Positions 1-64,000 of a stretch of 64,000 nucleotides of DNA are shown one piece after another. The position numbers were made by a program, and so were the translations under genes. The notes under the pieces are model-generated. The model had not been told where the DNA came from, ran no database searches, and was given only the letters and a program-made list of their open reading frames with translations. How positions within the stretch are numbered: the stretch's first letter is position 1; each line of letters opens with the position of its first letter. Location: NCBI GenBank assembly GCA_035577545.1, contig DATLVI010000009.1, positions 3,696 to 67,695 of the forward strand, in the 5' to 3' direction. The stretch comes from Verrucomicrobiia bacterium (lineage in GTDB: Bacteria > Verrucomicrobiota > Verrucomicrobiia > Palsa-1439).

Positions 1-739
1 CTGCGGCCTCGGTGCAATCATCCGCGTAGGCATGGTTTAACCCATGATCGGACAAACGGCAGCCGTTCTCATGGAAGAAATCGAGCCGTTTTTGCAAGGC
101 CGCGAAAAAGCCGGACAGGTCGCTGCAATCGCCGAGCTTGTCCATCCAGGCGTTCCAGGACGCGGGCTGATCGACCGCCAGTGCCTTGTCGGGGCGAAAC
201 GCTGGATACACGTTGGCGGTCAGATGGCCGGACTTCCGAATCTGGCGGTGTTGTTCCAGTGAATCAGTTGGATCGTCCGTCGTGCAGACCACGGCGACGC
301 GGTTTGACTCGAGAATCCTGTGAACCGGGAGGGAAGCGAGCTTTGCGTTTGCTTCATCCCAGATTTCCTTGGCGGTCGTTTCGTTGAGCAATGTGTGGAT
401 GCCGAAAAACCGTTTCAGTTCAAGATGCGTCCAGTGGTAAAGCGGGTTGCGCAGTGTGTGGGGAACGGTGCGGGCATAGGCGAGGAATTTCTCCCAATCG
501 CTCGCGTCGCCCGTGCAGTATTTCTCCGGGACGCCATTGGAACGCATGGCGCGCCACTTGTAGTGGTCGCCCGCCAGCCAGATTTCATAAAGGTTCTGGA
601 ACGTCTTGTTTTCCGCGAGCTGGTCGGGCGGCAAATGGCAGTGATAATCGAAGATCGGCTCGTGTTGTGCATGCTCATGATACAACTCGCGGGCCACTTC
701 GTTTTGAAGGAGAAAATCCTCGGTGATGAACGGGGACAT
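1..739 (-). CDS. uxaC: Uronate (glucuronate/galacturonate) isomerase UxaC, N-terminal part. The gene starts at 739 and runs off the left window edge.
   Basis: The minus strand was translated manually from the ATG at 739-737. It gives MSPFITEDFLLQNEVARELYHEHAQHEPIFDYHCHLPPDQLAENKTFQNLYEIWLAGDHYKWRAMRSNGVPEKYCTGDASDWEKFLAYARTVPHTLRNPLYHWTHLELKRFFGI..., which matches the canonical UxaC N-terminus (EDFLL...PIxDYHCHL...GDHYKWRAMR). It is absent from the ORF track because it has no stop codon inside the window. Confidence 0.85.
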   Translation of the reverse strand, partial: MSPFITEDFLLQNEVARELYHEHAQHEPIFDYHCHLPPDQLAENKTFQNLYEIWLAGDHYKWRAMRSNGVPEKYCTGDASDWEKFLAYARTVPHTLRNPLYHWTHLELKRFFGIHTLLNETTAKEIWDEANAKLASLPVHRILESNRVAVVCTTDDPTDSLEQHRQIRKSGHLTANVYPAFRPDKALAVDQPASWNAWMDKLGDCSDLSGFFAALQKRLDFFHENGCRLSDHGLNHAYADDCTEAA

Positions 740-743
740 GGTC

Positions 744-1922
744 TCAGCCCTTGGTCAGCAGCGCGAGGTGTTTCGTGAGGTGACGATCGAGCAACTCCTC
801 ATGTAGGGCCGCGTGACGCTGCAGCTCTTCGATAATCCGTGGTTTCAAATTCGGGTCGGTCAGAACGGAACCGAAGGTAACATGTAGCAATTGCCTGCCT
901 GGTACCTCATCCAGGAACACGGCTTCCTCTTTCGGTCCGCTGAATTTCGGCAGTGCCGTGACTTGTGCGTCGGACGTCGAGATATGATAGCTGCGACGGT
1001 CGGTCGCGAAACGGCTGCGGCAAAACTCGACAATTTCGGCAAACAATTGTGGCACGGTTCGGGCCACGACGCGCAGGGCTTCGAGATAGCTTGTGCCGGC
1101 TGTTTTTACGTGGAGCAACTCGCCGCACACGCGCCCGACGATGGGGTAGGCCGCGAACTTGTCCGAGCCACTGTGAACGCTGATTTTGTAAGGGCCGCAA
1201 TGCTTCGCGATGGCGACGTGATCGCGCAGGGAAGCCTCGAATTTCTTCAGATCGCCCTTGTAGTCGATGCCCTTTTCAAAATCTCCGATGAACCGCGGTG
1301 CAACGCTGACAACATTGGGGACTTTGTGCCTTCGAAGTTCCAGTCCGATAAAGAGATGTTCCAGCGCGCTGGTCGGTTCATCCGTTTCATCCACGCTTAC
1401 CTCGATCTCAAACGGGCGCGAATCCATGACTTTGGCGATGTGACGGCCCATGACGCCGACGTGTTCCAGTGAGCCGCCGTATTTGACAGCGGCACCCTGC
1501 AATGTACGGCGGTCGAATTGCAGCATCCCCAAGGCAGGGACCTCGAACTTGCGACCCAGATATAAGCTCTCCAACTCGGAAGTCAGCGCACCTTTGCCGA
1601 CATGGGCAGAAGGGTCGATCGTGAAGAAACAGAAGCCCGCAGCTGCGGTGCGATCGACGTGCTCCGGCAATTTCAGATGGTCGGCGTCCGCGCCCCACGC
1701 GCTATTGCTGCCGAGCTCGTGAAGCGCTTCGGTTGCTGCCTTAATCACATCCTCCGGCTTCCGCCGGGTGCGTTCCATCTCACGGATGGATTGCTGCGCA
1801 AAAATCGGGGCGAAATCAAATTTACGGGCGGCTGCGAAATGCCCGGGCGTTGCCAATCCTAACCGATCACCGAAACCGAATGACTTCTTAAGACCCAGTG
1901 GAACAGGTAATGCTGTGTTCAT
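744..1922 (-). CDS. uxaE: Putative tagaturonate/fructuronate epimerase (UxaE family), 392 aa.
   Basis: The N-terminal SFGFGDRLGLATPGH motif and overall composition recall the UxaE family. It lies 4 bp upstream of uxaC on the same strand, consistent with an operon. The family assignment is from memory, not from a search. Confidence 0.55.
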   Translation of the reverse strand: MNTALPVPLGLKKSFGFGDRLGLATPGHFAAARKFDFAPIFAQQSIREMERTRRKPEDVIKAATEALHELGSNSAWGADADHLKLPEHVDRTAAAGFCFFTIDPSAHVGKGALTSELESLYLGRKFEVPALGMLQFDRRTLQGAAVKYGGSLEHVGVMGRHIAKVMDSRPFEIEVSVDETDEPTSALEHLFIGLELRRHKVPNVVSVAPRFIGDFEKGIDYKGDLKKFEASLRDHVAIAKHCGPYKISVHSGSDKFAAYPIVGRVCGELLHVKTAGTSYLEALRVVARTVPQLFAEIVEFCRSRFATDRRSYHISTSDAQVTALPKFSGPKEEAVFLDEVPGRQLLHVTFGSVLTDPNLKPRIIEELQRHAALHEELLDRHLTKHLALLTKG

Positions 1923-2034
1923 CGTAAATGGCAGTCAATTAAAGAGTACCGACAATGGTTGATATCTTACAACGCGGTGCTTTCCTCGCCAACAGGTTTC
2001 TGGTAGTATTTTGGAGCATTTTTGTGGAGACTAG

Positions 2035-2889
2035 ATGGCTGAATCCATGAGCACGCTGCCGAATGCGTTACATTTGCCCCCGCCGGGCCGCCCGCGCTGG
2101 GTGTGCGCGGAAAGTGCGCAGTTGGACCTACTCTACCTGGCTTGGGGGCATCGTGTTTACGGGCGCAACCCAATCCCCATGTCACGGCATCCGGGCTGGC
2201 ATTACGTGCTCGTCAGCCGGGGCAGCCCAACCCTGATACTGGAGCAGGAAGAAAGGGTCTTGAATCCGGGTGACTTCCTGGTGATTGATCCCGATTGTGC
2301 CAGCGGTTGGACGGATCGACCTGATGCGGTGTGTGACCTGCTCGTCTGGATCTGGCGTAGCGGTCCCCGATGTACGGAGTGCGTCGCGGCGCCAGGCACC
2401 TATCAACAGTGGACAATCGACCCGCGATTGCAGCACAAGCTGGAGCAACTCCACACGTTGTGTCGTCAGGAGGTGGAGCGGCCCGACGAACTGACGAAGC
2501 TGGCGATCGAACAGTTGCACATCGCGATTGATGTCACCGTTGCCCGGCTCATCCGTCCCAAGACGCAGCCCCCTGAACCATCCGTCCGGATGGAGCTGGC
2601 CGTTCGCTGGATGGCCCAGAACCTGGCGGAGCGGAACCCGGTCCGGGCTCTCTGTGAGTATCTGCAGATTTCCCCCGCCACGCTCGCCCGGATGTTTCAA
2701 ACTCATCATGGGGAATCGCCCGCGACGTATCATCAACGAATGAAGATGGCTCGGGCGCAAGAGCTGTTGGAGTCGAACCGCTTCTCGGTGAAGGAAATCG
2801 CCTACGCGCTGGGCTACAAGCACCCGAACGATTTCAGCCGGGCGTTCAAGCATTTTGTTGGCAAGAGCCCGAAGTCCGTCCAGTCATAG
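2035..2889 (+). CDS. AraC-family transcriptional regulator: N-terminal cupin-like sensor domain plus C-terminal AraC-type helix-turn-helix.
   Basis: The C-terminus (...RMFQTHHGESPATYHQRMKMARAQELL...KEIAYALGYKHPNDFSRAFKHFVGKSPKSVQS) is a typical AraC HTH. It is transcribed divergently from uxaE and upstream of exuT. Confidence 0.85.
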   Translation: MAESMSTLPNALHLPPPGRPRWVCAESAQLDLLYLAWGHRVYGRNPIPMSRHPGWHYVLVSRGSPTLILEQEERVLNPGDFLVIDPDCASGWTDRPDAVCDLLVWIWRSGPRCTECVAAPGTYQQWTIDPRLQHKLEQLHTLCRQEVERPDELTKLAIEQLHIAIDVTVARLIRPKTQPPEPSVRMELAVRWMAQNLAERNPVRALCEYLQISPATLARMFQTHHGESPATYHQRMKMARAQELLESNRFSVKEIAYALGYKHPNDFSRAFKHFVGKSPKSVQS

Positions 2890-3030
2890 TTCGCGCGACC
2901 AAGCATCTTCGCTTGTTGACGGATTGTGCGCGGCGCTTGACGGAATCCACCTTGACCGTGCTGGCGGCAATCCCTATCCTGTCAATCGCGGCTCGGTCAT
3001 ACAGCGATCACCAACAAGCCTTAAAAGCCC

Positions 3031-4635
3031 ATGATTGCCTCAGAAGCCCAAAGAACCGCCGGATCACGCAGTCAGAAGCCCGTGGGGCGTTATCGCTGGA
3101 CCATCTGTGCGCTGTTGTTCGCTGCGACGACCATTAACTACATGGATCGCAGTGTCCTCGGTGTGCTGGGTCCGACGCTGCAATACAAGGTTTTCAACTG
3201 GTCGGACAATGACTACGCCAGCATCAATATTGCTTTCAAAATCGCTTATGCGATCGGTATGTTGGTCATGGGTGCGATCATCGACAAACTTGGCACCCGG
3301 ATCGGGTACACGCTTTCGATTGCCATTTGGAGCATCTTCGGGATGTTGCACGCGGCGGTTCGCCCGGCCTTTGGTTTTGTCGGATTCTGCCTGGCCCGAT
3401 TTGGTCTCGGCTTTGGTGAGTCGGGTAATTTCCCTGCGGCCATCAAGACTGTCGGTGAATGGTTTCCCAAGAAGGAACGCGCCTTCGCCACGGGTATTTT
3501 TAATGCCGGTTCCAATGTCGGTGCGATTCTTGCGCCGTTGGTGATTCCGTTGGTGGTACTGCCGGACGGCACCAACTGGCAATTTGCCTTTCTCACCACC
3601 GGTGTGTTCAGCGCGGTGTGGGTCGTGCTTTGGCTGAAGTTTTACAAACGCCCGGAAGTACATCCGGATTTGTCCAAAGAGGAACTGGCTTACATCAACA
3701 GCGATTCGGTCGCCGAAACTTCCACCGGCAAAGTGTCGTGGTTGAAGGTCATTCCTCTCCGGGAAACGTGGGCATTCGCCGCCGTCAAAATGACGGATGC
3801 CGTGTGGTGGTTTTACCTGTTTTGGGGAGGGAAGTTTCTTTATGACAGGTTCGGGTTGAGCCTGAGTGGTCTCGCCGGCCCGATGATTACCATTTACGTC
3901 ATTGCGGATGGCGGAAGTGTCGCGGGCGGGTGGATGTCGTCCTTTTTCATCAAGAAGGGCTGGCCAGTGAACCGGGCACGTAAGACGACGCTCTTTATCT
4001 GCGCGCTGTTCATCCTGCCGGTGATGTTTGTGACGCAGATAGGCACACGGTTTGATATCAATGCGCGCTTTTTTGAGCGATTGCAGAACACCCCTTACAC
4101 CGTGGAACAGATCACTGTTGTGGATGGTAAGACAAGGAAGGAGAAGACCACGGAAACTGTGCCGGTGACGGCCGTTGCGGCCTTGCACACGCTGGATGGG
4201 AAGAGCTTTAACTCGGCGAAGGAGTTCTTTGCTGCCGTGGCCGGCGTTCTCGGCAAGGAACAGTATAAGAGCATGGAGCCCGCGCTAATGAAGAGCGCCC
4301 GTTCGGATAATTTTTATTGGATTTCCGTTCTGCTGATCGCCCTTGCTGCGGCTGGTCACCAGGCGTGGTCGGCCAACGTGTTTACTCTTGTCTCGGATGT
4401 ATTCCCAAAAAAGGCCACGGCATCCGTCACCGGTATTGGCGGCATGGTGGGGGCTGTGGCGGGCATCGTGGCGGATCGCAGCTTGGGCAAGGTGCTTACG
4501 TCGAGCGGTCCTTCCGGTTATTTCTTCGCCTTTTTGGTCGCCGGCTCGTGTTATCTCATCCTGCTGGGAGTGGCGCACGTGCTGATGCCGAAGATGACAC
4601 CGCTCGACGAGAACCTGCGGCGCGTCGCAGCATGA
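3031..4635 (+). CDS. exuT: MFS hexuronate transporter (ExuT-like), 534 aa, with an ~80-aa insertion loop.
   Basis: YRWTICALLFAATTINYMDRSVLGVLGP... and ...TVGEWFPKKERAFATGIFNAGSNVGAILAP match ExuT/ACS-family MFS signatures. A long hydrophilic insert (DINARFFERLQNTPYTVEQITVVDGKTRKEKTTETV...) sits between C-terminal transmembrane helices. Confidence 0.8.
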   Translation: MIASEAQRTAGSRSQKPVGRYRWTICALLFAATTINYMDRSVLGVLGPTLQYKVFNWSDNDYASINIAFKIAYAIGMLVMGAIIDKLGTRIGYTLSIAIWSIFGMLHAAVRPAFGFVGFCLARFGLGFGESGNFPAAIKTVGEWFPKKERAFATGIFNAGSNVGAILAPLVIPLVVLPDGTNWQFAFLTTGVFSAVWVVLWLKFYKRPEVHPDLSKEELAYINSDSVAETSTGKVSWLKVIPLRETWAFAAVKMTDAVWWFYLFWGGKFLYDRFGLSLSGLAGPMITIYVIADGGSVAGGWMSSFFIKKGWPVNRARKTTLFICALFILPVMFVTQIGTRFDINARFFERLQNTPYTVEQITVVDGKTRKEKTTETVPVTAVAALHTLDGKSFNSAKEFFAAVAGVLGKEQYKSMEPALMKSARSDNFYWISVLLIALAAAGHQAWSANVFTLVSDVFPKKATASVTGIGGMVGAVAGIVADRSLGKVLTSSGPSGYFFAFLVAGSCYLILLGVAHVLMPKMTPLDENLRRVAA

Positions 4636-4641
4636 GCCGCC

Positions 4642-5409
4642 CTAACGCCCCATCCAACCGCCGTCCACCGTGAGGATCGTCCCGTTGACATAGTCTGAGG
4701 CGCGGGACGCCAGAAAAACCACTGCACCCTGCAAGTCTTCGGGACGCCCCCAGCGCCCAACGGGAATCCGATCGAGGATCGCCTTTGATCGCACAGGGTC
4801 GGCCTGGAGGGCCGCAGTGTTGTCGGTTTCGATGTAACCCGGCGCAATCGCGTTGACGTTCACGCCCTTGCCAGCCCATTCGTTGGACAGTGCCATTGTC
4901 AATTGCGAGATCCCACCCTTGCTCGCGGCGTAGCCGGGGATGGTGATGCCACCCTGAAACGACAATAACGAGGCGGTGAAAATGATTTTCCCGCGTCCGC
5001 GCGCGAGCATTGGCTTGCCCAGTTCCCGGGCGAGGATGAATTGGGCGGAAAGATTCACTTCAATTACCTTGTCCCAATCTTCGTCGGAATGCTGGGCCGC
5101 CGGCGCGCGGCGAATCGTGCCGGCATTGTTGACCAGAATGTCAATCGGCGCATTCTCGACGATAACTCGGCGGACGAATTCGTAGAGCGACTCTCGATCG
5201 CCAAAGTCGCAACTGTACGCGGAGAATTTGCGTCCCAACGCGGTCACGCATTGCGCGACTTCTTCGCCGCTATCCTTGAGCGACGCACTCACGCCAATGA
5301 TGTCGGCCCCGGCAGCAGCTAGCGCTTCTGCAAAGGCCAGACCGATGCCACGACGGCAGCCGGTCACCAGCGCGGTCTGCCCGTCGAGTCGGAAGGGGTC
5401 CGGGATCAT
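4642..5409 (-). CDS. kduD: 2-dehydro-3-deoxy-D-gluconate 5-dehydrogenase (SDR family).
   Basis: True start is MIPDPFRLDGQTALVTGCRRGIGLAFA... The ATG at 5409 overlaps the kduI stop in an ATGA. TGxxxGIG Rossmann motif, YxASK catalytic motif and NAIAPGYIET all match KduD. The ORF track's upstream extension to 5589 is rejected. Confidence 0.85.
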   Translation of the reverse strand: MIPDPFRLDGQTALVTGCRRGIGLAFAEALAAAGADIIGVSASLKDSGEEVAQCVTALGRKFSAYSCDFGDRESLYEFVRRVIVENAPIDILVNNAGTIRRAPAAQHSDEDWDKVIEVNLSAQFILARELGKPMLARGRGKIIFTASLLSFQGGITIPGYAASKGGISQLTMALSNEWAGKGVNVNAIAPGYIETDNTAALQADPVRSKAILDRIPVGRWGRPEDLQGAVVFLASRASDYVNGTILTVDGGWMGR

Positions 5410-6236
5410 CGCAAATCCTTCACGGCGATCTGGTCCATGTCGGTGAACTCCTGGTTCTCCCCGCCCATGGCCCACACAAAGCCGTAGTTTCGCGTTCCCG
5501 CGCCGCAGTGGATGGACCACGGCGGCGATAGCACGGCCTCGCCATTGTGCACCACCAGGTGACGCGTTTCCTGTGCGGTGCCCATGCAATGAAATACGGC
5601 GGCGTCCGGGGCGACGTCAATGTACAAGTAAACTTCCGACCGCCGGGCGTGTGTATGCGGCGGCATCGTGTTCCAGATGCTGCCTTCCTTGAGAATCGTG
5701 AAACCCATCACCAACTGACAACTCGTGATTCCCTTGGTGTGAATGTATTTGAGGATCGTCCGTTGGTTGGCATCCCGTTGTGAGCCAAGTTCCACGGGTT
5801 CCGCGTCGGCTTCGGTTGCCAGCCGCGTCGGGTGAGACGTGTGCGCCGGGTAACTGATGAGGTAAAACCAGGCCGAGTCCTTCGGATCCGCGCTGCTGAA
5901 ATCAATCTTCTGGCTTCCGCGTCCGATATACAGGCAGGAACGCTTCGGCAGCGCGAATTCTTTGCCATCGACGGTGATTGTGCCCTTGCCGCCGAGGTTG
6001 AGCACGCCAATCTCGCGCCGCTCGGTAAAGTAGGTCGCCGCCAATTCCTTGGAGGCTTCAAGCGCGAGCTTTTGCGTCGTAGGGACAATCCCGCCGACAA
6101 TCGCCCGGTCCACGTCGGTGTAGACCAGTTGCACCGTTCCCGGTTGAAACAGATTCTCAACGAGGTAGTTGGCGCGCAGTTCGGCGGTCGTCATCCGCAT
6201 CATCCGCGTCGCATCGGCAACAGTTCTGGTTTGCAT
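5406..6236 (-). CDS. kduI: 5-dehydro-4-deoxy-D-glucuronate (4-deoxy-L-threo-5-hexosulose-uronate) ketol-isomerase.
   Basis: Near full-length colinear similarity to KduI: LVENLFQPG...DRAIVGGIVP...RREIGVLNLGG.GTITVDG...WNTMPPHTHARRSEVYLY...HCMGTAQETRHLVVHN.EAVLSPPWSIHCGAGT..YGFVWAMGGENQEFTDMDQIAVKDLR. Confidence 0.9.
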   Translation of the reverse strand: MQTRTVADATRMMRMTTAELRANYLVENLFQPGTVQLVYTDVDRAIVGGIVPTTQKLALEASKELAATYFTERREIGVLNLGGKGTITVDGKEFALPKRSCLYIGRGSQKIDFSSADPKDSAWFYLISYPAHTSHPTRLATEADAEPVELGSQRDANQRTILKYIHTKGITSCQLVMGFTILKEGSIWNTMPPHTHARRSEVYLYIDVAPDAAVFHCMGTAQETRHLVVHNGEAVLSPPWSIHCGAGTRNYGFVWAMGGENQEFTDMDQIAVKDLR

Positions 6237-6297
6237 GGCAGTCCTTTTTTAAGACTCACGAGGCTATCAGGTTCGTGTTCCCATCGCAATACGAGGC

Positions 6298-7506
6298 TCA
6301 GGGGACCGGCGTTGGTGTGGCGATGTTCAGGGGCGGTTCGGGGCCGGGTGGCCAGGCGAAATGGTAAACCTCGCTGCCGGCCAGCAAGAACGCACCGACG
6401 CCATACACTTCGGTATTGGTTGCGCTTAATGACGCCGCGTTGGCTCCGATTGGTTGTACAAATCCAAGTCGACCGCTGGCATCGACGCAGCGCACGAGCC
6501 CTTGCCAGGCTTTGCGGATTGCCGGTTCGTAGTCCGCTCGAGTCAACAGTTTTTGGTTCACTCCCCAGGCCAGCGCGTACAGAATGAAGCCGCTCCCGCT
6601 GCTCTCCGGTGCGGGAAAACTGCCTGGGTCCAGGAGGCTTGCGCGCCAGAGGCCGTCTTCACCTTGGAGATCCACGAGGCGCGCCGCCATTTCCCTGAGC
6701 TGGGCAACATATCGCTGGCGGCCGGAATAATCGGCGGGCATGTATTGCAGCACGCGCACCAGCCCGCCCATCACCCAGCCATTTCCCCGCGACCAGAAGA
6801 TCTTTTTGCCATTGGCTTCGCGTTTCGTCAGGAAACGATCGTCGCGGTAATAGAGATGTTCCTGGTTGTCGTAGAGATGGTCGGAGGTCCGCCACCAGCG
6901 ATCATTCATAAAATCCATGTATTTCCTGTCTCCGGTGGCTGCGGAAAGCCGCGCCCACATGGGTGGTGACATGAACAGCGCGTCGCACCAAACCCACTTT
7001 TCCTGTGCGTGGGGCTTGGTAAAATCCAAATCGTTTTCATCCGGGGGCGGTGCTGCCATGATTTGGTCACAACGTTGTTTGGCCGGCTCGAGCATCTGGA
7101 AATCGTGATGTTGCAGGAAGAGTTCGAGATACGTCTGCAACACACAGTGATTGTCCGCGTGGTAGACAAGATTGGTAGAGGGCCTCCAATCGTTTTTCCG
7201 TCCCATCTCCATCATTGCGTCGTGATACCGGGAATCGTTGGTGGAGACCGACGCCAGCGCCATCATGCCGGCGTAGTATGCGCCCTGTGTCCAGTCCGTC
7301 GCGCGATGCGCACTTGGGTTGGCCAGTTGCCAGTCGGCAACCCGTTTCATGGTTGTCAGCACCGCTTTCTGGGTGATCTCACTCGGGATCGTCACAGTGG
7401 GCGAAGCCCTGTTCGTGGAGACGGATTCACTGCCCTGGGTTTCGACAACCGGCATCGATGCAGCGGCGAGGATGGCTGTTATCAAGCAGCGGGACGCAAA
7501 ATGCAT
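6298..7506 (-). CDS. GH105 unsaturated rhamnogalacturonyl hydrolase (YteR/YesR-like), secreted.
   Basis: Start chosen at MHFASRCLITAILAAASMPV (signal peptide). Motifs DWTQGAYYAG, DNQEHLYYRDDRF, WSRGNGWVMGGL and FVQPIGANAA are typical of GH105. The ORF track's extension to 7998 lacks a plausible N-terminus. Confidence 0.85.
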   Translation of the reverse strand: MHFASRCLITAILAAASMPVVETQGSESVSTNRASPTVTIPSEITQKAVLTTMKRVADWQLANPSAHRATDWTQGAYYAGMMALASVSTNDSRYHDAMMEMGRKNDWRPSTNLVYHADNHCVLQTYLELFLQHHDFQMLEPAKQRCDQIMAAPPPDENDLDFTKPHAQEKWVWCDALFMSPPMWARLSAATGDRKYMDFMNDRWWRTSDHLYDNQEHLYYRDDRFLTKREANGKKIFWSRGNGWVMGGLVRVLQYMPADYSGRQRYVAQLREMAARLVDLQGEDGLWRASLLDPGSFPAPESSGSGFILYALAWGVNQKLLTRADYEPAIRKAWQGLVRCVDASGRLGFVQPIGANAASLSATNTEVYGVGAFLLAGSEVYHFAWPPGPEPPLNIATPTPVP

Positions 7507-7587
7507 CCGGCCAGTTTCCCATTTTCGGGCACAGGGCGCAAGTATCGGATGGTCACAGCTGGTAAGTTGCGCTACGCTTCCGGGCCG

Positions 7588-9489
7588 ATGAAGGTGACCC
7601 GCGCCGCGCTTTTGGGAGTGGCCTTGGCAATATTTGCGAGCGCGCTCTGGCTGCATTGGCCGTCCGTGAACGGCGGGTTCCTGACGCGGATGGACGATGA
7701 CGAATACCTGCGACAGTCTGTGCGTTGGCAGGGGTTGAGCTGGGGCGCGGTCCGCTGGGCGTTTACGAGCACGGAGCCGTATTATCAACCACTGCCGCGC
7801 CTCTCGCATGTCCTCGACTATCAGCTCTGGGGAACGAACGCGCAGGGACACCACGCAACCAGCGTCGTGAACCATGCGCTCAATGCCGCGATCGTGTTCG
7901 GTTTTCTCAGGACAATACTCGGCGTCGTGGCGGGCTCGCTGACGATGCGCGAGCGGTTGGCGCTGGCAATCGGTGTGGCAGTGGTGTTCGCGATTCATCC
8001 GCTGCAGGTTGAATCGGTTGCGTGGATGTCAGGGCGGACGCAGCTATTGTGCACGACATTCGGGATCGGCAGTCTCTGGGCATACGTCGCCGGTACGCGA
8101 CGTTGGTTGGTCTGGGCGATGTTCATTGCGGCGTTACTCTGCAAACCGCTGGCCGTGTCGTTACCTTTCGCGATGCTGGCGCTAGATTACCTTTTGGCGC
8201 GACGGGACGGGGAACCGAAATGGGGACGGTTGTTGCGACGGAACGCGGGCCTGATCGCGGTAGGCGTGGCGGCAGCGGTGACGACGATCATCACAGAATC
8301 TCGTACCGGCGGCCTGCTCGTGCCCCTGGAGACGATCCGGCCGTCGCAACGCATGCTCCTGATGGCACAGAGCCTGGTGTTCTACCCATGCAAACTGGCC
8401 TGGCCGACACAGCTGTCGCCTTACTATCCGCGGCCAGTGAACATTTCAATGTTCCAACCATTCGCCTTCGCGTCGGTGCTGGGTGTGACGGTCATCACGG
8501 CGTTGTGCATTTGGCGCGGACGCCGCGCACCGGCGCTGATGGCAGGGTGGGGGACGTATGTGCTGTTCGTACTGCCGGTGTCGGGGTTGACGCCGACGGG
8601 TGGACAGGCCGTGGCGGACCGGTACGCTTACCTGGCCATGCTGCCCTTGCTCGTCTTGGCGGGCGGTGCGGTGGTGTGGTTGTGGAGGCGCAGTCCGATG
8701 ATTGGGCGATGCGGGCTGGTTTGTTTGTTGGTGGGTGAACTATTTTTCTTTGGAATGCGCACGCGGGCGCAGACACTGGTCTGGCGCAATGACGAGACGC
8801 TGTGGCGCGGTGTGCTGGCGCAGTTCCCGAATTCCGATTTGGCCAATGAGATGCTGGCGCAGGCGTTGTTGAATGAGAATCGGATTCCCGAAGCGCTCGT
8901 ACATGCGCAACACGCCGTAGAAGTTGCACCGTCCGCCGAAACGCACAGGAACCTGGGGATCGCGCTGACGCAAGCCGGCGAGATTCAAGAGGCCACTGAT
9001 GAATTCAATCTGGCGCTGCAGCTCAAGCCCGATATGGCCGACGCGCACTGTCGTCTGGGGGTCTTCTTACAGCGTGAAGGTAAGTACGAGGAGGCAATCA
9101 GACATTACGAACAGGCGTTGCAAACGGACCCCGATTACGCCGACGCCCATTACAATTTAGGAACCGCACTCGTACGACTGGATCGCATGACAGAGGCGAT
9201 GGAGCAGTGGGAGGAAGCCTTACGCATCGATCCGGATTACGCCGAGGCGCACGCTAATCTCGGGGTTGCTCTGGAGCAAGCTGGCAAGCTGGAGGACGCG
9301 GTTGCGCATTACGAGCAGGCGCTGCGAGTCAGGCCCGACCTGGCCGCAGTGCATTACGATCTCGGAAATGTCCTGGCTCGGCTGGGCCGGATGCCGGCAG
9401 CGATCCAGCAGTATGGCGAGGCATTACGGCTCAACCCTGATTATACCGAGGCACGGAATGCGCTGGTACGACTACATACGGTGCAGTAG
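7588..9489 (+). CDS. Multi-pass membrane protein with C-terminal TPR repeats (TMTC-like; putative GT-C fold protein glycosyltransferase).
   Basis: Start chosen at MKVTRAALLGVALAIFASALW (first transmembrane helix). An acidic FLTRMDDDEY loop follows TM1, then about 10 hydrophobic helices, then repeated TPR units (...EAIRHYEQALQTDPDYADAHYNLG...). It is a paralog of the next gene. Confidence 0.65.
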   Translation: MKVTRAALLGVALAIFASALWLHWPSVNGGFLTRMDDDEYLRQSVRWQGLSWGAVRWAFTSTEPYYQPLPRLSHVLDYQLWGTNAQGHHATSVVNHALNAAIVFGFLRTILGVVAGSLTMRERLALAIGVAVVFAIHPLQVESVAWMSGRTQLLCTTFGIGSLWAYVAGTRRWLVWAMFIAALLCKPLAVSLPFAMLALDYLLARRDGEPKWGRLLRRNAGLIAVGVAAAVTTIITESRTGGLLVPLETIRPSQRMLLMAQSLVFYPCKLAWPTQLSPYYPRPVNISMFQPFAFASVLGVTVITALCIWRGRRAPALMAGWGTYVLFVLPVSGLTPTGGQAVADRYAYLAMLPLLVLAGGAVVWLWRRSPMIGRCGLVCLLVGELFFFGMRTRAQTLVWRNDETLWRGVLAQFPNSDLANEMLAQALLNENRIPEALVHAQHAVEVAPSAETHRNLGIALTQAGEIQEATDEFNLALQLKPDMADAHCRLGVFLQREGKYEEAIRHYEQALQTDPDYADAHYNLGTALVRLDRMTEAMEQWEEALRIDPDYAEAHANLGVALEQAGKLEDAVAHYEQALRVRPDLAAVHYDLGNVLARLGRMPAAIQQYGEALRLNPDYTEARNALVRLHTVQ

Positions 9490-11172
9490 ATGCTTGGGAA
9501 GCTTATGAAGAACGCGTGGAGATCCTACGGCTGGGGCTGTGCGCTAATTGTTTTGCTGACACTCATCACGTACATACCCGCGATGCGGGGGGGCTTTGTC
9601 TTTGACGACTACGCGCTGCTCGTCAACGACCCTTTGATCAAGGTCAGCGACGGGTTGCAACGGTTCTGGTTTACGACCGAAGCCACGGAATACTATCCAC
9701 TGTCGTGGAGTTTATGGTGGGCCGAGTGGCGGTTATGGGGTGATCACGCGATCGGGTACCACGTCGCCAACGTCCTTTTGCACTCGGCCAATGCCATCCT
9801 GGTGTGGATTATCCTACGACATCTCAAAATTCCGGGAGCCTTGGTGGCGGGACTGGTTTTTGCTCTGCACCCGGTGAACGTCGCTACAGTTGCCTGGATC
9901 ACCGAGCAGAAGAACACAATGTCGATGTTCTTCTACGCCGTGGCGATCCTTTCATATTTGCGTTTCGATGAGGAAGGTAGCTGGCGTTGGTTTAATCTAT
10001 CGTTGGCGGCGTTTTTACTGGCCTTGCTAAGCAAGACGGCGATCGTCATGTTGCCCGTCGTCCTGCTGGGTTGTGTGTGGTGGATGCACGGTCGTTTGCG
10101 GGTGAAAGACTTTCTCTACAGTGTACCGTTCTTTGCCCTTTCGCTCATCATGGGATTGGTGAATGTGTGGTTTGAGTATCACCGTGCGACGGAAGGGCTC
10201 GGAGTCCACGCAACTGGTTTCGCAACTCGCCTGGCAACTGCTGGCTGGGTACCGTGGTTTTACCTATCCAAGGCGTTGCTGCCGATTGACCTAATGGTGG
10301 TATATCCCAAATGGCAGGTCAATACCTCCAATTGGATTTCCTACATGCCAGGAATCATTCTGATTGGTGGGCTCGTGATGTTTTGGTGGAAACGCCAAAC
10401 GTGGGGACGGTCGTTATTATTCGGACTGGGATACTTTGTCGTGACGCTTTTCCCGGTGTTGGGTTTTTTTTATCAACCATTTTATCGGCACGCATTCGTC
10501 GCCGATCATTGGCAGTACTACTCCATTATCGGAGTTATCGCTTTCATGGTTGCCGCCGGGGAGAGGATCTGCCGTCGCTTGGGCGAGCATGGGTTGTATT
10601 GGGGGGGGGTGGGTTCCGTGGCGGTGCTGTTGGTGTTGGGTGCGGCCACTTGGCGACGTGGGCATGTCTATGCTGACGATGTAACACTCTGGCGGGACAA
10701 CGTGGCAAGGAATCCGGCTCCTTGGCCATACAATAACCTGGGATGCGCCTTGCAGCGAACGGGCCGATTTAACGAGGCGATCCACCAGTTCGACCAGGCG
10801 TTGCGGCTCAATCCCGAGTACGCCGATGCCCATTGCAACCTGGGAAATGTTTTATCGCAGACGGGCAGAACCGAGGAGGCAATGGCGGAGTGGGAGCTGG
10901 CGTTACGGTTCAAGCCTGACTATGCGCAGGCGCACTACAATTTGGGCCTCGGTCTGGCCCGGCAAGGCAGGTTACCGGAGGCGATGGGGCATTGGGAGCA
11001 GGCCTTGCGGATCAAGCCCCATTATGCTGAGGCGCACTACAACCTCGGAGTCGCCCTGGAACAGACGGGCAGGGTGAGGGAAGCCGCTGGGCACTACGAG
11101 CAAGCGCTAAGGATTCGCCCCGATTACGAACAAGCTCGAAACCGGCTCACGCGATTGCAGACCGTCCAGTAA
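9490..11172 (+). CDS. Multi-pass membrane protein with C-terminal TPR repeats (TMTC-like; putative GT-C glycosyltransferase), tandem paralog.
   Basis: An FVFDDYALLVNDPLI motif follows TM1, then many transmembrane helices, then a C-terminal TPR array ending ...RPDYEQARNRLTRLQTVQ (compare the paralog's ...NPDYTEARNALVRLHTVQ). The ATG directly abuts the previous stop codon. Confidence 0.65.
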   Translation: MLGKLMKNAWRSYGWGCALIVLLTLITYIPAMRGGFVFDDYALLVNDPLIKVSDGLQRFWFTTEATEYYPLSWSLWWAEWRLWGDHAIGYHVANVLLHSANAILVWIILRHLKIPGALVAGLVFALHPVNVATVAWITEQKNTMSMFFYAVAILSYLRFDEEGSWRWFNLSLAAFLLALLSKTAIVMLPVVLLGCVWWMHGRLRVKDFLYSVPFFALSLIMGLVNVWFEYHRATEGLGVHATGFATRLATAGWVPWFYLSKALLPIDLMVVYPKWQVNTSNWISYMPGIILIGGLVMFWWKRQTWGRSLLFGLGYFVVTLFPVLGFFYQPFYRHAFVADHWQYYSIIGVIAFMVAAGERICRRLGEHGLYWGGVGSVAVLLVLGAATWRRGHVYADDVTLWRDNVARNPAPWPYNNLGCALQRTGRFNEAIHQFDQALRLNPEYADAHCNLGNVLSQTGRTEEAMAEWELALRFKPDYAQAHYNLGLGLARQGRLPEAMGHWEQALRIKPHYAEAHYNLGVALEQTGRVREAAGHYEQALRIRPDYEQARNRLTRLQTVQ

Positions 11173-11209
11173 CCACCGTCAGACACCCGTCCTTTGTTGA
11201 ACAAATCAA

Positions 11210-11241
11210 AAGGGCGTCCCGTTTTTCAACGGGACGCCCTT
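11210..11241. terminator. GC-rich hairpin between convergent genes (AAGGGCGTCCCG-N8-CGGGACGCCCTT), likely a terminator for the minus-strand PEP-CTERM gene and possibly bidirectional.
   Basis: A perfect 12-bp inverted repeat is read directly from the sequence. There is a U-rich run on the minus-strand side. Confidence 0.5.
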
Positions 11242-11270
11242 CGAGGTATTCGTAGGTTTTACTCGCCGGT

Positions 11271-12230
11271 TTAGCTGCGACGGCGGCGTGCCAAGGTGAG
11301 CATCAAGCCAAGGCCGGCGCCGACCAACATCACCGTGGAAGGTTCGGGAACTGTAGTGAGATCTACCTTGAATAGGCTGGTATCGATCTGCGACGCGCCG
11401 GTTGCGCTGCCGGCTGGACGAATGTCGAACGTATCGTAGGACACACTTGTAATCGAAGGATCAACAAAGGTATCCGAGATGGATCCCGTGCCACCGATAT
11501 TGTCACCCGACATCGAGCTGACAACCTGCAAACCACCGGCAGTCATCGTCAGATCGTAAACGAAGGTGTACTGGGTACCAACAGTATAACCGGTCGTGCC
11601 ACTGGCAACGCCATTCGTAAGGGCCGTCCAGTTGCCGGATGTACCCAAGAACGCGCCGGAGCCAGCAAGCCCCCACTTCCTTAATTGGAAGGAATTGCCG
11701 TTGCCCATGGTTGAGGACATGTTCATGAACATGGCAAAACTATTCGTGTAATTGGCACTTTGAATACCACCGTCGGCAGTGTTTCGTGAGCCGTTTGGCG
11801 TCAGACCAAGAGCCAGCAAGAAACCCTGGCTTGTGTTGACTGTGATTGTGCCGTTCGGGGTGAACTGCCAAGTAAGCTTGAGTTCATCCCCAATATTGGC
11901 CAACGTGACCGGGGTCGTCGGCTGCGTGAAATACGTATACATCGAGAGGGAAGTTGTGGGTACGGCACCTCGCAGATCGCCAGGGCCGGCGACAGTCAAG
12001 CTCGCGCTGTTGGATGCAAACCAAGCGGACTCGAGGTTGCCATCGGAATCAGCATCGGTTGCTGATGTGCCGTTGTTCTCCGCGTACGTCGGCGACGCCG
12101 GATCCGTACGGGTACCATCCTGCCACGTATCATTGACCAGAGTAGTAGTAGTCGCATGACTGGACAGCGCCAAGGCGCACGTCGCCGTGACTATGAGTGT
12201 AACCGCTAGAAATGAATACCTTTTAGACAT
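11271..12230 (-). CDS. PEP-CTERM sorting-domain protein (exosortase substrate). Its N-terminal ~260-aa module is homologous to the N-termini of three pectinase giants.
   Basis: The C-terminus ...VPEPSTVMLVGAGLGLMLTLARRRRS is the canonical PEP motif plus transmembrane helix plus Arg cluster. The ATG at 12230 gives MSKRYSFLAVTLIVTATCALALSSHA (signal peptide); the track's upstream start is a GTG. Confidence 0.85.
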   Translation of the reverse strand: MSKRYSFLAVTLIVTATCALALSSHATTTTLVNDTWQDGTRTDPASPTYAENNGTSATDADSDGNLESAWFASNSASLTVAGPGDLRGAVPTTSLSMYTYFTQPTTPVTLANIGDELKLTWQFTPNGTITVNTSQGFLLALGLTPNGSRNTADGGIQSANYTNSFAMFMNMSSTMGNGNSFQLRKWGLAGSGAFLGTSGNWTALTNGVASGTTGYTVGTQYTFVYDLTMTAGGLQVVSSMSGDNIGGTGSISDTFVDPSITSVSYDTFDIRPAGSATGASQIDTSLFKVDLTTVPEPSTVMLVGAGLGLMLTLARRRRS

Positions 12231-12593
12231 GATCCTCACCCTTTCCCGTGTTTGAACTCGCTATACCCTTTAACATCGCAAACGCTGTAATCACTTACAA
12301 CGTTCTCCATCGGACTCTCGCCCAACTCGCTATTGGGCCGATAAACTACTTTACTAGAATATGAAATTTGCAGTGCATTTGCAAGACATACCAGCCGACC
12401 GCGCGCGCCTATTTAGTAGCATCTTGCGTCATTGAATGGTCTGGCAAGTATCGTAATGCGAAAGGGTTAAATGAGTGAGGGGTTTCATCCAAATCTCGAT
12501 CTTGCGAGCAAGCGTTTGCAGACGGCCGCAGACGTGTCCGCGGCGGTTGAAAGGATCGCCTCTACAACCGGTAACGGTGCATGTAAAAAGCAG

Positions 12594-12625
12594 AAGGGCG
12601 TCCCGCTATCCAGCGGGACGCCCTT
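12594..12625 (-). terminator. Rho-independent terminator hairpin for the 12687-15542 gene, sharing its stem sequence with the 11210-11241 hairpin.
   Basis: AAGGGCGTCCCGC-N6-GCGGGACGCCCTT, followed on the minus strand by a T-run. Confidence 0.5.
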
Positions 12626-12686
12626 GCTTTCAAACTGCGCCTCTGCAACGTCGGCGGTCATAGACCGCCGCTACAATACTGGCCGA

Positions 12687-15542
12687 CTACGGCACCAAGA
12701 CGCGGACGCGGTAGTATCGCGTTGCGCCGGTCGCTCCGCCCGGATCCACCATGTTGGTCAGTGTGCCAAGGCCGGTGCCGCCACTCAGGATGTTGGTCAC
12801 GTTGGCGGTTACGAAGGTATTGCTGTTGTAGTTGCCACCCGTGCCGGTGGTGAACTCCAGTACGTTCGTGCGGGAGGCGGGGCCACCCGTGTAAGTGCTG
12901 TCGCCACTCGCGCCCAGGTAATCCACGCGGATGTCTGCACCACCATTGGTCTTGGAGATGCTCGTGATGTGAACATACGCCCCGCTGCTGGTCGGATTAA
13001 ATCCTGCCAGGAACTCGTTCGTATTATTCATGCCATCACCATCCGGGTCCGCCGTGCCAAGCGCATTACCACCGCTCAGGCCATAATGCGTCGCCCACGT
13101 GGTGCTGTAGGGATCGCCGCCGCCACCGGCAGTTACGACCAGCAAGATCCGTGTAGTGGCCGGATCATTGGAAACTGTGGCGGAGAATCCGCCGGGCAAC
13201 GTGCCCACAGCCAGGGCACTCGACACCAGATTGGAGTAGGTGAACAGCGTGTAAACATTCGCGCCGAATCCGGCGCCACCGGTGACGTTGACCGTGCCGG
13301 CCAGCGTCAAACTATTGCTCACACCTACCGAGTCCTGGAGCGTGCCCAAGTGATAGTTGAGCACCGCGGAGGAACCAAACACGAGATTGTTGCTGAAGAG
13401 GACAGTACCGACGGCGGCACCGATTCCCGGAGAGAATATGCCAAGGTTGGTAACATTGCCGGCGACTGTGCCACCCCCGCGTAGGGTGGCGTTATTGGTC
13501 ACCGTCAAGCCGCCGCTATTGAAATTGTGATAGCCGGTGCCGCCCGCCGCCATTTCGTAGACTGCCCCGCTGGCCGCCGTGCCGTCACCGACTGCAAAGG
13601 TGCCGGGGATATCGGGGTGGCTATCGACGGTGGCGCCACCAGCACTCAGTACACCACCGGAGAAGGTCACCGTATTAGTCGGTCGAACGCGCATAAACCC
13701 GACGGAAAGTGCGCCGCCATTAAGCACGAGAGAATTGCTTATTGCGGCACTGTTGCCGACGTTCAGATTAGTGATGGTCACCGATGCGTTGGTGATGGTC
13801 AGCACATTGCCAAAGGTGTTACTTGCGGCGCCGATGTTGAGCGAACCGGTGTTGACGACAATGGCCGCGGCGCCCGGGCCGCCAAACTTCACCGTGTTGA
13901 ACACCGAGGTTATGTTGTTGCCGATACTGAAGGTGCCGTTGTTGTAGAGCTTGCCGCCGTCAAAGACGCCCAGGAAATTCGTGCCCCCAGTGCCCGTACC
14001 GACAATGATGTGATTGGTGTAGTTGGCCACCGAGGAGGAATTGGACCAGACCGACGAGGCGCCGATCACAATGCCCGTATTCAGCGAACTGTTTGCGCCA
14101 ATTGTGCCGTTACCCGACAGCAACACGCCGCCGTTGGTGACGATCAGGTTATTGCCACCCGTACCGCCGAGGTTGACGCCACCGACATTGTCGGAGGTAA
14201 GAGGGTTGAGGAGCGTGCCGTTGTCAACGCGCAAGATGTCCATCGAGCCAGCCACGTTGATGCTGTTGGAGTTGCCGGCAGGAACCCCGAGACTGATGCT
14301 ATTGGTTACTACCAGAGTCCCTTTGCCGTTGACGGAAATGGTTTCTATCGGTCCTTGCGGATTCAGGAAGTTACAGGACATAAATGCGTTCGTGACTATG
14401 ATGAAGTTGTCTTGATGGTTCGTGTTGACTGACGAACTTCGCACCACGACAAACGACCCGGTGCTCGTCAGACCTGTCCCGCCCATGACGAAGCCATTGT
14501 GGATGTTGCTGGAATTGTTCCCATACGCAAATGTGCCGCCGCAACTGATAAAAGCGCCATCTTGAACGGTGAAGAGGTTATTGGTGGCACCCGCGCCACC
14601 CAGACCGATCTGAACACTACCTTGCGCGATCAACTGCGAGCCGGCGCCAGTGACGACTCCGGTGTTGAAGCTGGCAGTGCCGCCGAAGAGAAAGGAGCCA
14701 GTTTCGAAAAGTTTGGCGCCGTTGGAGATGATCAATGAGCCGCCATTTCCGCTGAACTTGAGATCCCCCGCGGAGGTTATCGTTGCGCCGCTGGTCGGAC
14801 CTGAGAGAAGCATGGAATTGTTGGTAAGGCCAATGCCGTTACCGACCGTAATCGTGCCGTCGACGAAGAGTCTGCCACCATTCGTGATGATCAACCGATT
14901 CAACCCGCTGGATGAGCCGATGGTAAGGGTACTGCCGCTGCCTGTGCCGCCGTCCGTGTACACACCATTGCCGGTGATGACCAGCGTGCCGACCGAATTG
15001 CTACTTGCTCCGACGATGCCCGCGTCAGCCGCCACCGTTCCGTTGGTGACAACGAGTGTACCAGTACAGAATAAACCGGGAACGTTCGTCACAGAATCCC
15101 CGATACGAAGTTGGCCGGTGACAGCCGTCACGCCGGCAACGGCGAGCGTCCCGCCCGTTATAAAAACTGTTGATATAGAATCTGCGACGCCCACACGGAA
15201 GGTATTTGTGACGCGATACGTCAATCCGTTGGGATTGATCGTAACCACGCCGGTGTGGTTGGAGATGACAGTGCTCAGGAGGTTGGGTGTGTTGGCGCCG
15301 AGACTTACCGTGATGCTCGTCTCGTTTGTGAAAAAAGTTACGTCGCCGTCCACCGGTGCCAAACCCGTATCCCAGTTCGCCGCAGTGCCAAAAGTCCCAC
15401 TGTTCACGATCCAGGTTTCGTTCGTCGCCCGTGCCGTGTTGCTACCCAATGCCAAGCCCAGTGCCAAAAGCAACGCTCCGCCCAGAAGATTTTTGGTAAG
15501 TTTCCGAAAAGTGTGCCCGACCCCTGATAGCTGATTCATCAT
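12687..15542 (-). CDS. Large secreted beta-helical / PATR (autotransporter-associated beta-strand repeat) protein of 951 aa with the conserved RYYRVR-type C-terminal domain. No catalytic domain recognised.
   Basis: Signal peptide MMNQLSGVGHTFRKLTKNLLGGALLLALGLALGSNTARA. The rest is an extremely Gly/Thr/Asn/Ser-rich repeat body. The C-terminus reads ...DPDGDGMNNTNEFLAGFNPTSSG...ATRYYRVRVLVP. Confidence 0.8.
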   Translation of the reverse strand: MMNQLSGVGHTFRKLTKNLLGGALLLALGLALGSNTARATNETWIVNSGTFGTAANWDTGLAPVDGDVTFFTNETSITVSLGANTPNLLSTVISNHTGVVTINPNGLTYRVTNTFRVGVADSISTVFITGGTLAVAGVTAVTGQLRIGDSVTNVPGLFCTGTLVVTNGTVAADAGIVGASSNSVGTLVITGNGVYTDGGTGSGSTLTIGSSSGLNRLIITNGGRLFVDGTITVGNGIGLTNNSMLLSGPTSGATITSAGDLKFSGNGGSLIISNGAKLFETGSFLFGGTASFNTGVVTGAGSQLIAQGSVQIGLGGAGATNNLFTVQDGAFISCGGTFAYGNNSSNIHNGFVMGGTGLTSTGSFVVVRSSSVNTNHQDNFIIVTNAFMSCNFLNPQGPIETISVNGKGTLVVTNSISLGVPAGNSNSINVAGSMDILRVDNGTLLNPLTSDNVGGVNLGGTGGNNLIVTNGGVLLSGNGTIGANSSLNTGIVIGASSVWSNSSSVANYTNHIIVGTGTGGTNFLGVFDGGKLYNNGTFSIGNNITSVFNTVKFGGPGAAAIVVNTGSLNIGAASNTFGNVLTITNASVTITNLNVGNSAAISNSLVLNGGALSVGFMRVRPTNTVTFSGGVLSAGGATVDSHPDIPGTFAVGDGTAASGAVYEMAAGGTGYHNFNSGGLTVTNNATLRGGGTVAGNVTNLGIFSPGIGAAVGTVLFSNNLVFGSSAVLNYHLGTLQDSVGVSNSLTLAGTVNVTGGAGFGANVYTLFTYSNLVSSALAVGTLPGGFSATVSNDPATTRILLVVTAGGGGDPYSTTWATHYGLSGGNALGTADPDGDGMNNTNEFLAGFNPTSSGAYVHITSISKTNGGADIRVDYLGASGDSTYTGGPASRTNVLEFTTGTGGNYNSNTFVTANVTNILSGGTGLGTLTNMVDPGGATGATRYYRVRVLVP

Positions 15543-16454
15543 AGACCTCGCCCTTTGATTTTGATCTCTTGTCCGGCCTCACTGACCACGTTATGCCTGC
15601 AAGGCTTTCTGCACCCGTCGTTTCAGAACAAACCCCCGTCGGAGTGTATGCTCTTGTGCCTAAAAGTATGCATTCGCTCTGCCAGGTTTGCAAGTGATTT
15701 GCAGCGGAAACCCTTGAATTTCAGGAGCGTATTCTTTCAGTGAAGAAAGATGCTAGGTCGCGTTTCCAGCGCGGTATGGGAAAGGTCTCCGTATACACGC
15801 AAGCGAACAAGTTTGGAAACGTTAGCATGTTTTCGCAAATCGACTGCGCAATTCTGTCGCAACCATCCAAAGATGGGAAGGTGGCGCACACCCCCGCGAT
15901 TTGAGGTTCTTTTGTTGACCATTCGCCTTCAGGGTGAGCTGATGAGGTGCTCTTTCTGGGGCGTAGAATGCCGGGTCAAGTTAACTGCGGATCGAACTAC
16001 ACTATTCCTTGGAAGAAGAGATCGAATGGACATGCTGAGAATAGCGCAGCGGGAGCGATTGTAGTGTATTAGATGGGAGATGCTATCGAGTTAGCCAGAA
16101 CAAATGACAAGAACATCTGCTTGGAGTATTCGCGCCGGAGTTGCGGTTTGGCGGGGGATTGTGGAGCGCCACCATGGCCGTAGATGCAGCACAACATGCG
16201 CTTCCCGAGCAGGGGTGTGCATCTGAATAAAATCGCCCACTTCGGAGCCTAGCATATCTGCTCACTGAGCGAACAAGCTCTTCAAATCCATGCAAAACGA
16301 ACCTTAAATTCTTGCAAACGCCGCGAAAAGGGTGCAGGTTAAATAGCCGTGGCCCGTTGTGTTTGGAATGAGAACGTGCCGCTAAACGGGTCGCAAAACA
16401 AGCCAAGACGGAATGTGGATGAGGTCATCTGAAACACGGAGGCACTGGAGATAT

Positions 16455-17174
16455 ATGCAGTCCAATCAAACCAAAAAGAACGCGTTTACCCTCATTGAAC
16501 TGCTGGTGGTCATTGCGATTATCGGCATCTTGGCGGCGATGTTGCTACCCGCGCTGAACAAGGCGCGCCAGAAAGGTTACCAAGCCTCTTGTATCTCTAA
16601 TGTGAAGCAGTGGGGACTGGCCTTAAACATGTATGCTGACGATTGGGGCGGCACGATGTTCTACGACGCAGGCGGTGTGCACTTTACTGACAACAATACC
16701 CCTCTGATGCAGTACATAGGAAGTAGCAATGCTGTGGAGAAGTTACGTGTCATGAGAGCGTGTCCGGCAAGAGTGGCGCGCATGAACCCTCCAAGTCTCG
16801 CCTATAATATGCCCGTTGGGACCTATCGCAAGGGCTTGGCTTATAAGGATGCGGATACTGCCCCGTCGCCTGGGTTCACTAACCCTTTTTACGGTACCCC
16901 CACGAATCCCTATTGGCCGAACCTGACGTCCTGCCCCAACCCCTCTCAATTCGTGTTGCTGATTGAGTGCTACAACACCATGCATAGCGGTCAGTTTGCC
17001 GGCAAGGTGAGCTCGCCGGCGTCGGGTGCAGGTGACCCTGTCCCGCCAATCCAATGGCATAATTCGGTTGTCAATTGTCTTTTTGGTGATTTCCACGCCG
17101 AAGCGCAAACCATGCAGCAGGTAACGGCAATGGATTCTGGCAGTCCAGCCAACCCGGCGTCCCAACTGAATTAG
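16455..17174 (+). CDS. Prepilin-type N-terminal cleavage/methylation domain protein with a DUF1559 (H-X9-DG-like) C-terminal region.
   Basis: [39 protein letters not shown] is a class III (type IV pilin/pseudopilin) leader. ...[15 protein letters not shown] resembles the H-X9-DG region. This family is expanded in Planctomycetes and Verrucomicrobia. Confidence 0.8.
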
Positions 17175-17452
17175 CGGGGAGAAGGTCTGGTGGGAGATTT
17201 TCACCTGGAAAGTTTTGCGGTGGTGCTGTCGATTCGAAGTTCTGGATGGCGATGAATTGAAGTGGGTTTGGCGCCGGTTAAGTTTGGGAGCGGTGAGGGG
17301 TTGGGAAGTTTTTAGAGTTGTCTAACCAGGAAGTTGAAAGCGCAGTTACGGCAGGGATCGCGGTTGAAACAAATGTGTGGTTGAGATGCACACCACCTTG
17401 GTGAGTTGTTTGTTTTAAAACTGGTTGAAGTATCGCGAGAGGGAAAAATCCT

Positions 17453-20400
17453 ATGACCATGCCACATCCGCTCCGAGTGACCACGCACAATTTCCGCAAA
17501 TCCCTGAAGTCACTCGCGGCGGGAGCCATGGCCGTTGGATTGGCCCTATTCATAGGTGTGGGTGACACGCAGGCGCAGGTCACGTACAATTTTACCAATA
17601 CTGCAGCCACCGCTTTCCTCAGTGATCCCAACGCTTGGAGCCCGGTCGGTGGCCCCGGGACAAACCTCGACACCTTTACGATTCTACAGGCGGCGACGAA
17701 GACCCTGCGGCTGACCAACAATTTCTTGAACAATGGCTCGTTTCAAATCGGTGCCAGCGGGGGTGGCCAAACCCTCAATCTTACCCTGGACTTTGGAACG
17801 AACACATTTGTGGGCCTCAATGGGAATACAACCAGCGGCTCGGACTTCGTGTTTGGCCAACAGGGGACCACGATCGTTTACATTGCTTGTGGAAGCATGT
17901 ACAACACCAATGCTGGCGCGCCAACGGGCAATGCTCGCATGACTGTTGGACGCAACTCGGGTGCCGCGACATCCATCTTTTTCACCAACGGCACGTTCGT
18001 CGGGGGTATTACGGTCATAGCGAATAATGCCGGTGCAACCCCTTCACAACTGGTTGTGAGCGGTTCCGGGTCGTCGTGGTCAAATGCGAACGGCATGTCG
18101 ATTGGTAACGTAGCGCTGGCCAACAATTGCTCGTTGGCGATATCCAACTCGGCCTCCATGACCGTGATGAGCACTTTCCAATTGGGTTTCCAGGCTCCTT
18201 CCAGCTTTAATTCAGTCATTGTGGACTCGAGCGGGCAGCTATTCACCAGGAATCAGACCGCCACGATTGGCGCTGGCAGCGGTTCGTCAAATAATACAGT
18301 GACCGTACAAGGTGGCGGCATCTGGGATAATGGCGGACGAATCATTCAGGTCGGCAATACCACTGGCGTTGGGTCAAACAATTCACTCGTCGTGGGTAAT
18401 AATGGAGTGGTCTCCAACGTTACCGTGGTGACCATCGCTGCTGGGGATTCGCTGAAAATGGCGGGTGGGTTGCTGCGGGCATCGGTGGGAGTAACCAATA
18501 ACGCCGGCGCGATTACGGGCTTCGGTACGATTGCGGCCAATACTGCCTACACAGCGGGTACTTCGGCGCTGTCACTTGGTTCGGGAAGCTCGGTAGGAAC
18601 GCTTACGTTCACCAACAACCTCTCTCTCGTCTCGGGCACGACGACCAGAATCAAGTTGGACAGCAGTCAGTCCGGCAGCAATGATTTTCTCAACGTCCTT
18701 GGCACCCTGGCCAACGCCGGGACGATCACGATCGTCACCAACGGCACTGCGCCTCTTTCGGCGGGCGACGTTTACACGATTTTCGCGGCGGGAGCCTTGA
18801 GCGGCGGCTTTACCTCCAGCAACCTGCCGGCACTGGATCCGAGCTTGCGCTATGACCTCACGCAATTTCCCCAAGGCATTCTCAAGATCGTCCCGCAAGA
18901 AGTTGTGCCGGGGCTGACCGGCCCGACGAACCAGGTGATCCTCGTTGGCAGTAACGCCATCATTAGCGCCACCGTAACCGGTGTGCCGACACCGGGAGTG
19001 TACTGGCAGTACAACGGCAATAATATCACAGACGGCGCGACCGGAAACGGTTCGACGATTGCCGGAAGCCAGACCCTGACGCTGACTCTTTCGAATGGAC
19101 AGACCAACGACAGCGGCAGTTATTGCATCATTGCCACCAACAGTCAGGGCTCGGCGACGAACTGCATGGGCCTCACGGTCTCAAATGGCAACGTTCCGCC
19201 GAGTATCAGTGGCATGTCGGATCAGACCGTCATTCAGGGCAACAATGGCACGTTCAATGCCTCGGTTGCCGGCTCACCTTCGCCCGGGGTTAAATGGCAG
19301 GTCAACGGGATTGATATTCCCGGCGCGACGGGCATTCCGCTCATCCTGACGAATGTTCAATTTTCCCAGGACGGGTTCCTCTATACATTGATTGCGACCA
19401 ACAGCTCGGGCAGTGCAACCAATAGCCAGACGTTGCACGTCATTGTCGCCCCGATCATCGCCACGCAGCCGCAAAGTTTGGTGGTCACGCAGACGCAGAG
19501 CGCAACCTTCTGTGTGGTGTCCACCAATGGCGTGCCGACACCGACCTATCAATGGTTCTTCGGAAACAGCTCCATCCTGAACGCCACCAGTACATGCTAC
19601 ACGATTACGAGCGCGACTCCGGCTAACGCGGGCACCTACCGTGTCCGAATCACTAACACCGCGGGGACTATCGATAGCACCAACGTGACACTCACGGTTA
19701 ATTCCACGATGGCCGCTGTGCTGACGCCGGCCAACGGCGCTCCGAGCGTGTGTTACGATACGCCGCTGTTCATGGCGTTTGACCGCCTGCCTGTGTTGAA
19801 CGGCGCTGGTAAAGTCTCGATTTACAATGTGACCAATCCCGCGTCGGCTGTGGATACAATCGACACAAGTCTCGGTGTGCTGCAGTCGCGCACCATCGGC
19901 GGCGAAACATTCAGCACGTTCCCGGTCATCATCACCGGTACGACCGTCGCGATCTACCCGCATCTCGGCGTGTTGGGTACGAACCAGACGTATTTTGTCA
20001 CTGTGGACGCCGGCATCTTCACCGATACCAACGGCGCCTTGTATGCCGGCATCGTCAGCACAAACGGCTGGGTCTTCACGACCAAGCCCGCCGGCCCGGC
20101 TAATCCGCTCAATGTTATTGTGAGCACCAATGAGAGTGACGACTTCGCGACCGTCCAGGGCGCGGTGGATTCAGTGCCAGCGAACAACACGACGCCAACG
20201 TTGATCAATATCCGCAACGGCACCTACACGGAAATCGTCGACACGCGGCTCAAGAACAACATCACATTCCGCGGCCAGGACCGGACGAAGACGCGCGTTG
20301 GTTACCCCAATAACAATAATATCAACGGCAGCACGGCGAATCGTATGGCCTTCAAGATCAATGCCAACGATAACGCGATTGAGAACATGACCGTGACCAA

Positions 20401-21886
20401 TATGACGCCCAAGGGCGGGTCACAGGCCGAGGCAATCATGGTCAATACGGCGGCCAGGCGGTTCATTCTCAACTACGCGGAAGTGGACAGCTTCCAGGAC
20501 ACGATCCTCATCAACGACTTCAGCTCGCAGGCATACTTCTACAAGAGCTTGATCGTGGGTGATACGGACTTCATCTGGGGTGTTGGGAATCTTTTCGCTA
20601 CAAACTGTGAAATCCGCTCGGTGACTGGCGGCGCTTCGATTACCCAACCGCGAACTCCCGCCGGCAGCAACGGCTTGGACTTCGTGGACTGCCAGATTAC
20701 AAGAGGCGGCACGAATGTCACTAATACCACGTTCGGGCGCGCGCTCGGGTTCTGCGATGGCAATGCCGCCTTTATCAATTGCCAAATCGACAGCAATGTC
20801 GTGGGCTGGACAGCGGCGGATCTTACGGGGTGTCCGAATCTGCGGTGGTGGACCTACAACGACACCGACCTGCTCACGGGCAGCCCGCTGTCGTTTAACG
20901 GCGTCACCCTGACTAATGGCGATCCGAATCTGGCGTGTGCCTTAAGTCCGACCTGCTGGCTCAGCGGCTGGGTGCCGCAACTCGCCCCGAACATCTTGAC
21001 GAACCCGGTCAGCGTGACGGTCACAGCGGGCGTCAACGCGACATTCACCGTGGCTGCCACCGGTATTCCCGATCCGAACTATCAGTGGCTCAAGAATGGT
21101 GCGACCATCACCGGTGCGACGGGCCCCACGTTTGTCATCCCGAGCGCGCTGGCAGGCGACGCGGGAGGGTATTCCGTGATCGTTTCGAATATCGCGGGTT
21201 CAATCACCAGCGGCAGCGCGACGTTGACGGTCGTGGGCACGGGTCCATCGGCCAGCTTTACGGCGGCACCGACCAGTGGTACGGAACCGTTGGCTGTGAC
21301 CTTTACGGATACATCGAGCGGATCGCCGAACATCACCCTGTTCTGGGATCTTGGTGACAGCACCACAACGAATCTGGCGGGTGGGACTACCCTGGTGCAT
21401 TCGTATGCGGCAGGTACCTACACCGTAACCTTGACCGCGAGCAACGCCTTCGGCGCCAACAGCACGATTGTCTCGAACAACCTGATTACCGTGGTCACAG
21501 CATTCCAAGCGTGGCAATTGTCGCACTTCGGTTGCACCAACTGCCCACAGGCGGCCGCGAGTGCGGATCCCGATGGCGATGGCCAGAACAACCTCGCTGA
21601 ATTCCTGGCGGGGACTGACCCGAACAATAGCGCGTCGGGGTTACACATCAGCTCCGTGGCGCGATCCGGCAGTGACGTGGTCATCACATGGGCCACGGCC
21701 GGTGGGGCCACCAATGTTGTGCAGGCGACCGCAGGCGATGGGAACGGCGGGTACACCACCAACTTCAGCGATTTGAGTGGGCCCATCGTCATCACTGGCA
21801 GTGGTGATGCGAGCACGAACTATACGGATGTGGGCGGCGGAACGAACGTCCCGTCTCGCTACTATCGTGTGCGGTTGGCGCCATAG
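17453..21886 (+). CDS. Giant secreted modular pectin methylesterase of 1477 aa (signal peptide, beta-helix/PATR region, Ig-like domains, CE8 pectinesterase, Ig-like, PKD, conserved C-terminal domain).
   Basis: CE8 motifs: GSQAEAIMV, FQDTILIN and GDTDFIWG. The Ig-like units have a YQW[FY]xN motif. PKD domain: SASFTAAPTSGTEPLAVTFTDTSSG...WDLGDSTTT. The C-terminus ...AFQAWQLSHFGCTNCPQAAASADPDGDGQNNLAEFLAGTDPN...SRYYRVRLAP. Confidence 0.85.
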   Translation: MTMPHPLRVTTHNFRKSLKSLAAGAMAVGLALFIGVGDTQAQVTYNFTNTAATAFLSDPNAWSPVGGPGTNLDTFTILQAATKTLRLTNNFLNNGSFQIGASGGGQTLNLTLDFGTNTFVGLNGNTTSGSDFVFGQQGTTIVYIACGSMYNTNAGAPTGNARMTVGRNSGAATSIFFTNGTFVGGITVIANNAGATPSQLVVSGSGSSWSNANGMSIGNVALANNCSLAISNSASMTVMSTFQLGFQAPSSFNSVIVDSSGQLFTRNQTATIGAGSGSSNNTVTVQGGGIWDNGGRIIQVGNTTGVGSNNSLVVGNNGVVSNVTVVTIAAGDSLKMAGGLLRASVGVTNNAGAITGFGTIAANTAYTAGTSALSLGSGSSVGTLTFTNNLSLVSGTTTRIKLDSSQSGSNDFLNVLGTLANAGTITIVTNGTAPLSAGDVYTIFAAGALSGGFTSSNLPALDPSLRYDLTQFPQGILKIVPQEVVPGLTGPTNQVILVGSNAIISATVTGVPTPGVYWQYNGNNITDGATGNGSTIAGSQTLTLTLSNGQTNDSGSYCIIATNSQGSATNCMGLTVSNGNVPPSISGMSDQTVIQGNNGTFNASVAGSPSPGVKWQVNGIDIPGATGIPLILTNVQFSQDGFLYTLIATNSSGSATNSQTLHVIVAPIIATQPQSLVVTQTQSATFCVVSTNGVPTPTYQWFFGNSSILNATSTCYTITSATPANAGTYRVRITNTAGTIDSTNVTLTVNSTMAAVLTPANGAPSVCYDTPLFMAFDRLPVLNGAGKVSIYNVTNPASAVDTIDTSLGVLQSRTIGGETFSTFPVIITGTTVAIYPHLGVLGTNQTYFVTVDAGIFTDTNGALYAGIVSTNGWVFTTKPAGPANPLNVIVSTNESDDFATVQGAVDSVPANNTTPTLINIRNGTYTEIVDTRLKNNITFRGQDRTKTRVGYPNNNNINGSTANRMAFKINANDNAIENMTVTNMTPKGGSQAEAIMVNTAARRFILNYAEVDSFQDTILINDFSSQAYFYKSLIVGDTDFIWGVGNLFATNCEIRSVTGGASITQPRTPAGSNGLDFVDCQITRGGTNVTNTTFGRALGFCDGNAAFINCQIDSNVVGWTAADLTGCPNLRWWTYNDTDLLTGSPLSFNGVTLTNGDPNLACALSPTCWLSGWVPQLAPNILTNPVSVTVTAGVNATFTVAATGIPDPNYQWLKNGATITGATGPTFVIPSALAGDAGGYSVIVSNIAGSITSGSATLTVVGTGPSASFTAAPTSGTEPLAVTFTDTSSGSPNITLFWDLGDSTTTNLAGGTTLVHSYAAGTYTVTLTASNAFGANSTIVSNNLITVVTAFQAWQLSHFGCTNCPQAAASADPDGDGQNNLAEFLAGTDPNNSASGLHISSVARSGSDVVITWATAGGATNVVQATAGDGNGGYTTNFSDLSGPIVITGSGDASTNYTDVGGGTNVPSRYYRVRLAP

Positions 21887-21908
21887 GTAATAAATAAGCC
21901 AATAATCG

Positions 21909-21944
21909 CGAATGGCCATCCACGACAAGGTGGGTGGCCATTCG
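21909..21944 (+). terminator. Hairpin immediately 3' of the giant pectin methylesterase gene (15-bp arms with one mismatch and a 6-nt loop). No clear U-tract.
   Basis: CGAATGGCCATCCAC-GACAAG-GTGGGTGGCCATTCG, read from the sequence. Confidence 0.35.
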
Positions 21945-22071
21945 AACATGTTGCAGGTTCGTCGGAAGTGGAAGAAATGTTTGTTAGAAGTATAGTATCC
22001 CCATGACGGGAAGCAGGGTTATCGTTCGAGGGCGGAGTATGCACCGCCGGGGTGGGCGGTCATTAAGTAAA

Positions 22072-25000
22072 ATGCCCGGGTTGCACCACGTTTTTGCCGC
22101 ATTCCTGCTGTTTGTGTCCGCTGGATTGGCACGCGCCGGCACCCCTCCGCTCCCGACTTTCAACAGCAACCTCGTCTTCGACGTGACCAACACAGTGTTT
22201 GCCGGTGGTGCGCTGGGCGACGGCGTTTCCAACAACGCCGCGGCAATTCAAGCGGCCATCAACATGATCTCGACGAATATCGTCGCAGGCGCCACGGGTG
22301 GCACCGTTCGCGTGCGGGCCGTTGGGACGTTTACCAACTATTTGTCCGGACCAATTGCGCTCAAGAGCCACGTCAATCTCTTGATCGACACCAACACGAC
22401 GTTGACGATGCTCTCCATGGCCAATTGGCCGAGCACGATTACCTTCTTGAGCGGGGGCACGATTACTGATAGCGCGATCAGCGGCGCGGGGACGATCGAT
22501 GGCCATGCCTCATTTATCTCCGGCACCACGACGAATTGGTGGGGCACTTCGGGCGGCAATAATGCGGTTGCCAACCGCCCAAACATGATCGAGTACGACG
22601 GCAGTAAACGGGTGCTGATTCAGGGCGTGACGCTCCAGAACCCGCCCACCTTTCATATCATGGTGCATAACAACAACAACGGTCTGACGATCCAGAATAT
22701 CAAGATCGCCACCGCGAGCGGCTCGCAGAACACGGACGGCATCGATCTGGCCTCCACGAATGTGTTGATCCAGGGGTGTTCCATCAGCGACGGGGATGAC
22801 AATATCCAGATTGGTAGCAGTTCGGCGTTGGCGTCGGACATCACGATTACCAACTGCCTCTTCGGTAGTGGTCATGGCCTGTCGATTGGCAGTCCCACGC
22901 AAGCCGGGGTAAACAATCTTATCGTAAGCAACTGTACCTGGAATGGCTGCGAGTATGGCATACATATGAAGACCGACCGCGACATCGGCGGCTCGATTCA
23001 TGACCTGAAGTATCTCGACCTTGTCATGAGCAATGTGAATTTCTTCGTCGCGATCTACCCCTACTATCATCAAATTGGCTCGCCTTCGAGTAGCATTAAC
23101 GTCAGTCCTTTCATGGCGGCCACGGACACGGTCCACACCGTTACCGGTACGACCCCGATTTTCAAGAACATCACCATCAGCAACGTGACGGTGACTTCGA
23201 TCGGCGCAAATATCGCGGGAATCATTTGGGGATTACCGGAATCGCTCGTGTCCAACGTTAACATCTCGAAAGTCAGTATCGCCACGCATAACAAAACGCT
23301 TTGTATTTATAACAGCAAGGCCGTTCAAATCACTGACTCCACCCTGACCCTGCCCACCACCAGCACCAACACGTTGACGCTCTACAATGCTCAGGTCACC
23401 GTTACCAATAGCACCCTCAATGCGAATCCGGTGACAATGACCGGATTGGCCTACAATGGCACGAATACGCTGGTCTTCGGGACCAATACGCTCGCGTTCT
23501 TCAACGGCAACGCGAGTGTCGTCACCACCAACCTACTCGCCATCGGTTCCACCACACTGTCGGGCAGTACGCTGACCTTCAGTCAGAGTTCCATTACGTA
23601 TTCCAACCCACTGAATGTTCTTGCAGCCAGCACTTTCGTGGTCAGCGCCGGTACCAACATATTTAGCGGCGTACTGACTGGTCCCGGACCGTTGACGCTC
23701 AGTTTCGTTACACCGTCGTTCAGCATGTTATCGGTGCGGGGTAACTGGTCGGGCTTTAGCGGGACGGTTTCCAACGCCAACGGCGGCATTCTCCGCTTTG
23801 ATCAGGGAACGAATGCCTGGGGCGATGGCAATGCCGTGTTCGCAAACGGCCTTTCGGGAATCCTGAACAACCACGCGACAAATAGCATCATGATTTCACT
23901 GGGCGCTCTCTCGGGTGGGACGTCGTCGACCCTGGCCGGCAGCGACCAGACCGGGCCGGGGATCGACACCTATGCCATTGGCGGCCTCAACTCGAACACG
24001 ACATTTGATGGCACGATCACCGATGGGACAAGTCTCAGCACACCCCACACCGTCGCCCTGACGAAGGCTGGGAGTGGTAGCTTCACGATTTCTGGTGCCA
24101 ATACCTACTCCGGCGGCACGATGGTGAGCAACGGGACTCTGCTGGTGAACAACACCACCGGCAGTGGGACCGGCGCGGGTGCGGTCACCGTCGTCAGCGC
24201 CGGGACCTTGGGCGGTGGCGGTATCATCGGTGGATCGCTGACCGTGAGCGGTACACTGGCACCGGGGAATAGTCCCGGCACACTGACGATCAGCAACGAT
24301 GTGGTAGTCAATGGCGGCGCGGTCTTGCGATACGAGCTGGGCACGAATAGCGACCTGACGGTGGTGAGTGGAAACCTGACCTTGGGCGGTACGATCAATG
24401 TAATCGACGCTGGCGGGTTCACCAATACCGCGTACACACTGTTCACCTACGGCGGCGCGCTGACGTACAACGGCGTCACGATCGGCACCACGCCGAACAC
24501 CAACTTCACGTATGTGATTAACACCAATACCGCTGGTCTTGTGAAATTGGATGTTTCCGGTTCTGCAGCATCTCCGACAGCCAGTTTCACAGCCATTCCG
24601 ACCTCGGGCGTTGCGCCATTGGGAGTTACCTTCACGGATACTTCAACGGGATCGATCACTAATCTGTTCTGGGACTTTGGCGACAGCAGTACAACCAACA
24701 CGGCGGCAGCCGCTAACTTCGTGCACACGTACGGGGCTGTTGGCACGTACTCGGTGACGCTGGTTGCGAGCGGCCCGGGTGGCGATGGCACCAACTTTCA
24801 GTTGAATCTGGTCACGGTTCTCGATCCGTTCGTGGCATGGCAACTGCAATATTTTGGCTGCACCAACTGCGCACAGGCGGCGGGGGACGCCGATCCGTTG
24901 GGCAAAGGTATGAGCAACACAAATCAGTTTCTCGCGGGCCTCAACCCGACCAACGCGGCTTCGGCGCTACGGATCATCTCCGCCATGCGGCAAGGCAGCG

Positions 25001-25212
25001 ACGTCGTGATCACATGGACGACAGCGGGCGGCCACACCAACGCCGTACAGGCCACTAGCGGTGATGGGAATGGCGGTTATGCCACCAACTTTACGGACAT
25101 CAGTGGTCCGGTCATTATTACGGGCAGCGGGGATGCAACAACCAATTACCTGGATACTGGCGGCGTGACGAATGGCCTGTCGCGGTATTATCGAGTCCGG
25201 CTGGTGCCATAG
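22072..25212 (+). CDS. Giant secreted modular GH28 polygalacturonase (N-terminal GH28, PATR repeats, PKD, conserved C-terminal domain).
   Basis: Start at MPGLHHVFAAFLLFVSAGLARA (signal peptide); alternative ATGs are at 22039 and 22003. GH28 motifs: QNTDGIDL, GDDNIQIGS, GHGLSIGS and IHMK. PATR-like repeat ...LTKAGSGSFTISGANTYSGGTMVSNGTLLVNN. The C-terminus ...FVAWQLQYFGCTNC...DPLGKGMSNTNQFLAGLNPTN...SRYYRVRLVP. Confidence 0.85.
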   Translation: MPGLHHVFAAFLLFVSAGLARAGTPPLPTFNSNLVFDVTNTVFAGGALGDGVSNNAAAIQAAINMISTNIVAGATGGTVRVRAVGTFTNYLSGPIALKSHVNLLIDTNTTLTMLSMANWPSTITFLSGGTITDSAISGAGTIDGHASFISGTTTNWWGTSGGNNAVANRPNMIEYDGSKRVLIQGVTLQNPPTFHIMVHNNNNGLTIQNIKIATASGSQNTDGIDLASTNVLIQGCSISDGDDNIQIGSSSALASDITITNCLFGSGHGLSIGSPTQAGVNNLIVSNCTWNGCEYGIHMKTDRDIGGSIHDLKYLDLVMSNVNFFVAIYPYYHQIGSPSSSINVSPFMAATDTVHTVTGTTPIFKNITISNVTVTSIGANIAGIIWGLPESLVSNVNISKVSIATHNKTLCIYNSKAVQITDSTLTLPTTSTNTLTLYNAQVTVTNSTLNANPVTMTGLAYNGTNTLVFGTNTLAFFNGNASVVTTNLLAIGSTTLSGSTLTFSQSSITYSNPLNVLAASTFVVSAGTNIFSGVLTGPGPLTLSFVTPSFSMLSVRGNWSGFSGTVSNANGGILRFDQGTNAWGDGNAVFANGLSGILNNHATNSIMISLGALSGGTSSTLAGSDQTGPGIDTYAIGGLNSNTTFDGTITDGTSLSTPHTVALTKAGSGSFTISGANTYSGGTMVSNGTLLVNNTTGSGTGAGAVTVVSAGTLGGGGIIGGSLTVSGTLAPGNSPGTLTISNDVVVNGGAVLRYELGTNSDLTVVSGNLTLGGTINVIDAGGFTNTAYTLFTYGGALTYNGVTIGTTPNTNFTYVINTNTAGLVKLDVSGSAASPTASFTAIPTSGVAPLGVTFTDTSTGSITNLFWDFGDSSTTNTAAAANFVHTYGAVGTYSVTLVASGPGGDGTNFQLNLVTVLDPFVAWQLQYFGCTNCAQAAGDADPLGKGMSNTNQFLAGLNPTNAASALRIISAMRQGSDVVITWTTAGGHTNAVQATSGDGNGGYATNFTDISGPVIITGSGDATTNYLDTGGVTNGLSRYYRVRLVP

Positions 25213-25250
25213 AACATTCGCGCGGATGTAGAGAATAGGAGCACGTGGAT

Positions 25251-28200
25251 ATGCAACGTATATACAGGATCATTTTGATGCTGGTTGTTTTGTTGGGACT
25301 GACCGCTTCCAATTTCGCCACCGTTTATCTTGATGACTTCTGGAGCGATGGGTTGCGCACGACCCAGAACCTGCCGACTGAGTCCGCATGGTTCGCGTCC
25401 AGTAGCGGATCGCTGGCGGCGACGCCGGGATCGATGAACCTGTCAATGGGCAGCAGCGCTATCCTGGTGCTCACGTATTATACGACCAACAGCACCAGTC
25501 CCGTGCAACTGGGTGTCGGTGACGCGCTCACAGCCACATTCAACCTGACGTTCAGCGGCCTGGCCGCATCGAATACTTCGCAGGGGTTTCGGATCGGGTT
25601 ATTTGATTTTGCCGACTCAACACTTTCTCCCAAGCGGGTGACCGCGGACGGTTTTAGCAGCAGTTCTCAGGGAGCCGGGGTGCAAGGATATGCGCTTTTA
25701 CAAAACATGAGTCCACAGTTCAACAACTCCACCCCGATGGACATTCGCAAACGTACGACTTTGACGGACAATTCTCTGTTAGGAACGAGCAGCGACTATA
25801 CTTCGCTGGGCACCGGGCCCGGGAACGTCACCGCATTTCCCGGGTTCTCGAACGGCACGAATTACATCCTGCAGATTACCCTGCAACGCACGGCTACCAA
25901 TACGATGGCGATTACGGCTTCCTGGCTGAATACCGCCAACGGAGCGACTCTGATTACGAGTGAAACCGATACCGGGGCCACGAATTTTAATTTCGATGGG
26001 ATCGGCCTGCGTCCACTGACAGCGGCTTCCACGGCGACAACAATTACTTTCCAGGAAGCAAAGGTTGAATTCATCCCGGCAAACACGCCCGCCACTGTCA
26101 CATCAGACCCGCAGGACCAGGCGGTGTTCGTGGGCCAGAACGCCTCGTTTGGGGTTCTCGCGAGCGGCTCACCGCCGTTGAGCTATCAATGGTATTACAA
26201 CGGCATAACGCTGCTGACCAATGCGACCAGTGCCACCTTGACACTCACGAATTGCCAGATTTCAGATTCCGGCCAATATTCCGTCATCGTCTCAAATACT
26301 TCGGGTGTTGATACCAGCGGCGTTGCCAATCTCTCGGTGACCATCCCAACCGCGCCCAGCATCGGCACGCAACCGCAGGGCGGAACTGTTCTGCCCGGCA
26401 GCAGCTTCAGTTTCAACGTGGTCGCGGGCGGCTCCCAGCCCCTGACCTACCAGTGGTTCCTTAACAACACGACCACAATTACCGGCGGAAACGATTCGAC
26501 ATTGACACTGACCAATATCCAACCGGGCCAGGCAGGTAATTATTCGGTGTTGGTGAGCAATCTTGCGGGCACGGCTACGAGTTCCAACGCAGTTCTAATC
26601 GTGAACACGAACCCTGTCGCGCCAGTGTTCATCAGCCAGCCATCTTCGCAGATCGCGCTGGCGGGGACGATAGTTAATTTCACTGCCGCAGCCGCCGGCA
26701 CGGCCCCGATCACGTATCAGTGGAGCAAGAACAATGTGGCGATTGCGGGTGCGACCGCCACCACGTTCAGCATTACCAATGTGCAGACTACCGACGATGG
26801 GAACTATTCCGTCACTGCCTCCAACAATGTCGGTGGGACAACTAGCGGAACAGCCCAATTGACCGTGACACCACCAGTGCCCGTGCCTCTGAGCGCCTAT
26901 AACTTGGTCGGCTTCGGCCAGGGCACCACGGGTGGCGGTGTTTTAGCGGATACAGATCCCAATTACGCGAAGGTCTTTACCGCGATCGATCTTGCCAACG
27001 CGCTCATCAGCAAGACGGTCAGGGTCATCGAGATCATGAACGATCTGAACCTTGGTTATAATGAAATCCCGGCAGCCGCCAAGGCCACGAGCGAGCCATT
27101 CCGCGCAGATTCCACGCCGCTGCTGCACCCCGTCTTGTTGACGACCGGGGTCAGTCTCATCGATATCCAAAAGAAAAACGGGCTGACAATCTTTTCCGCC
27201 AACGGCTCGACCATCCGCCACGCGCACCTGAACATCAAGGCTGGCTCCAACATCATCGTCCGCAATCTTAAGTTCGACCAACTGTGGGAATGGGATGAAG
27301 CTACCAAGGGCAATTACGACAAGAATAATTGGGACTTCATGACCATCGGTGACTCTGGTTCCATCACCGGCCTGTGGATTGATCACTGTACGTTTACGAA
27401 AGCCTATGATGGCATCGTGGACATCAAGAACGGGAGCGCGGGGATTACCATCTCCTGGTGCAAGTACACGGGTGATGACGGCGCGACCAACAATAACAGT
27501 TGGGTGTGGCAGCAGATCAACGCGCTCGAATCAAACAAGGCGAGTTACGTAATGTACAACACCCTGCGCACCGCCGGGTTTAGCAGTACTGACATAGTCA
27601 CCGTGATTCAGGGGCACGACAAGACCCATTTGATCGGCGCCAATGACATGGACCCGAACAATGCTTTGCACACCGTCACACTGCACCACGAGTGGTTCAT
27701 CAATCCATGGGATCGGTTGCCCCGTTTGCGCGGCGGTAATGTGCATGACTACAACATCTATGTGGACGACACGGCGGGAATCGCCGCCAAACATCTTCGC
27801 GACTCGCACCCATTCAGCAGTTCCTATAGCTTCAATCCATTCCTTAACGGAAGTATCTCCACCGAGAATGGGGCCACGCTGGTGGAGAAATCGGTGTACA
27901 TCGACTGCATCACACCACTGCGGAACAACCAGACCGATCCTTCGAACCCGGCATACACCGGGAAGATCCTGGCGCTGGATACAATCTATGTGAACCCGGC
28001 GGATGGCTCCGTGACGCGCGGCAACAGCACCGACCCGGGCAGTCAACTGGGCCCATTCCAGGCGCCAATCATTCCTTTCTCGTGGAATCTGGCCGGCAAC
28101 CAACTGCCGTACACTTATTTCCCGGATGATCCGAGCCAGTTACAGGGCATCGTCACCAGTCCCACGGCAGGAGCTGGCGCGGGAGTATTGACCTGGGCCA

Positions 28201-28904
28201 AGACAAACTGGCTGGTGACGTCCTATGCGCCGACGGCGCCGGTCATTGTCGCGGGCCCTCAGAACCAGAGTGTTTCCCAGAATACCACCATCAGCTTCAC
28301 GGTTGTGGCCGGGGGCAGCGCGCCATTGAGCTATCAGTGGTATTTCAATACCAACAGTCCGATTGCCGGTGCCACCAATTTCCTATTTACGCTCGCGAAT
28401 ATCCAGGCGACCAACGCCGGGATCTATTCGGCCATCGTCAGTAATAGTGTTGGCTCGACCAATAGTGCCGGTGCCACGCTTACGGTAAATGTGCCAACGA
28501 ATACGGATCCCTTTGCGGCGTGGCAGAACCAGTATTTCACACCGGACGAACTGGCCAACCCATCCTTCAGCGGGCCGGACGCTGATCCGCTGGGCAAGGG
28601 AATGAGCAACACCAACCAATTCCTTGCCGGTCTCAATCCGACCAATCCGGCGTCGGCGCTGCGGATCATCTCCGCAGTGAAGCAGGATAGTGATGTTTCG
28701 ATCTCATGGACAACGGCGGGCGCCCACACCAATGCTGTTCAGGCGACCGGCGGTGACGGGAGTGGCGGTTACTCAACCAACTTTACTGATATCAGCGGAC
28801 CAATCATCATCACGGGTAGTGGGGACGCAACCACCAATTACGCGGATAGTGGCGGTGCGACCAACAACCCAGCACGTTACTACCGCGTCCGGTTGGTGCC
28901 CTGA
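25251..28904 (+). CDS. Giant secreted modular PL1 pectate lyase (shared N-terminal module, 3 Ig-like domains, PL1 catalytic domain, Ig-like, conserved C-terminal domain).
   Basis: ATG at 25251 gives MQRIYRIILMLVVLLGLTASNFA; the track start is a GTG at 25245. PL1 motifs: WIDHCTF, DGIVDIK, ...HHEWFINPWDRLPRLRGGNVHDYNIY. The C-terminus ...FAAWQNQYF...DPLGKGMSNTNQFLAGLNPTN...ARYYRVRLVP. Confidence 0.85.
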   Translation: MQRIYRIILMLVVLLGLTASNFATVYLDDFWSDGLRTTQNLPTESAWFASSSGSLAATPGSMNLSMGSSAILVLTYYTTNSTSPVQLGVGDALTATFNLTFSGLAASNTSQGFRIGLFDFADSTLSPKRVTADGFSSSSQGAGVQGYALLQNMSPQFNNSTPMDIRKRTTLTDNSLLGTSSDYTSLGTGPGNVTAFPGFSNGTNYILQITLQRTATNTMAITASWLNTANGATLITSETDTGATNFNFDGIGLRPLTAASTATTITFQEAKVEFIPANTPATVTSDPQDQAVFVGQNASFGVLASGSPPLSYQWYYNGITLLTNATSATLTLTNCQISDSGQYSVIVSNTSGVDTSGVANLSVTIPTAPSIGTQPQGGTVLPGSSFSFNVVAGGSQPLTYQWFLNNTTTITGGNDSTLTLTNIQPGQAGNYSVLVSNLAGTATSSNAVLIVNTNPVAPVFISQPSSQIALAGTIVNFTAAAAGTAPITYQWSKNNVAIAGATATTFSITNVQTTDDGNYSVTASNNVGGTTSGTAQLTVTPPVPVPLSAYNLVGFGQGTTGGGVLADTDPNYAKVFTAIDLANALISKTVRVIEIMNDLNLGYNEIPAAAKATSEPFRADSTPLLHPVLLTTGVSLIDIQKKNGLTIFSANGSTIRHAHLNIKAGSNIIVRNLKFDQLWEWDEATKGNYDKNNWDFMTIGDSGSITGLWIDHCTFTKAYDGIVDIKNGSAGITISWCKYTGDDGATNNNSWVWQQINALESNKASYVMYNTLRTAGFSSTDIVTVIQGHDKTHLIGANDMDPNNALHTVTLHHEWFINPWDRLPRLRGGNVHDYNIYVDDTAGIAAKHLRDSHPFSSSYSFNPFLNGSISTENGATLVEKSVYIDCITPLRNNQTDPSNPAYTGKILALDTIYVNPADGSVTRGNSTDPGSQLGPFQAPIIPFSWNLAGNQLPYTYFPDDPSQLQGIVTSPTAGAGAGVLTWAKTNWLVTSYAPTAPVIVAGPQNQSVSQNTTISFTVVAGGSAPLSYQWYFNTNSPIAGATNFLFTLANIQATNAGIYSAIVSNSVGSTNSAGATLTVNVPTNTDPFAAWQNQYFTPDELANPSFSGPDADPLGKGMSNTNQFLAGLNPTNPASALRIISAVKQDSDVSISWTTAGAHTNAVQATGGDGSGGYSTNFTDISGPIIITGSGDATTNYADSGGATNNPARYYRVRLVP

Positions 28905-29088
28905 CACCCGCGGGACGCAAACGAAGACCTAACAGGCGTTTCTAGGAGCGTTTTCGCTCAATGAACAGCCATGCTATGCCGCTGGCGTGGACTTTACCGT
29001 CTGGATAGGGATAAACTATTGAATCTAAACAGCTCCCGCTTTGCGCAGCCCGGAGCGGGATGGTGACGGGTCTTGGAAGTAAATCATT

Positions 29089-32000
29089 ATGAGGCATACC
29101 TTTTTAAGGGTTTTTGTTATCGGCACCATGGTCGGGCTCGGTCTATCCGCCCATGCCAACCTCCTGGTCAACGACACGTGGCAGGACGGTACGCGGACCG
29201 ATCCCACCGCAGCGAATGGATACGCCGAGAATAACGGAGTGGTCGGCACTGATGCCGATAACGATGGAGATCTGGAGTCTGTTTGGTACAATGCGAACGG
29301 TACATTGACTGTGAGTACCGGTCACTTGGTCGGAACAATGCCGGCCAATGGCACTTCCTCGGCCTCATGGACAACCTACTTCACGCCGGAGGCTAGCCCG
29401 GTCACTTTGGCCGGCGCAGGGGACGCGATTAAGGTTACATGGGTATTTACTCCTTCCGGCGTTAACGGGAGCAGCACCAGCGGAAGCGGTTTGCGACTCG
29501 CTCTCGTGGATAGCCCATCAGGTGCACGACTTACCGGGGACGGCAGCCCGGGCAGCAGCACCTACGCGGGTTATGGCATGTTTATGAACATGGCCACGAC
29601 GTTGGCCAGTAGTAGCCCGTTCCAGCTAATCAAGCGAGTCGCTCCCGGGACAAGCGCTGCGTTCCTCTCCTCCAGCAGCACGCTTACCTGGGGCGCATTG
29701 GGGAATGGTGCAAGCAGTGGCAATACCGGATACGCCAGCGGCACGCAGTACACCTTCGTGATGACAATCACGCGCAACGCAACGAACGCGGTGGATATCA
29801 CGGCCACGATGACGGGTGGAAGTCTCAACAACACAGGTAGTGCCTCGGTTTCTGTTACCGATACCACCCCCAGCAGCTTCACGTACGATACTTATGGCCT
29901 TCGCCCATCAAGCGCCAACGATTCAGCCACTTCGTTTGATACCACTCTATTCAAGGTCGAGTTCATTCCCGGGGCGACTCCGGCTTCGATTGACCTGGAT
30001 CCGCAGGACCAGTCTGTGTTTGTCGGTGATGACGCGCAATTCAATGTCCAGGCCAGCGGGACAGCGCCGTTGTTCTATCAATGGTATTACAACACCAACT
30101 CCGCGTTGAACATCCAGACCAATTCCACGTTGACAGTCATGAATGCCCAGACTTCCGATGCGGGTGGGTACTCCGTTCTGGTGTCCAACGCGTATGGCGC
30201 GGTGACCAGCGCAGTGGCTCAATTGACTGTCAACCTGCCGGTCGCCCCGTCGATCAGCACCCAACCACAGAACCAGCTCAATATCCTACCTGGGGCGACG
30301 GCTTCGTTCACCGTGGTTGCGGGCGGCTCCGATCCGTTAAGCTACCAGTGGTATTTCAACACCAACACGCCGGTGGCGAATGCGAATGATTCCATTTTGA
30401 CGATCACCAACGTACAGGCTGGGAATGTGGGCACCTATTCTGTCGTCGTGAGTAATGCGGCCGGCTCCGTCACCAGTTCCAATGCGGTTCTTACTATCAA
30501 CACAAATGGCGTGGCGCCGGTTTTCAATACGGAACCAGCCTCGCAGGTTGTCCTGGTCGGCGGCACGGCCAGCTTCACTGCAGTGGCGGCGGGTACCGCG
30601 CCGATCAGTTATCAGTGGAACAAGAATGGGGTTCCCGTACCCGGTGCGACGTCAACCACGTTGACCCTCACGAACGTTTCGGCCGCCGATAACGGCAACT
30701 ACACTGCCACGGCTTCAAACAGTGTCGGGGTCACAACCAGCGATCCGGCCCAACTTAGCGTGACGACGTCAGTGATCGTGCCGAACAGCGCGTACAATCT
30801 GACCGGCTTTGCGCGGACCACCACGGGTGGCGGTGTAATCGCCACGAACGACCCCGCGTATCGACAGGTGTTTACGCCGCTTGATTTGGCCAATGCCGTT
30901 CTTTCCGCCAATAAGACGGCGGGCTCCGTGAAGGTCATCGAGATCATGAACGACCTGAACTTGGGTTGGAATGAAATCGGCTCTACCGTGCAAAATCTGT
31001 CCAGCACTCCGTTCCGCGCGCACAACCCACCGCAACTGCACCCGGTGCTCCTAGTCACGGGCATGAGCTTGATGGACATCAAGCCCAAGGGCGGGCTGAC
31101 CATCTTCTCCGCCAACGGTTCCACGATCAGGCATTGCAACTTCAATGTCAAAGGTTGCACCAACATCATCATCCGCAATCTGAAGTTCGATGAAAACTGG
31201 GAATGGGATGAAGCGACGAAAGGTCAATACGACAAGAACGACTGGGATTTCATCACCATCGGTAACGGCGGCGTGGTGTCGAACATCTGGATCGACCACT
31301 GCACCTTCACCAAGTCGTATGACGGTATCGTTGACACGAAGCATGGCTGCTCGGCGCTTACCTTTTCCTGGTGCAAATACACCGGTGACGATGGGGCCAC
31401 CAATCCCAACAGCTTTGTTTGGCAGCAGATCAACAAGCTCGAGTCCAATAAAACCAGCTATGCGTTCTATAATTTCTTGCGCAGTAATGGGTTTAGCACT
31501 ACCGACATCGTCACGGTTATACAAGGGCATGACAAGACTCACCTCGCGGGCTCGAACGATCTCGACCCACTGAATGCGACTCTCTCAATGACCTTCCACC
31601 ACCTGTGGCTCATGAACGTGTGGGACCGTTGCGTGCCGCGGTTGCGAGCCGGCAATGTGCATGATTACAACCTCTACGCGGACGACATCGTATTACTTGC
31701 CGCCAAGAACCTGCGCAATGCGCGTGCCGCCGCGATGAGCACCGCAAACCAAAATACCCTGAACAACACGTACAGCTTCAATCCACCGATGAATGGTGCG
31801 ATCTCGACCGAGAATGGCGCCCTCCTGGTTGAGAAATCGGCGTACCTCGAATGTCTTACCCCGCTGCGGAATAACCAGACCGATCCTTCCAATCCAGCTT
31901 ACACGGGCAAGATCCTGGCACTCGACACAATTTATCGGAAGAACGGCGTGGTCACGCGCGGCAATAGTACCGATCCGGGCAGCCAACTAGGTCCGTTCCA

Positions 32001-32829
32001 GGCCCCGATCATTGCCTTTTCATGGAATCTCCCCGGTAATCAACTGCCCTACGCGTATACCATGGACGATCCGAGCCAGTTGCAGGCGATCCTCACCAGC
32101 CCCACGGCCGGCGCGGGAGCCGGGGTGCTGACATGGAACAAGACCAACTGGATGATCACAGCTTATGCGCCAAGCGCCCCGGTAATCGGGAGTTGTCCGA
32201 CAAGCTTGATCGCCACAACGGGCCAAAATGTATCTTTCTCCGTGTTCGCCGGCGGCAGCGCACCCGTGACGTACCAATGGTACTTCAATACCAACACGCC
32301 GATCGCTAATGCGACCAATACCGTTCTTACGCTGAATAGCGTCCAATCAACCAATGTCGGCATCTATTCGGTAATTGCCAGCAATAGCGCAGGCACTGCG
32401 GGTTGTTCCGCCACGCTTGACATCAGCTCGTCGCTGTCGGCATTCCAGCAATGGCAATTGGCGCACTTCGGTTGCACCAATTGCCCGAACGCGGATGCCT
32501 CGGCGGACCCGGACGGTGACGGAATGAACAATCAAGCGGAATTTCTGGCCGGCACGGATCCGAATAGTACGGCCTCATCCTTGCAGATCATCTCCGTCGT
32601 GCCGCAGGGGGCAGGCGATGTGCTGATTACGTGGAAGACCGCAGGTGGCTTCACCAACGCGGTGCAAGCGACGGCGGGCGATCCGAACAGTGGCTTCAAT
32701 ACCAACTTCACGGACATCAGCGGTGCACTCATTATTTCCGGTAGTGGGGATGTAACGACGAACTATCTGGACAGTGGCGGTCTCACCAATGCCCCGTCGC
32801 GTTATTACCGTGTCCGGCTCGTGCCGTAA
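29089..32829 (+). CDS. Giant secreted modular PL1 pectate lyase, paralog of the 25251 gene with the same architecture. Its N-terminal module is closest to that of the PEP-CTERM protein.
   Basis: Signal peptide MRHTFLRVFVIGTMVGLGLSAHA. The N-terminus NLLVNDTWQDGTRTDP... parallels LVNDTWQDGTRTDP in the PEP-CTERM protein. PL1 motifs: WIDHCTF and ...HHLWLMNVWDRCVPRLRAGNVHDYNLY. The C-terminus ...AFQQWQLAHFGCTNC...DPDGDGMNNQAEFLAGTDPN...SRYYRVRLVP. Confidence 0.85.
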   Translation: MRHTFLRVFVIGTMVGLGLSAHANLLVNDTWQDGTRTDPTAANGYAENNGVVGTDADNDGDLESVWYNANGTLTVSTGHLVGTMPANGTSSASWTTYFTPEASPVTLAGAGDAIKVTWVFTPSGVNGSSTSGSGLRLALVDSPSGARLTGDGSPGSSTYAGYGMFMNMATTLASSSPFQLIKRVAPGTSAAFLSSSSTLTWGALGNGASSGNTGYASGTQYTFVMTITRNATNAVDITATMTGGSLNNTGSASVSVTDTTPSSFTYDTYGLRPSSANDSATSFDTTLFKVEFIPGATPASIDLDPQDQSVFVGDDAQFNVQASGTAPLFYQWYYNTNSALNIQTNSTLTVMNAQTSDAGGYSVLVSNAYGAVTSAVAQLTVNLPVAPSISTQPQNQLNILPGATASFTVVAGGSDPLSYQWYFNTNTPVANANDSILTITNVQAGNVGTYSVVVSNAAGSVTSSNAVLTINTNGVAPVFNTEPASQVVLVGGTASFTAVAAGTAPISYQWNKNGVPVPGATSTTLTLTNVSAADNGNYTATASNSVGVTTSDPAQLSVTTSVIVPNSAYNLTGFARTTTGGGVIATNDPAYRQVFTPLDLANAVLSANKTAGSVKVIEIMNDLNLGWNEIGSTVQNLSSTPFRAHNPPQLHPVLLVTGMSLMDIKPKGGLTIFSANGSTIRHCNFNVKGCTNIIIRNLKFDENWEWDEATKGQYDKNDWDFITIGNGGVVSNIWIDHCTFTKSYDGIVDTKHGCSALTFSWCKYTGDDGATNPNSFVWQQINKLESNKTSYAFYNFLRSNGFSTTDIVTVIQGHDKTHLAGSNDLDPLNATLSMTFHHLWLMNVWDRCVPRLRAGNVHDYNLYADDIVLLAAKNLRNARAAAMSTANQNTLNNTYSFNPPMNGAISTENGALLVEKSAYLECLTPLRNNQTDPSNPAYTGKILALDTIYRKNGVVTRGNSTDPGSQLGPFQAPIIAFSWNLPGNQLPYAYTMDDPSQLQAILTSPTAGAGAGVLTWNKTNWMITAYAPSAPVIGSCPTSLIATTGQNVSFSVFAGGSAPVTYQWYFNTNTPIANATNTVLTLNSVQSTNVGIYSVIASNSAGTAGCSATLDISSSLSAFQQWQLAHFGCTNCPNADASADPDGDGMNNQAEFLAGTDPNSTASSLQIISVVPQGAGDVLITWKTAGGFTNAVQATAGDPNSGFNTNFTDISGALIISGSGDVTTNYLDSGGLTNAPSRYYRVRLVP

Positions 32830-32941
32830 TACGGCTTGTCCAAGCAACATGGCATACATGCGCCTGCATCAACCGCTCAGCAGAAAGCAGCACGGGTGGT
32901 GGACAAGGCTGGCCTTCGCCCCGATGCCGGGTTGGCCGATC

Positions 32942-35900
32942 ATGCGGTGCGTGCTGGTCTGGCTCGCACTGGCCGGGCTGGCACAGGGCGATCCGTCATT
33001 GCCGATCATCGCCAACCAAACGTTCGTCGTCACGAACGCGATCTACGGCGCAATCGGCGACGGCTTGACGAACAACGCCGCTGCGATCCAGAGCGCCATC
33101 AACGACGCAAGCGCCAACGGGGGAGGGACCGTCGAAATACCGGCCAACGGCACGTTGAGTACCTACCTCAGCGGCCCGATCAACCTCGCCAGCGGCATCA
33201 ATCTGCAGATCGACGGCGGCGCGATGCTCCAGATGCTCCCGCGCAACGTGACGACGAACGGCTCGACCATCATCCCCAAATGGCCTTCGGCTTCTACACC
33301 GTTTATCCTCGGGAGCAGCCTCACCGATGTCGCCATCACCGGTTCGGGGATCATTGACGGGCAAGGCACGAACTGGTGGTTCCCTAAAGCCTCGACGCGG
33401 CCGAACTTCATCCAATTCACCCATAGTACACGCGTCCTGATCCAGGGTGTGACGCTCCAGAACCCGCCGACCTTTCACATCATGTTGAAAAACACCAACA
33501 TCGGTTTGACGATCCAGAACATTACGATCAACACCCCGGCTTCTTCACCCAATACCGACGGGATGGACCTGGCCTCGACGAATGTGCTGGTCCGCAACTG
33601 CTTTATCAGTGCCGGGGATGACAACATCGAGATCGGGGGCAGCAGCGCCGCGGCGGCGGACATCACCGTCTCCAATTGCACGTTCGGCGCCGGGCACGGG
33701 TTGTCGATTGGCAGTTTGGTGAATGGAGCGGGCGGCGGCGTACATGATTTGATCGTGAGCAACTGCACGTTCAACGGCACGAGAAACGGCATCCATATGA
33801 AGTCGGACCGGGATATTGGCGGTGTGGTGCAAAATCTCCAGTACCTCGACATCACAATGACCAACGTGAGCTACCCGATCGCGATTTACAGCTACTATGA
33901 CTCCATCGGTTCGCCGAGCACCTTCAACATCAGCCCGTTCATGGCTTCCACGGACACCGTTCAGACCGTCACGAGCACCACCCCGATCTGGCGCAACATC
34001 ACCATCAGCAACCTGACGGTGTTCTCGACCAGTGGGAAAAACATCGTCGGCCTGATCTGGGGCCTGCCGGAGATGCTCGTTTCCAACTTGACGCTGTACC
34101 ACGTGAATATCGCGGCGCCCACCAAGAGTTTTGACATCTACAACGCGCAAGGCATCCAGATCATTGACTCCAACCTCACTGCGCCCAGTAGTACCAACAC
34201 CTTGACCCTCTACAACGCCCAGGTCACAATCACGAACGCCGTCGCCAGCACCAACGTGGTATCACTAGGTGGGCTGGCGGTGCCCCCGACCAACAACGTC
34301 CTCGCGTTCGTTAACGCAGTTGCCGCCATTACCGATACGAACATGCTCGGCACCGGTTCCATCACACTGGACAATAGTACGCTGACGCTCACGCAGGACT
34401 CGGTGACTATCCCCAACAATCTTCGTGCGCTCTCGGCCAGCACGTTAGTCATAAGCAGCGGCAGTAATACGCTGAGCGGCACACTCAGCGGCCCCGGCCC
34501 GTTGACGATTAGCAATAATGTGGCCTTTAGTAGCAGCGCGGTGTTGCAGTACGCACCGGGCACAAACAGCGAACCAACAGTTGTGAGCGGCGATCTGGCA
34601 TTGGACGGCACGCTGAATATCGCCGATGGCGGCGGCCTCACCAACGGGACGTACGTGCTCTTTAGTTACGGTGGGACACTGACCACGAACGGGAGTCCAA
34701 CCATCCTGACCCTGGGTGTGGTGGCGAACCCCAGCTTCTTCAACTATACCGTGGATGTTGGTTCACTCGGGGCTGTGAGACTACTGGTGACGTTTGCAGC
34801 ACCAATAGCCGACTTTACCGCCGACCCGACCAACGGGGTGTTGCCCTTGACTGTGATGTTCACCGACGCATCGATTGGTTCGATCACGAATCGGTTTTGG
34901 GATTTTGGGGATGGAGTGACGACCAATACGGTGGCGACCAGCGTGGCGCACACGTACAACGCGGCTGGAAGCGACACCGTACAGTTGATCGTGAGCGGGC
35001 AGGGCGGGGTGAGCACCAATACGCGCGTCAATTACATCACGGCTGCCTGCGCCTACACATTATCCGCGACGAACGCCAGCTTTGGCGTCACGGGAGGGAC
35101 CAACCTCGTCACCGTGTCCGCTGCGGATTCCTGCCCATCTTGGACTGCCGTCAGCAATGACAGTTGGATTCAGATTGTTGGTGGCAGCGTCAACGCCGCG
35201 GGCGACGCCGCCATTGTGTACGCCGTCCTGCCGAGCAGCAGCACCACACTGCGCGCCGGGACAATGACCATTGCCGGCCAGACGTTCACGGTGAACCAGC
35301 CGGGTGATACCATCGCTCCCGCCGTTGCTCTGACCACACCGGCAGCGGGCCTCGTGAGCGGCGCGGTGGCTGTCAGCGCGACGGCAACCGACAATGTTGA
35401 AGTCGCGAAAGTGGAATTCTACCGGGATGGCAACTTCCTGCTCGGGACCATCAGTTCTCCGCCATACGTCATCAGTTTCAACACGACAACCCTGGCAGAT
35501 GGGCCGCACTGTTTCTCGGCCAGGGCGTATGACCTGGCCGGTAACACCGCCGTTTCCAGCAATTGCGTGATCGTAGACAACAATGCTCCGTCGGTGCCGA
35601 TCAACCTGACCGCCACGACCATTGCCACCAACCAGATCGATCTGAGCTGGAGCGCCTCCAGTGACAACGGTTCGGGTGTAGCCAGCTACCGGCTCTACCG
35701 TGACGGCGAGCAGATTGCGACGACAATCCACACTACGTATTCCGACAACAGTCTGGCTGCTAAAACGGTGTATTGCTACGTAGTCGCGGCTCAGGATGAA
35801 CTCGGGCATGTGTCGGCGTCGAGCGCCGATGCCTGCGCCCAGACGTTTGTCACGGCGGTCCCGGCGTTGGGTCGGTACAACGGTTTGGCGATCCAAACCA

Positions 35901-36862
35901 ATGCGCCCTCGCAGGCCAGCTCGGGGTCGATCAAGCTGATGGTCACCCGAAACGGGCCGTTTGCCGCCAGCCTGAGCCTGGGGGGCGTGCGCAGCGTCTT
36001 CAAGGGACAGTTCGATGCGTCCGGCAACGCGACCAACACGGTGACACGTACCGGGCTGGATTCCTTGCAGGTGATCCTGCATTTGGATCTGGTCGAAGGC
36101 ACCGACCAGATACGAGGGAGTATCTCGGATGGGGAATTTACCTCGGAGGTGCTGGCCGACCGCCAGATATTCAGCGCCACGGCCCGTTGTCCGCTGGCCG
36201 GTACCTTTACAGTGGTGCTGGAGCCGCCCGAAGGAGACGATCCGAGCCTTCCGGAAGGATTCGGTTACGGGACATTGACAGTGACGCCAACCGGACTGGG
36301 TCGAGTGAGTGGGGTGCTGGCGGACGGAACGAAGCTCAACGTCCGGGTGCCGCTGTCCAAGCACGGCACGTTGCCGCTGTACCAGGTGCTGTACAACAAT
36401 CACGGCGCGTCGATTGGGTGGATGACGTTCGGAACCAACAGCTCGGTCGGGGCGAGGGTGGACTGGTTCCGTCCTCGGATGGCCGGTTCAGCGTATTTCC
36501 TAGCGGGGTTCACGACCAACGTGACGCTGCTGGGCCAGAAATACCTCTCACCGGTAGACAACGGGCCGAGTGCGGCGGGCAACCGCCAGGTGACGCTGGG
36601 CGGCGGCAACCTGGTCAGCAGTATCGTGGAGACAGTGCTGGTCACGGACGTCGGCGCGGTGATTGTGCCGCCGCCAAACCCGGAGAACCTGCAAATGAAG
36701 ATCCAGACGGCGACTGGACAGTTTAGCGGGAGCTTCACGCATCCGGGGCTGGGTCGGACAGTGAATTTCAACGGGCTGGTGCTGCAGCTCGACGGATCGG
36801 GGGCCGGATACTTCCTCGGTTCCAACACCAGCGGTTTTGTCGTCTTTGAGCCGACGCCGTGA
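32942..36862 (+). CDS. Giant secreted modular GH28 polygalacturonase (GH28, PATR-like, PKD, BACON/Ig-like, Ig-like, Fn3, and a ~340-aa C-terminal module of a second type).
   Basis: Start chosen at MRCVLVWLALAGLAQG (signal peptide); upstream ATG/GTG alternatives run to 32774. GH28 motifs: PNTDGMDL, GDDNIEIGG and GHGLSIGS. Fn3 unit: ...SVPINLTATTIATNQIDLSWSASSDNGSGVASYRLYRDGEQ... The C-terminal module YNGLAIQTNAPSQ...GAGYFLGSNTSGFVVFEPTP is homologous to the C-terminus of the GloVer protein at 55883-58135. Confidence 0.8.
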   Translation: MRCVLVWLALAGLAQGDPSLPIIANQTFVVTNAIYGAIGDGLTNNAAAIQSAINDASANGGGTVEIPANGTLSTYLSGPINLASGINLQIDGGAMLQMLPRNVTTNGSTIIPKWPSASTPFILGSSLTDVAITGSGIIDGQGTNWWFPKASTRPNFIQFTHSTRVLIQGVTLQNPPTFHIMLKNTNIGLTIQNITINTPASSPNTDGMDLASTNVLVRNCFISAGDDNIEIGGSSAAAADITVSNCTFGAGHGLSIGSLVNGAGGGVHDLIVSNCTFNGTRNGIHMKSDRDIGGVVQNLQYLDITMTNVSYPIAIYSYYDSIGSPSTFNISPFMASTDTVQTVTSTTPIWRNITISNLTVFSTSGKNIVGLIWGLPEMLVSNLTLYHVNIAAPTKSFDIYNAQGIQIIDSNLTAPSSTNTLTLYNAQVTITNAVASTNVVSLGGLAVPPTNNVLAFVNAVAAITDTNMLGTGSITLDNSTLTLTQDSVTIPNNLRALSASTLVISSGSNTLSGTLSGPGPLTISNNVAFSSSAVLQYAPGTNSEPTVVSGDLALDGTLNIADGGGLTNGTYVLFSYGGTLTTNGSPTILTLGVVANPSFFNYTVDVGSLGAVRLLVTFAAPIADFTADPTNGVLPLTVMFTDASIGSITNRFWDFGDGVTTNTVATSVAHTYNAAGSDTVQLIVSGQGGVSTNTRVNYITAACAYTLSATNASFGVTGGTNLVTVSAADSCPSWTAVSNDSWIQIVGGSVNAAGDAAIVYAVLPSSSTTLRAGTMTIAGQTFTVNQPGDTIAPAVALTTPAAGLVSGAVAVSATATDNVEVAKVEFYRDGNFLLGTISSPPYVISFNTTTLADGPHCFSARAYDLAGNTAVSSNCVIVDNNAPSVPINLTATTIATNQIDLSWSASSDNGSGVASYRLYRDGEQIATTIHTTYSDNSLAAKTVYCYVVAAQDELGHVSASSADACAQTFVTAVPALGRYNGLAIQTNAPSQASSGSIKLMVTRNGPFAASLSLGGVRSVFKGQFDASGNATNTVTRTGLDSLQVILHLDLVEGTDQIRGSISDGEFTSEVLADRQIFSATARCPLAGTFTVVLEPPEGDDPSLPEGFGYGTLTVTPTGLGRVSGVLADGTKLNVRVPLSKHGTLPLYQVLYNNHGASIGWMTFGTNSSVGARVDWFRPRMAGSAYFLAGFTTNVTLLGQKYLSPVDNGPSAAGNRQVTLGGGNLVSSIVETVLVTDVGAVIVPPPNPENLQMKIQTATGQFSGSFTHPGLGRTVNFNGLVLQLDGSGAGYFLGSNTSGFVVFEPTP

Positions 36863-36894
36863 TTTCCTCGAGAATAGAGAATGGAAACGTGAAC

Positions 36895-39800
36895 ATGAGA
36901 ACGGAATCCCGACGCAAAGTTGTTCCGATCCTCGCCGCGCTATTTGGCCTGGTATTACCCGTTCGCGCCACTGTTCTTCTGGACCAGACCTCTTGGACAA
37001 CGACCACGCGCAGGACCCAGAGTCTGCCAACAAGGTCGGCGTGGTTTGCGTCCAGCACAGGGTCCTTGAGTGTTTCGGGCGGTGCGCTGCGCATGGTCGT
37101 GGGCACCAGCTCCGGTGCAGGTATCAGCTACTTCACCGCCAACAGCAACACTCCACCCGTGCAGTTGAATGTTGGGGATACGCTGGCCGCGACCTTCCGA
37201 TTCACGTTCAATGGAGTTCCACCGCTTGGGAGCAGTTCGCAGGGTTTCAAGATTGGCTTGTTCGATTCCGCGGATGGGAGCAACGTCCCCAAGCGAGTGA
37301 CTGCGGATGGGTCCCCGTTCAGCAGCGGTGGACAGGGTACGTTCGTGGAAGGATATGCGTTGTTTCAGAAAATGTACGTGGTCTTCGCTGACAATCAGCC
37401 GATTGATATTCGCAAACGCACTGCCATCGGGGACGCTTCCTTGCTGGGTGCCAGTGCCGACTACACCTCGCTGGCCAAAGGTGGCCTCACCAATACGTTT
37501 GCCGGTTTCAGCAACCTAACGCAATACACATTCCAAATCCTTCTGCAACGCACGAACCTGAGTTCGATGGCGATCGCCATGACCTGGTCGAACCTCGCCA
37601 ACGCCGCAACGCTTTCCCTCTCCACAGCCGACAACACTGCTACCAACTTCAACTTCGATACGATCGAGTTTCGTCCGGCCAACAATACGCAGGCGCCCGC
37701 CACGAACCTGTTCCAAGAAGTGAAAGTCGAAGTGAGTTCGGCGCCCGTCGCTCCAGCGATTCTCGCGGATCCTCAGGATCAGGCGCTTTCTTCAGGGCAG
37801 ACCGCCACGTTCAGTGCGGTCGTCAACGGCACGCTGCCGCTGAGCTACCAGTGGTATTTCAACGACACAAATACACCCATTGGTGCTGCCTCCAGCGTCA
37901 ATTTCCCGCCGGCACACACGCCCGTCGCCAATCCCTCGTTGACGCTCACGAACGTCCAATTGACGGACGTCGGGGATTATTTTGTCGTCGTAACGAATTC
38001 CTCCGGTTCCGTGACAAGCGCGGTAGCGAACTTGACGGTGACGGAAGCCGCCCCAACGATCACCACGCAACCGCAAGATCTGACTGTCATTCCTACTCAA
38101 CCCACTGCATTCAGCGTCGTGGCCGTCGGCAGTGAACCGTTGAGTTATCAGTGGTACTACAACACGAATTCGTTGCTGACGAATGCTACGTCCAGCACTT
38201 TGACAATTTCCAACGTGCAACCCAGCGACGCGGGCATTTACTCCGTCATCGTCAGCAACCCGATCGGCACCGCCGTCAGTTCCAACGCCGTACTGACCGT
38301 CAATACCAATCCCGTGACGCCGATATTCATTTTGCAACCGGTAGGGTTTACCGCGCGGGTTGGAGACAATGCCAGCTTCAGCGCGTCAACCATCGGGGCT
38401 CAGCCGATCAGTTACCAGTGGAAGGCCAACGGGACGCCGATTGTCGGCGCTACTTCGACCACGATAAACCTGCCTGGCATCCAATTGACTGATGCCGGTA
38501 CCTACACTCTTGTCGCGAGTAATGCAATCGGCTCGACATCCAGTTTGAACGCGACCCTTACGGTGCTGCCCCGGACACCGCCGCTGCCGGTGATTCCCAC
38601 CAACACCTTCAACATCCTGGACTTCGGTGGGTTGGGGAATGGTGTCTCAAACAACGCGGCGGCTATTCAAAGCGCGATCAATACCGCTGCCGGGGCAGGC
38701 GGCGGCACAGTCATCGTGCCGTCGGGCGGCACGCTCAGCACGTACCTGAGCGGCCCGATTATCCTTTCCAGCAGCATCAATCTGGAGGTGGACAGCGGCG
38801 CGACGCTAAAAATGCTTCCGCGTTTCGCGACAGCCACCGTCACCAACTGGCCCAGCCCGAGTCTGCCGCCATTCATCAGCGCATCCGGCCTGAACGACAT
38901 CGAGATCAGCGGGTCAGGAACCATCGACGGGAACGCCGGCTTCGGCTCCACGAATTGGTGGCAATCGCCCACGCTCGATGAGTCGTTGCGCCCGCATATG
39001 ATCGACTTCAGCGGCTGCACCCGCGTTCTGATCCAGGGTGTGACGCTGCAGAACCCACCGGTGTTTCATATGTTGCTCAAGGGTAACAACGTGAGCGTGA
39101 CCGTCCAAAACATTACGGAAAACACCCCGGGGAATTCACCCAATACGGACGGGATGGACGTGGGCTCGACCAATGTTCTGGTCCAAAACTGTTCCATCAG
39201 TGTCGGGGATGACAACATCCAGATGGGAAGCAGCGCCGCTCCCGTGGCGGACATGACCGTCTCGAATTGCACTTTTGGCACCGGCCATGGCGTGTCCATC
39301 GGTAGCCCCACACAACGCGGGGTGCATGATTTGTTGGTCAGCAATTGCACGTTCAATGGCACCGATAACGGGATCCGTCTGAAATCCGACCGGGACATTG
39401 GTGGGCTGGTCGAGAACCTCCGGTACATCGACATTACGATGACCAACGTGGATTATCCGATCATTGTGTACAGTTTCTACGACTCCATCGGAACGCCCAA
39501 CAACATCATGCCGTCCAATGCGGCTGCAAACGCAGCCCAACCGATTGTTGATAATACTCCCATCTGGCGCAACATTCTCTTCAGCAATCTCACGGTGACG
39601 GCGACCACGGGCAATAATATCGCGGGCATCCTGTGGGGACGACAGGAGATGGTCGTTTCCAACGTGACCCTGTACAACGTGAATTTCGCGGCCCCCACCA
39701 AGACTTTTGACATCTACAACGCGCGGGGCATTCGGATCATCAACTCCAATCTCACTGCACCCAGCAGCACCAACACGCTGACGCTTTATAATGCGGAAGT

Positions 39801-40653
39801 CCTGATCACCAACTCGGCACCGGGGATCAATGTCGTGACGTTGGGCGGCCTGGCAAAGGGAGGGACCAACAACAACCTGAGCTTCTTCAACACGCAGGCC
39901 ACGATCACTGATACCAACATGCTCGGCACCAATCCATTGCTTACATTGGGCAGCAGCACGTTCACGGTGAGTAACAGTCTGAATCTGGGTGGCACATCGA
40001 CGCTAAACTTCGGGTTGGGTACGAACGCGACTGAAATTGTTGTTATCGGCAATCTCTCGGTGAGCGGCACACTCAACATCACCGATGCCGGTGGTTTCAC
40101 CAACAACACGTACACGCTCTTCACCTACGGCGGGACGCTGACCTACAATGGCATCACCATGGGCACGACGCCGAACGCGAATTTCACATATACCGTTTCC
40201 ACCAACACGATCGGACAGGTGAACCTGGTTGTTGGCAGCAACATGCCGCCATCGGATCCGTTCACCGCGTGGGAAAACCAGTATTTCACGTTGGCTGAAC
40301 TCGGTACCTCGTCGTTTAGCGGGCCAGGCGCTGATCCACTGGGCAAGGGGATGAGCAACACCAACCAGTTTTTGGCGGGCTTGAATCCGACCAACAGCGC
40401 GTCGGCGTTGCGGATTACCGCAGTGACGCCCGAAGGTCACAATGTCACCATCACTTGGACGACTGCCGGTGTGAGAACCAACGCTGTGCAAGCAAGCACC
40501 GGCGACGGCAACGGTGGCTATGGCACGAACTTTAGCGACATCAGCCCTCCGATCATCATCACCGTCGGCGGAGATGCGACCACCAACTACGTGGACAGCG
40601 GCGGGGCGACCAACAGTCCGGCACGTTACTACCGTATCCGGCTCGTGCCGTAG
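36895..40653 (+). CDS. Giant secreted modular GH28 polygalacturonase (shared N-terminal module, 4 Ig-like domains, GH28, PATR-like, conserved C-terminal domain).
   Basis: ATG at 36895 gives MRTESRRKVVPILAALFGLVLPVRA (signal peptide). GH28 motifs: PNTDGMDV, GDDNIQMGS, GHGVSIGS and IRLKSDRDIGG. The C-terminus ...FTAWENQYF...DPLGKGMSNTNQFLAGLNPTN...ARYYRIRLVP. Confidence 0.85.
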   Translation: MRTESRRKVVPILAALFGLVLPVRATVLLDQTSWTTTTRRTQSLPTRSAWFASSTGSLSVSGGALRMVVGTSSGAGISYFTANSNTPPVQLNVGDTLAATFRFTFNGVPPLGSSSQGFKIGLFDSADGSNVPKRVTADGSPFSSGGQGTFVEGYALFQKMYVVFADNQPIDIRKRTAIGDASLLGASADYTSLAKGGLTNTFAGFSNLTQYTFQILLQRTNLSSMAIAMTWSNLANAATLSLSTADNTATNFNFDTIEFRPANNTQAPATNLFQEVKVEVSSAPVAPAILADPQDQALSSGQTATFSAVVNGTLPLSYQWYFNDTNTPIGAASSVNFPPAHTPVANPSLTLTNVQLTDVGDYFVVVTNSSGSVTSAVANLTVTEAAPTITTQPQDLTVIPTQPTAFSVVAVGSEPLSYQWYYNTNSLLTNATSSTLTISNVQPSDAGIYSVIVSNPIGTAVSSNAVLTVNTNPVTPIFILQPVGFTARVGDNASFSASTIGAQPISYQWKANGTPIVGATSTTINLPGIQLTDAGTYTLVASNAIGSTSSLNATLTVLPRTPPLPVIPTNTFNILDFGGLGNGVSNNAAAIQSAINTAAGAGGGTVIVPSGGTLSTYLSGPIILSSSINLEVDSGATLKMLPRFATATVTNWPSPSLPPFISASGLNDIEISGSGTIDGNAGFGSTNWWQSPTLDESLRPHMIDFSGCTRVLIQGVTLQNPPVFHMLLKGNNVSVTVQNITENTPGNSPNTDGMDVGSTNVLVQNCSISVGDDNIQMGSSAAPVADMTVSNCTFGTGHGVSIGSPTQRGVHDLLVSNCTFNGTDNGIRLKSDRDIGGLVENLRYIDITMTNVDYPIIVYSFYDSIGTPNNIMPSNAAANAAQPIVDNTPIWRNILFSNLTVTATTGNNIAGILWGRQEMVVSNVTLYNVNFAAPTKTFDIYNARGIRIINSNLTAPSSTNTLTLYNAEVLITNSAPGINVVTLGGLAKGGTNNNLSFFNTQATITDTNMLGTNPLLTLGSSTFTVSNSLNLGGTSTLNFGLGTNATEIVVIGNLSVSGTLNITDAGGFTNNTYTLFTYGGTLTYNGITMGTTPNANFTYTVSTNTIGQVNLVVGSNMPPSDPFTAWENQYFTLAELGTSSFSGPGADPLGKGMSNTNQFLAGLNPTNSASALRITAVTPEGHNVTITWTTAGVRTNAVQASTGDGNGGYGTNFSDISPPIIITVGGDATTNYVDSGGATNSPARYYRIRLVP

Positions 40654-40665
40654 GGAGGGAGGACG

Positions 40666-43600
40666 ATGCGAAACAAATATCTCATAGCTGGAACGGCTGC
40701 ACTGGCGTGTTTTGGTGCGAATCTGTCGCAGGCCCAATTATTGAAGGTTGATATCAATAACACGTCCCGCGGGGATAATACCGCGCCGGGTTATCAGGCA
40801 TGGAATCTCGCCACAGACCTGGGCTCCAATAGTAATCGTGCTACACGCGTATTCACCAACGCCGCCAATAGCCCGATCTCCTGTACGGTTTCCCAAACGA
40901 CTCCCGTAATTGGGACTGCGAATATCGGCTTGAAAGCGGATTGGGGAAACAAGGACGGCAACAACACCAGCACCGATCCGAACGCGGGTTATCGACTGTC
41001 CGCCGATGGCGTGTTTGCGTTCAATTTTTCCGCCGGGATCCCCGCCACCAATGGCGGGGCCTTCTGTCTGATCGTCTCCAACCTCTCTGCGGGCGCGCAC
41101 ACGATCACGACCTATCACAATGACGAGTGGGGCAACCACGTTAACACCACCTGGCATGGCAGCAATAATTTCATGAGTAGTTGCGTGGTGAGCGTGGGCG
41201 GTGCTCCGGTGTTCACCAATACGCCGTCCTATTACGCTACCAACGACTTCAAATGCGGGTTCGCCTACTTCACGGTAAACGCCATCGACGGCCAGCCGCT
41301 GATAATCAATTTTGATCCCGCTCACAACAGCACCAGCAATCTGGATTTTGTCATTCTCAACGGCTTTGCGATTGATGGTCCGTTCCCCGGGACCACGGCG
41401 ACCGGGGCAATTCCGGGCGACGGCAACGAGCACGTCTTCGCCAATAACGACAGCCCCACTCCCGGTTCCGCAGGCACCGGCTTCACGACGCTCAGTTGGA
41501 CGCCTTCGGAGTTTGCGGTTTCGCATGATGTGTACTTTGGAACCGTCAGCAATGCGGTAAACATTGCCACCCACGCTTCGCCTGAATTCAAGGGCAACTT
41601 TACGACCAACATCTGGAACACCGCCACCAACCTGGATAGCGCCCTGACCTACTACTGGCGTATTGATGAGATTGATTCCACGAACGGTGTTTCCAGGGGC
41701 GCGGTTTGGCGTTTCCGGACACGTCACATCGCGTTCCCAACGGCGGAAGGGTATGGTCGCTTTGCCCGCGGCGGTCGCGGTGGCGTAGTCATCGAGGTGA
41801 CGAATACGAACGATTATGATACGACGATCGGTGAGCCCGTGATTCCCGGCAGTTATCGAGCGGCGATTGAAGCCAGTGGGCCACGCACGGTCGTCTTTCG
41901 TATCTCCGGGTTGATCCGACTCAAACGTCCCTGCACGATTAACAACACCAACGGCTATCTCACGGTCGCTGGGCAGACCGCGCCCGGTGATGGCATCTGC
42001 CTGAGCGGTTGGCGGGCGGGGATCAGCAGTTGCAGTGACGTGATCATGCGTTTTATCCGCCTCCGACTGGGAGAAGCCAGCAAGCAGTCCATGGACGGAA
42101 TTGGCCTGGGTAATTCCAGCGATTCCGTCATCGATCACTGCACAATCAGTTGGACCATCGACGAGTCCACCAGCTCCCGCCAGAGCGGCGCGGTGGGCAG
42201 CGGTTCGGCTAACATCACGTTCCAGCACAATATCATTTCGGAGGCGTTGGACCATTCCTATCACTACGACGATGCCCAGCGGGCGACCAATGGCTGCACT
42301 CAGTGCTATCAGCCGCATTCGTTTGCCGGTTCGATCAGTGGCGAGATCGCCAGCTATCACCACAACCTCTTGGCCCACTGCACGGGACGAAATTGGAGCA
42401 TGGCCGGCGGGTTGGATCAAAGCTCGCATTACGCGGGGTCGCTCGATATCCGCAACAATGTCGTTTACAACTGGACCTCCCGCACGACCGACGGCGGTGT
42501 GCAGCGCGGGAACTACGTGAACAATTACTACAAACCCTATACCAACGCCTCGTACTGCGTGAAATGGCTGTTCCGGCTCGACGCGATCAACCCGGTCTGG
42601 GGCACAGAAAGTTATTTCTTCGACGGCAATGTCATGGAAGGGCAGAATTACGATTCGAACAACTGGCAATTCGGTACGGCTGTGTTTGTTGGGGACGGCA
42701 GTACGTATGCGACTTCCAACCAATTGGCCGGCGTGCGGACCAATGCGGAAGTTTTCCCATCCTACGTTACGACGCAAACCGCTCGCGACGCGTTCAAGGT
42801 CGTGTTGTCAGATGTCGGCTGCAACCTCCCGGCGGCAGACGTGATCGATCAACGCGTCATCGGCGAGACACTTACCAAAACGGTCCATTACGAGGGGACC
42901 AATGGTCCAACGTATACCATCGACGGCGTGCCGCAACCCAGCCAAGCCAGTCCCAACCGGCCTGGCATCATCGACGCGACGACCGACGTCCACGACGTGC
43001 CCACGAACGCGCCTAATTATCCGTGGCCAACATACAACACCTACAACGTCGATGTGGATTCCGATCACGATGGGCTGCCGGATTGGTGGGAAATTCTCCA
43101 CGGGACCAATCCCAATTCGTCGCCGGGCGATTTCTCCGACAGCAACGCCGATCCGGACGGCGATGGCTACTCGAACCTTGAGGATTACCTGAACTGGCTC
43201 GCCGCGCCACACGCGACTTGTGCGCAGGATTCATCGGTCAATCTGGATCTAAGCCAATTCACCGCTGGCTTCACCAATGTCCCCGTTTACACTGTGTTCA
43301 GTCCAACGCTCGGAACGGTTGCTATCCTCGGAGACGGCAAGACAGCGCAGTTTACTCCAACACCGGGCACCAACGGATTGGCTGGCTTTTCTTTCTCCGT
43401 CACCGACGCCGTGGGCAGCACCTTGACGAATTCTATCGGCATCCACGTAACGCCGACGGTTGCGCCGCCGCTGACAGCGTTCCAGCAATGGCAAATGCAA
43501 TACTTCAATTCGACAAATAGCGCCGACGCGGACGCCAATGCCGATCCCGACGGGGACGGCCAGAATAATATGGCGGAATTTCTCTCAGGTACGATCCCGA

Positions 43601-43863
43601 CCAATGCGATCTCGGCATTCCGAATCATTTCGGCGGTACGCCAAAGCAACGATGTGGTCGTGACGTGGACAACGGCTGGCGGATTCACGAACGCCGTGCA
43701 GACGGTGCCGGGAGACGTGAACGGCAGTTACACGACGAATTTCACGGACCTGAGCGGGCCGCTCATCATCTCTGGGAGTGGGGATGTGACAACCAATTAT
43801 GTGGACGGCGGCGCGGCAACGAATGTTCCATCTCGCTACTATCGGATCCGTCTTGTGCCCTAG
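40666..43863 (+). CDS. Large secreted modular PL1-like pectate/pectin lyase of 1065 aa (N-terminal unknown module, Fn3-like, right-handed beta-helix lyase domain, TSP3-like Ca-binding repeats, conserved C-terminal domain).
   Basis: Strong Shine-Dalgarno GGGAGGGAGG upstream. Signal peptide MRNKYLIAGTAALACFGANLSQA. Lyase hallmarks: FPTAEGYGRFARGGRGGVVIEVTNTNDYD..., RFIRLRLG, DGIGLGNSSDSVIDHCTISW and ITFQHNIISE. Internal DSDHDGLPDWWE...DPDGDGYSNLEDYLNWL. The C-terminus ...AFQQWQMQYF...DPDGDGQNNMAEFLSGTIPTN...SRYYRIRLVP. Confidence 0.8.
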   Translation: MRNKYLIAGTAALACFGANLSQAQLLKVDINNTSRGDNTAPGYQAWNLATDLGSNSNRATRVFTNAANSPISCTVSQTTPVIGTANIGLKADWGNKDGNNTSTDPNAGYRLSADGVFAFNFSAGIPATNGGAFCLIVSNLSAGAHTITTYHNDEWGNHVNTTWHGSNNFMSSCVVSVGGAPVFTNTPSYYATNDFKCGFAYFTVNAIDGQPLIINFDPAHNSTSNLDFVILNGFAIDGPFPGTTATGAIPGDGNEHVFANNDSPTPGSAGTGFTTLSWTPSEFAVSHDVYFGTVSNAVNIATHASPEFKGNFTTNIWNTATNLDSALTYYWRIDEIDSTNGVSRGAVWRFRTRHIAFPTAEGYGRFARGGRGGVVIEVTNTNDYDTTIGEPVIPGSYRAAIEASGPRTVVFRISGLIRLKRPCTINNTNGYLTVAGQTAPGDGICLSGWRAGISSCSDVIMRFIRLRLGEASKQSMDGIGLGNSSDSVIDHCTISWTIDESTSSRQSGAVGSGSANITFQHNIISEALDHSYHYDDAQRATNGCTQCYQPHSFAGSISGEIASYHHNLLAHCTGRNWSMAGGLDQSSHYAGSLDIRNNVVYNWTSRTTDGGVQRGNYVNNYYKPYTNASYCVKWLFRLDAINPVWGTESYFFDGNVMEGQNYDSNNWQFGTAVFVGDGSTYATSNQLAGVRTNAEVFPSYVTTQTARDAFKVVLSDVGCNLPAADVIDQRVIGETLTKTVHYEGTNGPTYTIDGVPQPSQASPNRPGIIDATTDVHDVPTNAPNYPWPTYNTYNVDVDSDHDGLPDWWEILHGTNPNSSPGDFSDSNADPDGDGYSNLEDYLNWLAAPHATCAQDSSVNLDLSQFTAGFTNVPVYTVFSPTLGTVAILGDGKTAQFTPTPGTNGLAGFSFSVTDAVGSTLTNSIGIHVTPTVAPPLTAFQQWQMQYFNSTNSADADANADPDGDGQNNMAEFLSGTIPTNAISAFRIISAVRQSNDVVVTWTTAGGFTNAVQTVPGDVNGSYTTNFTDLSGPLIISGSGDVTTNYVDGGAATNVPSRYYRIRLVP

Positions 43864-43891
43864 GATTTGAAAAACTCGATATAAAGATAAT

Positions 43892-45472
43892 ATGAAACTG
43901 ATACCCTGCTTCAATTCATGTGCCATCGCCGCCTTACTCTGCATCGCACCCTTCACGATGGCGCAAACAATGCCGACTGACGGCTTTTTCAATGTCCTCA
44001 GTTTTGGCGCCTCGCCGGACGGGCAGGCGAAGTGCACCGAGGCGATTGGCAAAGCCATCGACGCGGCCTCGGCCAAAGGCGGGGGGACGGTGTATTTTCC
44101 AGCCGGTACGTATCTGACCGGGCCGATTCATCTCCAGAGCCATATCACATTATACGTGGATGCCGGCGCGACGCTGAAATTCAGCACCAACTTCGATGAT
44201 TACCTGCCCATGGTGTTGTCGCGGTGGGAAGGGATTGTCGTGACAAATTTCTCGCCATTGATTTATGCGTACAAGGCGCAGGACATCGCCATCGTTGGCC
44301 GGGGCACCCTCGATGGGCAAGGGCAGGCATGGTGGGACTTCTATCGAAAGATCTCACGGGGGACGAATGCGGTACCGCGGAGCAAATGGCAGGAAGAATT
44401 CACTCGCCTGAACAAAGACACGATCGCCGAGTTGAATTACCGGCTGCTCGACATCGGTTTCCTGCGACCGCCGTTTATCCAACCGAATGAATGCAGCAAC
44501 GTGCTGGTCGAGGGCGTTACTATCCGGAATTCGCCGTTTTGGAATGTCACCCCGGTCTTTTGTGAGAATGTCAACGTCCGTGGCGTCACCATCATCAGTC
44601 CTCCGACGTCACCCAATACGGACGGCATCAACCCCGATTCATGTCGCAACATCCGTATCTCGGATTGCTACATCAGCGCGGGAGATGACTGCATCACCAT
44701 CAAATCGGGCCGTGACGCCAATGGCCGGCGCGCCGGGCGGCCGCTGGAGAATTGCACGATTGTGAATTGCACGCTCCTCCGCGGCCATGGCCTGTCCATT
44801 GGGAGCGAGATGTCTGGTGGCGTGAAAAACCTGACGATTGCCAATTGCGTGTTCGATGGCACCGACCACGGTATTCGCATCAAATCCACCCGTGGTCGCG
44901 GCGGTGTCATTGAAGACGTTCGGATCAGTAATCTCGTGATGCGCAATATTCGTCAGGATGCGATATTGCTCACGACGTTTTATACGAAGACGCAACCCGA
45001 GCCGGTATCGGAGCGCACGCCCATCTTTCGCAATATCCATTTCAGCGGCATTACGGGCGACGCAAAGATCGCCGGCGAACTAACCGGCCTCGAAGAAATG
45101 CCCCTCGAGAATATTACGTTCGACGACATCCAGCTTGACGCCAAAACCGGTTTCGCGTTGAAGGATGTCAAGGGGATTGAGTTTCATAACGTCACCGTCA
45201 ACACGGAGAGCGGGCCGGCCATCACGGCGACGACCACCGAAGGGTTGGAGATTGATGGAGTTAAAACTGCAAAGGCGCACCCGGGGACACCCGTTATCGA
45301 TTTGGGCAAGGTCAAGAGTGTATTTGTGCGAGGCTGTGTGGCCGCGCCGGAGACAGAAACATTTCTGCGCGTGAACGAGGACTCCGCGGACGAGGTAACG
45401 CTGGAAGGTAATAATCTGAAGGCGGCGAAGACGGCGGTGGAAAAGGTTAAGGGCAACAGTTCGGCTAACTAA
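43892..45472 (+). CDS. Secreted GH28 polygalacturonase / exo-poly-alpha-galacturonosidase, 526 aa, single domain with no C-terminal anchor module.
   Basis: Signal peptide MKLIPCFNSCAIAALLCIAPFTMAQ. GH28 motifs: PNTDGINPDS, GDDCITIKSG, GHGLSIGSE and IRIKSTRGRGG. Confidence 0.9.
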   Translation: MKLIPCFNSCAIAALLCIAPFTMAQTMPTDGFFNVLSFGASPDGQAKCTEAIGKAIDAASAKGGGTVYFPAGTYLTGPIHLQSHITLYVDAGATLKFSTNFDDYLPMVLSRWEGIVVTNFSPLIYAYKAQDIAIVGRGTLDGQGQAWWDFYRKISRGTNAVPRSKWQEEFTRLNKDTIAELNYRLLDIGFLRPPFIQPNECSNVLVEGVTIRNSPFWNVTPVFCENVNVRGVTIISPPTSPNTDGINPDSCRNIRISDCYISAGDDCITIKSGRDANGRRAGRPLENCTIVNCTLLRGHGLSIGSEMSGGVKNLTIANCVFDGTDHGIRIKSTRGRGGVIEDVRISNLVMRNIRQDAILLTTFYTKTQPEPVSERTPIFRNIHFSGITGDAKIAGELTGLEEMPLENITFDDIQLDAKTGFALKDVKGIEFHNVTVNTESGPAITATTTEGLEIDGVKTAKAHPGTPVIDLGKVKSVFVRGCVAAPETETFLRVNEDSADEVTLEGNNLKAAKTAVEKVKGNSSAN

Positions 45473-47733
45473 TGACGGAACAGGAGACGATGGTGGGACA
45501 AAAGTTCTTCTTGGCGTGGGCTGCCGCGCTCATGCTGGTCTGCCTTGGCGCCAGCCAACAAGTGGTGGCGCAAACGAATCTTGTTGCCGCAATGATCGGC
45601 ACCAACCAATTCAAGACGGTTCAGGAAGCGATCAACGCCACGCCGCAGAACGCCAGCGCGGCCAACCCCTGCATGATCCACGTGAAGCCGGGGGTTTACA
45701 AAGAGTTGATCCACGTCCAGCACGAGAAACGCTACGTCCATCTCATTGGTGAAGACGCAAACAAGACGGTGCTGACGTACGACCTGAACGCGAAACTTTT
45801 GGGCGTCGACGGCAAGCCGGTCGGCACGTTTCGCACGCCGTCGGCGGTGATCGATGCGGACGATTTCTCCGTGGAGAACATTACCTTCGAGAACTCCGCG
45901 GGTCCCGTCGGACAGGCCCTGGCAATTCGCGTGGATGGCGACCGTGTGGTGTTTCGCAACTGCCGGTTCCTCGGTTGGCAGGACACCATCCTGGTGAACC
46001 GTGGCCGCCAGTACTTCGAAAACTGCTACATCGCGGGACACGTTGATTTTATTTTCGGCGGCGCAACGACATTCTTCGAGAGCTGCCATATTCATTGTCT
46101 GTCGAATGGTTATGTCACTGCGGCTTCGACGCCGGAGGAACATCCCTACGGTTTTGTCTTCTCGAACTGCAAGATTACCGGTGAATCACCCGGCGTGCGG
46201 ACCTATCTGGGCAGGCCCTGGCGTGCGTTCTCCAGCGTGACGTATCTGAATACCGAGATGTCCGGCGTCGTCACCAACGTCGGTTGGAACAATTGGAAAG
46301 ACCCGACCCGCGAAAAAACGGCGCGTTACGCTGAATTCGACAGTAGCGGTCCCGGCGCGAATCCACAGGCGCGTGTGCCATGGTCGCGTCAACTAAGCAA
46401 GGCGGAAGCCGACGTGATCACCCCGCAAGAAGTCCTGGGTGGCGTGGATGGATGGAACCCGAAGACGGGTTCCACCAGGCGAATACCTGCTGGGAACACA
46501 ACGAAGGCCGCTGTACCGCCCGACCTGACGGTTGCGGGAGACGGTAGTGGAGATTTCAAAACGATTCAGGATGCGCTGGACTCGGTGCCGCGCGACAATC
46601 GGCAACGCACCATTATTTTTATCAAGGACGGCCTGTATCATGAAAAAGTGCGGATTGACCCCGGGTTCGTCACGCTCCGCGGCCAGAGTCGGGACGGCAC
46701 GCGCGTCGAATTCCCCCAAGGGGCCGATGATTTCACCAACCACCCGGACAAGGTCGGGCGCGCGGTCGTCAATATCAACGGCAGCGATTGTGTCTTGCAA
46801 AACCTCACTGTCAAGAACACGCACGGCATCATCGGCCCGCACGCCTTCGCGATTTATGGCCATGGCGACAAAACCGTGATCGTGGACTGCAATGTATGGA
46901 GCCAGGGTGCGGACACACTCGCATTGTGGGGTGATCGGAGTGGGTCCTACCAGGCACGTCTCGACATCTGCGGCTCGGTGGACTTCGTGTGCCCACGCGG
47001 CTGGTGTTATATGACCGATTGCTCCCTGCACCAGGTCAATCCCAAAGCCGACGCGACCATTTGGCATGACGGGGCCAAGGACGCAGATATGAAATTTGTC
47101 CTGCGCAATTGCCGGTTTGAGGGGGTGGGGGACATGCCGAGCTGGATTCTGGCCCGCCATCACCACGACGCCCAGTTCTACCTGCTGGACTGCAGCTTCT
47201 CCAAGACCCTGAGTAATCGACCGCCGTTGCGCGTCATTTATCCGCTTAACCACGGCGAGCCGAGTGAGGCGGACAAGAAGAGAAACCACGATTTGGACGC
47301 CAGCAACATTTGGGGCGAACATGCATACTTCTACAACTGCCACCGCGACGGTGGCGATTACACCTGGCACAAGGACAACTTATCTTCCGCGACGAATTCA
47401 CCGGAGCCCGAGCAGATGACGGCGGCTTGGGCGTTTGCGGGGAAATGGGATCCCGAACGACACGCCGGTCCGACCATTCGAAGCGTTAAACAACAAGATG
47501 CTCGGTTCGAGGTTGTCTTCAGCGAGAGCGTTACGGTGAAGGGCAAGCCGCAACTCGTCTTGAAATCTGGTAAAGTCGCCGGCTACGTTTCCGGTGGTGG
47601 AACGGATACCTTGAACTTTGCAATTCCTTCGGGGCAACAAGAAATGGTTGGTGGAGTGAATCTACGAGATGGGGCGATCATTGCCTCGGAGGCGGCCGCC
47701 ACTCTGCGTGTTGCCGATCTGTCATTGCCTTGA
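45472..47733 (+). CDS. Secreted tandem-domain CE8 pectin methylesterase of 753 aa: a canonical N-terminal PME plus a second, divergent PME-like domain.
   Basis: Domain 1: FKTVQEAINATP, GQALAIRV, WQDTILVN, GHVDFIFGG and YLGRPW. Domain 2: GDFKTIQDALDSVP, AFAIYG, QGADTLAL and GSVDFVCP. The start codon overlaps the previous stop (TAATG). Confidence 0.85.
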   Translation: MTEQETMVGQKFFLAWAAALMLVCLGASQQVVAQTNLVAAMIGTNQFKTVQEAINATPQNASAANPCMIHVKPGVYKELIHVQHEKRYVHLIGEDANKTVLTYDLNAKLLGVDGKPVGTFRTPSAVIDADDFSVENITFENSAGPVGQALAIRVDGDRVVFRNCRFLGWQDTILVNRGRQYFENCYIAGHVDFIFGGATTFFESCHIHCLSNGYVTAASTPEEHPYGFVFSNCKITGESPGVRTYLGRPWRAFSSVTYLNTEMSGVVTNVGWNNWKDPTREKTARYAEFDSSGPGANPQARVPWSRQLSKAEADVITPQEVLGGVDGWNPKTGSTRRIPAGNTTKAAVPPDLTVAGDGSGDFKTIQDALDSVPRDNRQRTIIFIKDGLYHEKVRIDPGFVTLRGQSRDGTRVEFPQGADDFTNHPDKVGRAVVNINGSDCVLQNLTVKNTHGIIGPHAFAIYGHGDKTVIVDCNVWSQGADTLALWGDRSGSYQARLDICGSVDFVCPRGWCYMTDCSLHQVNPKADATIWHDGAKDADMKFVLRNCRFEGVGDMPSWILARHHHDAQFYLLDCSFSKTLSNRPPLRVIYPLNHGEPSEADKKRNHDLDASNIWGEHAYFYNCHRDGGDYTWHKDNLSSATNSPEPEQMTAAWAFAGKWDPERHAGPTIRSVKQQDARFEVVFSESVTVKGKPQLVLKSGKVAGYVSGGGTDTLNFAIPSGQQEMVGGVNLRDGAIIASEAAATLRVADLSLP

Positions 47734-47757
47734 ACAACAACTCATGAGGAACCAGCG

Positions 47758-49068
47758 ATGAAATTGAACTGCAAAATAATTCTTACGATGACCCTGTGGA
47801 TGGCACTGCTGTTTGTTACCGCGGGCCCGGCGAATGGCATACTGTCGCTCGTCTTTGATGTCAAAGAAACCGGTGCGAAGGGCGACGGTAGAACATTGGA
47901 CACGGACGCGATCCAGAAGACGCTTGATGATTGCGGGAAGGCGGGCGGCGGGACGGTAAGATTTCGTGCTGGCACGTACCTGAGCAAACCGGTTGTTCTT
48001 CGTGGCAATACCACCGTGCAACTGGATGCCGGCGCAACGCTGTTGGCGACGGACGATCCGGCTGACTTTGCCGGGAGTAGTTCAAACTCTTTCATCCCGT
48101 TTATCAGTGGAAAAAAACTTCGCAATGTTACCATCACGGGTCAGGGGATCATCGACGGCTCAGGCGCGAAGTGGTGGATCCCCGCCGAGGCCGCCCGACA
48201 AAAGACGCCGGGTTACACGCTGCCCCGTCCAAATCTGGTTGTGTTAACGGGTTGCACGAATCTGCGCATCGAGAATATCACGCTGCAAAACTCACCCAAG
48301 TTCCATTTGGTACCGACCGATTGCGACGGCGTGATTATCTCGAACGTGACAGTCCTCGCTCCCGCCCACGCGGCGAACACCGACGCGATTGATCCCAGTG
48401 CCTGCCGGAATGTGGTGATTACAAAATGCCGCATTGACGTGGGCGATGACAACATCGCCATCAAGGCCGGCAAGGCCATGCCGGGGCGGCCTTTCGCGTG
48501 CGAGAACATTACCGTTACCGACTGCACGTTCCTGCATGGGCATGGGATGTCAATTGGCAGCGAAACTGCCGGAGGCGTGCGCAATGTCACGGTGCGAAAC
48601 TGCACATTTGAAAATACGGAGAATGGGATTCGCATCAAATCACAACGGGGCAGGGGAGGTATCGTCGAGAACATCAGCTATAGCGACATCACCATGAAGA
48701 ATGTCGATCCCGCGATCACGTTGACCAGCTACTACATGTTCAACTCTGCCGGCGATGCCAAACAAAAATCCGAGCCCGCCAAGGACACCGCCCAGCCTCT
48801 TGCCGCCGGGACGCCGATTTATCGGAATATCCACATCAACAACCTGACCGCCACCTGCCAGAAAGCGGCGGGGATCATCATTGGTTTACCGGAAAGCCTG
48901 ATCTCCGACGTCACATTGGAGAATGTCCAGATCACCTCCGCAACGACCGGTTTGAAGATTCAAAACGCCAAGGGAATAGAATTCAAGAACGTGCAAATCG
49001 CCGCCAAGCAGGGTCCTCCCGTTATCCTGGACAACGCCGAAGTGGCTGGTGTCGCGGCGACGAAATAA
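47758..49068 (+). CDS. Secreted GH28 polygalacturonase, 436 aa.
   Basis: Signal peptide MKLNCKIILTMTLWMALLFVTAGPANG. GH28 motifs: ANTDAIDPS, GDDNIAIKAG, GHGMSIGSE and IRIKSQRGRGG. Confidence 0.9.
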   Translation: MKLNCKIILTMTLWMALLFVTAGPANGILSLVFDVKETGAKGDGRTLDTDAIQKTLDDCGKAGGGTVRFRAGTYLSKPVVLRGNTTVQLDAGATLLATDDPADFAGSSSNSFIPFISGKKLRNVTITGQGIIDGSGAKWWIPAEAARQKTPGYTLPRPNLVVLTGCTNLRIENITLQNSPKFHLVPTDCDGVIISNVTVLAPAHAANTDAIDPSACRNVVITKCRIDVGDDNIAIKAGKAMPGRPFACENITVTDCTFLHGHGMSIGSETAGGVRNVTVRNCTFENTENGIRIKSQRGRGGIVENISYSDITMKNVDPAITLTSYYMFNSAGDAKQKSEPAKDTAQPLAAGTPIYRNIHINNLTATCQKAAGIIIGLPESLISDVTLENVQITSATTGLKIQNAKGIEFKNVQIAAKQGPPVILDNAEVAGVAATK

Positions 49069-49152
49069 AGAGCCGGTTAAGGAGGCCGTCGCCCCACGCA
49101 TGGTGATTGCGCTTGACTCGTGTTTACGAGGCCCTAGATTGAATTGGGATCA

Positions 49153-49503
49153 ATGTGTTACAAGTTTGTTAGATTACTGTGGTGGAGTTTGCTAATTAGT
49201 GCCCTGGCGGTGGTGGTCTTGAAGACTTCGGCCTTCGCAGGCGCATTTTCACAGGGTTCTGCGGGCAATCAACAATTCGCTTTGCGAGACAAATTGGCCT
49301 TTGACGGGCTGTCAGGACTCTCTTATAGCTTCTCTGGCCAAGGCGGGCGCTGTTTGGCGTATCCGTTGGCATATGTGGATCCCGGATCCGGCCAGTTGAT
49401 CTGGCAGATGGTGGCGGCCGCATGTGTTGGCGGGCTGTTCTATATCAAACGAGTCCGGGATTTCCTGGGCAGACTGGTGAAGAAGTGGTTCAAGAAACAT
49501 TGA
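49153..49503 (+). CDS. Hypothetical small membrane protein (~116 aa).
   Basis: ATG at 49153 gives MCYKFVRLLWWSLLISALAVVVL... plus a second hydrophobic segment. It sits in a lower-GC intergenic patch, and coding status is uncertain. Confidence 0.3.
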   Translation: MCYKFVRLLWWSLLISALAVVVLKTSAFAGAFSQGSAGNQQFALRDKLAFDGLSGLSYSFSGQGGRCLAYPLAYVDPGSGQLIWQMVAAACVGGLFYIKRVRDFLGRLVKKWFKKH

Positions 49504-49546
49504 CCTGGCACCGGGCCGAATCCTCCCGCTATCGGATCTCTTGGCC

Positions 49547-50992
49547 ATGTTGACGGTTTCCTCTTTCCGAGATCCCGGTGGACGTTGTTTTATATGGAGT
49601 GATCGGGTATTGCGCACGGTGAACCCCACCGCGCTGGCCGAAATCGAGGTTTTTCTTACGACGTCCACGGCGGCCCAGTTCCTGGGCCGCCAACAACTGA
49701 TTCCCACTCGCCGCTTGGGTGCCGCCGAACTGGACGAGCTGCGCCAGACCAAAGGCTTTGAAGAGCTTGTTCCGGAACGCGGAGTGGGGGCGGTGTTTGA
49801 GCACGAGCGTGTGGAATTCCCCAGCTATCCCTACGAGTGGCCTCCCGAGATGCTGTATGCAGCGGGCATGTTGACGTTGGACCTGGCGCAAGCCTGTTTG
49901 GGGGATGGCTACTCGCTGAAAGATGCAACGCCGTACAACGTGCTGTTTCTCGGAAGCAAACCGGTCTTCATTGATGTGCTCTCATTCGAGCGTCGCATTC
50001 CGGGGGACCCGATTTGGAAGCCAGATGCGCAGTTTTGCAGGACGTTCTTGCTGCCGCTGCTGGCATACAAATACTGGGGGACTCGGCCTGCGGATGTGTT
50101 TGCCAAACATCGCGACGGCTTTGAGGCGAACGACGTGTACCGACTCTGTGGGCCGGTGCGAAAGTTTCTTCCGCCCTTTCTCACACAAGTGTCCCTGCCG
50201 ACCTGGCTGTCGCGCAAGGATGCCGGGGGGGCCATTTATCGCGATCGCGTGCTCCAAAATCACGAGCAAGCGCGATTTATCCTGGACTCGCTTTTTAACC
50301 GGCTACGCCGATCGCTTCAACGGGTGGAACCCAAACCAGCTCGCCACACTGTCTGGTCGGATTACAAGGATTCCTGCAGTTATACCGAGGCCAATTTCGC
50401 CGCCAAGGAGGAATTCGTAAGCAACGCGCTGGCCGAGTTGAAACCTGGCCGGGTCCTGGATATCGGGTGCAATACCGGGCATTTCAGCGAGCTGGCGGCC
50501 CGTGGCGGCGCGAAAGTCGTGGCGATTGACAGCGATCTCGGTTGTGTCGGCGCGGTTTGGCGTCAGGCGCGGGACCACAATCGGAATGTGCTCCCGCTGG
50601 TTGTGGACTTGTGCCGTCCGAGCGCGGGCGAAGGCTGGCGCAATCACGAATGCGCCAGTTTTCTGGAGCGGGCCACGGGCGCGTTTGATGCGGTATTGAT
50701 GCTGGCGGTATTGCACCACTTGCTGGTGACGGAACGCATTCCGCTGGAAGAGGTGTTGGATTTGGCCGGGGATTTGACCACGGACCTGCTGATCATCGAA
50801 TTCGTCTCGACGGACGATAAGATGTTTCAAACCATCGCCCGCGGACGCCAGCATCTTCATGGTGGTCTTACGGAGGCCAATTTCGAAGCGGCCTGCCGGA
50901 GGCGTTTCCAGATTGTTCGCTCCAAACAACTCGAGGGTGGCCGCCGCCGTCTGTACCTGCTCCGAAAAACAAGCCGAAAGGAATCGACTTAA
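49547..50992 (+). CDS. Class I SAM-dependent methyltransferase fused to an N-terminal ~300-aa domain of unknown function (possibly kinase-like).
   Basis: Methyltransferase motif I VLDIGCNTGHFSELAARGGAKVVAIDSD, and post-I ...DAVLMLAVLHHL. The N-terminal region has ...YPYEWPPEML...DATPYNVLF...IDVLSFE, which resembles APH/choline-kinase-like catalytic loops (inference). ATG at 49547; the track start is a TTG at 49541. Confidence 0.55.
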   Translation: MLTVSSFRDPGGRCFIWSDRVLRTVNPTALAEIEVFLTTSTAAQFLGRQQLIPTRRLGAAELDELRQTKGFEELVPERGVGAVFEHERVEFPSYPYEWPPEMLYAAGMLTLDLAQACLGDGYSLKDATPYNVLFLGSKPVFIDVLSFERRIPGDPIWKPDAQFCRTFLLPLLAYKYWGTRPADVFAKHRDGFEANDVYRLCGPVRKFLPPFLTQVSLPTWLSRKDAGGAIYRDRVLQNHEQARFILDSLFNRLRRSLQRVEPKPARHTVWSDYKDSCSYTEANFAAKEEFVSNALAELKPGRVLDIGCNTGHFSELAARGGAKVVAIDSDLGCVGAVWRQARDHNRNVLPLVVDLCRPSAGEGWRNHECASFLERATGAFDAVLMLAVLHHLLVTERIPLEEVLDLAGDLTTDLLIIEFVSTDDKMFQTIARGRQHLHGGLTEANFEAACRRRFQIVRSKQLEGGRRRLYLLRKTSRKEST

Positions 50993-51030
50993 CCCCTCGA
51001 CGTCGATATCCCTGATAATCGAATGACTTC

Positions 51031-52581
51031 ATGAATGAGTCACTCAAAGAGCGATTAAAAACGGTGTCGGACGCTTTGCTGGCGTTCTCGCTGGTGAACC
51101 TCTGTTTCATCCGGGCGCGATGGGCGTTATTTTTCGACAACGACTTTCGTTATTACAAACACCATTCCCTGACAAAGGAAACTCTCCTGGCGTTGAGCCT
51201 AAACTTGTTCGTGTTTGGGCTCATGGGTTGGCGGTTGGTTCGGTGGGTCAGGCGCACCGACTCCCGCAACCTCTATCGCGCCGCTTGCGCAATTGTGTGC
51301 ATATTGCTGCTCATTCCGGTCGATTTCCTGCGAACCTATTATTTCCATGTTCCGGGCAGCAACGTAATCGTTTTTGGAAAGAGTCCGTTCTTCATTGGTG
51401 TCAGCTTGGTTGTGTTGTTCACGTTTTGGTGCTGGCCCAGAATCTCTGCGAGTGTGTTGGCTGCTGGTCTGCTGATCTGTGCGCCGATGTCCATTTTGAC
51501 GTTCGGGAAAGTTGGCTATTACCTCCTCAATACCCCTCCTCGACATACTCCCCAGTTCGCGCCGTTCTTTCCCACCCCCCGGCCATCGGTGGAACCGCGG
51601 GTCGTTTGGATTATCTATGACGAATTGGATCAGCGCTTGGCGTTCTCCAACCGGCCGAAAGACACGCAACTTCCCGAACTGGATCGCGTATGCGCCGAGA
51701 GCCTGCAGGCGACCAATGCGTTTCCGCCGGGTGTGTCCACGGCCATCTCGTTACCGGCATTGACCACAGGGCGATATGTCATCTCGGCGAAGCCGTCTGC
51801 CAGGGATGAGTTGAGTATCATCTACCCGGATGCCAGCGCTCCCGTTGGGTGGAGCAAGCAGCCAACAGTTTTTTCCCGCGCCCGTGCGCTGGGTTTTAAC
51901 ACCGCATTGGTCGGGTGGTACCATCCCTACACCCGTCTCTTTACGAACTGTCTGAACTACTCCGTGTGGTATCCCTATCCGCCTTACCAGCCCGACCGGA
52001 GCGAAACAGTTCTGAGCAGCATGATCACCCAGATTTGGTCATTGATGTCACCCCTGCAACAGCGCTGGATGCAGATCGATCTCTACCAAAACTCGCTGGA
52101 AAACTCGCGTGACCTCGTGAAAGACGGCCGCTACGGACTGGTGTTTCTCCATTTACCGGGGCCGCACTATCCTGGTATTTATGATCCAGCCAATGGAGCG
52201 TTCACAATTATGAGCTTCTCCCGCATCCGTGGCTATTTTCAGAACCTGCAGTTGACCGACAAAACGATGGGGATCCTCCGCCGTGACATGGAACACGCCG
52301 GCCAGTGGGACCGCTCCTGGGTCCTCGTCAGTTCCGACCACTGGTGGCGCGATGCCCGGGGTTATGACGGCCAACTTGATTATCACGTGCCGTTTATCCT
52401 GAAGGCACCGGGGAAGAATCAACCGATGATCTACGGCGCGCCTCTCAATACAGTGATCTCCCAGGATCTGGTTCTGGCCATCCTGCGGAAGGAAATCTCG
52501 ACAATTCCAGAGGCGGTCACCTGGCTGGATACGCATCCGGCTCCGCCGGCCCCAAGTTACGCAGTCATGATGCTGAGATAA
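51031..52581 (+). CDS. Integral membrane protein with a C-terminal sulfatase/alkaline-phosphatase-superfamily domain (LtaS/EptA/OpgB-like transferase architecture).
   Basis: The N-terminus has ~5 hydrophobic helices. The C-terminal domain has VVWIIYDELDQR, ...WVLVSSDHWWR and DYHVPFILKAPG, reminiscent of membrane-anchored phosphoglycerol/phosphoethanolamine transferases. Assigned by fold and motifs only. Confidence 0.5.
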   Translation: MNESLKERLKTVSDALLAFSLVNLCFIRARWALFFDNDFRYYKHHSLTKETLLALSLNLFVFGLMGWRLVRWVRRTDSRNLYRAACAIVCILLLIPVDFLRTYYFHVPGSNVIVFGKSPFFIGVSLVVLFTFWCWPRISASVLAAGLLICAPMSILTFGKVGYYLLNTPPRHTPQFAPFFPTPRPSVEPRVVWIIYDELDQRLAFSNRPKDTQLPELDRVCAESLQATNAFPPGVSTAISLPALTTGRYVISAKPSARDELSIIYPDASAPVGWSKQPTVFSRARALGFNTALVGWYHPYTRLFTNCLNYSVWYPYPPYQPDRSETVLSSMITQIWSLMSPLQQRWMQIDLYQNSLENSRDLVKDGRYGLVFLHLPGPHYPGIYDPANGAFTIMSFSRIRGYFQNLQLTDKTMGILRRDMEHAGQWDRSWVLVSSDHWWRDARGYDGQLDYHVPFILKAPGKNQPMIYGAPLNTVISQDLVLAILRKEISTIPEAVTWLDTHPAPPAPSYAVMMLR

Positions 52582-52675
52582 GTGGTGGCCCCACAACAGA
52601 GGCCTCCCTCCCAAGCGCGCTGATTTGGCTTCTCCCGGGCCAACTTATTTGCTATAAGTAAGGAGACTCGTGCTG

Positions 52676-55540
52676 ATGAGAAGCGTTGTAGCACATTCGT
52701 TTTCCTGGTGTCGATTCATCAAGATGTTTCGACTCGCAGCGGGAATTGTCGCCCTGACGGCTCCGCTGCGGGAGCTGCCCGCCCAATCTTTCATTCAACA
52801 ACCCCAGGGCGGCACACGGTATCCGGGGGACGGCTTTCTTCTTTCGTGTGTTGTTGCGGGGGATCCACCACTGACCTACCAGTGGTTTCAAGATGGCAAT
52901 CTTCTTGCGGGCGCAACCAATAGTCAGCTGTTCCTCACCGATCTGGCACTGACTGCCGCCGGCAATTATACTGTGATCGCCAGCAATGGATCGGGCAGTA
53001 GCACGAGTGCCCCAGCTGCGCTGGTAATCCTTTCCGACACCACCATCACGAGTACGATCCAGGACGTACGGCATGTCGTGATTTTCATGCAGGAGAATCG
53101 CTCGTTTGACCACTACTTCGGCACGCTTAAGGGCGTGTGCGGGTTCAGCGACCGTAATGCCTTGCAATTAACGAATGGGAATACGGTGTTTTTCCAGCCG
53201 CAAGGTTCCAGCTATGTCTTGCCATTTCATTACACACCACAATGCCTGGACGATGTCGAGCACGACTGGGGCGCCGGGCATGAAGTATGGAATTCCGGTC
53301 ATTGGGACCGCTGGCAAATCAACGGCCCAAGCGCCATGACGTATTTCACACGTGATGACTTGCCCTACTACTACAGCCTGGCGGAAGCCTATACTCTCTG
53401 TGACGCTTACCATTGCTCGGTAATGGGGCCAACGTTTCCCAATCGCCTGTACTTGATGACCGGCATGATGGATCCCAACGGCACCGGCGGTGGACCGCGA
53501 TTGGATAATAGTCTCCCACCATTCGGTTTCACTTGGACAACCTATCCCGAACGGCTCCAGGCAGCAGGGGTTAGTTGGAAAGTCTACCAGCAGTTCAGCG
53601 ATTTCTTCCCGCTCAACGCCCTCGATTGGTTCGCCCAGTACCGTTTTGCTCTGCCGGGAAATCCTCTCCACGACAAGGGCGTCGCCTTGGTAAACAACCT
53701 CGTCTCGGCGTTCCAAGCGGATGTCGCCAATGATACACTGCCACGCGTCTCTTGGATCATCCCGCCCTGGTCCTTATCGGAGCATCCACCTTACTCCCCT
53801 GCCAACGGCGAGCGGTTGACGAAACAACTCCTCGATGCGCTTGCCTCAAACCCAACGGTGTATAACTCGACAGTCTTTATCCTTACTTATGACGAGGCGG
53901 GTGGCTTTTTCGACCATGACCCGTCGCCAGTGCCACCTCCAGGAACGCCCGACGAATTCATCATTGGCGAGCCAATCGGTCTCGGGGTACGCGTGCCCAC
54001 AATTTTGGTATCGCCTTGGACGCGTGGCGGCTATCGCTGCTCGCAGGTGTTTGACCATTCATCGGTCATTCGCTTTCTTGAGACTTGGACGGGTGTGCAA
54101 GAGCCGAACATCAGCGCCTGGCGTCGGCAGGTCTGCGGGGATTTGACATCCGCTTTCAACTTCACATCCCCCAACGCTGATTATCCGTATCTGTCGACTG
54201 TCCCAGCGATTAATTGCTCTGATGGCAATTCGCCTTCCGCGCCCGCACAGCAAACCGTCCCTACGCAGGAGTCCGGTGCGCGGCCCGACCGCCCGCTGCC
54301 GTATCAACCGAACGCCGTCTCCCTTATCGATTGCGGCGCGGGTCAATTCGGGATCACCATGACAAACGCTGGGGCCGCGTCCATCCATCTCGCGATCTAC
54401 CCCAATGCATACCGGACCGATGGCCCGTGGCAGTACGATGTCGACGCCAACAATTCCGTGAGTGATGGCTTTGATATCATTAGTTTTGGTGGCGGCCTGT
54501 ACGACCTCACGTGCTACGGGCCGAATGGCTTCCAGCGGCGATTCGCCGGCAACGTGAATGCAAACTGCAACCAGGTCGAGTTGACTTCCGCCATCGACCC
54601 AGTTGCCGGCACCATTGCCCTTTTCATGCAGAACCTAACGACATCGACAGTCGTTTTCACAGTTACCAACGACTATCCAACCGGCGGCCCATGGACTTAC
54701 AACGTTCCAGCGGGAAGCACGGTCACCGACACATTTCCCGCAGTCGCGAATAACAACGGCTTGTACGATCTGACCGCGACGGCTGACAGCGATGCGCTCT
54801 TCGTTCGCCGACTTGCCGGCCATATCGAAGCCGTCGACTTCTCTTTCGTGGTTACTCCCAATACCCAGTCCGTAACCGTTGGCAGCAATGCGACGTACGC
54901 GATAACAGTGGGGGCGATCACCGGATTTGGTGGGGGCGTGGTTCTTTCTCTGGGTAACCTGCCCACAGGTGTCAACGCAGTTTTTGATCCACCGTCGGTC
55001 GCCGGGTCGGGGACTTCGACTTTATGCCTATCGGTTTCCGGCGACGCTATGCTGGGCAGCTACCCACTGACCATCACGGCTACCAGTAGTAATATCACGC
55101 ACACCGCCAACATTATGTTGACGATCGTTCCTCTCGATACAGATGGCGATGGAGTTCCAGATTCGTGGACGCAGCAGTACTTCGGGAGTTCAACCGGTCT
55201 GGTGTCCAACCTTTCCATGGCTTATCAGGATGCTGATGGCACCGGTCAGAACAATCTGTTCAAGTACGCTGCCGGCCTTGATCCGACCAATCCAGCCTCC
55301 GTGTTTATGCTGCAGATCCAGAATGTGCCCGGCCAGCCCAACCAGAAAACGCTCATCTTCGGCCCCCGCGCCAACGGTCGCACGTACATCGTTGAATCGA
55401 ACACTGACGCGGCCAAGGGCAGTTACTTGGCGCTCGGCAGTTTCGGTGGACCGCAGACCAACGGCAATCAAGTGACTGTCACCGATCTGAATGCCGTCGG
55501 GACACAAATATTCTACCGTGTCCATATCACGTATCCCTGA
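52676..55540 (+). CDS. Secreted phospholipase C / acid phosphatase family protein (PlcN-like phosphoesterase) with an N-terminal Ig-like domain, two DUF756-like domains and a divergent copy of the conserved C-terminal domain.
   Basis: AGGAG Shine-Dalgarno 10 nt upstream of the ATG at 52676. Catalytic hallmarks VVIFMQENRSFDHYFGTLKGVCGF and GVRVPTILVSPWTRGGY. Ig-like YQWFQDGNLLAGATNSQ. The C-terminus DTDGDGVPDSWTQQYFG...DADGTGQNNLFKYAAGLDPTN...QIFYRVHITYP. Confidence 0.8.
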   Translation: MRSVVAHSFSWCRFIKMFRLAAGIVALTAPLRELPAQSFIQQPQGGTRYPGDGFLLSCVVAGDPPLTYQWFQDGNLLAGATNSQLFLTDLALTAAGNYTVIASNGSGSSTSAPAALVILSDTTITSTIQDVRHVVIFMQENRSFDHYFGTLKGVCGFSDRNALQLTNGNTVFFQPQGSSYVLPFHYTPQCLDDVEHDWGAGHEVWNSGHWDRWQINGPSAMTYFTRDDLPYYYSLAEAYTLCDAYHCSVMGPTFPNRLYLMTGMMDPNGTGGGPRLDNSLPPFGFTWTTYPERLQAAGVSWKVYQQFSDFFPLNALDWFAQYRFALPGNPLHDKGVALVNNLVSAFQADVANDTLPRVSWIIPPWSLSEHPPYSPANGERLTKQLLDALASNPTVYNSTVFILTYDEAGGFFDHDPSPVPPPGTPDEFIIGEPIGLGVRVPTILVSPWTRGGYRCSQVFDHSSVIRFLETWTGVQEPNISAWRRQVCGDLTSAFNFTSPNADYPYLSTVPAINCSDGNSPSAPAQQTVPTQESGARPDRPLPYQPNAVSLIDCGAGQFGITMTNAGAASIHLAIYPNAYRTDGPWQYDVDANNSVSDGFDIISFGGGLYDLTCYGPNGFQRRFAGNVNANCNQVELTSAIDPVAGTIALFMQNLTTSTVVFTVTNDYPTGGPWTYNVPAGSTVTDTFPAVANNNGLYDLTATADSDALFVRRLAGHIEAVDFSFVVTPNTQSVTVGSNATYAITVGAITGFGGGVVLSLGNLPTGVNAVFDPPSVAGSGTSTLCLSVSGDAMLGSYPLTITATSSNITHTANIMLTIVPLDTDGDGVPDSWTQQYFGSSTGLVSNLSMAYQDADGTGQNNLFKYAAGLDPTNPASVFMLQIQNVPGQPNQKTLIFGPRANGRTYIVESNTDAAKGSYLALGSFGGPQTNGNQVTVTDLNAVGTQIFYRVHITYP

Positions 55541-55582
55541 ACGTCGCAGGACAAAGGGCAGGGGACATGAGGCCGGGAGAAT

Positions 55583-55659
<77 letters not shown>

Positions 55660-55882
55660 ACAGCGCAAGTGTCTGCAGAATGAGAATCCGTGGTTCCGAG
55701 GATCGCCATCGCGATTTCCTTTGGTGCAAGAAACCTGCAGCATACTACGCAATCCGTGAGCGTGGTTGCAAGCAATCAGGCATCCGCTGAAAACCGGCAG
55801 CGTGAGACCAAGGTCGCTGCCGTGGCAGGGTGCATCTTGGTCCGAGTAGTGACGATGTCAGATTCCCTGTATTGACGTTGGG

Positions 55883-58135
55883 ATGTCGTTCCGCTATGAA
55901 CCTGTGGGTCGTGGCGCCATTTTATGCGATGATGACCTGCTGATCGGGGACAACCACTCGCGCCAGAGAGAATTGAGAGGAAAACGTGTCGTGCTAAAAA
56001 GCTTCCGGATTTTGGCTGCAATTATCGTGCTGGGCATGGCGGGAGCGGGTGCCTTGGCGACCCAGATCACGCCTGAAACCATCTTTAAGTTCTCCGGACC
56101 TGACGGCGGCTTACCGCAGTCCGAGCTGGTGAAGGGCAACGACGGACTGCTTTATGGGACAACCGGGGAAGGCGGGGCTCACAACACCGGGACCGTCTTC
56201 AAAATCACGACGGCGGGCGCGTTGACCACGATCTACAGCTTTACGGGCGGCTCCGACGGTTGTAGCCCGCGCGCGGGAGTGATCCAGGGCAGTAACGGAT
56301 TCTTCTATGGGACGGCCTCCGGCTGCGGGACGAACGGCTTTGGCACGATTTATCAGGTCGACTCAAATGGCGTGTTTACCACGCTCTACACTTTTACCGG
56401 CGGCATCGACGGCGGTGTCCCCGATATCAAACTGGTAGAGGGGAACGACGGACTTTTCTACGGGACCACCACCGGGGGTGGCGTGAACGGCACCGGCAGT
56501 GTGTTCACTGTCAGTTCCGTGGGCACATTCACGACGCTTTTCAGCTTTGACGGTACCGACGGCGGCAGGCCTGCGGCGGGTCTGGCGCAAGGTAGCGACA
56601 GCAATTTCTACGGCACAACTTTCTTCGGCGGGACGAATGACCACGGCACGGTGTTCCAGATTACCCCGGCCGGAACGTTGACCACCTTGTTTCAGTTTGC
56701 CGACAACACGAATGGGGATTTTCCAGAAGCGCAACTTATCCAGGGTAGCGACGGCCTTTTCTACGGAACAACCTCGGACGGGCCGCGCGGCGATGGCACC
56801 GTCTTCAAGATCACTACGGCTGGCACGCTGACGACGCTGCATAATTTTGCCGCCGGCGAAGGGAAAGACTCACGGGGCGTGCTTGTTCAGGGACGCGACA
56901 GCTTTTTTTACGGGATGACCCTGGGTGGAGGGAACCGATTCGGGACCGTGTACCAGGTCACGTCCAACAGCGTGTTCACGTCGCTCTACAGCTTCAACGG
57001 TGGTACGGATGGCGCGTTTCCCTACGCCGGGCTGATCCAGGGCGACGACGCCTTCTTTTACGGGACGACAGCCTTCGGGGGCGCAAAGCTCCACGGCACC
57101 GTATTCCGGTTTGGGATTTTCCCGGCCGGGACGTACAACGGCCTCGCGGTCCAGACCAACGCGCCAACGTTTGACAGTTCAGGTTCGATTACGCTCTCCC
57201 TCACTGCCACGGGTTCTTATACGGCAAAGCTGACGATCGGCGGCGTGCTCTCCGCCTTCAAGGGCCAGTTCGATGGGACAGGGAATACGACGAATACGAT
57301 CGCGCGCAAAAACCTGAACTCGCTTCAACTCATCATGCAGTTGAGTGAGGCTGGCGGGACCAATCAAGTCATCGGCACCGTGTCGGATGGTGTGTTCACG
57401 TCTCAGCTGCTGGCTGATCTGGGTGGGTTCGGTAAAAACTTCCGCTGCCCGTTCGCGGGGAAGTTTACTTTCGTCGTGCCGCCAGTTGATACCACCGATA
57501 CGAATTTCCCCCAGGGATATGGCTATGGGACATTGACGATATCAAAAACCGGCAAGGGCAGCCTACGGGGCGTGCTTGGCGATGGGACGAAGATTTCAGG
57601 CACCGCTCCAATATCATTGCTTGGTTCATGGCCGTTCTATGAGTTGCTCTATTCCAAGAAAGGGTTCTCCCTTGGGCGGATTGCCTTTACTGGCACCAAT
57701 GTGATCGACGCCGCACTCGACTGGCAGAAACCGCCGGTGCCAGGGGACCGCTTCTACTCGGGCGGATTCACGACGTTGGTCTCCCTGGCGGGCGGATTGT
57801 ACCTCAAGCCGAATTCGTCGACCAACTCCGCGGGTCTGTCGGTCGCGGGTACCAACGTGGTCACGTTGGGCGGGGGCAACCTTGTGAGCAACATCGTAAA
57901 GACAGTGGTCGTCGATGCTTTCGGGAATGTCACAGTCTCGTCGCCCGGCAGTGAGAAGCTGGCGTTATTTGTGGTACCGCAGACCGGGCTGTTTAGCGGC
58001 AACTTCGTCGATACCGCTATCAACAAGTCTCCCATTGTCTTTACCGGGCAATTGGTGCAAACGAATCATTTCGGCGGAGGCCTCTTTCTGGGAACGAACG
58101 ATAGCGGCTTCGTGACGATCATGCCATCTCCGTAA
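55883..58135 (+). CDS. Secreted 'GloVer' choice-of-anchor tandem-repeat protein (8 repeats) with a ~340-aa C-terminal module homologous to the C-terminus of the 32942-36862 GH28 giant.
   Basis: Repeats of form G..P...L..G.DG.(F/L)YGTT..GG....GT(V/I)F.(I/V)...G..T.L..F, repeated 8 times. This pattern matches the Gloeobacter/Verrucomicrobia GloVer repeat family. Likely true start is the GTG at 55991, giving a signal peptide (M)LKSFRILAAIIVLGMAGAGALA. The C-terminal module is YNGLAVQTNAPTFDSSGSITL...GGGLFLGTNDSGFVTIMPSP. Confidence 0.75.
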   Translation: MSFRYEPVGRGAILCDDDLLIGDNHSRQRELRGKRVVLKSFRILAAIIVLGMAGAGALATQITPETIFKFSGPDGGLPQSELVKGNDGLLYGTTGEGGAHNTGTVFKITTAGALTTIYSFTGGSDGCSPRAGVIQGSNGFFYGTASGCGTNGFGTIYQVDSNGVFTTLYTFTGGIDGGVPDIKLVEGNDGLFYGTTTGGGVNGTGSVFTVSSVGTFTTLFSFDGTDGGRPAAGLAQGSDSNFYGTTFFGGTNDHGTVFQITPAGTLTTLFQFADNTNGDFPEAQLIQGSDGLFYGTTSDGPRGDGTVFKITTAGTLTTLHNFAAGEGKDSRGVLVQGRDSFFYGMTLGGGNRFGTVYQVTSNSVFTSLYSFNGGTDGAFPYAGLIQGDDAFFYGTTAFGGAKLHGTVFRFGIFPAGTYNGLAVQTNAPTFDSSGSITLSLTATGSYTAKLTIGGVLSAFKGQFDGTGNTTNTIARKNLNSLQLIMQLSEAGGTNQVIGTVSDGVFTSQLLADLGGFGKNFRCPFAGKFTFVVPPVDTTDTNFPQGYGYGTLTISKTGKGSLRGVLGDGTKISGTAPISLLGSWPFYELLYSKKGFSLGRIAFTGTNVIDAALDWQKPPVPGDRFYSGGFTTLVSLAGGLYLKPNSSTNSAGLSVAGTNVVTLGGGNLVSNIVKTVVVDAFGNVTVSSPGSEKLALFVVPQTGLFSGNFVDTAINKSPIVFTGQLVQTNHFGGGLFLGTNDSGFVTIMPSP

Positions 58136-58239
58136 CGCATGTTGGCCCACGCACTGCCCAAGAAATCTCTGGTCAAGAAAAGGCCTCACGTGTAGGCTGG
58201 TACGTGTCAGGGTCGCGGCCTTTAGCGTAAGGAAATCAA

Positions 58240-59109
58240 ATGTTTGCGAATGTCCAAGAATATTACCACGCCACCTCGCTTCGTGACGCTCTGAAGAAGC
58301 TGATGAAGAATGACGGGCAGGTCCCCGTCCCAGTGACAGGCGCGTTTCACCTTATCTCCAGCAAGTTGAGAGCAGCGACCTGCTTGGTGGACATTTCGGC
58401 GGTCGACCTCAATTATGTGAAGGTCGAAGGCAAAAAGCTCGCCATCGGCGGCGCGGCGACCTTCCAGCAAATCGTGGCCTCGAAAGAGTTGACCGAGGCG
58501 CTCAATGGTCTGTTGCCAAAGGCGGCGCAGGCCTATTCCACGAGAATCCAGCGCAACATGACGACCCTGCAGGATGTGCTGTTCGGGTACGCGACCTTTT
58601 TCGATTTGCTCACGGCCCTGCTGGCGCTGGACACGCAAGTGACGGTGCAGGGAAAACAGAAACGCGTCGTGCCGTTGGCCAGCTTCTTCAGCAAAGAGAA
58701 CCGGGCAATCTTGAGTAATTCGGAAATCGCGGTGGATTTCTCCGCCAAACTGCCGAGCGGCGACGTTGGCGCGTCGCTGCAGCGCGTAGCCCTGACCGAC
58801 GGCGACGCGGTGGCGATTTTGAATGTAGTCGCGGTCTTGAAGATGACCGGAAAGAAATGCAGCGAAGCGCGCATCGCCGTGGGCGGCGGTTTACCCGCCC
58901 CTGTGCGCTTGACTGCGCTGGAGCAAGAGTTGACCGACAAGCCGCTCGACGCCGCGCTGGTGGAATCCGTCAGCGCGAAGGCCGCCGATTTGATTCAGCC
59001 GGTGTCCGACGTTCGCGGCAGCGCGCAGTATCGCAAGCAAATCTGCGGCGTGCTGGTGCGTCGCGCTCTTGCGGAAGCGTATCAATTTGCCAAAGGGAGG
59101 TCACTGTGA
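58240..59109 (+). CDS. Xanthine-dehydrogenase-family molybdoenzyme, FAD-binding medium subunit (CoxM/XdhB-like).
   Basis: FAD_binding_5-like N-terminus (...VPVTGAFHLISSKL...) and a CO-dehydrogenase flavoprotein C-terminal domain (...VSDVRGSAQYRKQICGVLVRRAL). It is first in an M-S-L operon. Confidence 0.8.
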   Translation: MFANVQEYYHATSLRDALKKLMKNDGQVPVPVTGAFHLISSKLRAATCLVDISAVDLNYVKVEGKKLAIGGAATFQQIVASKELTEALNGLLPKAAQAYSTRIQRNMTTLQDVLFGYATFFDLLTALLALDTQVTVQGKQKRVVPLASFFSKENRAILSNSEIAVDFSAKLPSGDVGASLQRVALTDGDAVAILNVVAVLKMTGKKCSEARIAVGGGLPAPVRLTALEQELTDKPLDAALVESVSAKAADLIQPVSDVRGSAQYRKQICGVLVRRALAEAYQFAKGRSL

Positions 59110-59588
59110 GCTTACACGTCACCGTTAACAACGAATCAAAAGATTTCCCGTGTCAGCCGACGGACACGCTGCTCGACATTTTGCGGCGCGAGGGTTATTC
59201 GGGTGTGAAAGTTGGCTGCTCGAACGGCGACTGCGGTATTTGCGCCGTCTTGCTGAACGGGCGGACGGTCAACTCCTGCGTCGTGCTCGCCAAGCATTGC
59301 GAGAACAAGACGATCGGGACCATCGAGGGCCTGTCCGCAAAAGACGGGACGCTCCATCCTCTGCAGAAGGCGTTCCTTGATGAGGGTGGAGCGCAATGCG
59401 GTTTCTGCACCCCCGGTCTGATCCTCTCCGCGAAAGAATTGCTCGACGAAAACCCGACCCCGACCGATGCCGACGTCCGCGAAGCCCTTTCCGGCGTCAT
59501 CTGCCGCTGCACCGGCTACGTCAAGCCAATCGCCGCCGTCCTCACCGCGGCCGCCGAAATGCGCAATGCCGCAGGAGCAAAGTCATGA
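59106..59588 (+). CDS. Xanthine-dehydrogenase-family molybdoenzyme, [2Fe-2S] small subunit (CoxS-like).
   Basis: The GTG start at 59106 overlaps the upstream stop (GTGA). Two 2Fe-2S cysteine clusters: GCSNGDCGICAV and CGFCTPG...CRCTGY. Confidence 0.85.
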   Translation: MSLHVTVNNESKDFPCQPTDTLLDILRREGYSGVKVGCSNGDCGICAVLLNGRTVNSCVVLAKHCENKTIGTIEGLSAKDGTLHPLQKAFLDEGGAQCGFCTPGLILSAKELLDENPTPTDADVREALSGVICRCTGYVKPIAAVLTAAAEMRNAAGAKS

Positions 59589-61918
59589 AGGAAGCATCGG
59601 TACTTCCCTTTGAAAAAGAATCCGTCGGGACGAGTCCGTGGCGCGTGGACGGGATCGGGCTCGTCACGGGGTCTGCGAAGTTTACCGACGACATTTTCCT
59701 GAAGAACATGCTGCATGCGAAGATCCTGGGGAGTCCGCATGCGCACGCGCGCATTCTCGAGATCGACACGGAGGAGGCGGAGAAATTGCCGGGCGTGGTG
59801 ATCATATTGACGTACAAGAACGTACCGCGCGTGCCGCATACGACGGCGGGGCAGGGGTATCCGGAGCCGTCACCGTATGATGCGTTCATGTTCGATACGA
59901 AGGTACGATTTGTCGGTGACCGCGTGGCCTGCGTTGCCGCTGACACCGCCGAGATCGCCGAGCAGGCCCTGAAGCTCATCAACGTAAAGTATGAAGTGTT
60001 ACCGGCGGTGTTCGATGTGCGCGAGGCGGTGAAGGAAGGCGCGCCGGTCATTCATGATGAACCGGATGCCGACGGAATTCACGACCGCAAGCACAACATC
60101 GCGGCGCATTACGACGTCGAGATCGGTAAGGTCGATCAGGGATTGAAGGAAGCGGACTTCGTCGTCGAGGAGGAGTTCGAGACGCAATACGCGCAACATT
60201 GTCCGCTCGAACCGCACATCTGCATCGGCTATCTCGACGAGAACCATCGCATCGTGTTACGCACGGCGACGCAAGTGCCGTGGCATTGCCGCCGCATCGT
60301 GGCGCAATGCCTGCAGATTCCCGTCAACCAAATCCGCGTCATCAAGCCGCGCATCGGCGGCGGGTTCGGCGCGAAGCAGGAGATCATCCTCGAAGATTTG
60401 TGCGCGCTGATCACGGTGCGCACGCGTCGGCCCGTGAAGATCGAAATGACACGTCGCGAGGAATTCATTGCCAGCCGCACCCGCGATCCGTCGATCGTCA
60501 AAATGACCATCGGCGTGAAGAAGGACGGCACGTTCACCGCAATGGACCAGCGCGTGACGAGTTGGACGGGCGGATATGGAACGCATTCGCTGACGCTGCT
60601 CACGAACGTTGGCAGCAAGACGTTGCCGTTTTATCGTTGCAAGAATGTGCGGTTCTGGGGCGACTCGGTGTACACGAACACGCCGGTCACCGGCGCGTAC
60701 CGCGGGTACGGCGCGACACAAGGGGCGTTCGCCATCGAGCAGATGATGGACATCATCGCCGAGAAGTTGAACATCGACCCGATTGAACTGCGCAAGAAGA
60801 ACCACATCCAGAAGGGCGAGACCAATCCTGTTTTCAGTGCGTTGGGCGAGGGGAAGGAAGGACACGAAAACCCCATCGAAAGCTGCGGCCTGGATGAATG
60901 CATTGACCGTGCCGCGGCGGCCATTGGCTGGAAAGAGAAGCATCGCATGTACGCCAAGCGCGACCCGAACGCACGCGTCAAACGCGGCATCGGCCTGGCC
61001 TGTTTGATGCAAGGCTCCGGCATCGCGGGCATCGACATGGCGTCGGCGCGCATCAAGATGAACGAGGATGGTTCGTTCAACCTGTTGATGGGCGCAACCG
61101 ACCTCGGCACCGGCAGCGATACCGTGCTCGCACAGATCGCGGGGCAAGTTCTGGGTGTCACCGTCGATAAGATTCAAACCTACTCGTCCGATACCGACAT
61201 GACGCCGTTCGACAAGGGTGCGTATGCGTCGAGCACCACGTACGTGTCCGGTGGGGCGGTCAAGAAAGCGGCGGAAGCCTGCCGCGACAAGATCCTCAAG
61301 GTTGCCGCCGAGATGTTGAAGGAGGACGTCGCGAACTTGCGGTGCGAAAAGGCGAAGGTCATCAGCAAGTCGGGCAAGGAAGTGCCCTACACCAACATCA
61401 TCAACCGCTCGCTGTACGGCCAGAACCAGTTCCAGATCGAAGGCGAAGCGTCGCATATCTCCTACGTCTCGCCGCCGCCGTTCGCCGCGCATTTTGCGGA
61501 AGTCGAAGTGGACACGGAGACGGGCAAAGTGCGCGTGCTCGATTACGTCTGCGCCGTGGACTGCGGCGTGGCGATCAACCCGAAACTCGCAGAAGGCCAG
61601 ATGGAAGGCGCGGCCTTGAACGGCCTGAGCTACGCGCTGTGCGAGGAGATGGTGTTTGATGAGCGCGGCCGCATGCTCAACCCGAGCTTCTTCGATTACC
61701 GACTGTTCACAACGGTGGATGCGCCCAAGATCCGCACGATACTCGTCGAGACCTACGAACCCACCGGCCCCTTCGGCGCGAAAAGCATCGCCGAAATCGG
61801 AATCAACGGCCCGCTACCCGCAGTGGCGAATGCGATTTACGATGCGTGCGGCGTACGGATGCTGAAAGCGCCATTCACACCTGAGCGCGTCCTGAACGCA
61901 CTGATGGCGAAGAAATGA
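59585..61918 (+). CDS. Xanthine-dehydrogenase-family molybdopterin-binding large subunit (aldehyde oxidoreductase / CoxL-like, not form-I CODH).
   Basis: The ATG overlaps the small-subunit stop (ATGA). 777 aa, with Ald_Xan_dh_C-type motifs. The active-site region reads TGAYRGYGATQG, which is the form-II / generic AYRG type rather than the VAYRCSFR of true CO dehydrogenases. Confidence 0.85.
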   Translation: MKEASVLPFEKESVGTSPWRVDGIGLVTGSAKFTDDIFLKNMLHAKILGSPHAHARILEIDTEEAEKLPGVVIILTYKNVPRVPHTTAGQGYPEPSPYDAFMFDTKVRFVGDRVACVAADTAEIAEQALKLINVKYEVLPAVFDVREAVKEGAPVIHDEPDADGIHDRKHNIAAHYDVEIGKVDQGLKEADFVVEEEFETQYAQHCPLEPHICIGYLDENHRIVLRTATQVPWHCRRIVAQCLQIPVNQIRVIKPRIGGGFGAKQEIILEDLCALITVRTRRPVKIEMTRREEFIASRTRDPSIVKMTIGVKKDGTFTAMDQRVTSWTGGYGTHSLTLLTNVGSKTLPFYRCKNVRFWGDSVYTNTPVTGAYRGYGATQGAFAIEQMMDIIAEKLNIDPIELRKKNHIQKGETNPVFSALGEGKEGHENPIESCGLDECIDRAAAAIGWKEKHRMYAKRDPNARVKRGIGLACLMQGSGIAGIDMASARIKMNEDGSFNLLMGATDLGTGSDTVLAQIAGQVLGVTVDKIQTYSSDTDMTPFDKGAYASSTTYVSGGAVKKAAEACRDKILKVAAEMLKEDVANLRCEKAKVISKSGKEVPYTNIINRSLYGQNQFQIEGEASHISYVSPPPFAAHFAEVEVDTETGKVRVLDYVCAVDCGVAINPKLAEGQMEGAALNGLSYALCEEMVFDERGRMLNPSFFDYRLFTTVDAPKIRTILVETYEPTGPFGAKSIAEIGINGPLPAVANAIYDACGVRMLKAPFTPERVLNALMAKK

Positions 61919-61983
61919 GTCCACGGATTGAACAAACGATGGTAGTATTGCGTCCAATCTGGCAACCAACAAGAGGAGAACAC

Positions 61984-62346
61984 ATGCGAAAGTTTTTAGC
62001 ATTCACGGTAGCAGCAGTCGTCGCGCTCAGCGCGGCATCGGTGTTTGCGGGAGAAGGTTGTTGCGGAGGCATGTCGAAGAGCAGCGCGAAGGGCTCGGCC
62101 TGTGGCGACATGTTCAGCAAGCTGAACCTGACGGACGGCCAGAAGGCGAGAATCGACGTTTTGAAACAGGAGTGTCTCAAGGCGACCTCGACATCGGAAT
62201 TCCACGCGATGTTCAACGGCGGCCTGGAGAAAATCCTCTCGCCCGACCAGTTGGCCCAGTGGGGAGCCCACAGCTGCAAGGCCAAGGCCAGCGGCGAGTG
62301 CCCCTACATGAAATCCACGGGTTCGAAGACCGACAAAGCGACCTAG
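61984..62346 (+). CDS. Small secreted protein with LTxxQ-like motifs (possible Spy/CpxP-family periplasmic protein).
   Basis: Signal peptide MRKFLAFTVAAVVALSAASVFA. LNLTDGQKARIDVL and LSPDQLAQW resemble LTXXQ repeats. The family assignment is weak. Confidence 0.4.
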   Translation: MRKFLAFTVAAVVALSAASVFAGEGCCGGMSKSSAKGSACGDMFSKLNLTDGQKARIDVLKQECLKATSTSEFHAMFNGGLEKILSPDQLAQWGAHSCKAKASGECPYMKSTGSKTDKAT

Positions 62347-62370
62347 ACCCAGCCGTTTAAAAGTGACGAA

Positions 62371-62401
62371 CCCCGACACGCAGGTGTCGGGGTTTTGTTT
62401 T
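62371..62401 (+). terminator. Rho-independent terminator.
   Basis: CCCCGACAC-GCAG-GTGTCGGGG followed by TTTTGTTTT, directly after the stop of the 61984-62346 gene. Confidence 0.65.
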
Positions 62402-62440
62402 GCATTGATTTGTCGGGGAGCGCGGACTACACAGTTGAGT

Positions 62441-62872
62441 ATGGCGGACGAGAAACCAATTGTTGGACGGACCAAGCACGGCGAGTTGACTCTGGACCAG
62501 ATCGCGGAACTGCAGCCGGGACTCGGCACGCTCATGCGCGACGTGAGCGACCGTTACTGGATTGCGTACTATGCGGCGAAGGGCGGCAATTGGGAGTTGG
62601 CGGCCTATCAGTTGCGCGGCGTCCGCAGCCTGTTCAAGAAGGGCAACCTGACCCGCCCAAAGTACAAGGGCATGGTCGAGAACTACACGAAGAAGATTCT
62701 CGACCCGCTCGACCAACACATCGCCGCGAAGAATTTCGCCGAATTCGAGAAGACCTACAACGCGGGGATCACCTTGGCCAACCAGATGCACACCGCAACC
62801 GACCACGGCGAGATCGTCTGGAAACTTCCGCCGAATCCTCCGCAACACCTCGACCTCGGCCCGTCCTCCTAG
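62441..62872 (+). CDS. Hypothetical protein, 143 aa.
   Basis: ATG-initiated ORF MADEKPIVGRTKHGELTLDQIAELQPGLGTLMRDVSDRYWIAYYAAKGG... with coding-like composition. No family recognised. Confidence 0.4.
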   Translation: MADEKPIVGRTKHGELTLDQIAELQPGLGTLMRDVSDRYWIAYYAAKGGNWELAAYQLRGVRSLFKKGNLTRPKYKGMVENYTKKILDPLDQHIAAKNFAEFEKTYNAGITLANQMHTATDHGEIVWKLPPNPPQHLDLGPSS

Positions 62873-62940
62873 TGGTGCCGGTTTTCCGTGAATTGTTGAC
62901 GGACACCGCACAAGCCGCTAATCTGTCCATGTTCTAAATT

Positions 62941-63027
62941 GCCGACGTGGCGGAACTGGCAGACGCGCTGGACTCAAAATCCAGTGCCCGCAAGGGCGTG
63001 TGGGTTCGATTCCCTCCGTCGGTACCA
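62941..63027 (+). tRNA. tRNA-Leu (anticodon CAA), type II with a long variable arm; CCA is encoded.
   Basis: GCCGACGTGGCGGAACTGGCAGACGCGCTGGACTCAAAATCCAGTGCCCGCAAGGGCGTGTGGGTTCGATTCCCTCCGTCGGTACCA. Anticodon loop CTCAAAA, and a long variable stem-loop GCCC-GCAA-GGGC. I see a G1.U72 pair and one U.U mismatch in the T-stem, so it is slightly non-canonical or I have mis-parsed it. Confidence 0.7.
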
Positions 63028-63088
63028 TTTCAGGACGCGACAGAATTCTCTTCAGGGCCGACTTACGGTGGCTCAGACAGCGGACCGT

Positions 63089-63652
63089 CTAGGGTCGGGT
63101 GCCAATCCTGACTTCTACGTACTCCTTCGGAATATCCATGGTCTCCAAAGGACAATCCATGCCGAGAACACGGAAGGCTTTAAGGACGGCGAGATCCGAC
63201 GGTGGAAGATCGGCGACCGTAAGCGTCACATCAGTCGCGGAATGGGAGAACTCGGTCACCTTGGATTCCGGTATGTGTGACCTCGGCACCCTGAGAAAAA
63301 CACTCGGCATGGGCCCGGCAGACGGGGCGGCCTGAACCTCGGTCTGCCATCCCGCTTCCCGGAAGATGGCGTCCAACTGTGAGCCGAAAGCCTGGCTTTC
63401 TTCATCGCCAACAACGGTGACCATCGCGATTCTGGAGCCAGCGTAAGGAGCGAGAAGAACCTTCATCTTTTCGTGCTGCTCGGCGCTGATTTGTCGCCAC
63501 GGGGACGTGCTCTTCACGGCTGGCGAGCTAAAAACGGAATGCGACGGAGACGTAGTGGAAGTAGAACATTTCCCGAGACTGAAGAGGATCGCGAGAACCG
63601 CCACAATGACCAGAACCCATTGGACTTTCGAAAGGGGGCGACGATCGCTCAT
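63089..63652 (-). CDS. Hypothetical membrane-anchored protein, 187 aa.
   Basis: N-terminal transmembrane segment (VQWVLVIVAVLAILFSL) followed by a Ser/Thr-rich linker. No family recognised. Confidence 0.35.
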   Translation of the reverse strand: MSDRRPLSKVQWVLVIVAVLAILFSLGKCSTSTTSPSHSVFSSPAVKSTSPWRQISAEQHEKMKVLLAPYAGSRIAMVTVVGDEESQAFGSQLDAIFREAGWQTEVQAAPSAGPMPSVFLRVPRSHIPESKVTEFSHSATDVTLTVADLPPSDLAVLKAFRVLGMDCPLETMDIPKEYVEVRIGTRP

Positions 63653-63774
63653 GCCCGGATGCTACCGGAGTTTGCGTGTCCATTCAATCGGAATGCCGGA
63701 AACCGCACCCGTCAGGAGCGATGACCACACCAAATCACTTGTGTTTGCTTTGAGGCGTGTGATATGTGAGGCAA

Positions 63775-64000
63775 ATGTTACCCACCAAACAAGGCTCCGT
63801 CCGTCTTTTTCGCATCGCCGGGATTGATGTGTACCTGCATTGGTCGTGGTTTCTGGTGGCCGCGTATGAAATTCAGGCGCAGAAGGGAGATTACTCTTCA
63901 TTGGGTTGGAACGCGTTGGAGTACCTGGCTTTGTTTGTGATCGTGACGATGCACGAGTTTGGTCACGCGCTGGCCTGTCGTCAGGTGGGTGGGCAGGCCA
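63775..64000 (+). CDS. M50 (site-2 protease) family metalloprotease, N-terminal fragment; continues beyond the right edge.
   Basis: MLPTKQGSVRLFRIAGIDVYLHWSWFLVAAYEIQ...LFVIVTMHEFGHALACRQVGG contains the HExxH motif inside a transmembrane helix, as in S2P/M50 peptidases. Confidence 0.55.
   Translation, partial: MLPTKQGSVRLFRIAGIDVYLHWSWFLVAAYEIQAQKGDYSSLGWNALEYLALFVIVTMHEFGHALACRQVGGQA

Follow-up and report, generated by a model that had tools for sequence, protein, structure and literature searches.

Genes A and B adjoin each other on the forward strand of a Verrucomicrobia pectin-degradation locus and quite probably encode paralogous inner-membrane GT-C(A) glycosyltransferases with TPR domains, probably directed to proteins; fold, topology, motif conservation, paralogy, family size and genomic contexts are shown, and we infer the enzymatic activity, the donor type and the protein acceptor. 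They were analysed in a window of 64,000 nucleotides, to which all coordinates refer, and all features of A and B given below lie on the forward strand.

Identification of the gene pair

Gene A (7588..9489) was recognised from its open reading frame, Pfam matches and orthologs, and encodes a GT-C/TPR protein of 633 aa. The source annotation places its start at 7501, while orthologs of 633 aa (P0122, P0124 and P0137) favour 7588. Gene B (9490..11172) encodes a GT-C/TPR protein of 560 aa when read from 9490, or of 555 aa from the ATG at 9505. This second ATG (MKNAW...) is probably the true start, because the source annotation and all orthologs begin there. BLASTP placed A and B in a single alignment across the membrane and TPR parts with 31% identity (E 4e-63), which bears out the claim of the earlier note that the same-strand reading frames 7588-9489 and 9490-11172 are adjacent paralogs. 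The pair forms its own two-gene unit, divergent from a GH88 gene and convergent with a PEP-CTERM gene over a 15-bp hairpin. The hairpin is G+C-rich, separates the stop codons at which gene B and the PEP-CTERM gene converge (11209..11242, unstranded), and is likely to be the terminator which closes the A-B unit.

Topology and fold

The membrane domain covers approximately aa 1-392 in A (7588-8763) and aa 1-393 in B (9490-10668). Hydropathy together with the helices of the AF2 model gave 11 membrane helices, and a further helix of weak hydrophobicity within the long outer loop 4. The many-helix membrane part proposed earlier is therefore present, but with 11 helices in place of about 10. Lysine and arginine make up 25% of the residues in the cytoplasmic loops against 8% in the outer loops, and by the positive-inside rule the TPR domain is therefore placed outside. 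The C-terminal TPR arrays proposed for both proteins were recovered by Pfam TPR_1, TPR_2 and TPR_11 with E values of 1e-31 to 1e-48. The array of A (aa 405-633; 8800-9486) comprises about 6 repeats and that of B (aa 410-560; 10717-11169) 4 repeats and a cap; in the model of B the four repeats are followed by a capping helix, and A has two more 34-residue blocks.

The AF2 model of B (aa 1-405), limited to the membrane domain and built on an alignment of 133 sequences, reached a pLDDT of 92.6 and a pTM of 0.92. It superseded an earlier run of full-length B on a shallow alignment of 28 sequences, in which the membrane domain was poor (pLDDT 68). Foldseek with the new model returned a probability of 1.00 for Pmt4, STT3, PglB, ArnT and AftB. 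Among the matches listed, the top one was a protein O-mannosyltransferase, and ArnT, AftA, AftB, AftD and Emb were also present. As modelled, the multi-helix core superposes on known GT-C enzymes, which points to the GT-C(A) fold. The fold by itself does not tell protein-modifying GT-C enzymes from those modifying lipids or glycans. An O-antigen-ligase-like or transporter fold, named beforehand as the outcome that would speak against a GT-C enzyme, was not seen with AF2 and Foldseek, so the GT-C reading stands; no ligase appeared among the structural matches listed, and Wzy_C matched only one of 11 sequences, at E 0.26. An N-oligosaccharyltransferase of the STT3/PglB type was also rejected, as there was no STT3 Pfam match and no WWDxG motif in any frame of the window.

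Sequence searches gave a narrower picture. B matched Pfam PMT_2 (PF13231) with 35 bits, the cut-off being 26.1, and nine of ten B-type relatives also matched this model. The membrane domain of A alone had no Pfam match, and Pfam PMT (PF02366), MIR and PMT_4TMC were matched neither by A and B nor by the B-type relatives. Against PDB chains, sequence and then profile searches with the membrane domain of B yielded chance matches or none. No NCBIfam model matched the membrane domains, and the full-length matches, all under cut-off, reflected generic TPR similarity.

Conserved residues and the two subfamilies

Both acidic strings quoted earlier for the loop after the first helix are present, FLTRMDDDEY at residues 31-40 of A and FVFDDYALLVNDP at residues 36-48 of B. 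The DDD of A (D36-D38; 7693..7701) in outer loop 1 aligns with the invariant catalytic aspartate of the family. In B the alignment places the GT-C catalytic motif of the same loop at D39-D40 (FVFDDY; 9604..9609). Residue conservation was analysed in 133 sequences, 69 of A-type and 64 of B-type. The D39 column is aspartate in all 133, while D40 is kept in 64/64 B-type and 52/69 A-type sequences. The other residues invariant over the whole set are H91, H98, F124, A125, H127, P128, W136, Y258, P322, G325 and Y343, and K182 is kept in 131. The alignment also revealed a Y-x6-P-x7-P motif in outer loop 4 of both proteins, Y266...P281 in A (8383..8430) and Y258-x6-P265-x7-P273 in B (10261..10308; loop at aa 229-281).

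The two subfamilies share only about 25% identity and differ at distinct positions. Just ahead of helix 10, A has Arg345 (VADR; 8620..8622), which is arginine in 69/69 A-type sequences and corresponds to the donor-phosphate-binding arginine of TMTC, STT3 and PglB (PMC7801869). In the alignment B has His340 (VADH; 10507..10509) where A-type proteins and TMTCs carry arginine, and this histidine, found in 61/64 B-type sequences, is a subfamily signature. Conserved positions in loop 2 are split between A-type and B-type as well, with Gly/Thr against Glu/Lys. The two copies probably differ in donor or acceptor. To judge from sequence, the histidine of the B-type in place of the expected phosphate-binding arginine counts against the GT-C glycosyltransferase reading.

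Comparison with known GT-C enzymes

TMTC1-4, the eukaryotic ER protein O-mannosyltransferases for cadherins, resemble A and B in having 11 helices, a cytoplasmic N-terminus and a non-cytoplasmic C-terminal TPR array. The layout of 11 helices, DD and TPR is described for TMTCs together with DD and SYRP in loop 1, FAVHP in helix 3, a lysine after helix 5 and the arginine of AERV before helix 10 (PMC7801869). The A/B family shares the DD and Y-x-P-L of loop 1 (YYPL or YQPL where TMTCs have SYRP), FA(V/I/L)HP in helix 3 and the lysine after helix 5; A(D/E)R before helix 10 is common to the A-type only, the B-type having histidine. This likeness was judged from the described motifs; A and B differ in being bacterial and periplasm-facing and in having 4-6 TPRs. 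The DUF1736 domain of TMTCs (PF08409), situated in the loop that joins helices 7 and 8, was not matched by A or B at E<=10, nor by ten B-type relatives and A at E<=1. In its place A and B have a loop 4 of about 53 residues, the human TMTC segment being about 75 residues (PMC7801869, Table 3). The TMTC/PMT-type architecture of the earlier note is thus upheld in the GT-C fold, the 11 helices, the DD motif, the TPR array and the PMT_2 match of B, but not in any DUF1736, PMT, MIR or PMT_4TMC match.

Among bacterial enzymes TfpW, the pilin O-arabinofuranosyltransferase of Pseudomonas aeruginosa, offers a precedent, since pilin is not O-glycosylated without it (bioRxiv 10.1101/2020.04.19.049825). 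By its published description, this GT-C enzyme of similar size (646 aa) is like A and B in its 11 predicted helices, its DDx in periplasmic loop 1, its Tyr/Pro motif in loop 4 and its periplasmic C-terminal TPR domain. A proline motif of this kind also occurs in loop 4 of TfpW and Emb proteins (bioRxiv 10.1101/2020.04.19.049825); the TfpW form, Y-x6-P-F-x7-P, is one residue off the Y-x6-P-x7-P of A and B. The tfpW gene immediately follows pilA, which encodes its substrate, while A-B is flanked by GH88 and PEP-CTERM genes, and the nearest gene for a pilin-like N_methyl protein (16413-17174) is 5 kb off with two genes intervening. PMT/POMT enzymes (GT39, including actinobacterial Pmt) also have an acidic motif in loop 1, and one relative is named 'glycosyltransferase family 39 protein' at NCBI, but the MIR domain of PMT/POMT is replaced by the TPR domain. 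For the N-terminal domains of TMTCs, HHpred identified ArnT (GT83, the lipid A aminoarabinose transferase; 5ezm/5f15) as the closest homologue of solved structure, and ArnT has 13 helices (PMC7801869) against 11 in A and B.

Proposed function

In the predicted topology A and B span the inner membrane with 11 helices; the N-terminus is cytoplasmic, the catalytic aspartate lies in the first periplasmic loop, and the TPR domain, of 6 repeats in A and 4 in B, projects into the periplasm. By analogy with characterised GT-C enzymes, they would draw a sugar from a donor linked to polyprenyl phosphate, on the outer side of the inner membrane, and transfer it to an acceptor. Against this reading, a gene for a polyprenyl-phosphate sugar synthase was not seen in the scanned parts of the window, and the missing matches of the membrane domain of A to Pfam, of the membrane-domain profile to PDB chains and of A and B to DUF1736 count the same way. 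The TPR domain would most likely select or hold a protein acceptor, as has been suggested for both TMTC1-4 and TfpW.

ArnT has a lipid acceptor and no TPR domain, and Pfam PMT_2 takes in ArnT-like enzymes as well. The acceptor of A and B might instead be lipid A, LPS core, a cell-envelope glycan or another non-protein molecule, with the TPR domain serving only to dock the enzymes to envelope machinery. The PMT_2 match is consistent with this, as are ArnT, AftA, AftB, AftD and Emb among the structural matches listed, and the loop-4 proline motif resembles the Emb motif which regulates glycan chain length (bioRxiv 10.1101/2020.04.19.049825). Such an acceptor is nevertheless rather unlikely, as the leading structural match listed modifies proteins, the TPR-bearing characterised GT-C enzymes considered (TMTC1-4 and TfpW) do so too, and genes for LPS or polysaccharide synthesis were not found near A-B. 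That A and B have lost catalysis and serve as GT-C-like scaffolds, in the manner of PIG-U or GAB1, is very improbable in view of a catalytic aspartate and about a dozen loop residues which are invariant in 133 sequences from two subfamilies of such low identity. A protein-directed, active glycosyltransferase remains the preferred reading for both.

Neighbouring genes as candidate acceptors

The giant neighbours of A-B are GH28/CE8 pectinases with RYYRVR ends, and the earlier note had proposed that A and B glycosylate these secreted proteins. A-B lies near them, and the arrangement is retained in close relatives (L002-L006). The giants carry Ser/Thr-rich segments and Ig/PKD beta-sandwich domains, which speak for them as acceptors; the cadherin domains on which TMTCs act are likewise beta-sandwiches (PMC7801869, PMC11292533). 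In a few unrelated loci, among them L022 and L029, a RYYRVR-ending reading frame also stands beside a GT-C gene. The three sequon-rich strings quoted from the giants are present, but no excess over composition was found: the N-x-S/T density of 1.7-2.8 per 100 aa equals that of same-composition shuffles (z -1.2 to +2.3) in proteins with 7-10% asparagine and 19-24% serine plus threonine, and sequon enrichment was rejected as evidence. N-x-S/T sequons are the acceptor sites of STT3/PglB-type enzymes and not of PMT/TMTC O-mannosyltransferases, and they are irrelevant to the enzyme class of A and B. Further, A-B is transcribed as a separate unit, synteny with the giants is limited to close relatives, whose A orthologs show 70-86% identity, and B is absent from three of the giant-syntenic loci. 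The check for conserved proximity to RYYRVR-module genes also failed: a RYYRVR-ending reading frame lies within 6 kb in only 9/77 B-type and 1/20 A-type loci, and around B-type genes 2 such frames were proximal against 6 distal, giving no proximity bias. Distant paralogs sit in unrelated contexts, for example among housekeeping or microcompartment genes. Glycosylation of the giants by A and B is therefore improbable, and a specific tie to the pectinases, with A and B as their dedicated accessory, is not supported.

The immediate neighbour of B encodes a PEP-CTERM protein of 322 aa (11271..12239, reverse strand) with 15.5% threonine, 11.2% serine and a signal-peptide-like N-terminus, and may be regarded as a candidate partner. 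It is possible, though doubtful, that, prior to sorting by exosortase, B-type enzymes modify the adjoining small Ser/Thr-rich PEP-CTERM protein on the periplasmic side. A PEP-CTERM reading frame lies within 600 bp of the GT-C frame in 17/77 B-type loci, and likewise in this window; 18 of the 25 flanking PEP-CTERM frames are directly adjacent to the GT-C frame, and around B-type genes 14 were proximal against 3 distal. The adjacent PEP-CTERM proteins represent 8 sequence families and their GT-C partners 15 groups at 80% identity. In L024, L033, L037 and L057 the gene immediately upstream of a B-type gene encodes a homolog of the PEP-CTERM protein of the window, with 40-44% identity. PEP-CTERM proteins are enriched in threonine, serine and asparagine as possible glycan attachment residues (Haft et al., PMC1569441), and this enrichment fits them as glycan acceptors. 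Against the pairing, the counts reflect proximity, taken without a genome-wide background, in loci from related genomes that are not independent samples. The adjacent PEP-CTERM gene is missing in 60/77 B-type loci and was present in only 1/20 A-type loci, and this one locus, with 77% identity, is probably the ortholog of the window. In the window gene B and the PEP-CTERM gene are convergent and not co-transcribed.

The wider proposal, that B-type genes and their PEP-CTERM neighbours are enzyme-substrate cassettes in which the TPR domain of each paralog is tuned to its own neighbour, is likewise tentative and on balance unlikely. If true, PEP-CTERM proteins would receive O-glycans from a TMTC-like bacterial family that has much expanded, on the periplasmic side of the inner membrane and ahead of sorting by exosortase. 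Such cassettes would join two systems so far without experimental connection and account for the Thr/Ser/Asn enrichment of PEP-CTERM proteins. The recurrent pairing offers a concrete and testable candidate substrate class for a very large family.

Size and distribution of the family

At E<=1e-3 the family was matched by 109,288 cluster representatives, and at the stricter E<=1e-30 by 28,124; for ten distant representatives the member lists gave almost no names and no taxonomy. Databases already label the family as TPR protein or protein O-mannosyltransferase, and the source names of relatives are 'protein O-mannosyl-transferase' or 'glycosyltransferase family 39 protein'. Literature searches on bacterial TMTC-like or GT39+TPR proteins and on Verrucomicrobia O-mannosyltransferases found nothing specific. 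A and B are ordinary members of this very large, multi-copy and already annotated family in this Verrucomicrobia lineage, and at face value the result is a routine annotation of two further members of an abundant GT-C/TPR family. Among the best 80 of 424 loci, single genomes carried 3 to 8 copies, and tandem copies were present in 35/77 loci.

Genes A and B encode paralogous GT-C membrane proteins with TPR arrays

The two genes are adjacent on the same strand, gene A at 7588-9489 (ORF of 633 aa) and gene B at 9490-11172 (ORF of 560 aa). In the source annotation (ENA ERZ27256708 k141_981692, a 209-kb contig of a Verrucomicrobiae MAG) their products are 662 and 555 aa long, respectively. The start of A at 7588 is favoured by its orthologs, which are 633 aa long, and that of B at the second ATG, 9505, by the start annotated in the source and by the consensus of the family, MKNAW. 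The proteins align over the whole length of both with 31% identity (E 4e-63) and are thus paralogs. Both carry a canonical TPR array at the C-terminus. In the first model of B, this part is composed of four repeats followed by a capping helix (pLDDT >90). The array of A has two 34-residue blocks more.

Hydropathy and the helices of the model gave 11 membrane helices; one more helix, weakly hydrophobic, lies within the 53 residues that link helices 7 and 8. Lysine and arginine make up 25% of the short cytoplasmic loops vs 8% of the outer loops, which places the N-terminus in the cytoplasm, with the DD loop and the TPR array on the periplasmic side. The membrane domain of B passed Pfam PMT_2 (35 bits, cut-off 26.1); that of A by itself had no Pfam match, and sequence searches of PDB chains found no match. 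The GT-C architecture proposed in the earlier note is borne out by the PMT_2 match of B, the loop-1 DD and the membrane helices with a C-terminal TPR array.

Conserved residues and relation to TMTC and TfpW

Residue conservation analysis showed that D39, H91, H98, F124, A125, H127, P128, W136, Y258, P322, G325 and Y343 are invariant in 133/133 sequences, and K182 is kept in 131/133. The conserved positions line up with the motifs described for TMTC by Eisenhaber et al. (PMC7801869), namely DD and S-Y-R-P in loop 1, LLFAVHP in helix 3, a lysine after helix 5 and the arginine of AERV before helix 10. A/B proteins have YYPL and YQPL in place of S-Y-R-P, and FALHP and FAIHP in place of LLFAVHP. 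The AERV arginine, at the donor-phosphate-binding position, is matched by arginine in 69/69 A-type sequences (Arg345 of A, 8620-8622), whereas 61/64 B-type sequences have histidine (His340 of B, 10507-10509). Loop 2 carries glycine/threonine in A-type vs glutamic acid/lysine in B-type proteins (E139/K141 of B). These subfamily signatures suggest that the two types may use different donors or acceptors. DUF1736, the Pfam model of the TMTC loop, had no match in these proteins, and by that criterion they are TMTC-like rather than members of TMTC. Both A and B possess Y-x6-P-x7-P in loop 4, where TfpW has the similar Y-x6-P-F-x7-P.

Fold, topology and residue conservation are established by these data, and activity, donor and acceptor are predicted. 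On the best-supported reading, A and B would be active, periplasm-facing GT-C glycosyltransferases dependent on polyprenyl-phosphate sugars. Their TPR domains would hold a protein, either a partner or the acceptor, as in the eukaryotic O-mannosyltransferases TMTC1-4 and the Pseudomonas aeruginosa pilin glycosyltransferase TfpW.

Family size and distribution

At E<=1e-3 the membrane-domain profile matched 109,288 cluster representatives, of which 28,124 reached E<=1e-30. In species-representative genomes, just two B-type peptide patterns sufficed to pick up 424 loci. To the best 80 of these 424, single MAGs contribute 3 to 8 copies; two or more copies stand side by side in 35/77 loci. Relatives are named 'tetratricopeptide repeat protein', 'protein O-mannosyl-transferase' or 'glycosyltransferase family 39 protein' in the sources. 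The family is already known and annotated in bacteria, with a putative function, and A and B are further members. One B-type gene, 64% identical to Verrucomicrobia proteins, lies on a 4.5-kb contig binned as Thiobacillaceae (L038, JBKQNQ010000423.1), most likely a binning error.

PEP-CTERM proteins adjoin some B-type genes

Directly after B lies a gene for a PEP-CTERM protein of 322 aa (11271-12239, minus strand) with 15.5% threonine and 11.2% serine. PEP-CTERM proteins are rich in threonine, serine and asparagine, the usual glycan-bearing residues, and Verrucomicrobium spinosum has 65 of them (Haft et al., PMC1569441). PEP-CTERM ORFs are present at 23/77 B-type loci, and 18/25 such ORFs lie <500 bp from a GT-C ORF. 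They directly adjoin the GT-C gene at 17/77 loci (L009, L016, L024, L027, L033, L037, L041, L045, L050, L054, L057, L058, L061, L065, L066, L068 and L074), with a near vs far count of 14 to 3. The adjoining proteins, of 200-430 aa, represent 8 families, and the GT-C proteins beside them form 15 groups at 80% identity; the pattern is not explained by descent of a single copied locus. Homologs of the window protein (40-44% identity) are directly upstream of B-type genes at four other loci in three other genomes. A-type loci do not show the pattern, with a PEP-CTERM neighbour at 1/20. The 22% adjacency at B-type loci, counted in related genomes which are non-independent samples, is far above the V. 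spinosum density, which we take to be about 1% of genes, and offers a lead to possible partners.

The pectin locus and the secreted giants

The window holds a pectin or galacturonan utilisation locus (744-7470 and 17453-49068). One flank of A-B encodes UxaE, an AraC regulator, an MFS transporter, a KduD-like SDR dehydrogenase, KduI and GH88; UxaC lies just beyond the window edge on the source contig. On the other flank, GH28 polygalacturonases and CE8 pectinesterases follow one another, and several carry fused Ig, PKD or PATR domains. At least four GH28 enzymes and two pectinesterases were counted by Pfam outside the three giants at 25245-28904, 29089-32829 and 36859-43863.

Eight large secreted ORFs, mostly GH28/CE8 pectinases, end in a RYYR(V/I)R...P-type tail: 12687-15542 on the minus strand, and 17453-21886, 22003-25212, 25245-28904, 29089-32829, 36859-40653, 40666-43863 and a phospholipase C (52670-55540, C-terminus FYRVHITYP) on the plus strand. 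Seven of them have the RYYR(V/I)R(L/V)(V/A)P ending, six of these (17453-43863) in the longer form NYxDxGGxTNxxxRYYR(V/I)RL(V/A)P. The tail is also found on unrelated large ORFs of other Verrucomicrobiia genomes (L021, L022, L027, L029, L032, L042, L050 and L057) and has the appearance of a C-terminal module, specific to this lineage, for sorting or anchoring.

The earlier note had further proposed that A and B glycosylate these giants, and this link found no support in proximity, synteny or transcription units. A-B forms its own unit. It runs divergently to GH88, and between its stop and that of the convergent PEP-CTERM gene lies a perfect hairpin of 15 bp, rich in G+C (11209-11242; T-run on the minus strand). 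The arrangement is kept only in close relatives (A orthologs of 70-86% identity). At three syntenic loci (L004, L005 and L006; A orthologs of 70-83% identity), A stands alone between the KduI/GH88 side and a convergent small protein, so B was recently gained or lost at this site. Two A-type proteins that share 64% and 59% identity are encoded near housekeeping genes, which include microcompartment and isoprenoid genes. RYYRVR-ending ORFs lie within 6 kb at 9/77 B-type loci, 2 in the near and 6 in the far half of the flanks, and at 1/20 A-type metagenome loci; proximity thus does not favour the giants as substrates. Nor does it count against them, since a general glycosylation system may act on proteins encoded elsewhere.

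The sequon argument fails. N-x-S/T sequons number 1.7-2.8 per 100 residues in the giants, equal to shuffled sequences of the same composition (z -1.2 to +2.3), and the high asparagine, threonine, serine and glycine content of the giants may reflect beta-helix and beta-sandwich domains. N-sequons serve as acceptors for STT3/PglB enzymes and not for PMT/TMTC O-mannosyltransferases, and no STT3 signature was present by Pfam in A, B and the B-type relatives or by a WWDxG search of the window.

Just ahead of the first giant is a prepilin-type N_methyl gene (16413-17174, plus strand), which occupies the same position in all syntenic relatives and matches DUF1559 weakly, at 20.1 bits against a cut-off of 23.3. 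Two other large proteins on the plus strand (32774-36862 and 55883-58135) share a different C-terminus, ...GYFLGSNTSGFVVFEPTP and ...GLFLGTNDSGFVTIMPSP, which may represent another type of C-terminal module.

What the first reader, a model, noticed from the sequence alone, without database searches (positions are those of the whole stretch)
11271..12230. N-terminal ~260-aa module shared by the PEP-CTERM protein and three pectinase giants (same cargo module, alternative anchors)
The whole mature part of the PEP-CTERM protein (LVNDTWQDGTRTDPASPTYAENNGTSATDADSDGNLESAWFASNSASLTV...FMNMSS...GTQYTFVYDLT...FDIRPAGSATGASQIDTSLFKVDL) is homologous to the N-terminal module of the PL1 giant at 29089, where LVNDTWQDGTRTDP is identical and the module continues to ...FDTTLFKVEFIP. 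More distantly it matches the N-termini of the 25251 and 36895 giants (DDFWSDGLRTTQNLPTESAWFASSSGSL...FRIGLFD...FQEAKVEFIP and ...FQEVKVEVSS).

One version of this probable beta-sandwich (lectin or CBM-like) module is therefore displayed alone on the cell via exosortase/PEP-CTERM. Others are fused to catalytic domains and carry the RYYRVR C-terminal module. This is direct evidence of module shuffling between two surface-targeting systems. It also makes the N-terminal module a candidate pectin- or polysaccharide-binding domain.
Basis: seen in the sequence. Interest (0 to 1): 0.6.

Follow-up and report, generated by a model that had tools for sequence, protein, structure and literature searches.

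The report
Unnamed lectin-fold module linked to pectinases
A roughly 265-residue lectin-like domain with no Pfam, NCBIfam or PDB sequence match occurs once as a small exported PEP-CTERM protein and three times at the front of giant pectin-degrading enzymes, and across many uncultured soil and water bacteria it sits in or beside pectinase genes, which makes it a good candidate for a new pectin-recognition module.

Summary
The mature part of the PEP-CTERM protein (11271-12230, minus strand) is homologous over about 265 aa to the N-termini of the giants at 29089 (45% identity, E 8e-71), 25245 (E 8e-22) and 36859 (E 2e-25). Shuffled controls reach at most 24 bits against 76-199 real. The window holds exactly four copies.

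The family has at least 687 clusters, in Verrucomicrobiota, Planctomycetota and a few Acidobacteriota. Its commonest form is the standalone PEP-CTERM protein. Fused forms mostly carry enzymes for acidic polysaccharides (PL1, GH28, CE8, PL6, PL7, PL9). About 16 of 21 independent standalone loci have pectin genes within 10 kb.

The best reading is a non-catalytic pectin-recognition module. It is used alone as an exported, probably surface-retained binding protein, or fused as an enzyme-targeting domain. Binding is inferred, not shown, and a catalytic jelly-roll role is not excluded.

"Alternative anchors" is only half established. PEP-CTERM is verified. The RYYRVR domain is an unnamed Fn3-like C-terminal domain of unknown function.

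The parts
11271..12230 (-). CDS of the standalone PEP-CTERM protein: 319 aa plus stop from the ATG at 12230, with an alternative in-frame GTG at 12239
   Evidence: ORF list. GGTGAGG lies 5 nt before the ATG. 100% identical to public protein P0001, 319 aa, named 'PEP-CTERM sorting domain-containing protein [Verrucomicrobiae bacterium]'.
12153..12230 (-). Sec-type signal peptide (MSKRYSFLAVTLIVTATCALALSSHA)
   Evidence: Read from the sequence: a basic N-terminus, a hydrophobic core and an S-H-A site. No signal-peptide predictor was available.
11349..12152 (-). Lectin-fold module, clade A copy (268 aa): the whole mature body of the solo protein
12030..12056 (-). DxDxDG-type putative Ca2+-binding loop (DADSDGNLE) inside a 19-aa insertion that the 25245 and 36859 copies lack
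   Evidence: Alignment A1, coordinates. The motif is present in 100 of 147 solo modules and 21 of 85 fused modules. Ca2+ binding is inferred from the motif only.
11274..11351 (-). PEP-CTERM sorting signal (VPEPS, then a hydrophobic helix, then RRRRS)
   Evidence: PF07589 E 2.6e-5, 24.6 bits (cutoff 20.7); TIGR02595 23.8 bits (cutoff 16).
29158..29976 (+). Module, clade A copy, directly after the signal peptide of the 1246-aa pectate-lyase giant (29089..32829). It carries the DADNDGDLE loop at 29251-29277.
   Evidence: (E 8e-71). The catalytic region matches pectate lyase 5gt5_A at E 3.5e-132. Four Ig domains are found.
25317..26081 (+). Module, clade B copy (no DxDxDG loop), at the N-terminus of the 1219-aa PL1 giant (25245..28904)
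   Evidence: (E 8e-22). PF00544 E 3.4e-13.
36967..37743 (+). Module, clade B copy, at the N-terminus of the 1264-aa GH28 giant (36859..40653)
   Evidence: (E 2e-25). PF00295 E 4.2e-47.
32509..32826 (+). C-terminal xYYRV domain of the 29089 giant, about 106 aa. The equivalent domains lie at 28584-28901, 40333-40650, 43543-43860, 24892-25209, 21566-21883 and 12690-13007 (minus strand), with a divergent tail on 52670-55540.
11209..11242 (-). Terminator-like hairpin 29 nt after the solo gene's stop codon
   Evidence: 15-bp stem followed by a T-rich tail.
12594..12625 (-). Near-identical hairpin upstream of the solo gene, after the 951-aa gene. Together with the downstream hairpin it makes the solo gene look monocistronic.
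   Evidence: The AAGGGCGTCCCG arms occur only at these two sites.

Best explanation
The region encodes an autonomous, secreted domain of about 265 residues with the concanavalin-A-like (L-type-lectin/glucanase) beta-sandwich fold. It belongs to an unnamed family found mainly in Verrucomicrobiota and Planctomycetota.

It most likely acts as a non-catalytic recognition module for pectin or another acidic polysaccharide.

- In its commonest form, as at 11271-12230, it is a small protein exported by Sec, held in the inner membrane by its PEP-CTERM helix, and processed by an exosortase. It would then end up on or near the cell surface and capture pectin next to the cell's pectinases. This would be functionally analogous to the surface glycan-binding proteins of Bacteroidota polysaccharide utilisation loci.
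- In the fused form (29089, 25245, 36859) the same module sits at the tip of a stalk of Ig domains. There it would target PL1 or GH28 catalytic domains to the substrate.

Shown: the homology, the fold class, the PEP-CTERM signal, the family-wide architectures and the genomic linkage to pectin genes.

Inferred: carbohydrate binding, pectin specificity, Ca2+ dependence of the clade A loop, and surface location.
For: - Homology and copy number.
- The module behaves like a binding module:
  - It is appended to many different catalytic domains. Of 44 long members, 12 have PL1, 4 GH28, 3 PL6-type, 2 PL7-type, 2 Pel9A-like and 1 GH88, with 31 carrying Ig linkers. Giants with CE8 or GH28 carry it internally.
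  - It occurs in tandem with no catalytic domain. P0121 has three copies, and P0122 and P0123 are module-Ig-module-tail.
  - It occurs as module plus tail only (P0252, P0264) and as module plus dockerin plus PEP-CTERM (P0193).
- Gene neighbourhood: about 16 of 21 independent solo loci have pectate lyase, GH28, CE8, KduI or UxaE genes within 10 kb, often adjacent.
- The window itself is a pectin-utilisation locus: UxaE, KduI, a KduD-like SDR, GH88/105, CE8, GH28 and PL1.
- The same conserved residues (W10, W44, Y74, R123, Y139, N144, Y195, D231, D240, R245) are kept in solo and fused copies, so they probably share one function.
- The conserved Arg, Asn and aromatic residues suit binding of a carboxylated sugar. 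This last point is an inference.
Against:
- At 265 aa the domain is large for a CBM.
- The set of conserved Arg, Tyr, Asn and Asp residues could equally be a catalytic site.
- Five solo loci have no pectin gene nearby.
- Some fused partners are unrelated to pectin: RCC1 in 5 and fn3 in 7, and NHL repeats in P0125.
- No exosortase lies in the window, and the destination of PEP-CTERM proteins is not settled.
Confidence: 0.58

Rival explanations
1. The module is a new catalytic domain, a beta-jelly-roll polysaccharide lyase, hydrolase or esterase acting on pectin or another polyuronate. On this reading the solo PEP-CTERM protein is a small exported enzyme and the giants are bifunctional.
For: - Arg, Tyr, Asn and Asp residues are more than 90% conserved across a family whose members are only about 30% identical.
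- The size (265 aa) is typical of jelly-roll enzymes.
- The standalone form dominates and sits beside pectate lyases, as an accessory enzyme would.
Against: - No His, Lys, Gln or Glu reaches 80% identity across the 256 aligned modules, so neither the PL7-type Arg/Gln/His/Tyr set nor the GH16 ExDxxE motif is present. Q109 is common in solo copies (133 of 148) but only 41 of 88 in fused copies.
- The 95%-conserved Tyr139 is Phe in the window protein and its close relatives.
- Tandem arrays and module-only proteins lacking any other domain are typical of lectins and CBMs.
- The best structural matches are non-catalytic.
- The domain is fused to at least seven different catalytic families.
Confidence: 0.2
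2. The module binds the bacterium's own envelope or exopolysaccharide, or another protein. It would then be a cell-retention or assembly domain, not a substrate-binding one. Its linkage to pectinases would only reflect that these are the main secreted proteins of these organisms.
For: - PEP-CTERM systems are classically tied to exopolysaccharide production (own knowledge: Haft et al. 2006; see also PMC12188702).
- Some partners are not pectin-related (RCC1, fn3; NHL).
- A dockerin-bearing variant exists.
- In the window's lineage the solo gene lies beside two PMT_2/TPR membrane glycosyltransferase-like genes.
Against: - Partners and neighbours are heavily biased to enzymes for acidic polysaccharides across three phyla.
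- A retention domain would be redundant in a protein that already has a PEP-CTERM signal and nothing else.
Confidence: 0.15
3. The similarity is a compositional artefact of Ser/Thr/Asn/Gly-rich secreted proteins, or the region is a signal-peptide-adjacent propeptide.
For: All four regions start 1-4 residues after a signal peptide and are rich in S, T, N and G.
Against: - E-values from 8e-22 to 8e-71 with composition adjustment.
- Shuffles reach at most 24 bits against 76-199 real.
- Twelve columns are at least 95% identical across the 256 aligned modules.
- The globular model is confident.
- Internal and tandem positions occur in other proteins.
Confidence: 0.01

Closest known systems
L-type (legume-like) lectin domains: legume lectins, ERGIC-53, Emp46p/47p, VIP36, and the calnexin/calreticulin globular domain
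   Different: Sequence identity is 7-14%. No hit to any lectin Pfam model at E up to 1 in 108 members. The sugar- and metal-binding residues could not be compared. The taxa and context differ (bacterial pectin loci).
YesU (PDB 1oq1, DUF1961), an uncharacterised galectin-like protein of Bacillus subtilis
Carbohydrate-binding modules of CAZymes, and the surface glycan-binding proteins (SusE/F-like SGBPs) of Bacteroidota PULs
   Same: It works like them. It is an autonomous non-catalytic-looking fold appended to many CAZyme families via Ig linkers. It is sometimes tandem. It also exists as a separate exported protein encoded in the utilisation locus.
   Different: No match to the CBM families covered by Pfam (CBM_4_9, CBM_6, CBM_35, F5_F8_type_C, CBM77 and others). 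It is larger than known pectin-binding CBMs. Export uses PEP-CTERM/exosortase, not a lipoprotein anchor. Binding is untested.
Beta-jelly-roll polysaccharide lyases (PL7, PL14, PL18, PL20, PL36) and GH16 glycosidases
   Different: The canonical catalytic motifs are not conserved, and there is no sequence-profile hit.
NCBIfam 'choice-of-anchor' domain families and named PEP-CTERM protein families (for example NF038120, NF038129, PepA)
   Same: The concept is the same: one extracellular domain found with different C-terminal sorting tails. The solo protein weakly hits several PEP-CTERM family models.
   Different: Those hits come from the tail and disappear when it is removed: 0 families for the 268-aa body. 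All are far below their cutoffs (27 bits against 65-80). No choice-of-anchor model is hit.

Membership tests
PEP-CTERM / exosortase substrates (PF07589, TIGR02595) | C-terminal PEP motif followed by a transmembrane helix and a basic cluster | tested here: met
   VPEPSTVMLVGAGLGLMLTLARRRRS. PF07589 24.6 bits (cutoff 20.7); TIGR02595 23.8 bits (cutoff 16). 97 of 108 aligned relatives also hit PF07589.
PEP-CTERM / exosortase substrates (PF07589, TIGR02595) | N-terminal signal peptide | tested here: met
   Read from the sequence. No predictor was run.
PEP-CTERM / exosortase substrates (PF07589, TIGR02595) | An exosortase (EpsH/Xrt) gene in the same genome | not testable with these tools
   None among the window's ORFs. 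The rest of the MAG could not be scanned.
Concanavalin-A-like lectin/glucanase superfamily (fold level) | Two antiparallel sheets forming a jelly-roll sandwich, structurally superposable on members | tested here: met
Concanavalin-A-like lectin/glucanase superfamily (fold level) | Sequence-profile match to a curated member family | tested here: not met
   No Pfam hit for the body at E up to 1 in 108 members. No NCBIfam hit. No PDB sequence hit.
L-type lectins | Conserved Ca2+/Mn2+ site and sugar-binding loops (Asp, Asn, Gly and an aromatic residue) | tested here: inconclusive
   A DxDxDG loop is present in clade A only. Conserved Asp, Asn and aromatic residues exist but could not be superposed on lectin sites, because no coordinates or structural alignments were returned.
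Carbohydrate-binding module (CAZy sense) | Discrete fold within, or associated with, carbohydrate-active enzymes | tested here: met
   Fused to PL1, GH28, PL6-type, PL7-type, Pel9A-like and GH88 proteins and to CE8 giants. Confident autonomous fold.
Carbohydrate-binding module (CAZy sense) | Demonstrated carbohydrate binding without catalytic activity | not testable with these tools
   Needs biochemistry.
Carbohydrate-binding module (CAZy sense) | Sequence membership of an existing CBM family | tested here: not met
   No hit to any Pfam CBM model. CAZy/dbCAN-only families could not be searched.
PL7-like jelly-roll lyases / GH16 | Conserved catalytic residues (PL7: Arg, Gln, His, Tyr; GH16: ExDxxE) | tested here: not met
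   No His, Lys, Gln or Glu reaches 80% identity in the family. Y139 is Phe in the window's clade. Arg, Tyr and Asn are conserved, so catalysis by a different constellation is not excluded.
YesU / DUF1961 | Sequence-profile match to the family | tested here: not met
Known C-terminal sorting domains, for the RYYRVR module | Match to a curated sorting-signal model (T9SS CTD, LPXTG, PEP-CTERM, GlyGly-CTERM and others), or a transmembrane segment | tested here: not met

The most novel reading that the evidence does not exclude
The module founds a new beta-jelly-roll family of pectin- or polyuronate-active enzymes (a lyase or esterase), not a binding module. Verrucomicrobiota and Planctomycetota would then export it by two different C-terminal sorting routes: PEP-CTERM/exosortase, and a still-unknown machinery that recognises the xYYRV Fn3-like domain. 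The window would thus expose both a new CAZyme family and a new secretion tag.
Probability: 0.15. Interest if true: 0.7.

Novelty: new member of a known kind. Interest (0 to 1): 0.45.

Why it matters
Soil and freshwater Verrucomicrobiota and Planctomycetota are major degraders of plant polysaccharides, yet how they capture polymers at the cell surface is largely unknown. They lack the SusC/D-type systems of Bacteroidota.

This module is:
- a well-defined family of at least 687 clusters at 50% identity;
- confidently foldable;
- absent from Pfam, NCBIfam and the PDB sequence set;
- repeatedly tied to pectate lyases, GH28 and CE8.

It gives a concrete, small (27 kDa), easily expressed candidate for a new pectin-binding CBM or surface glycan-binding protein. 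It also gives a handle on what PEP-CTERM cargo actually does in these phyla. Its co-occurrence with an equally unnamed xYYRV C-terminal domain on many secreted enzymes points to a sorting signal worth testing.

Tried and rejected
- Sequence-level assignment failed everywhere. Pfam was tried on the four window proteins and on 108 members at E up to 1. NCBIfam hits are all carried by the PEP-CTERM tail. PDB profile searches with A1 and A2 gave only weak, apparently spurious Q-beta coat protein hits.
No annotated AlphaFold-database neighbours could be obtained.
- The search for related loci with alignments A1 and A2 failed for lack of a conserved 7-10 column stretch. A narrower clade A alignment worked, so the genome survey is biased to clade A.
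- Literature searches found no description of the module or the tail. The term sets were PEP-CTERM + pectin + Verrucomicrobia; exosortase + choice-of-anchor; Verrucomicrobia + pectate lyase + CBM; and RYYRV/RFYRV motifs.
- Model coordinates are not exposed, so conserved residues could not be mapped onto the fold. This was the planned test of binding site against active site.
- Rejected readings: a compositional artefact, a propeptide, and the window's solo gene as the direct source of the 29089 module.
- No sigma-70-like promoter was found upstream of the solo gene. This is uninformative for this phylum.

Full report
**1. The observation**

The ORF at 11271..12239 on the minus strand encodes 322 aa from a GTG start. 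The ATG at 12230 follows a GGTGAGG ribosome-binding-like site. It gives the 319-aa product that is 100% identical to the public protein P0001, annotated [quoted passage not shown].

The protein has three parts:
- a signal peptide of 26 aa;
- a 268-aa body;
- a C-terminal VPEPS, hydrophobic helix and RRRRS tail, which passes the curated cutoffs of PF07589 and TIGR02595.

The body aligns end to end with the first roughly 260-275 mature residues of three giant enzymes:

| Partner | Identity | E-value |
|---|---|---|
| 29089 | 45% | 8e-71 |
| 25245 | 30% | 8e-22 |
| 36859 | 32% | 2e-25 |

The giants also match each other: 25245 against 36859 gives 49% identity and E 2e-93, and 29089 against 25245 gives 36% and E 6e-48.

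The proteins are rich in Ser, Thr, Asn and Gly, so I shuffled each partner 300 times. The real scores are 199, 76 and 87 bits and the shuffled maximum is 24 bits.

An HMM of the four copies, searched against the six-frame translation of the whole window, finds exactly these four.

**2. What the module is not**

It matches no Pfam or NCBIfam model. The four window proteins hit only PEP-CTERM, Ig, PL1, GH28 and TSP3 models outside the module. Of 108 aligned family members scanned at E up to 1, 97 hit PEP-CTERM and none hit any domain family over the body. The weak NCBIfam hits to named PEP-CTERM families vanish when the tail is removed. Profile searches of all PDB sequences find nothing credible.

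It is not a propeptide either. In other proteins it is internal (residues 1267-1536 of 3945; 498-752 of 1761) or present two or three times.

**3. Fold**

With a 108-sequence alignment, AlphaFold2 gives an all-beta model with mean pLDDT 96.8 and pTM 0.93.

Foldseek ranks L-type lectins first, at E about 1e-6 and TM 0.4-0.5. Identities are 5-14%, so this places the fold but not a family.

**4. The family**

An exhaustive HMM search of 1.84 billion representative proteins finds 687 clusters at E up to 1e-3 and 190 at E up to 1e-30.

Among the 266 members fetched:
- 169 are short proteins with a PEP-CTERM tail, and 147 of the scored modules are of this solo form;
- 39 modules sit in multidomain proteins that end in an xYYRV motif;
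- 13 are module plus a spacer of about 90 aa plus PEP-CTERM. In P0193 the spacer is a Dockerin_1 domain;
- three are module plus xYYRV domain with no enzyme domain. P0252 and P0264 are module and tail only, and P0238 also carries an Invasin_D3 domain;
- P0122 and P0123 are module-Ig-module-tail with no catalytic domain, and P0121 has three tandem copies.

A neighbour-joining tree splits the family in two:
- Clade A has 181 modules, 141 solo and 30 fused. It contains the window's solo protein and the 29089 copy, and often carries a DxDxDG loop.
- Clade B has 75 modules, 58 fused and 7 solo. It contains the 25245 and 36859 copies, and the loop is deleted.

Tail type follows the phylogeny but has switched at least 13 times, against about 39 expected for shuffled labels.

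The 29089 module is 61-66% identical to solo proteins of other genomes but only 45-48% identical to the window's own solo protein. The shuffling is therefore real but older and broader than the window suggests.

A scan of GTDB species representatives, biased to clade A, finds 28 loci. All are MAGs: Verrucomicrobiia, Opitutae, Limisphaerales, Akkermansiaceae, Pirellulales and other Planctomycetota, plus two Acidobacteriota.

**5. Link to pectin**

The window is a pectin-utilisation locus. It encodes:
- UxaE, an AraC regulator, an MFS transporter, a KduD-like SDR, KduI and GH88/105;
- a CE8 giant, GH28 giants, two PL1 giants and a further pectate lyase homologue (9buj_A, E 6e-37);
- two small GH28 enzymes and a CE8.

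Fusion partners of the module elsewhere are mostly enzymes for acidic polysaccharides. Of 44 long members, 12 carry PL1, 4 GH28, 3 chondroitinase-B-type (PL6), 2 Alginate_lyase2 (PL7), 2 Pel9A-like and 1 GH88. Opitutae giants of 2035-4939 aa with CE8 or GH28 carry it internally.

For standalone genes I examined about 21 independent loci. About 16 have a pectate lyase, GH28, CE8, KduI or UxaE homologue within 10 kb, often as the immediate neighbour. Five have none: L019, L030, L031, L032 and L034, three of them on contig stretches shorter than 16 kb.

No matched background rate was computed. A rough expectation for a 20-kb stretch in a pectinolytic genome is a few percent (my estimate), so the enrichment is large.

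**6. Mechanism**

The behaviour is that of a lectin or CBM:
- it is appended through Ig linkers to many catalytic families;
- it is multiplied in tandem;
- it exists alone;
- it always directly follows a signal peptide or lies inside extracellular proteins.

The residues conserved across both clades, and equally in solo and fused copies, are W10, S42, W44, Y74, F75, R123, G138, Y139, N144, Y195, D231, D240 and R245. Arginines, an asparagine and aromatics are what one would expect for a uronate-binding site, but this is an inference.

No His, Lys, Gln or Glu reaches 80% identity across the family. Tyr139 (95% conserved) is Phe in the window protein and its close relatives. Both points argue weakly against PL7- or GH16-type catalysis.

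I therefore favour a non-catalytic pectin-recognition module (confidence about 0.58). The solo form would act like a surface glycan-binding protein and the fused form like a targeting CBM.

A new jelly-roll enzyme (about 0.2) and a self-envelope or EPS-binding retention domain (about 0.15) remain open. I could not map residues in 3D because coordinates are not exposed.

**7. The "alternative anchors" claim**

The PEP-CTERM signal is verified. However, the window has no exosortase gene. The literature I read states that the route across the outer membrane and the final attachment of PEP-CTERM proteins are unresolved (PMC12188702).

Its invariable C-terminal position on diverse secreted enzymes suggests a sorting or retention tag. 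That is an inference, and nothing shows that it is an anchor.

**8. Gene structure**

The solo gene is bracketed by two nearly identical GC-rich hairpins followed by T-rich tracts: 12594-12625 upstream and 11209-11242 downstream, both on the minus strand. It therefore looks like a separate transcription unit.

In syntenic loci (L005, L008) it is preceded by a large repeat protein with no Pfam hit. In L005, L008 and L009 it is followed by two PMT_2/TPR or TPR membrane-protein genes.

**9. Verdict**

The module is an undescribed family within a well-known fold and functional kind, so I rate it a new member of a known kind. The pectin link is strong but circumstantial, and the second "anchor" is unproven. 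Interest is moderate. The module is a clean, testable candidate for a new CBM or SGBP family in poorly studied polysaccharide degraders, but it is not conceptually surprising.

Noticed in passing
window 12690-13007(-), 21566-21883, 24892-25209, 28584-28901, 32509-32826, 40333-40650, 43543-43860, and the end of 52670-55540: Eight secreted proteins in the window end in the same domain of about 106 aa finishing ...RYYRVRLVP (IFYRVHITYP on the phospholipase-C-like protein). These include pectinases, a 951-aa repeat protein and that phospholipase-C-like enzyme. The domain has no Pfam or NCBIfam model, 648 relatives and an Fn3/Ig-like predicted fold. It is a candidate new C-terminal sorting or retention domain of Verrucomicrobiota.
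   Followed up: partly
window 11209-11242 and 12594-12625 (minus strand): Two nearly identical 14-15 bp GC-rich hairpins with T-rich tails (arms AAGGGCGTCCCG) flank the solo gene. The arm sequence occurs nowhere else in the 64 kb without a mismatch.
   Followed up: partly
window 7009-9489 and 9490-11172 (+): Two adjacent TPR-rich proteins lie convergent with the solo PEP-CTERM gene. The second (9490-11172) hits PMT_2 and looks like a GT39/83-type membrane glycosyltransferase; the first hit only TPR models. The arrangement is conserved in L005, L008 and L009. They might glycosylate the Ser/Thr-rich exported proteins.
   Followed up: no
window 16413-17174 (+); loci L006, L007, L013-L036: A prepilin-type N-methyl / DUF1559 (SBP_bac_10) gene lies near module genes in 21 of 36 loci examined. 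In Planctomycetota-type loci the order is sugar regulator, DUF1559, a small CarboxypepD_reg protein, then the module gene. DUF1559 is a hugely expanded family, so chance co-occurrence was not excluded.
   Followed up: partly
window 12687-15542 (-): A 951-aa Gly/Thr/Asn-rich repeat protein with no Pfam hit and an RYYRVR tail lies directly upstream of the solo gene. Unannotated proteins of 621-679 aa occupy the same position in syntenic loci L005 and L008.
   Followed up: no
window 11718-11744 (-), residues 163-171 of the solo protein: The window's solo protein and its close relatives (P0003, P0004, P0006, P0008, P0011) have Ser-Phe where 94-95% of the family has Gly-Tyr (positions 138 and 139 of the module).
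   Followed up: partly
window 40666-43863 (+): A 1065-aa protein with no Pfam catalytic hit is a clear pectate lyase homologue (PDB 9buj_A, E 6e-37). Homologues of it are the commonest immediate neighbours of solo module genes in Planctomycetota loci.
   Followed up: partly
window 32774-36862 (+): The 1362-aa ORF has a GH28-like region by sequence resemblance to the 22003 giant (no profile search was run on it). It overlaps the end of the 29089 gene by 56 nt, so its real start is probably further downstream. Unlike its neighbours it lacks the RYYRVR tail and ends ...VVFEPTP.
   Followed up: no
loci L006, L034, L036: GH28 or module genes are split over two or three reading frames. This is probably frameshift error in long-read MAG assemblies. 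In L006 the public gene calls there differ in strand and boundaries from the GH28 frames.
   Followed up: no

Follow-up and report, generated by a model that had tools for sequence, protein, structure and literature searches.

The T9SS CTD of Bacteroidota is an ~80-aa C-terminal beta-sandwich that occurs singly, at the extreme C-terminus, on unrelated signal-peptide exoproteins; a genome has tens of copies. SLH, LysM and CWB2 domains are terminal, come in 1-3 tandem copies on unrelated exoproteins and are conserved within a lineage; FN3 domains are frequent passive spacers in bacterial enzymes. In peat, soil and water, PVC-group bacteria account for much of the breakdown of polysaccharides and, to our knowledge, it is largely unknown how they export and retain their large exoenzymes. 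In a T2SS-secreted pectinase or protease (PelI/Pel3, VesB), an FN3/Ig-fold domain holds targeting information, and the Ig-fold of V. cholerae VesB can be transferred to a reporter (PMC7949064, PMC12369372). The domains of PelI/Pel3 (Dickeya/Pectobacterium) and VesB are protein-specific, and the Fn3 of PelI is N-terminal, whereas the module described here is conserved family-wide.

The window analysed here, a stretch of 64,000 nucleotides from an uncultured soil or peat Verrucomicrobium, contains a pectin-degrading cluster in which ORF inspection revealed the same C-terminal module of ~135 aa at the end of eight signal-peptide proteins. An HMM was built from the eight copies and run over the window in six frames. 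It gave just eight matches, every one ending at a stop codon (Table 1). These are the eight proteins singled out in the initial annotation; all of the ORFs exist, and the coordinates given there agree with the HMM spans to a few codons. The motifs it had listed (W-Q-x-x-Y-F-G, ITWTTAGG, GSGDxTTNYxDxGG, RYYR[VI]R[LV]VP) and the two loop subtypes, DPDGDG and DPLGKG, are indeed seen among the copies, the genome is of PVC type (verrucomicrobial), as had been supposed, and the carrier annotations CE8, GH28, PL1 and PLC were confirmed by domain profiles. The carriers in the window comprise CE8, two GH28, PL1, PLC, and three proteins in which no catalytic domain was recognised. All eight N-termini look Sec-type by eye, while a crude hydrophobicity rule was used for signal peptides elsewhere.

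Table 1. Positions of the module copies in the window, and of the structural parts of the copy on ORF 22003-25212.
Feature	Position	Strand	Basis	Other domains of the ORF	Features of the copy	C-terminal end
Copy on ORF 12687-15542 (951 aa)	12690..13118	-	HMM 140.7 bits	no Pfam/NCBIfam domain match	'VLVP' subtype, ~10-aa insertion in beta part	TRYYRVRVLVP-stop
Copy on ORF 17453-21886	21485..21883	+	HMM 212.6 bits	I-set Ig x4, CE8 pectinesterase, Ig, PKD	DPDGDG loop, CTNC	SRYYRVRLAP-stop
Copy on ORF 22003-25212	24811..25209	+	HMM 225.6 bits	GH28, PATR, PKD	DPLGKG loop, CTNC	SRYYRVRLVP-stop
Helix 1 of this copy, module residues 8-17, PFVAWQLQYF	24826..24855	+	model			
TSP3/EF-hand-like loop and start of helix 2 of this copy, residues 30-42, DPLGKGMSNTNQF	24892..24930	+				
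FN3-like beta-sandwich of this copy, module residues 54-135	24964..25209	+	model			
Copy on ORF 25245-28904	28497..28901	+	HMM 211.0 bits	Ig x4, PL1 pectate lyase	DPLGKG loop, without CTNC	ARYYRVRLVP-stop
Copy on ORF 29089-32829	32425..32826	+	HMM 214.8 bits	I-set Ig x4; catalytic domain not recognised	DPDGDG loop, CTNC	SRYYRVRLVP-stop
Copy on ORF 36859-40653	40246..40650	+	HMM 204.0 bits	I-set x3, GH28	DPLGKG loop	ARYYRIRLVP-stop
Copy on ORF 40666-43863	43462..43860	+	HMM 210.7 bits	Big_9/cadherin-like, additional internal TSP3	DPDGDG loop	SRYYRIRLVP-stop
Divergent copy on ORF 52670-55540	55133..55537	+	HMM 138.7 bits	Ig, phosphocholine-specific phospholipase C (TIGR03396, above cut-off)	DADGTG loop	QIFYRVHITYP-stop

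Six of the copies share 52-77 % pairwise identity. The copy on ORF 12687-15542 is ~40 % identical to the others, and the phospholipase C copy, which had rightly been called divergent, ~30 %; the latter is a member of a separate large subfamily. The CTNC motif occurs in three of the eight copies. Synonymous sites are saturated between the window copies (pS 0.65-0.81), which rules out recent duplication or gene conversion as the source of their likeness. Since, in addition, dN/dS is as low as ~0.1-0.2 among the six close copies, it is purifying selection that holds them alike.

For structure prediction, the sequence of the ORF 22003-25212 copy was combined with a 125-sequence alignment, and this model reached a pLDDT of 94.1 and a pTM of 0.83 (a model from eight sequences had a pLDDT of 54). 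In the model, a short amphipathic helix is followed by one TSP3/EF-hand-like loop-helix and by an FN3-like beta-sandwich, with the helical part and the sandwich forming one unit. In helix 1, the W is invariant and Y-F near-invariant. Six strands, against seven in an FN3 fold, are predicted for the sandwich, the last of them being RYYRVRLVP, and the chain seems to end after the equivalent of FN3 strand F, with the consensus of which this tail lines up. Across the family the ending R-[LV]-x-P-stop is near-invariant. What had been proposed as a new kind of signal is instead a TSP3-like loop with a predicted FN3-like domain. The nearest sequence-similar structures are the CAZyme Fn3 modules 3mpc (C. 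thermocellum, 31 % identity) and CtXyl5A (27 % identity). A T9SS CTD did not appear among the top structural neighbours. The beta part had no match to Pfam fn3 (PF00041) even at E <= 10, an hhalign comparison of the module with a small FN3 alignment was not significant, and a Foldseek search with the model returned nothing at E <= 1e-3. The module differs from the FN3 domains of bacterial CAZymes (3mpc, CtXyl5A, Pel3/PelI) in that its sandwich always comes joined to the helix-TSP3 unit and, in the great majority of cases, stands at the terminus.

The loop had been described as TSP3-like, and TSP3_bac (PF18884) scores at or near its cut-off. The likeness is to the stretch D-P-D-G-D-G-x-N-N-x-x-E-F-L-A-G-T-D-P, which also echoes EF-hand loops. 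Matches in the window proteins score 19.7 and 24.9 bits at a cut-off of 25, the 24.9-bit match being the additional internal TSP3 of ORF 40666-43863, and the match is clear (1e-9) in two of 37 representatives. Unlike TSP3_bac, the module has a single loop, which is fixed between the W-x-x-x-Y-F-G helix and the beta-sandwich, and the acidic ligands are gone in the DPLGKGMSNTNQ subtype; in the loop of the ORF 22003-25212 copy (DPLGKG subtype), it is the acidic positions 3, 5 and 12 that are replaced. A link to the pilus-like Amuc_1099 family (NF042425), which would have pointed to a secretin or pilus system, was rejected, as the sub-threshold matches span only ~30 profile positions (125-154), corresponding to the TSP3 loop, while a full-length match needs >50 bits; higher scores against this family stem from repeated loops. 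Sub-threshold matches to MtsD likewise cover the TSP3 loop only.

Membership in the known sorting domains and signals was rejected too. The module resembles the T9SS CTD in its type of fold, position and carriers, but it is also found in tandem and internally, its host belongs to the Verrucomicrobiia and its sequence conservation is far above that of T9SS CTDs. Isolated modules gave no Pfam match to the T9SS CTD (Por_Secre_tail, type A TIGR04183/PF18962; type B TIGR04131) at E <= 10, and full proteins gave no NCBIfam match at E <= 0.1. The tripartite signals PEP-CTERM (exosortase), LPXTG, GlyGly-CTERM and MYXO-CTERM, made up of a short motif, a transmembrane helix and a basic tail, were rejected because the module ends in RYYRVRLVP without a hydrophobic helix and the carriers have no NCBIfam sorting-signal match. 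A PDB sequence search with the module gave no significant match, and literature searches on the motif and on TSP3/FN3 C-terminal modules in Verrucomicrobia found nothing. The module is thus missing from Pfam, NCBIfam, the PDB and the literature, as the initial annotation had suspected, and it is a real, uncatalogued domain family.

Relatives of the module were found at E values of 1e-44 to 1e-72 in a search of 5.8e9 proteins, which is far beyond chance. The profile with which family members were counted also included ~70 upstream flank positions (PKD/Ig) and these inflate the counts at weaker E values (36,738 and 12,319), so that we use only the count at E <= 1e-30, which is 933 cluster representatives. 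In genomes, the copies number at least 332, every one in Verrucomicrobiia MAGs, with copy numbers per MAG reaching 13 or more as a lower bound, in keeping with the tens of copies that had been predicted. All of the 72 genomic loci studied come from Verrucomicrobiia/Verrucomicrobiota MAGs. The module is best explained as an end-domain, specific to this lineage, of the proteins that Limisphaerales-type Verrucomicrobiia export.

Among 127 full copies from the window and the 72 loci, the stop codon directly follows the module in 112 and is at most 4 aa away in 123. The module had been expected to be strictly C-terminal, and internal copies had been named beforehand as speaking against the proposal. 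Such copies do occur: of the 178 full modules in the top representatives, 59 are in tandem (FF, FFF) or internal arrangements, which are also seen in L035, L066 and P0001, although 123 of 135 representative proteins have an array that reaches the C-terminus. The N-terminal half is also found alone, as an internal linker or as a repeat, including repeats in giant proteins, and then stands before PKD and true FN3 domains.

As the initial annotation had pointed out, the carriers are unrelated signal-peptide proteins with diverse Pfam/NCBIfam domains. Across the family they include PL1, GH28, CE8, GH16, alpha-amylase, alpha-galactosidase, S8 and C1 peptidases, PLC, RCC1 and lectin domains, and this lack of functional relationship argues against substrate-specific binding. 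Of 37 carriers, ten fall into the NCBIfam families 'choice-of-anchor' (GloVer, D, Q) or 'T5SS/PEP-CTERM-associated repeat', members of which elsewhere end in LPXTG, PEP-CTERM or T9SS anchors. A second, unrelated C-terminal module, CT2, occurs on the same carrier families and the two are mutually exclusive; in the window, the GloVer protein and one GH28 terminate in CT2. As the module fills the anchor slot of choice-of-anchor/PATR-type carriers, with CT2 alternating, a role in localisation is favoured. Within the locus, the module is borne by the large multidomain pectinases and absent from three small signal-peptide pectinases (43892-45472, 45472-47733, 47758-49068), as would fit a division of the enzymes into a surface and a periplasmic tier.

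The localisation role had been proposed together with a partner machinery gene, and here the neighbourhoods gave no support. All-against-all ORF clustering of the 72 loci showed no conserved neighbour gene within 6 kb, the clusters consisting of antisense artefacts and more pectinases only. The flanks of the 209-kb source contig likewise lack machinery genes and contain hexuronate-metabolism and housekeeping genes.

On this circumstantial evidence, the module probably sets where the enzymes end up, either by retention at the surface or as a handle for type II secretion, and we put forward a sorting or anchoring function as a hypothesis. The reading that we prefer, with a probability of about 0.35, is that of a portable end-domain which tethers Sec-exported proteins, both multidomain enzymes and adhesin-like ones, non-covalently to a common envelope component. 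We infer that the one to three copies at their C-termini would after export bind, as folded domains, to an outer-membrane protein or a surface glycan/LPS. Ca2+ may assist binding in DxDGDG subtypes; it cannot mediate binding in general because the ligand positions are lost in the DPLGKG subtype. Polymer-degrading enzymes would thereby be held at the cell surface beside uptake systems, and tandem copies would raise avidity. Modules that bind walls or surfaces non-covalently typically come in tandem arrays and cleaved sorting signals do not, which supports non-covalent retention, and old paralogues with such identity at saturated dS are consistent with one shared partner. The terminal layout of 1-3 tandem copies recalls SLH, LysM and CWB2, but there is no kinship in sequence or fold and the host of the module is diderm.

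A serious alternative, though one we doubt, is that the module has no sorting role at all and is an ordinary accessory unit, a TSP3 linker with an FN3-like spacer or stabiliser, which was spread by domain shuffling in one lineage and is terminal mostly since it was added last. The best structural matches are FN3 domains, including bacterial CAZyme Fn3, the signature tail aligns with FN3 strand F, the domain can be repeated and is at times internal, its lone N-terminal half behaves like a generic linker before PKD or true FN3 domains, and no machinery is linked in the neighbourhoods. However, one would not expect a passive spacer to sit at the very C-terminus in ~90 % or more of cases and to end in a near-invariant R-[LV]-x-P-stop, nor to hold 52-77 % identity in ancient paralogues while the rest of the proteins is unrelated, nor to replace known anchors on choice-of-anchor carriers. 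In a variant of this explanation the module would bind plant or soil polymers with low specificity; no CBM profile matches the module, and the diversity of carriers, with proteases, PLC and many unrelated GH/PL families, speaks against a specific CBM. We think it unlikely that the FN3-like module is instead the determinant by which the T2SS or another outer-membrane translocon recognises folded periplasmic cargo, as a standardised, portable version of the PelI/Pel3 and VesB Fn3/Ig-fold signals. Its FN3-like fold, its presence on unrelated exoproteins and not on the small, probably periplasmic pectinases of the locus, and the strong conservation of old paralogues, which would fit a single receptor, are in line with such a handle, but known T2SS signals are idiosyncratic, with no sequence module conserved among them, a recognition signal would hardly be expected in tandem or internal copies, and terminal position is irrelevant for T2SS. 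A GspG-like pseudopilin ORF (16413-17174) lies among the carriers, which is weak evidence because prepilin-like ORFs are generally abundant in PVC genomes, and the ~90 kb examined showed no core genes of a T2SS. Docking of the enzymes by the Ca2+ loop-helix and beta-sandwich onto a cohesin-like scaffold, in the manner of dockerins, would yield multi-enzyme complexes at the surface, and the loop D-x-D-G-D-G-x-x-N-x-x-E-F followed by a helix, the C-terminal position on many CAZymes clustered in one locus and a paralogue conservation as high as that of dockerins within a species would fit. We nevertheless regard this as very improbable, since Pfam Dockerin (PF00404) has no match, there is a single loop-helix in place of the duplicated F-hand pair, one subtype has lost the acidic ligands, many carriers fall outside the CAZymes and a scaffold or cohesin candidate was not found.

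Whichever reading applies, the module marks hundreds to thousands of exoproteins in a way that is invisible to current annotation, and a profile for it would at once improve the annotation of verrucomicrobial exoproteomes. As a many-to-one tag, it offers a handle for finding the partner that reads it. If such a partner exists, a new sorting or anchoring system would come into view; if not, the module would remain of use for marking the surface-enzyme tier of polysaccharide-utilisation loci in Verrucomicrobia.

More far-reaching, and in our estimate rather improbable, is the idea that the module and CT2 are both cargo tags of an undescribed Verrucomicrobiota sorting or surface-attachment system, a counterpart of the T9SS CTD and PEP-CTERM in which the tag would be recognised in its folded, FN3-like state. 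In that case, a dedicated partner in the outer membrane might complete or read the invariant R-L-x-P-COOH and the FN3 G-strand that seems to be missing. As a minor observation, the neighbouring ORF 11271-12239 matches PEP-CTERM.

Eight long ORFs of the window, which lies within the 209-kb contig k141_981692 of ENA metagenome assembly ERZ27256708, end with a common module of about 135 residues. When all six reading frames of the window were scanned with a profile of the eight copies, exactly these copies were retrieved, and all eight stop at the stop codon. This confirms the initial annotation, which had also described motifs, subtypes and carriers accurately. As judged by inspection, all eight carriers start with a Sec-like signal peptide. 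Six copies share 52-77% pairwise identity; the minus-strand copy, which has an insertion, shows about 40% and the phospholipase C copy about 30% identity to the others. Synonymous sites are saturated for every pair of copies (pS 0.65-0.81) and dN/dS is about 0.1-0.2 among the six close copies. Thus, the copies are ancient paralogues under purifying selection, and recent duplication or gene conversion is excluded by the saturation as the source of their similarity.

Features of the window related to the C-terminal modules
Feature	Position	Strand	Remark
Module-bearing ORF	12687-15542	-	long ORF, module at end
Module-bearing ORF	17453-21886	+	long ORF, module at end
Module-bearing ORF	22003-25212	+	long ORF, module at end
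Module-bearing ORF	25245-28904	+	long ORF, module at end
Module-bearing ORF	29089-32829	+	long ORF, module at end
Module-bearing ORF	36859-40653	+	long ORF, module at end
Module-bearing ORF	40666-43863	+	long ORF, module at end
Module-bearing ORF	52670-55540	+	phospholipase C, divergent module at end
DPLGKGMSNTNQ loop	24892-24930		D-P-L-G-K-G-M-S-N-T-N-Q type
DPLGKGMSNTNQ loop	28578-28616 (approximate)		D-P-L-G-K-G-M-S-N-T-N-Q type
DPLGKGMSNTNQ loop	40327-40365 (approximate)		D-P-L-G-K-G-M-S-N-T-N-Q type
CT2	35864-36859	+	end of GH28, ORF 32774-36862
CT2	57134-58132	+	end of GloVer 'choice-of-anchor' protein, ORF 55883-58135
Small signal-peptide GH28	43892-45472	+	526 aa, no module
Small signal-peptide CE8	45472-47733	+	753 aa, no module
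Small signal-peptide GH28	47758-49068	+	436 aa, no module
Small PEP-CTERM protein	11271-12239	-	
GspG-like prepilin ORF	16413-17174	+	prepilin-type N-terminal methylation, DUF1559-like; between two module-bearing genes

As had been proposed, this is not a described family. Pfam and NCBIfam matches on the carriers concern catalytic, Ig, PKD and PATR parts, but the beta tail stays unmatched in both databases even at E <= 10; neither the motif nor a module of this kind came up in full-text searches of the literature. Members in public sources are named for other domains or 'hypothetical'. Sub-threshold matches to Amuc_1099_fam and MtsD are confined to the TSP3 loop, and a link to the Amuc_1099 family was rejected. 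Two word-indexed searches with the module profile gave 677 and 240 proteins. Among 1.84e9 cluster representatives, searched exhaustively, 933 matched at E <= 1e-30; counts at weaker thresholds are inflated because the profile of this search included about 70 flank positions. At least 332 module stretches were confirmed in species-representative genomes, and the best 72 of these loci all belong to Verrucomicrobiia/Limisphaerales MAGs of peat, bog and soil origin. These 72 loci, spread over 22 MAGs, by themselves give a lower bound of up to 13 copies per MAG, and several subtypes occur side by side in one genome. One protein match is labelled Bryobacteraceae, which may be a binning artefact. The family is real, uncatalogued, large and lineage-specific.

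The initial annotation had taken the module for a candidate sorting or anchoring signal and predicted many copies, strictly C-terminal and on signal-peptide proteins. This interpretation is supported in part: the many copies on signal-peptide proteins hold, with up to 13 or more per MAG; strict terminality does not. In the window and the 72 loci, the module ends exactly at the stop codon in 112 of 127 full-length copies and lies at most 4 residues from it in 123, and terminal copies have the near-uniform end [YF]-Y-R-[VI]-R-[LV]-x-P. Among the 135 top representatives, the architectures F, FF and FFF (F, full module) are found in 72, 31 and 5 proteins, respectively, and the array reaches the C-terminus in 123. 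Internal array members account for 59 of their 178 full modules, a fraction that is over-estimated since the ranking favours multi-copy proteins. The module is a repeatable domain; past FYRV, internal copies run on either into a beta-like segment and a further DGDGIPDxW element or into a Pro-rich linker. Its N-terminal half (W-x-x-x-Y-F-G helix, TSP3 loop and DPTN) also occurs without the beta part (loci L007, L047 and L054; representatives P0294, P0299, P0339 and P0369), alone and internally before PKD or true FN3 domains, or repeated in tandem up to 13 times in giant proteins (1,500-4,500 aa), and thus behaves as an independent linker unit.

AlphaFold was unusable with the eight module sequences (pLDDT 54). 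With an alignment of 125 sequences from two subfamilies, it gave a confident model of one single unit (pLDDT 94.1, pTM 0.83), in which a predicted helix at 8-17 (W-x-x-x-Y-F) is followed by the loop, a helix at 38-43 and six strands reaching the last residue. The loop D-P-D-G-D-G-x-N-N-x-x-E-F-L-A-G-T-D-P, which scores at or near the Pfam cut-off for the bacterial TSP3 repeat, is TSP3-like and resembles EF-hand loops in a PDB sequence search, which returned nothing beyond this echo. The module combines two known building blocks, a TSP3-like loop and an FN3-like sandwich; as it is also not strictly terminal, it is better not regarded as a new category. In the DPLGKGMSNTNQ subtype, acidic loop positions 3, 5 and 12 are substituted, so that Ca2+ binding, judged from the residues, cannot be universal. 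As a Lys occupies a would-be ligand site, this subtype may represent the same fold without a need for Ca2+.

A second, unrelated C-terminal module, CT2, comprises about 335 aa, with 44-48% identity between the GH28 and GloVer copies, and has no Pfam or NCBIfam model. Its family counts at least 81 proteins with varied carriers (Big_7, fn3, BACON, PKD, GloVer). CT2 lies at most 3 residues from the C-terminus in 57 of 58 complete matches, usually ending ...E-P-x-P, and never shares a protein with the first module among the CT2 matches found. Thus, similar carriers in this lineage can end in at least three alternative ways. With its mechanical GTG start, ORF 32774-36862 would overlap the preceding gene's end (32774-32849); the 1337-aa product in the public gene call of the source contig places the true start about 25 codons downstream.

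Among 37 complete-looking representatives, PKD occurs in 21, mostly directly upstream of the module. Other carrier domains are pectate lyases, GH28, GH16, alpha-amylase, alpha-galactosidase, apiosidase-like, subtilase, papain-like peptidase, RCC1 propellers, LamG and malectin. Ten of the 37 belong to NCBIfam families 'choice-of-anchor' (GloVer four, D three, Q one) or 'T5SS/PEP-CTERM-associated repeat' (two), families of surface proteins that elsewhere carry terminal LPXTG, PEP-CTERM or T9SS anchors (bioRxiv 10.1101/2023.03.06.531300).

This occupation of the anchor slot, the terminal bias and uniform end, the unrelated exoprotein carriers, the alternation with CT2 and PEP-CTERM, the strong conservation of old paralogues and the absence from the small pectinases of the locus speak for a role in localisation more than for substrate binding or a passive spacer. 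Our preferred form of it, at a probability of about 0.35, is non-covalent retention at the cell surface: exported enzymes would be held there by the module, and tandem modules would add avidity. Tandem arrays are typical of binding modules gaining avidity and are not known from cleaved sorting tags; retention would also be sensible for a locus that degrades polymers and has a transporter next to it. A serious, only somewhat less probable alternative is an ordinary TSP3-FN3 accessory unit that spread via domain shuffling: the fold is commonplace, the module can be internal, its N-terminal half behaves like a general-purpose linker and a search within 6 kb of the module in 72 loci found no linked machinery gene.

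The main rival related to surface retention, a secretion handle, is unlikely. Real precedents for it exist: type II secretion determinants reside in the Fn3 domain of PelI/Pel3 and in the VesB Ig-fold, and the VesB fold is transferable to a reporter (PMC7949064, PMC12369372). That the module and CT2 together are the cargo tag of a so far undescribed system for sorting or attachment in Verrucomicrobiota seems to us equally improbable, and a dockerin-like function very improbable.

The window is a pectin/galacturonate utilisation locus, with UxaE, an AraC regulator, an MFS transporter, a KduD-like SDR, KduI and GH88 preceding the module-bearing CE8, GH28 and PL1. The upstream module-bearing pectinases have 950-1480 aa, whereas the three small pectinases carry none of the C-terminal modules, which points to two tiers of enzymes in this locus, one at the surface and one in the periplasm. 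No secretion genes were found in the contig flanks, where UxaC, housekeeping genes and ribosomal operons lie. Two adjoining TPR-rich proteins (7009-11172, plus strand), the second with a PMT_2 glycosyltransferase-like N-terminal domain, lie beside the PEP-CTERM protein. This group shows sub-threshold similarity to the XrtA/PEP-CTERM TPR protein PrsT and may represent part of an exosortase-associated neighbourhood within the pectin locus. At 49541-55540 (plus strand), a class I methyltransferase-like ORF and a sulfatase-family membrane protein precede the phospholipase C, which is phosphocholine-specific (TIGR03396 above cut-off) with an N-terminal Ig domain; the link of this group to pectin use is not obvious.

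Follow-up and report, generated by a model that had tools for sequence, protein, structure and literature searches.

Clusters of carbohydrate-active enzymes (CAZymes) are known from Verrucomicrobiota and Planctomycetota, with those of fucoidan-degrading Lentimonas and of freshwater and peat Verrucomicrobia as examples, and they comprise co-directional genes for secreted glycan-degrading enzymes without SusC/SusD, in hosts which use PEP-CTERM and N-methylation-site proteins. In the pectin PULs of Bacteroidetes (e.g. the homogalacturonan and RG PULs of B. thetaiotaomicron), GH28, PL1 (including subfamily 2), CE8 and GH105 enzymes are clustered with a regulator and a link to hexuronate metabolism, and pectinolysis in Dickeya/Pectobacterium and Bacillus runs from a methylesterase through lyases and polygalacturonases to an ExuT-type importer, KduI/KduD and UxaC. 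The locus described here resembles all of these. It lies within a stretch of 64,000 nucleotides (the window), on a contig whose proteins NCBI labels as Verrucomicrobiae bacterium, and is, with good confidence from its sequence, a homogalacturonan (pectin) depolymerisation locus of this uncultured soil or peat bacterium, represented by a MAG. The cluster is real but fairly ordinary, being a non-Bacteroidetes CAZyme cluster of a kind already known. Its one unexplained feature is a shared C-terminal domain, which we consider worth following up.

Ten co-directional genes (g1-g10; Table 1) span positions 17453-49068, from the ATG of the first to the stop codon of the last, exactly as originally predicted; every ORF between these points lies on the forward strand, and the intergenic gaps range from -1 to approximately 185 bp. 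The original prediction, made from the same DNA, had counted nine genes including six giants and four copies of GH28. We count ten genes, of which seven (g1-g7) encode giants of 1065-1477 aa and three (g8-g10) smaller enzymes, and GH28 is present five times according to Pfam (g2, g5, g6, g8 and g10). The three predicted PL1 copies were located in g3 (Pfam, E 3e-13), g4 (through PDB 5GT5) and g7 (missed by Pfam and recognised through PDB 9BUJ), CE8 was indeed found, in g1 and g9, and the Ig, PKD, Fn3 and PATR modules named at that time are all present. There are three CE8 domains, one in g1 (matching PDB 1GQ8 and 3UW0) and two in g9, and one of the three is degenerate. That 10 out of 10 consecutive genes match three pectin-active families is far above what chance would produce. 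Each of the ten proteins begins with a hydrophobic, Sec-type signal-like segment, signal peptides having been called by a hydropathy heuristic alone. The Gly/Asn/Thr-rich residues 42-483 of g1 match no family, and the top NCBIfam model for g8 is an exo-acting alpha-D-galacturonidase (NF049892, E 3e-76, below its cut-off). Base composition is uniform across the locus and so gives no hint of recent import, and scans for promoters and terminators returned results at chance level; the operon structure is thus a candidate one.

Table 1. Positions, strands and supporting matches of the features found in the window.
Feature	Position	Strand	Description	Evidence
uxaC (glucuronate/galacturonate isomerase)	2-739	-	N-terminal half only; gene runs off window start	NCBIfam NF002794, E 2e-96, model 1-250 of 459
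uxaE (tagaturonate epimerase)	744-1922	-		Pfam PF16257, E 5e-118
AraC-family regulator	2035-2889	+	Cupin + HTH_18; divergent from uxaE	Pfam
MFS transporter	3031-4635	+	Anion:cation symporter (ACS; ExuT/D-galactonate) subfamily	Pfam MFS_1, E 3e-43; NCBIfam TIGR00893, E 3e-57, below cut-off
kduD (2-dehydro-3-deoxy-D-gluconate 5-dehydrogenase)	4642-5400	-		NCBIfam TIGR01832, E 7e-99, 330 bits vs cut-off 339
kduI (5-dehydro-4-deoxy-D-glucuronate isomerase)	5406-6236	-		NCBIfam NF002091, 407 bits vs cut-off 250
GH88/GH105-type unsaturated uronyl hydrolase	6298-7998	-	ORF start probably over-extended	Pfam PF07470, E 1e-80, residues 212-547
Stand-alone ConA-like lectin-fold module with PEP-CTERM anchor	11271-12239	-	322 aa; C-terminal TM-like stretch, KD 2.19	Pfam PEP-CTERM PF07589
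Gly/Asn/Thr-rich protein	12687-15542	-	951 aa; shared C-terminal domain	Domain by tblastn + alignment
Prepilin-type N-methylation-site / DUF1559-like protein	16413-17174	+	Directly 5' of g1	Pfam N_methyl
g1	17453-21886	+	1477 aa; signal peptide, Gly/Asn/Thr-rich region 42-483, Ig x3, Big_5, CE8, Ig, PKD, C-terminal domain	Pfam
g2	22003/22072-25212	+	1069/1046 aa; signal peptide, GH28, PATR-containing repeat region, PKD, C-terminal domain	Pfam GH28, E 3e-40
g3	25245/25251-28904	+	~1217 aa; signal peptide, ConA-like module, Ig x3, PL1, Ig, C-terminal domain	Pfam Pectate_lyase_4, E 3e-13
g4	29089-32829	+	1246 aa; architecture as g3	Residues 565-1026 vs PDB 5GT5 (PelN pectate lyase), E 4e-131
g5	32942-36862	+	~1306 aa; signal peptide, GH28, PATR-like region, PKD, Big_7, Fn3, ~300-aa C-terminus	Pfam
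g6	36895-40653	+	1252 aa; signal peptide, ConA-like module, Ig x3, GH28, PATR-like region, C-terminal domain	Pfam
g7	40666-43863	+	1065 aa; signal peptide, N-terminal module 25-330, PL1 subfamily-2-like beta-helix, TSP3, Big_9, C-terminal domain	PDB 9BUJ (PfPL1), E 1e-36
g8	43892-45472	+	526 aa; signal peptide, GH28	Pfam, E 3e-51
g9	45472-47733	+	753 aa; signal peptide, canonical CE8, second degenerate CE8-like domain, ~110-aa tail	Pfam Pectinesterase, E 1e-95, two stretches
g10	47758-49068	+	436 aa; signal peptide, GH28	Pfam, E 3e-63
C-terminal domain, reference copy (g2)	24820-25209	+		
C-terminal domain, other array copies	21494-21883, 28503-28901, 32434-32826, 40252-40650, 43471-43860	+		
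C-terminal domain, copy in 951-aa protein	12690-13106	-		

The flanking genes had been listed as uxaC, uxaE, an AraC regulator, exuT, kduD, kduI and GH105, and Pfam and NCBIfam models confirm this set upstream of the array. The pathway they belong to was described as incomplete in the window, and this is so, with none of uxuA, uxuB, kdgK and kdgA found in the 64 kb. UxaE, whose pathway has been described in Thermotoga, diverts flux into the UxuB/UxuA branch, and the absence of uxaA and uxaB is therefore to be expected. Taken together, these genes suggest a route in which two CE8 esterase domains, that of g1 and the first of g9, would strip methyl esters, leaving the PL1 lyases (g3, g4 and g7) and GH28 hydrolases to cleave the polygalacturonate backbone. 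The giants, which add a ConA-like lectin-fold module, Ig-like repeats, PKD and PATR-containing repeats to the catalytic beta-helix, would probably act on the polymer, extracellularly or at the cell surface, and g8-g10 would probably finish the oligomers. No outer-membrane uptake component was found in the window; import of the products would occur via the ExuT-type MFS transporter. Unsaturated products would then pass to GH88/105, KduI and KduD, and galacturonate to UxaC and UxaE, with UxuB, UxuA and KdgK/KdgA presumably encoded elsewhere in the genome. Expression is presumably under the control of the local AraC-family regulator.

The link between pectinolysis and hexuronate catabolism, which had been proposed from this window, is also seen in other genomes. 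Each of the 71 related loci belongs to a Verrucomicrobiota MAG, in most cases one from peat or soil (SPRUCE, palsa/bog and MFD), which together with the NCBI protein labels agrees with the initial impression of a PVC-type genome. The synteny comparison proposed with the original prediction revealed that the array genes recur in related Verrucomicrobiia MAGs with their order shuffled, the order g7-g8-g9 or g8-g9-g10 being retained. A g4-type PL1 gene lies within approximately 2.3 kb of uxaE-araC in two of these loci (L038 and L047), where orthologues of the AraC regulator (82-83% identity) occupy the same position, and uxaE orthologues (80-83% identity) adjoin PL1 genes in these two and in L021. 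Full-length homologues of the prepilin-type protein directly 5' of g1 are found upstream of pectinase arrays in three further loci (L014, L022 and L023).

Paralogous modules within the array share 49-56% protein identity and 60-78% DNA identity. By blastp, g3 and g4 are 55% identical over their full length, and g6 is 40% identical to g3 over residues 1-741 and 56% identical to g5 across the GH28 part. On these alignments g6 is mosaic, its N-terminal half being of the g3/g4 type and its GH28 half of the g5/g2 type. The ConA-like module is likewise shared, by the N-termini of g3, g4 and g6 and the stand-alone PEP-CTERM protein, whose copy is 45% identical to residues 2-303 of g4. Counterparts in related MAGs (approximately 90% for g4 and 90-91% for g8/g10) are far closer than the paralogs in the window are to each other. 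The low identity between paralogs, the closer counterparts elsewhere and the mosaic nature of g6 point to old duplications followed by domain shuffling, and so the paralogy of the array, as read from sequence, is old and mosaic and not a product of recent tandem duplication. The local tandem duplication that had been suggested (25251 with 29089; 22072, 32942 and 36895) is therefore too simple, in that the copies are old (49-56% at the protein level) and reshuffled.

Six of the seven giants, together with the 951-aa protein upstream (which has no Pfam or PDB match, and whose composition suggests a beta-solenoid), end in a shared domain of approximately 125-130 aa. By tblastn g5 does not carry it. 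In this domain an amphipathic helix and a TSP3/EF-hand-like calcium loop (one DPDGDG loop-helix) precede an Fn3-like sandwich, and the closest folds are Fn3 modules. It matches no Pfam or NCBIfam model, with sub-threshold matches to EF-hands only. The original prediction saw C-terminal anchor modules here, and the shared domain is real, but the anchoring is a hypothesis: the domain is soluble and Fn3-like, is missing from g5 and has no hydrophobic stretch (in the array proteins, KD over any 15 aa peaks at 0.6-1.2). Nearby, a membrane anchor can be recognised only in the separate 322-aa protein, as a PEP-CTERM signal. The domain may plausibly play a part in anchoring or sorting, and this common ending marks the six giants and their neighbour as one exported class.

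Known types of C-terminal module do not account for the domain. NCBI names g7 as having a T9SS C-terminal sorting domain, but there is no match to the T9SS C-terminal-domain HMMs of either type A or type B, and the array proteins lack the C-terminal hydrophobic stretch of PEP-CTERM/exosortase substrates. Dockerin identity was rejected since a single loop-helix is followed by an Fn3-like sandwich, in place of duplicated F-hands of approximately 22 residues. For a type V autotransporter, no autotransporter barrel family was matched, and Pfam finds the PATR repeat in g2 only.

What the domain does could be explained in two ways. It may quite possibly be a structural, stabilising or carbohydrate-/calcium-binding module of the Fn3 type with no sorting role, its position reflecting shared descent and domain shuffling, and the extensive shuffling within the array is in line with this. 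However, on cargo as varied as nucleases and FecR-domain proteins, such a module would not be expected always to occupy the very end of the chain and to keep a conserved motif there. Across the 71 loci, 123 of 134 copies lie at the extreme C-terminus, as do approximately 143 of the 150 best representatives, and the domain is found in hundreds of Verrucomicrobiia proteins, almost always terminally. Of the copies, 96% end in Pro, and RYYRVRLVP is the consensus tail. More tentatively, these features could report on a previously undescribed sorting or docking tag specific to the Verrucomicrobiia lineage, which would act in the manner of a T9SS C-terminal domain, PEP-CTERM or dockerin and serve dedicated export or a surface-held, multi-enzyme assembly for pectin degradation. 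The domain is carried by unrelated cargo (GH28, PL1, PL9, PL11, CE8, GH88, GH5, nuclease, FecR and LRR proteins), in several copies per locus and many per MAG, and 83 of 109 carriers have an N-terminal signal-like segment. It is also more conserved between otherwise unrelated proteins of the window (66-78% protein identity) than the catalytic paralogs are, an excess that recent gene conversion does not account for, the DNA being only 64-77% identical. Set against a tag are the missing hydrophobic anchor, the lack of an identified partner protein or export machinery and of any T9SS, PEP-CTERM or dockerin model match, the generic Fn3-like sandwich, of a type common in CAZymes as a passive spacer, and the presence in the array of four proteins without the domain (g5 and g8-g10). 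If a tag were nevertheless correct, the array would encode a surface-organised assembly that depends upon it, functionally the equivalent in PVC bacteria of T9SS cargo or of cellulosomes.

As regards substrate, it is rather unlikely that the main target is another uronic-acid polymer, such as rhamnogalacturonan, a pectin-like Sphagnum polymer in peat or a microbial exopolysaccharide, although the largely peat and soil origin of the relatives would fit this. So would the replacement of the substrate-binding RIK by HMK in g2 and g5, the action on decorated pectins of PfPL1 (the nearest solved relative of g7), the matches of the GH28s to NCBIfam rhamnogalacturonidase and galacturonidase models, all below their cut-offs, and the PL9 and PL11 enzymes which bear the same C-terminal domain in related loci. 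However, CE8, PL1, GH28, GH105, KduI/KduD and UxaC form the classic homogalacturonan set, and no PL4, PL11, GH106 or rhamnose genes occur within the window.

The loss of catalytic residues from the GH28, PL1 or CE8 domains was considered from the outset as evidence against homogalacturonan depolymerisation, our preferred reading; in almost every domain of the array the catalytic motifs are preserved. The GH28 domains score 139-215 bits against Pfam PF00295 (cut-off 22.9; E about 1e-40 to 1e-63), and all five have the NTD, GDD and GHG motifs that hold the three catalytic Asp and the His, with RIK/RLK kept in g6, g8 and g10. The PL1 motifs are WIDH 711 and RLPRLR 824 in g3, and WIDH 734 and RCVPRLR 847 in g4. 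In g7, IDHC and the proton-abstracting first Arg are kept, but SRTPRL has become GRNWSM, with loss of the Pro and second Arg of the R-x-P-R motif; the R-N-W-S core found in place of R-T-P-R is conserved in five orthologues, and it was not possible to place the residue numbers of the PfPL1 paper on its printed sequence. Measured against carrot PME (Q113, Q135, D136, D157 and R225), the CE8 set is complete in g1 (Q991, Q1015-D1016, D1039 and R1096), where the Trp of GRPW is missing, and in the first domain of g9 (Q148, Q170-D171, D192 and R248), and in the second domain of g9 both catalytic Gln are replaced, by His and Ala. That large parts of these proteins are non-catalytic (Ig, PKD and PATR-containing repeats) and that a few motifs are non-canonical might suggest adhesins or pseudo-enzymes with inert beta-helix domains, but with catalytic triads and bases kept in all but one domain and the deviant motifs conserved among orthologues, this is highly improbable.

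Compared with the Bacteroidetes pectin PULs, then, the locus differs in having no SusC/SusD pair, as originally predicted and as upheld by a Pfam scan in which no ORF scanned across the 64-kb window matched a TonB-receptor or SusD family. None of the signal peptides seen was of the lipoprotein type, the locus encodes giant, multi-modular enzymes with a different C-terminal domain, and the regulator is of the AraC type in place of a hybrid two-component system. Relative to Dickeya/Pectobacterium and Bacillus, where most enzymes have a single domain and leave the cell through the T2SS or Sec, the route here runs through UxaE and not UxaB/UxaA. With other Verrucomicrobiota and Planctomycetota CAZyme clusters it shares its layout, being distinguished by its specificity for pectin, and we found no description in the literature of the lectin-Ig-catalytic-Ig/PKD-C-terminal domain architecture. 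The ConA-like module may be compared with the galectin-like YesU of B. subtilis (PDB 1OQ1), which is encoded in the rhamnogalacturonan utilisation cluster; identity is only 13%, and in the window the module forms part of enzymes or is joined to a PEP-CTERM anchor. The C-terminal domain itself resembles the T9SS C-terminal domain, PEP-CTERM and dockerin in being a short, conserved module at the extreme C-terminus of many unrelated secreted proteins of one lineage. The T9SS domain likewise has a beta-sandwich, and dockerin a calcium-binding loop-helix, but the domain here differs from PEP-CTERM in having no transmembrane segment and from dockerin in having a single calcium loop rather than a duplicated F-hand.

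The region between 17453 and 49068 holds ten plus-strand ORFs, here called g1 to g10, whose families, assigned by Pfam, NCBIfam and PDB sequence searches, comprise five GH28, three PL1 and two CE8 genes. The original prediction had placed this pectinolytic array correctly and its general description holds, but it had counted nine genes, six giant proteins and four GH28 copies where we find ten, seven (g1 to g7) and five (g2, g5, g6, g8 and g10). The window derives from a 209-kb metagenome contig (ENA ERZ27256708, k141_981692), and the corresponding NCBI protein records are HXI82942-HXI82958, 'MAG TPA: Verrucomicrobiae bacterium'. GC content is flat (0.53-0.60 across the window and 0.56-0.60 in the array), so the array is not marked as foreign, and horizontal import was rejected on this ground. 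Promoter and terminator signals in the array were no more frequent than expected from shuffled sequence and therefore do not inform on operon structure. Scans for Rfam families, tRNAs and tandem repeats found no match inside the array, and the only Rfam matches in the window are two tRNAs.

Coordinates of the array genes, selected modules and neighbouring features in the window
Feature	Position	Strand	Length	Assignment
uxaC	2-739	-		
uxaE	744-1922	-		
AraC-family regulator	2035-2889			
MFS transporter	3031-4635			ACS family
Two TPR-rich genes	8022-11172			one with PMT_2 domain
Two-copy repeat	10875-11073		102 bp	codes for TPR units
PEP-CTERM protein	11271-12239	-		~260 aa module
orf951	12687-15542	-	951 aa	no family
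N-methylation-site gene	16413-17174			DUF1559-like, prepilin-type
g1	17453-21886	+	1477 aa	CE8
g2	22003/22072-25212	+	1069/1046 aa	GH28
g3	25245-28904	+	~1217 aa	PL1
g3, ~260 aa module	25314-26099	+		
g4	29089-32829	+	1246 aa	PL1; PDB 5GT5 PelN, E 4e-131
g4, ~260 aa module	29158-29997	+		
g5	32942-36862	+	~1306 aa	GH28
g5, C-terminal region	35969-36859		~300 aa	no family
g6	36895-40653	+	1252 aa	GH28
g6, ~260 aa module	36970-37770	+		
g7	40666-43863	+	1065 aa	PL1 subfamily 2-like; PDB 9BUJ PfPL1, E 1e-36
g8	43892-45472	+	526 aa	GH28
g9	45472-47733	+	753 aa	two CE8-type domains
g9, second CE8-like domain	46510-47733		residues ~347-753	
g10	47758-49068	+	436 aa	GH28
Phospholipase C	52670-55540			Phosphoesterase, PLipase_C_C
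tRNA-Met (CAT)	55583-55659	-		Rfam
orf750	55883-58135		750 aa	seven GloVer repeats
tRNA-Leu (CAA)	62941-63027	+		Rfam

Catalytic motifs are retained in nearly all of the GH28, CE8 and PL1 domains, so the array does not read as a set of pseudo-enzymes, a possibility raised alongside the original prediction. All five GH28 domains keep the NTD, GDD and GHG motifs, which hold the three catalytic Asp residues and the His, and in those of g2 and g5 HMK replaces the conserved substrate-binding RIK, which may shift their substrate specificity. Alignment to the carrot pectin methylesterase 1GQ8 shows a complete CE8 site (both Gln, both Asp and Arg) in g1 and in the first domain of g9. In g9's second CE8-like domain, His and Ala occupy the two catalytic Gln positions, which makes methylesterase activity unlikely; this domain may serve in binding or catalyse another reaction, and is followed by a tail of ~110 aa that has no family assignment. 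The PL1 domains of g3 and g4 carry the WIDH and R-x-P-R-x-R motifs. The Pfam PL1 model does not match g7 at all, but g7 retains an Arg in alignment with the one that abstracts the proton in PfPL1 (PMC11229556). Its sequence here is R-N-W-S, compared with R-x-P-R in PfPL1 and in more distant CTD-bearing PL1 homologues from related MAG loci (the CTD being the C-terminal domain discussed below). The R-N-W-S core recurs in five g7 orthologues (72-84% identity), so we regard it as a conserved variant rather than a sign of decay.

Each of the ten array proteins has a hydrophobic, signal-like segment at its N-terminus, and none has a TM-like C-terminal stretch. A common Ig-like module occurs in four copies each in g1, g3 and g4 and in three in g6, with a fifth, weak match in g1 that overlaps its PKD domain; a phospholipase C encoded downstream also has one copy, which shows that this genome uses the module as a building block more generally. 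A second module, of ~260 aa and without a Pfam family, stands at the N-terminus of g3, g4 and g6 and makes up the whole ectodomain of a PEP-CTERM protein upstream (45% identity to g4). Its 365 database relatives are mostly PEP-CTERM proteins of ~310 aa from Verrucomicrobiae and Planctomycetes. This module is predicted to fold as a ConA-like jelly roll, and the nearest solved structure to the predicted fold is B. subtilis YesU. A PDB sequence search with the lectin-module profile gave no match, as did one with orf750, a GloVer-repeat protein. The giant g6 is a mosaic that joins a g3/g4-type N-terminal half to a g5/g2-type GH28-PATR half. At Pfam E <= 1 and NCBIfam E <= 10, no family was found for the ConA-like module, the N-terminal module of g7, residues 1-490 of g1, the C-terminal 300 aa of g5 or the CTD.

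The CTD is a unit of ~125 aa common to g1, g2, g3, g4, g6 and g7, and to orf951, which is rich in Gly, Asn and Thr and carries a signal peptide. Among the giants only g5 lacks the unit and has its own C-terminal region instead. The CTD runs from F-x-x-W-Q-x-x-Y-F through A-D-P-D-G-D-G-x-x-N-x-x-E-F-L-A-G-x-x-P to a last part of ~75 aa finishing R-Y-Y-R-V-R-L-V-P-stop. It matches no model in Pfam or NCBIfam, and its profile gave only sub-threshold matches to PDB sequences (EF-hand loops and Fn3; 3MPC). For orf951, too, Pfam, NCBIfam and PDB sequences gave no match; its composition points to a beta-solenoid. Scanning species-representative genomes for the CTD turned up at least 303 copies. The best 80 matches, in 71 distinct loci, all come from peat and soil MAGs of Verrucomicrobiota, one of them labelled Limisphaerales; across these loci the CTD reaches the stop codon in 123 of 134 copies and the carrier ORFs have a median length of 939 aa. 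An exhaustive profile search returned 868 clusters (50% identity) at E <= 1e-30, and in ~143 of the best 150 of these the CTD sits at the last protein residue. One 1012-aa database protein, P0241, is an exception to this C-terminal rule, with three internal profile matches and no single terminal copy. Partner domains include GH28, PL1, PL9, PL11, CE8, GH88, GH5, a non-specific nuclease, FecR and LRR.

Between unrelated window proteins the CTD is 66-78% identical (64-77% at the DNA level), compared with 49-56% between catalytic paralogs. This conservation pattern, together with the distribution of the domain, is what would be expected of a sorting or docking tag. However, the CTD has no hydrophobic anchor and is linked to no known machinery, and Fn3 modules often act as passive spacers, so we consider a tag function possible but rather doubtful. 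The 'anchor modules' of the original prediction are thus real as a shared C-terminal unit of six giants, whilst their anchoring role is putative. The NCBI name given to g7 (HXI82950.1), 'T9SS C-terminal target domain-containing protein', was rejected as no T9SS model matches.

The same genes recur, in varying order, in related Verrucomicrobiota MAG loci that bear the CTD (L-numbers). Locus L034 has a g6-type GH28 (71% identity) with g8, g9 and g10 (80-91%) but not g7, whilst g7-g8-g9 is kept in L033, L008 and L017. A g4-type PL1 gene lies ~2.3 kb from uxaE-araC in L038 and L047, and in L021 a PL1 gene lies ~4 kb from uxaE, with no araC match. The in-window paralogs are much less alike than g4, g8 and g10 are to their counterparts in related MAGs (~90% identity), so the duplications are old and the array has been rebuilt by shuffling. 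The local tandem duplication proposed earlier is therefore not borne out as a recent event; recent duplication or gene conversion was also rejected because paralogous modules share only 60-78% DNA identity.

Upstream of the array lie uxaC, uxaE, the AraC-family regulator, the MFS transporter, kduD, kduI and a GH88/105 hydrolase, and the window has no SusC/SusD gene and no uxuA, uxuB, kdgK or kdgA, all as first described; given UxaE, UxaA and UxaB are not needed. Between the hexuronate genes and the array are two TPR-rich genes; one of them includes a PMT_2 domain (ArnT-like glycosyltransferase) and has homologues near pectinase arrays in L014 and L023. Directly before g1 is an N-methylation-site gene, which takes an equivalent place in L014, L022 and L023; its homologues occur in 12 of the 71 CTD-bearing loci, a co-occurrence too weak to interpret. 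The array is followed, beyond 49068, by unrelated genes for a methyltransferase, a sulfatase-fold protein, the phospholipase C, the GloVer-repeat protein and Mo-hydroxylase subunits. The repeats of orf750 are of the TIGR03803 type ('choice-of-anchor tandem repeat'), and homologues of ~44% identity adjoin pectinase genes in L011 (12629-13612) and L019 (849-1841).

Judging from gene content, secreted CE8 enzymes would remove esters from the polymer, and the PL1 and GH28 giants, with their lectin-like, Ig and PKD modules, would depolymerise pectin on the cell surface or outside it. Processing of the oligomers may fall to the small GH28 and CE8 enzymes, and import of the products to the MFS transporter, with GH105-KduI-KduD and UxaC-UxaE leading them towards KDG and the AraC regulator putatively controlling the set.

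Verrucomicrobiota are abundant in peat and soil and, to our knowledge, their breakdown of plant polymers is largely unknown. Together with its rearranged versions in soil MAGs (SPRUCE, palsa, Danish and others), the array offers a concrete, testable enzyme set for pectin turnover in these carbon-rich habitats. Should the CTD turn out to act in sorting or docking, it would mark out the exported proteome of an entire uncultured lineage and suggest that PVC bacteria have a so far undescribed way of exporting or tethering proteins; should it be no more than an Fn3 spacer, the array would count as a routine CAZyme cluster. Our literature searches returned no description of the CTD or of this modular architecture. 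The enzymology is that of classic pectinolysis and of Bacteroides pectin PULs, and the genetic design is that of CAZyme clusters without SusC/D already known in PVC bacteria; as far as those searches show, the modular architecture is undescribed, and so, most notably, is the lineage-wide CTD.
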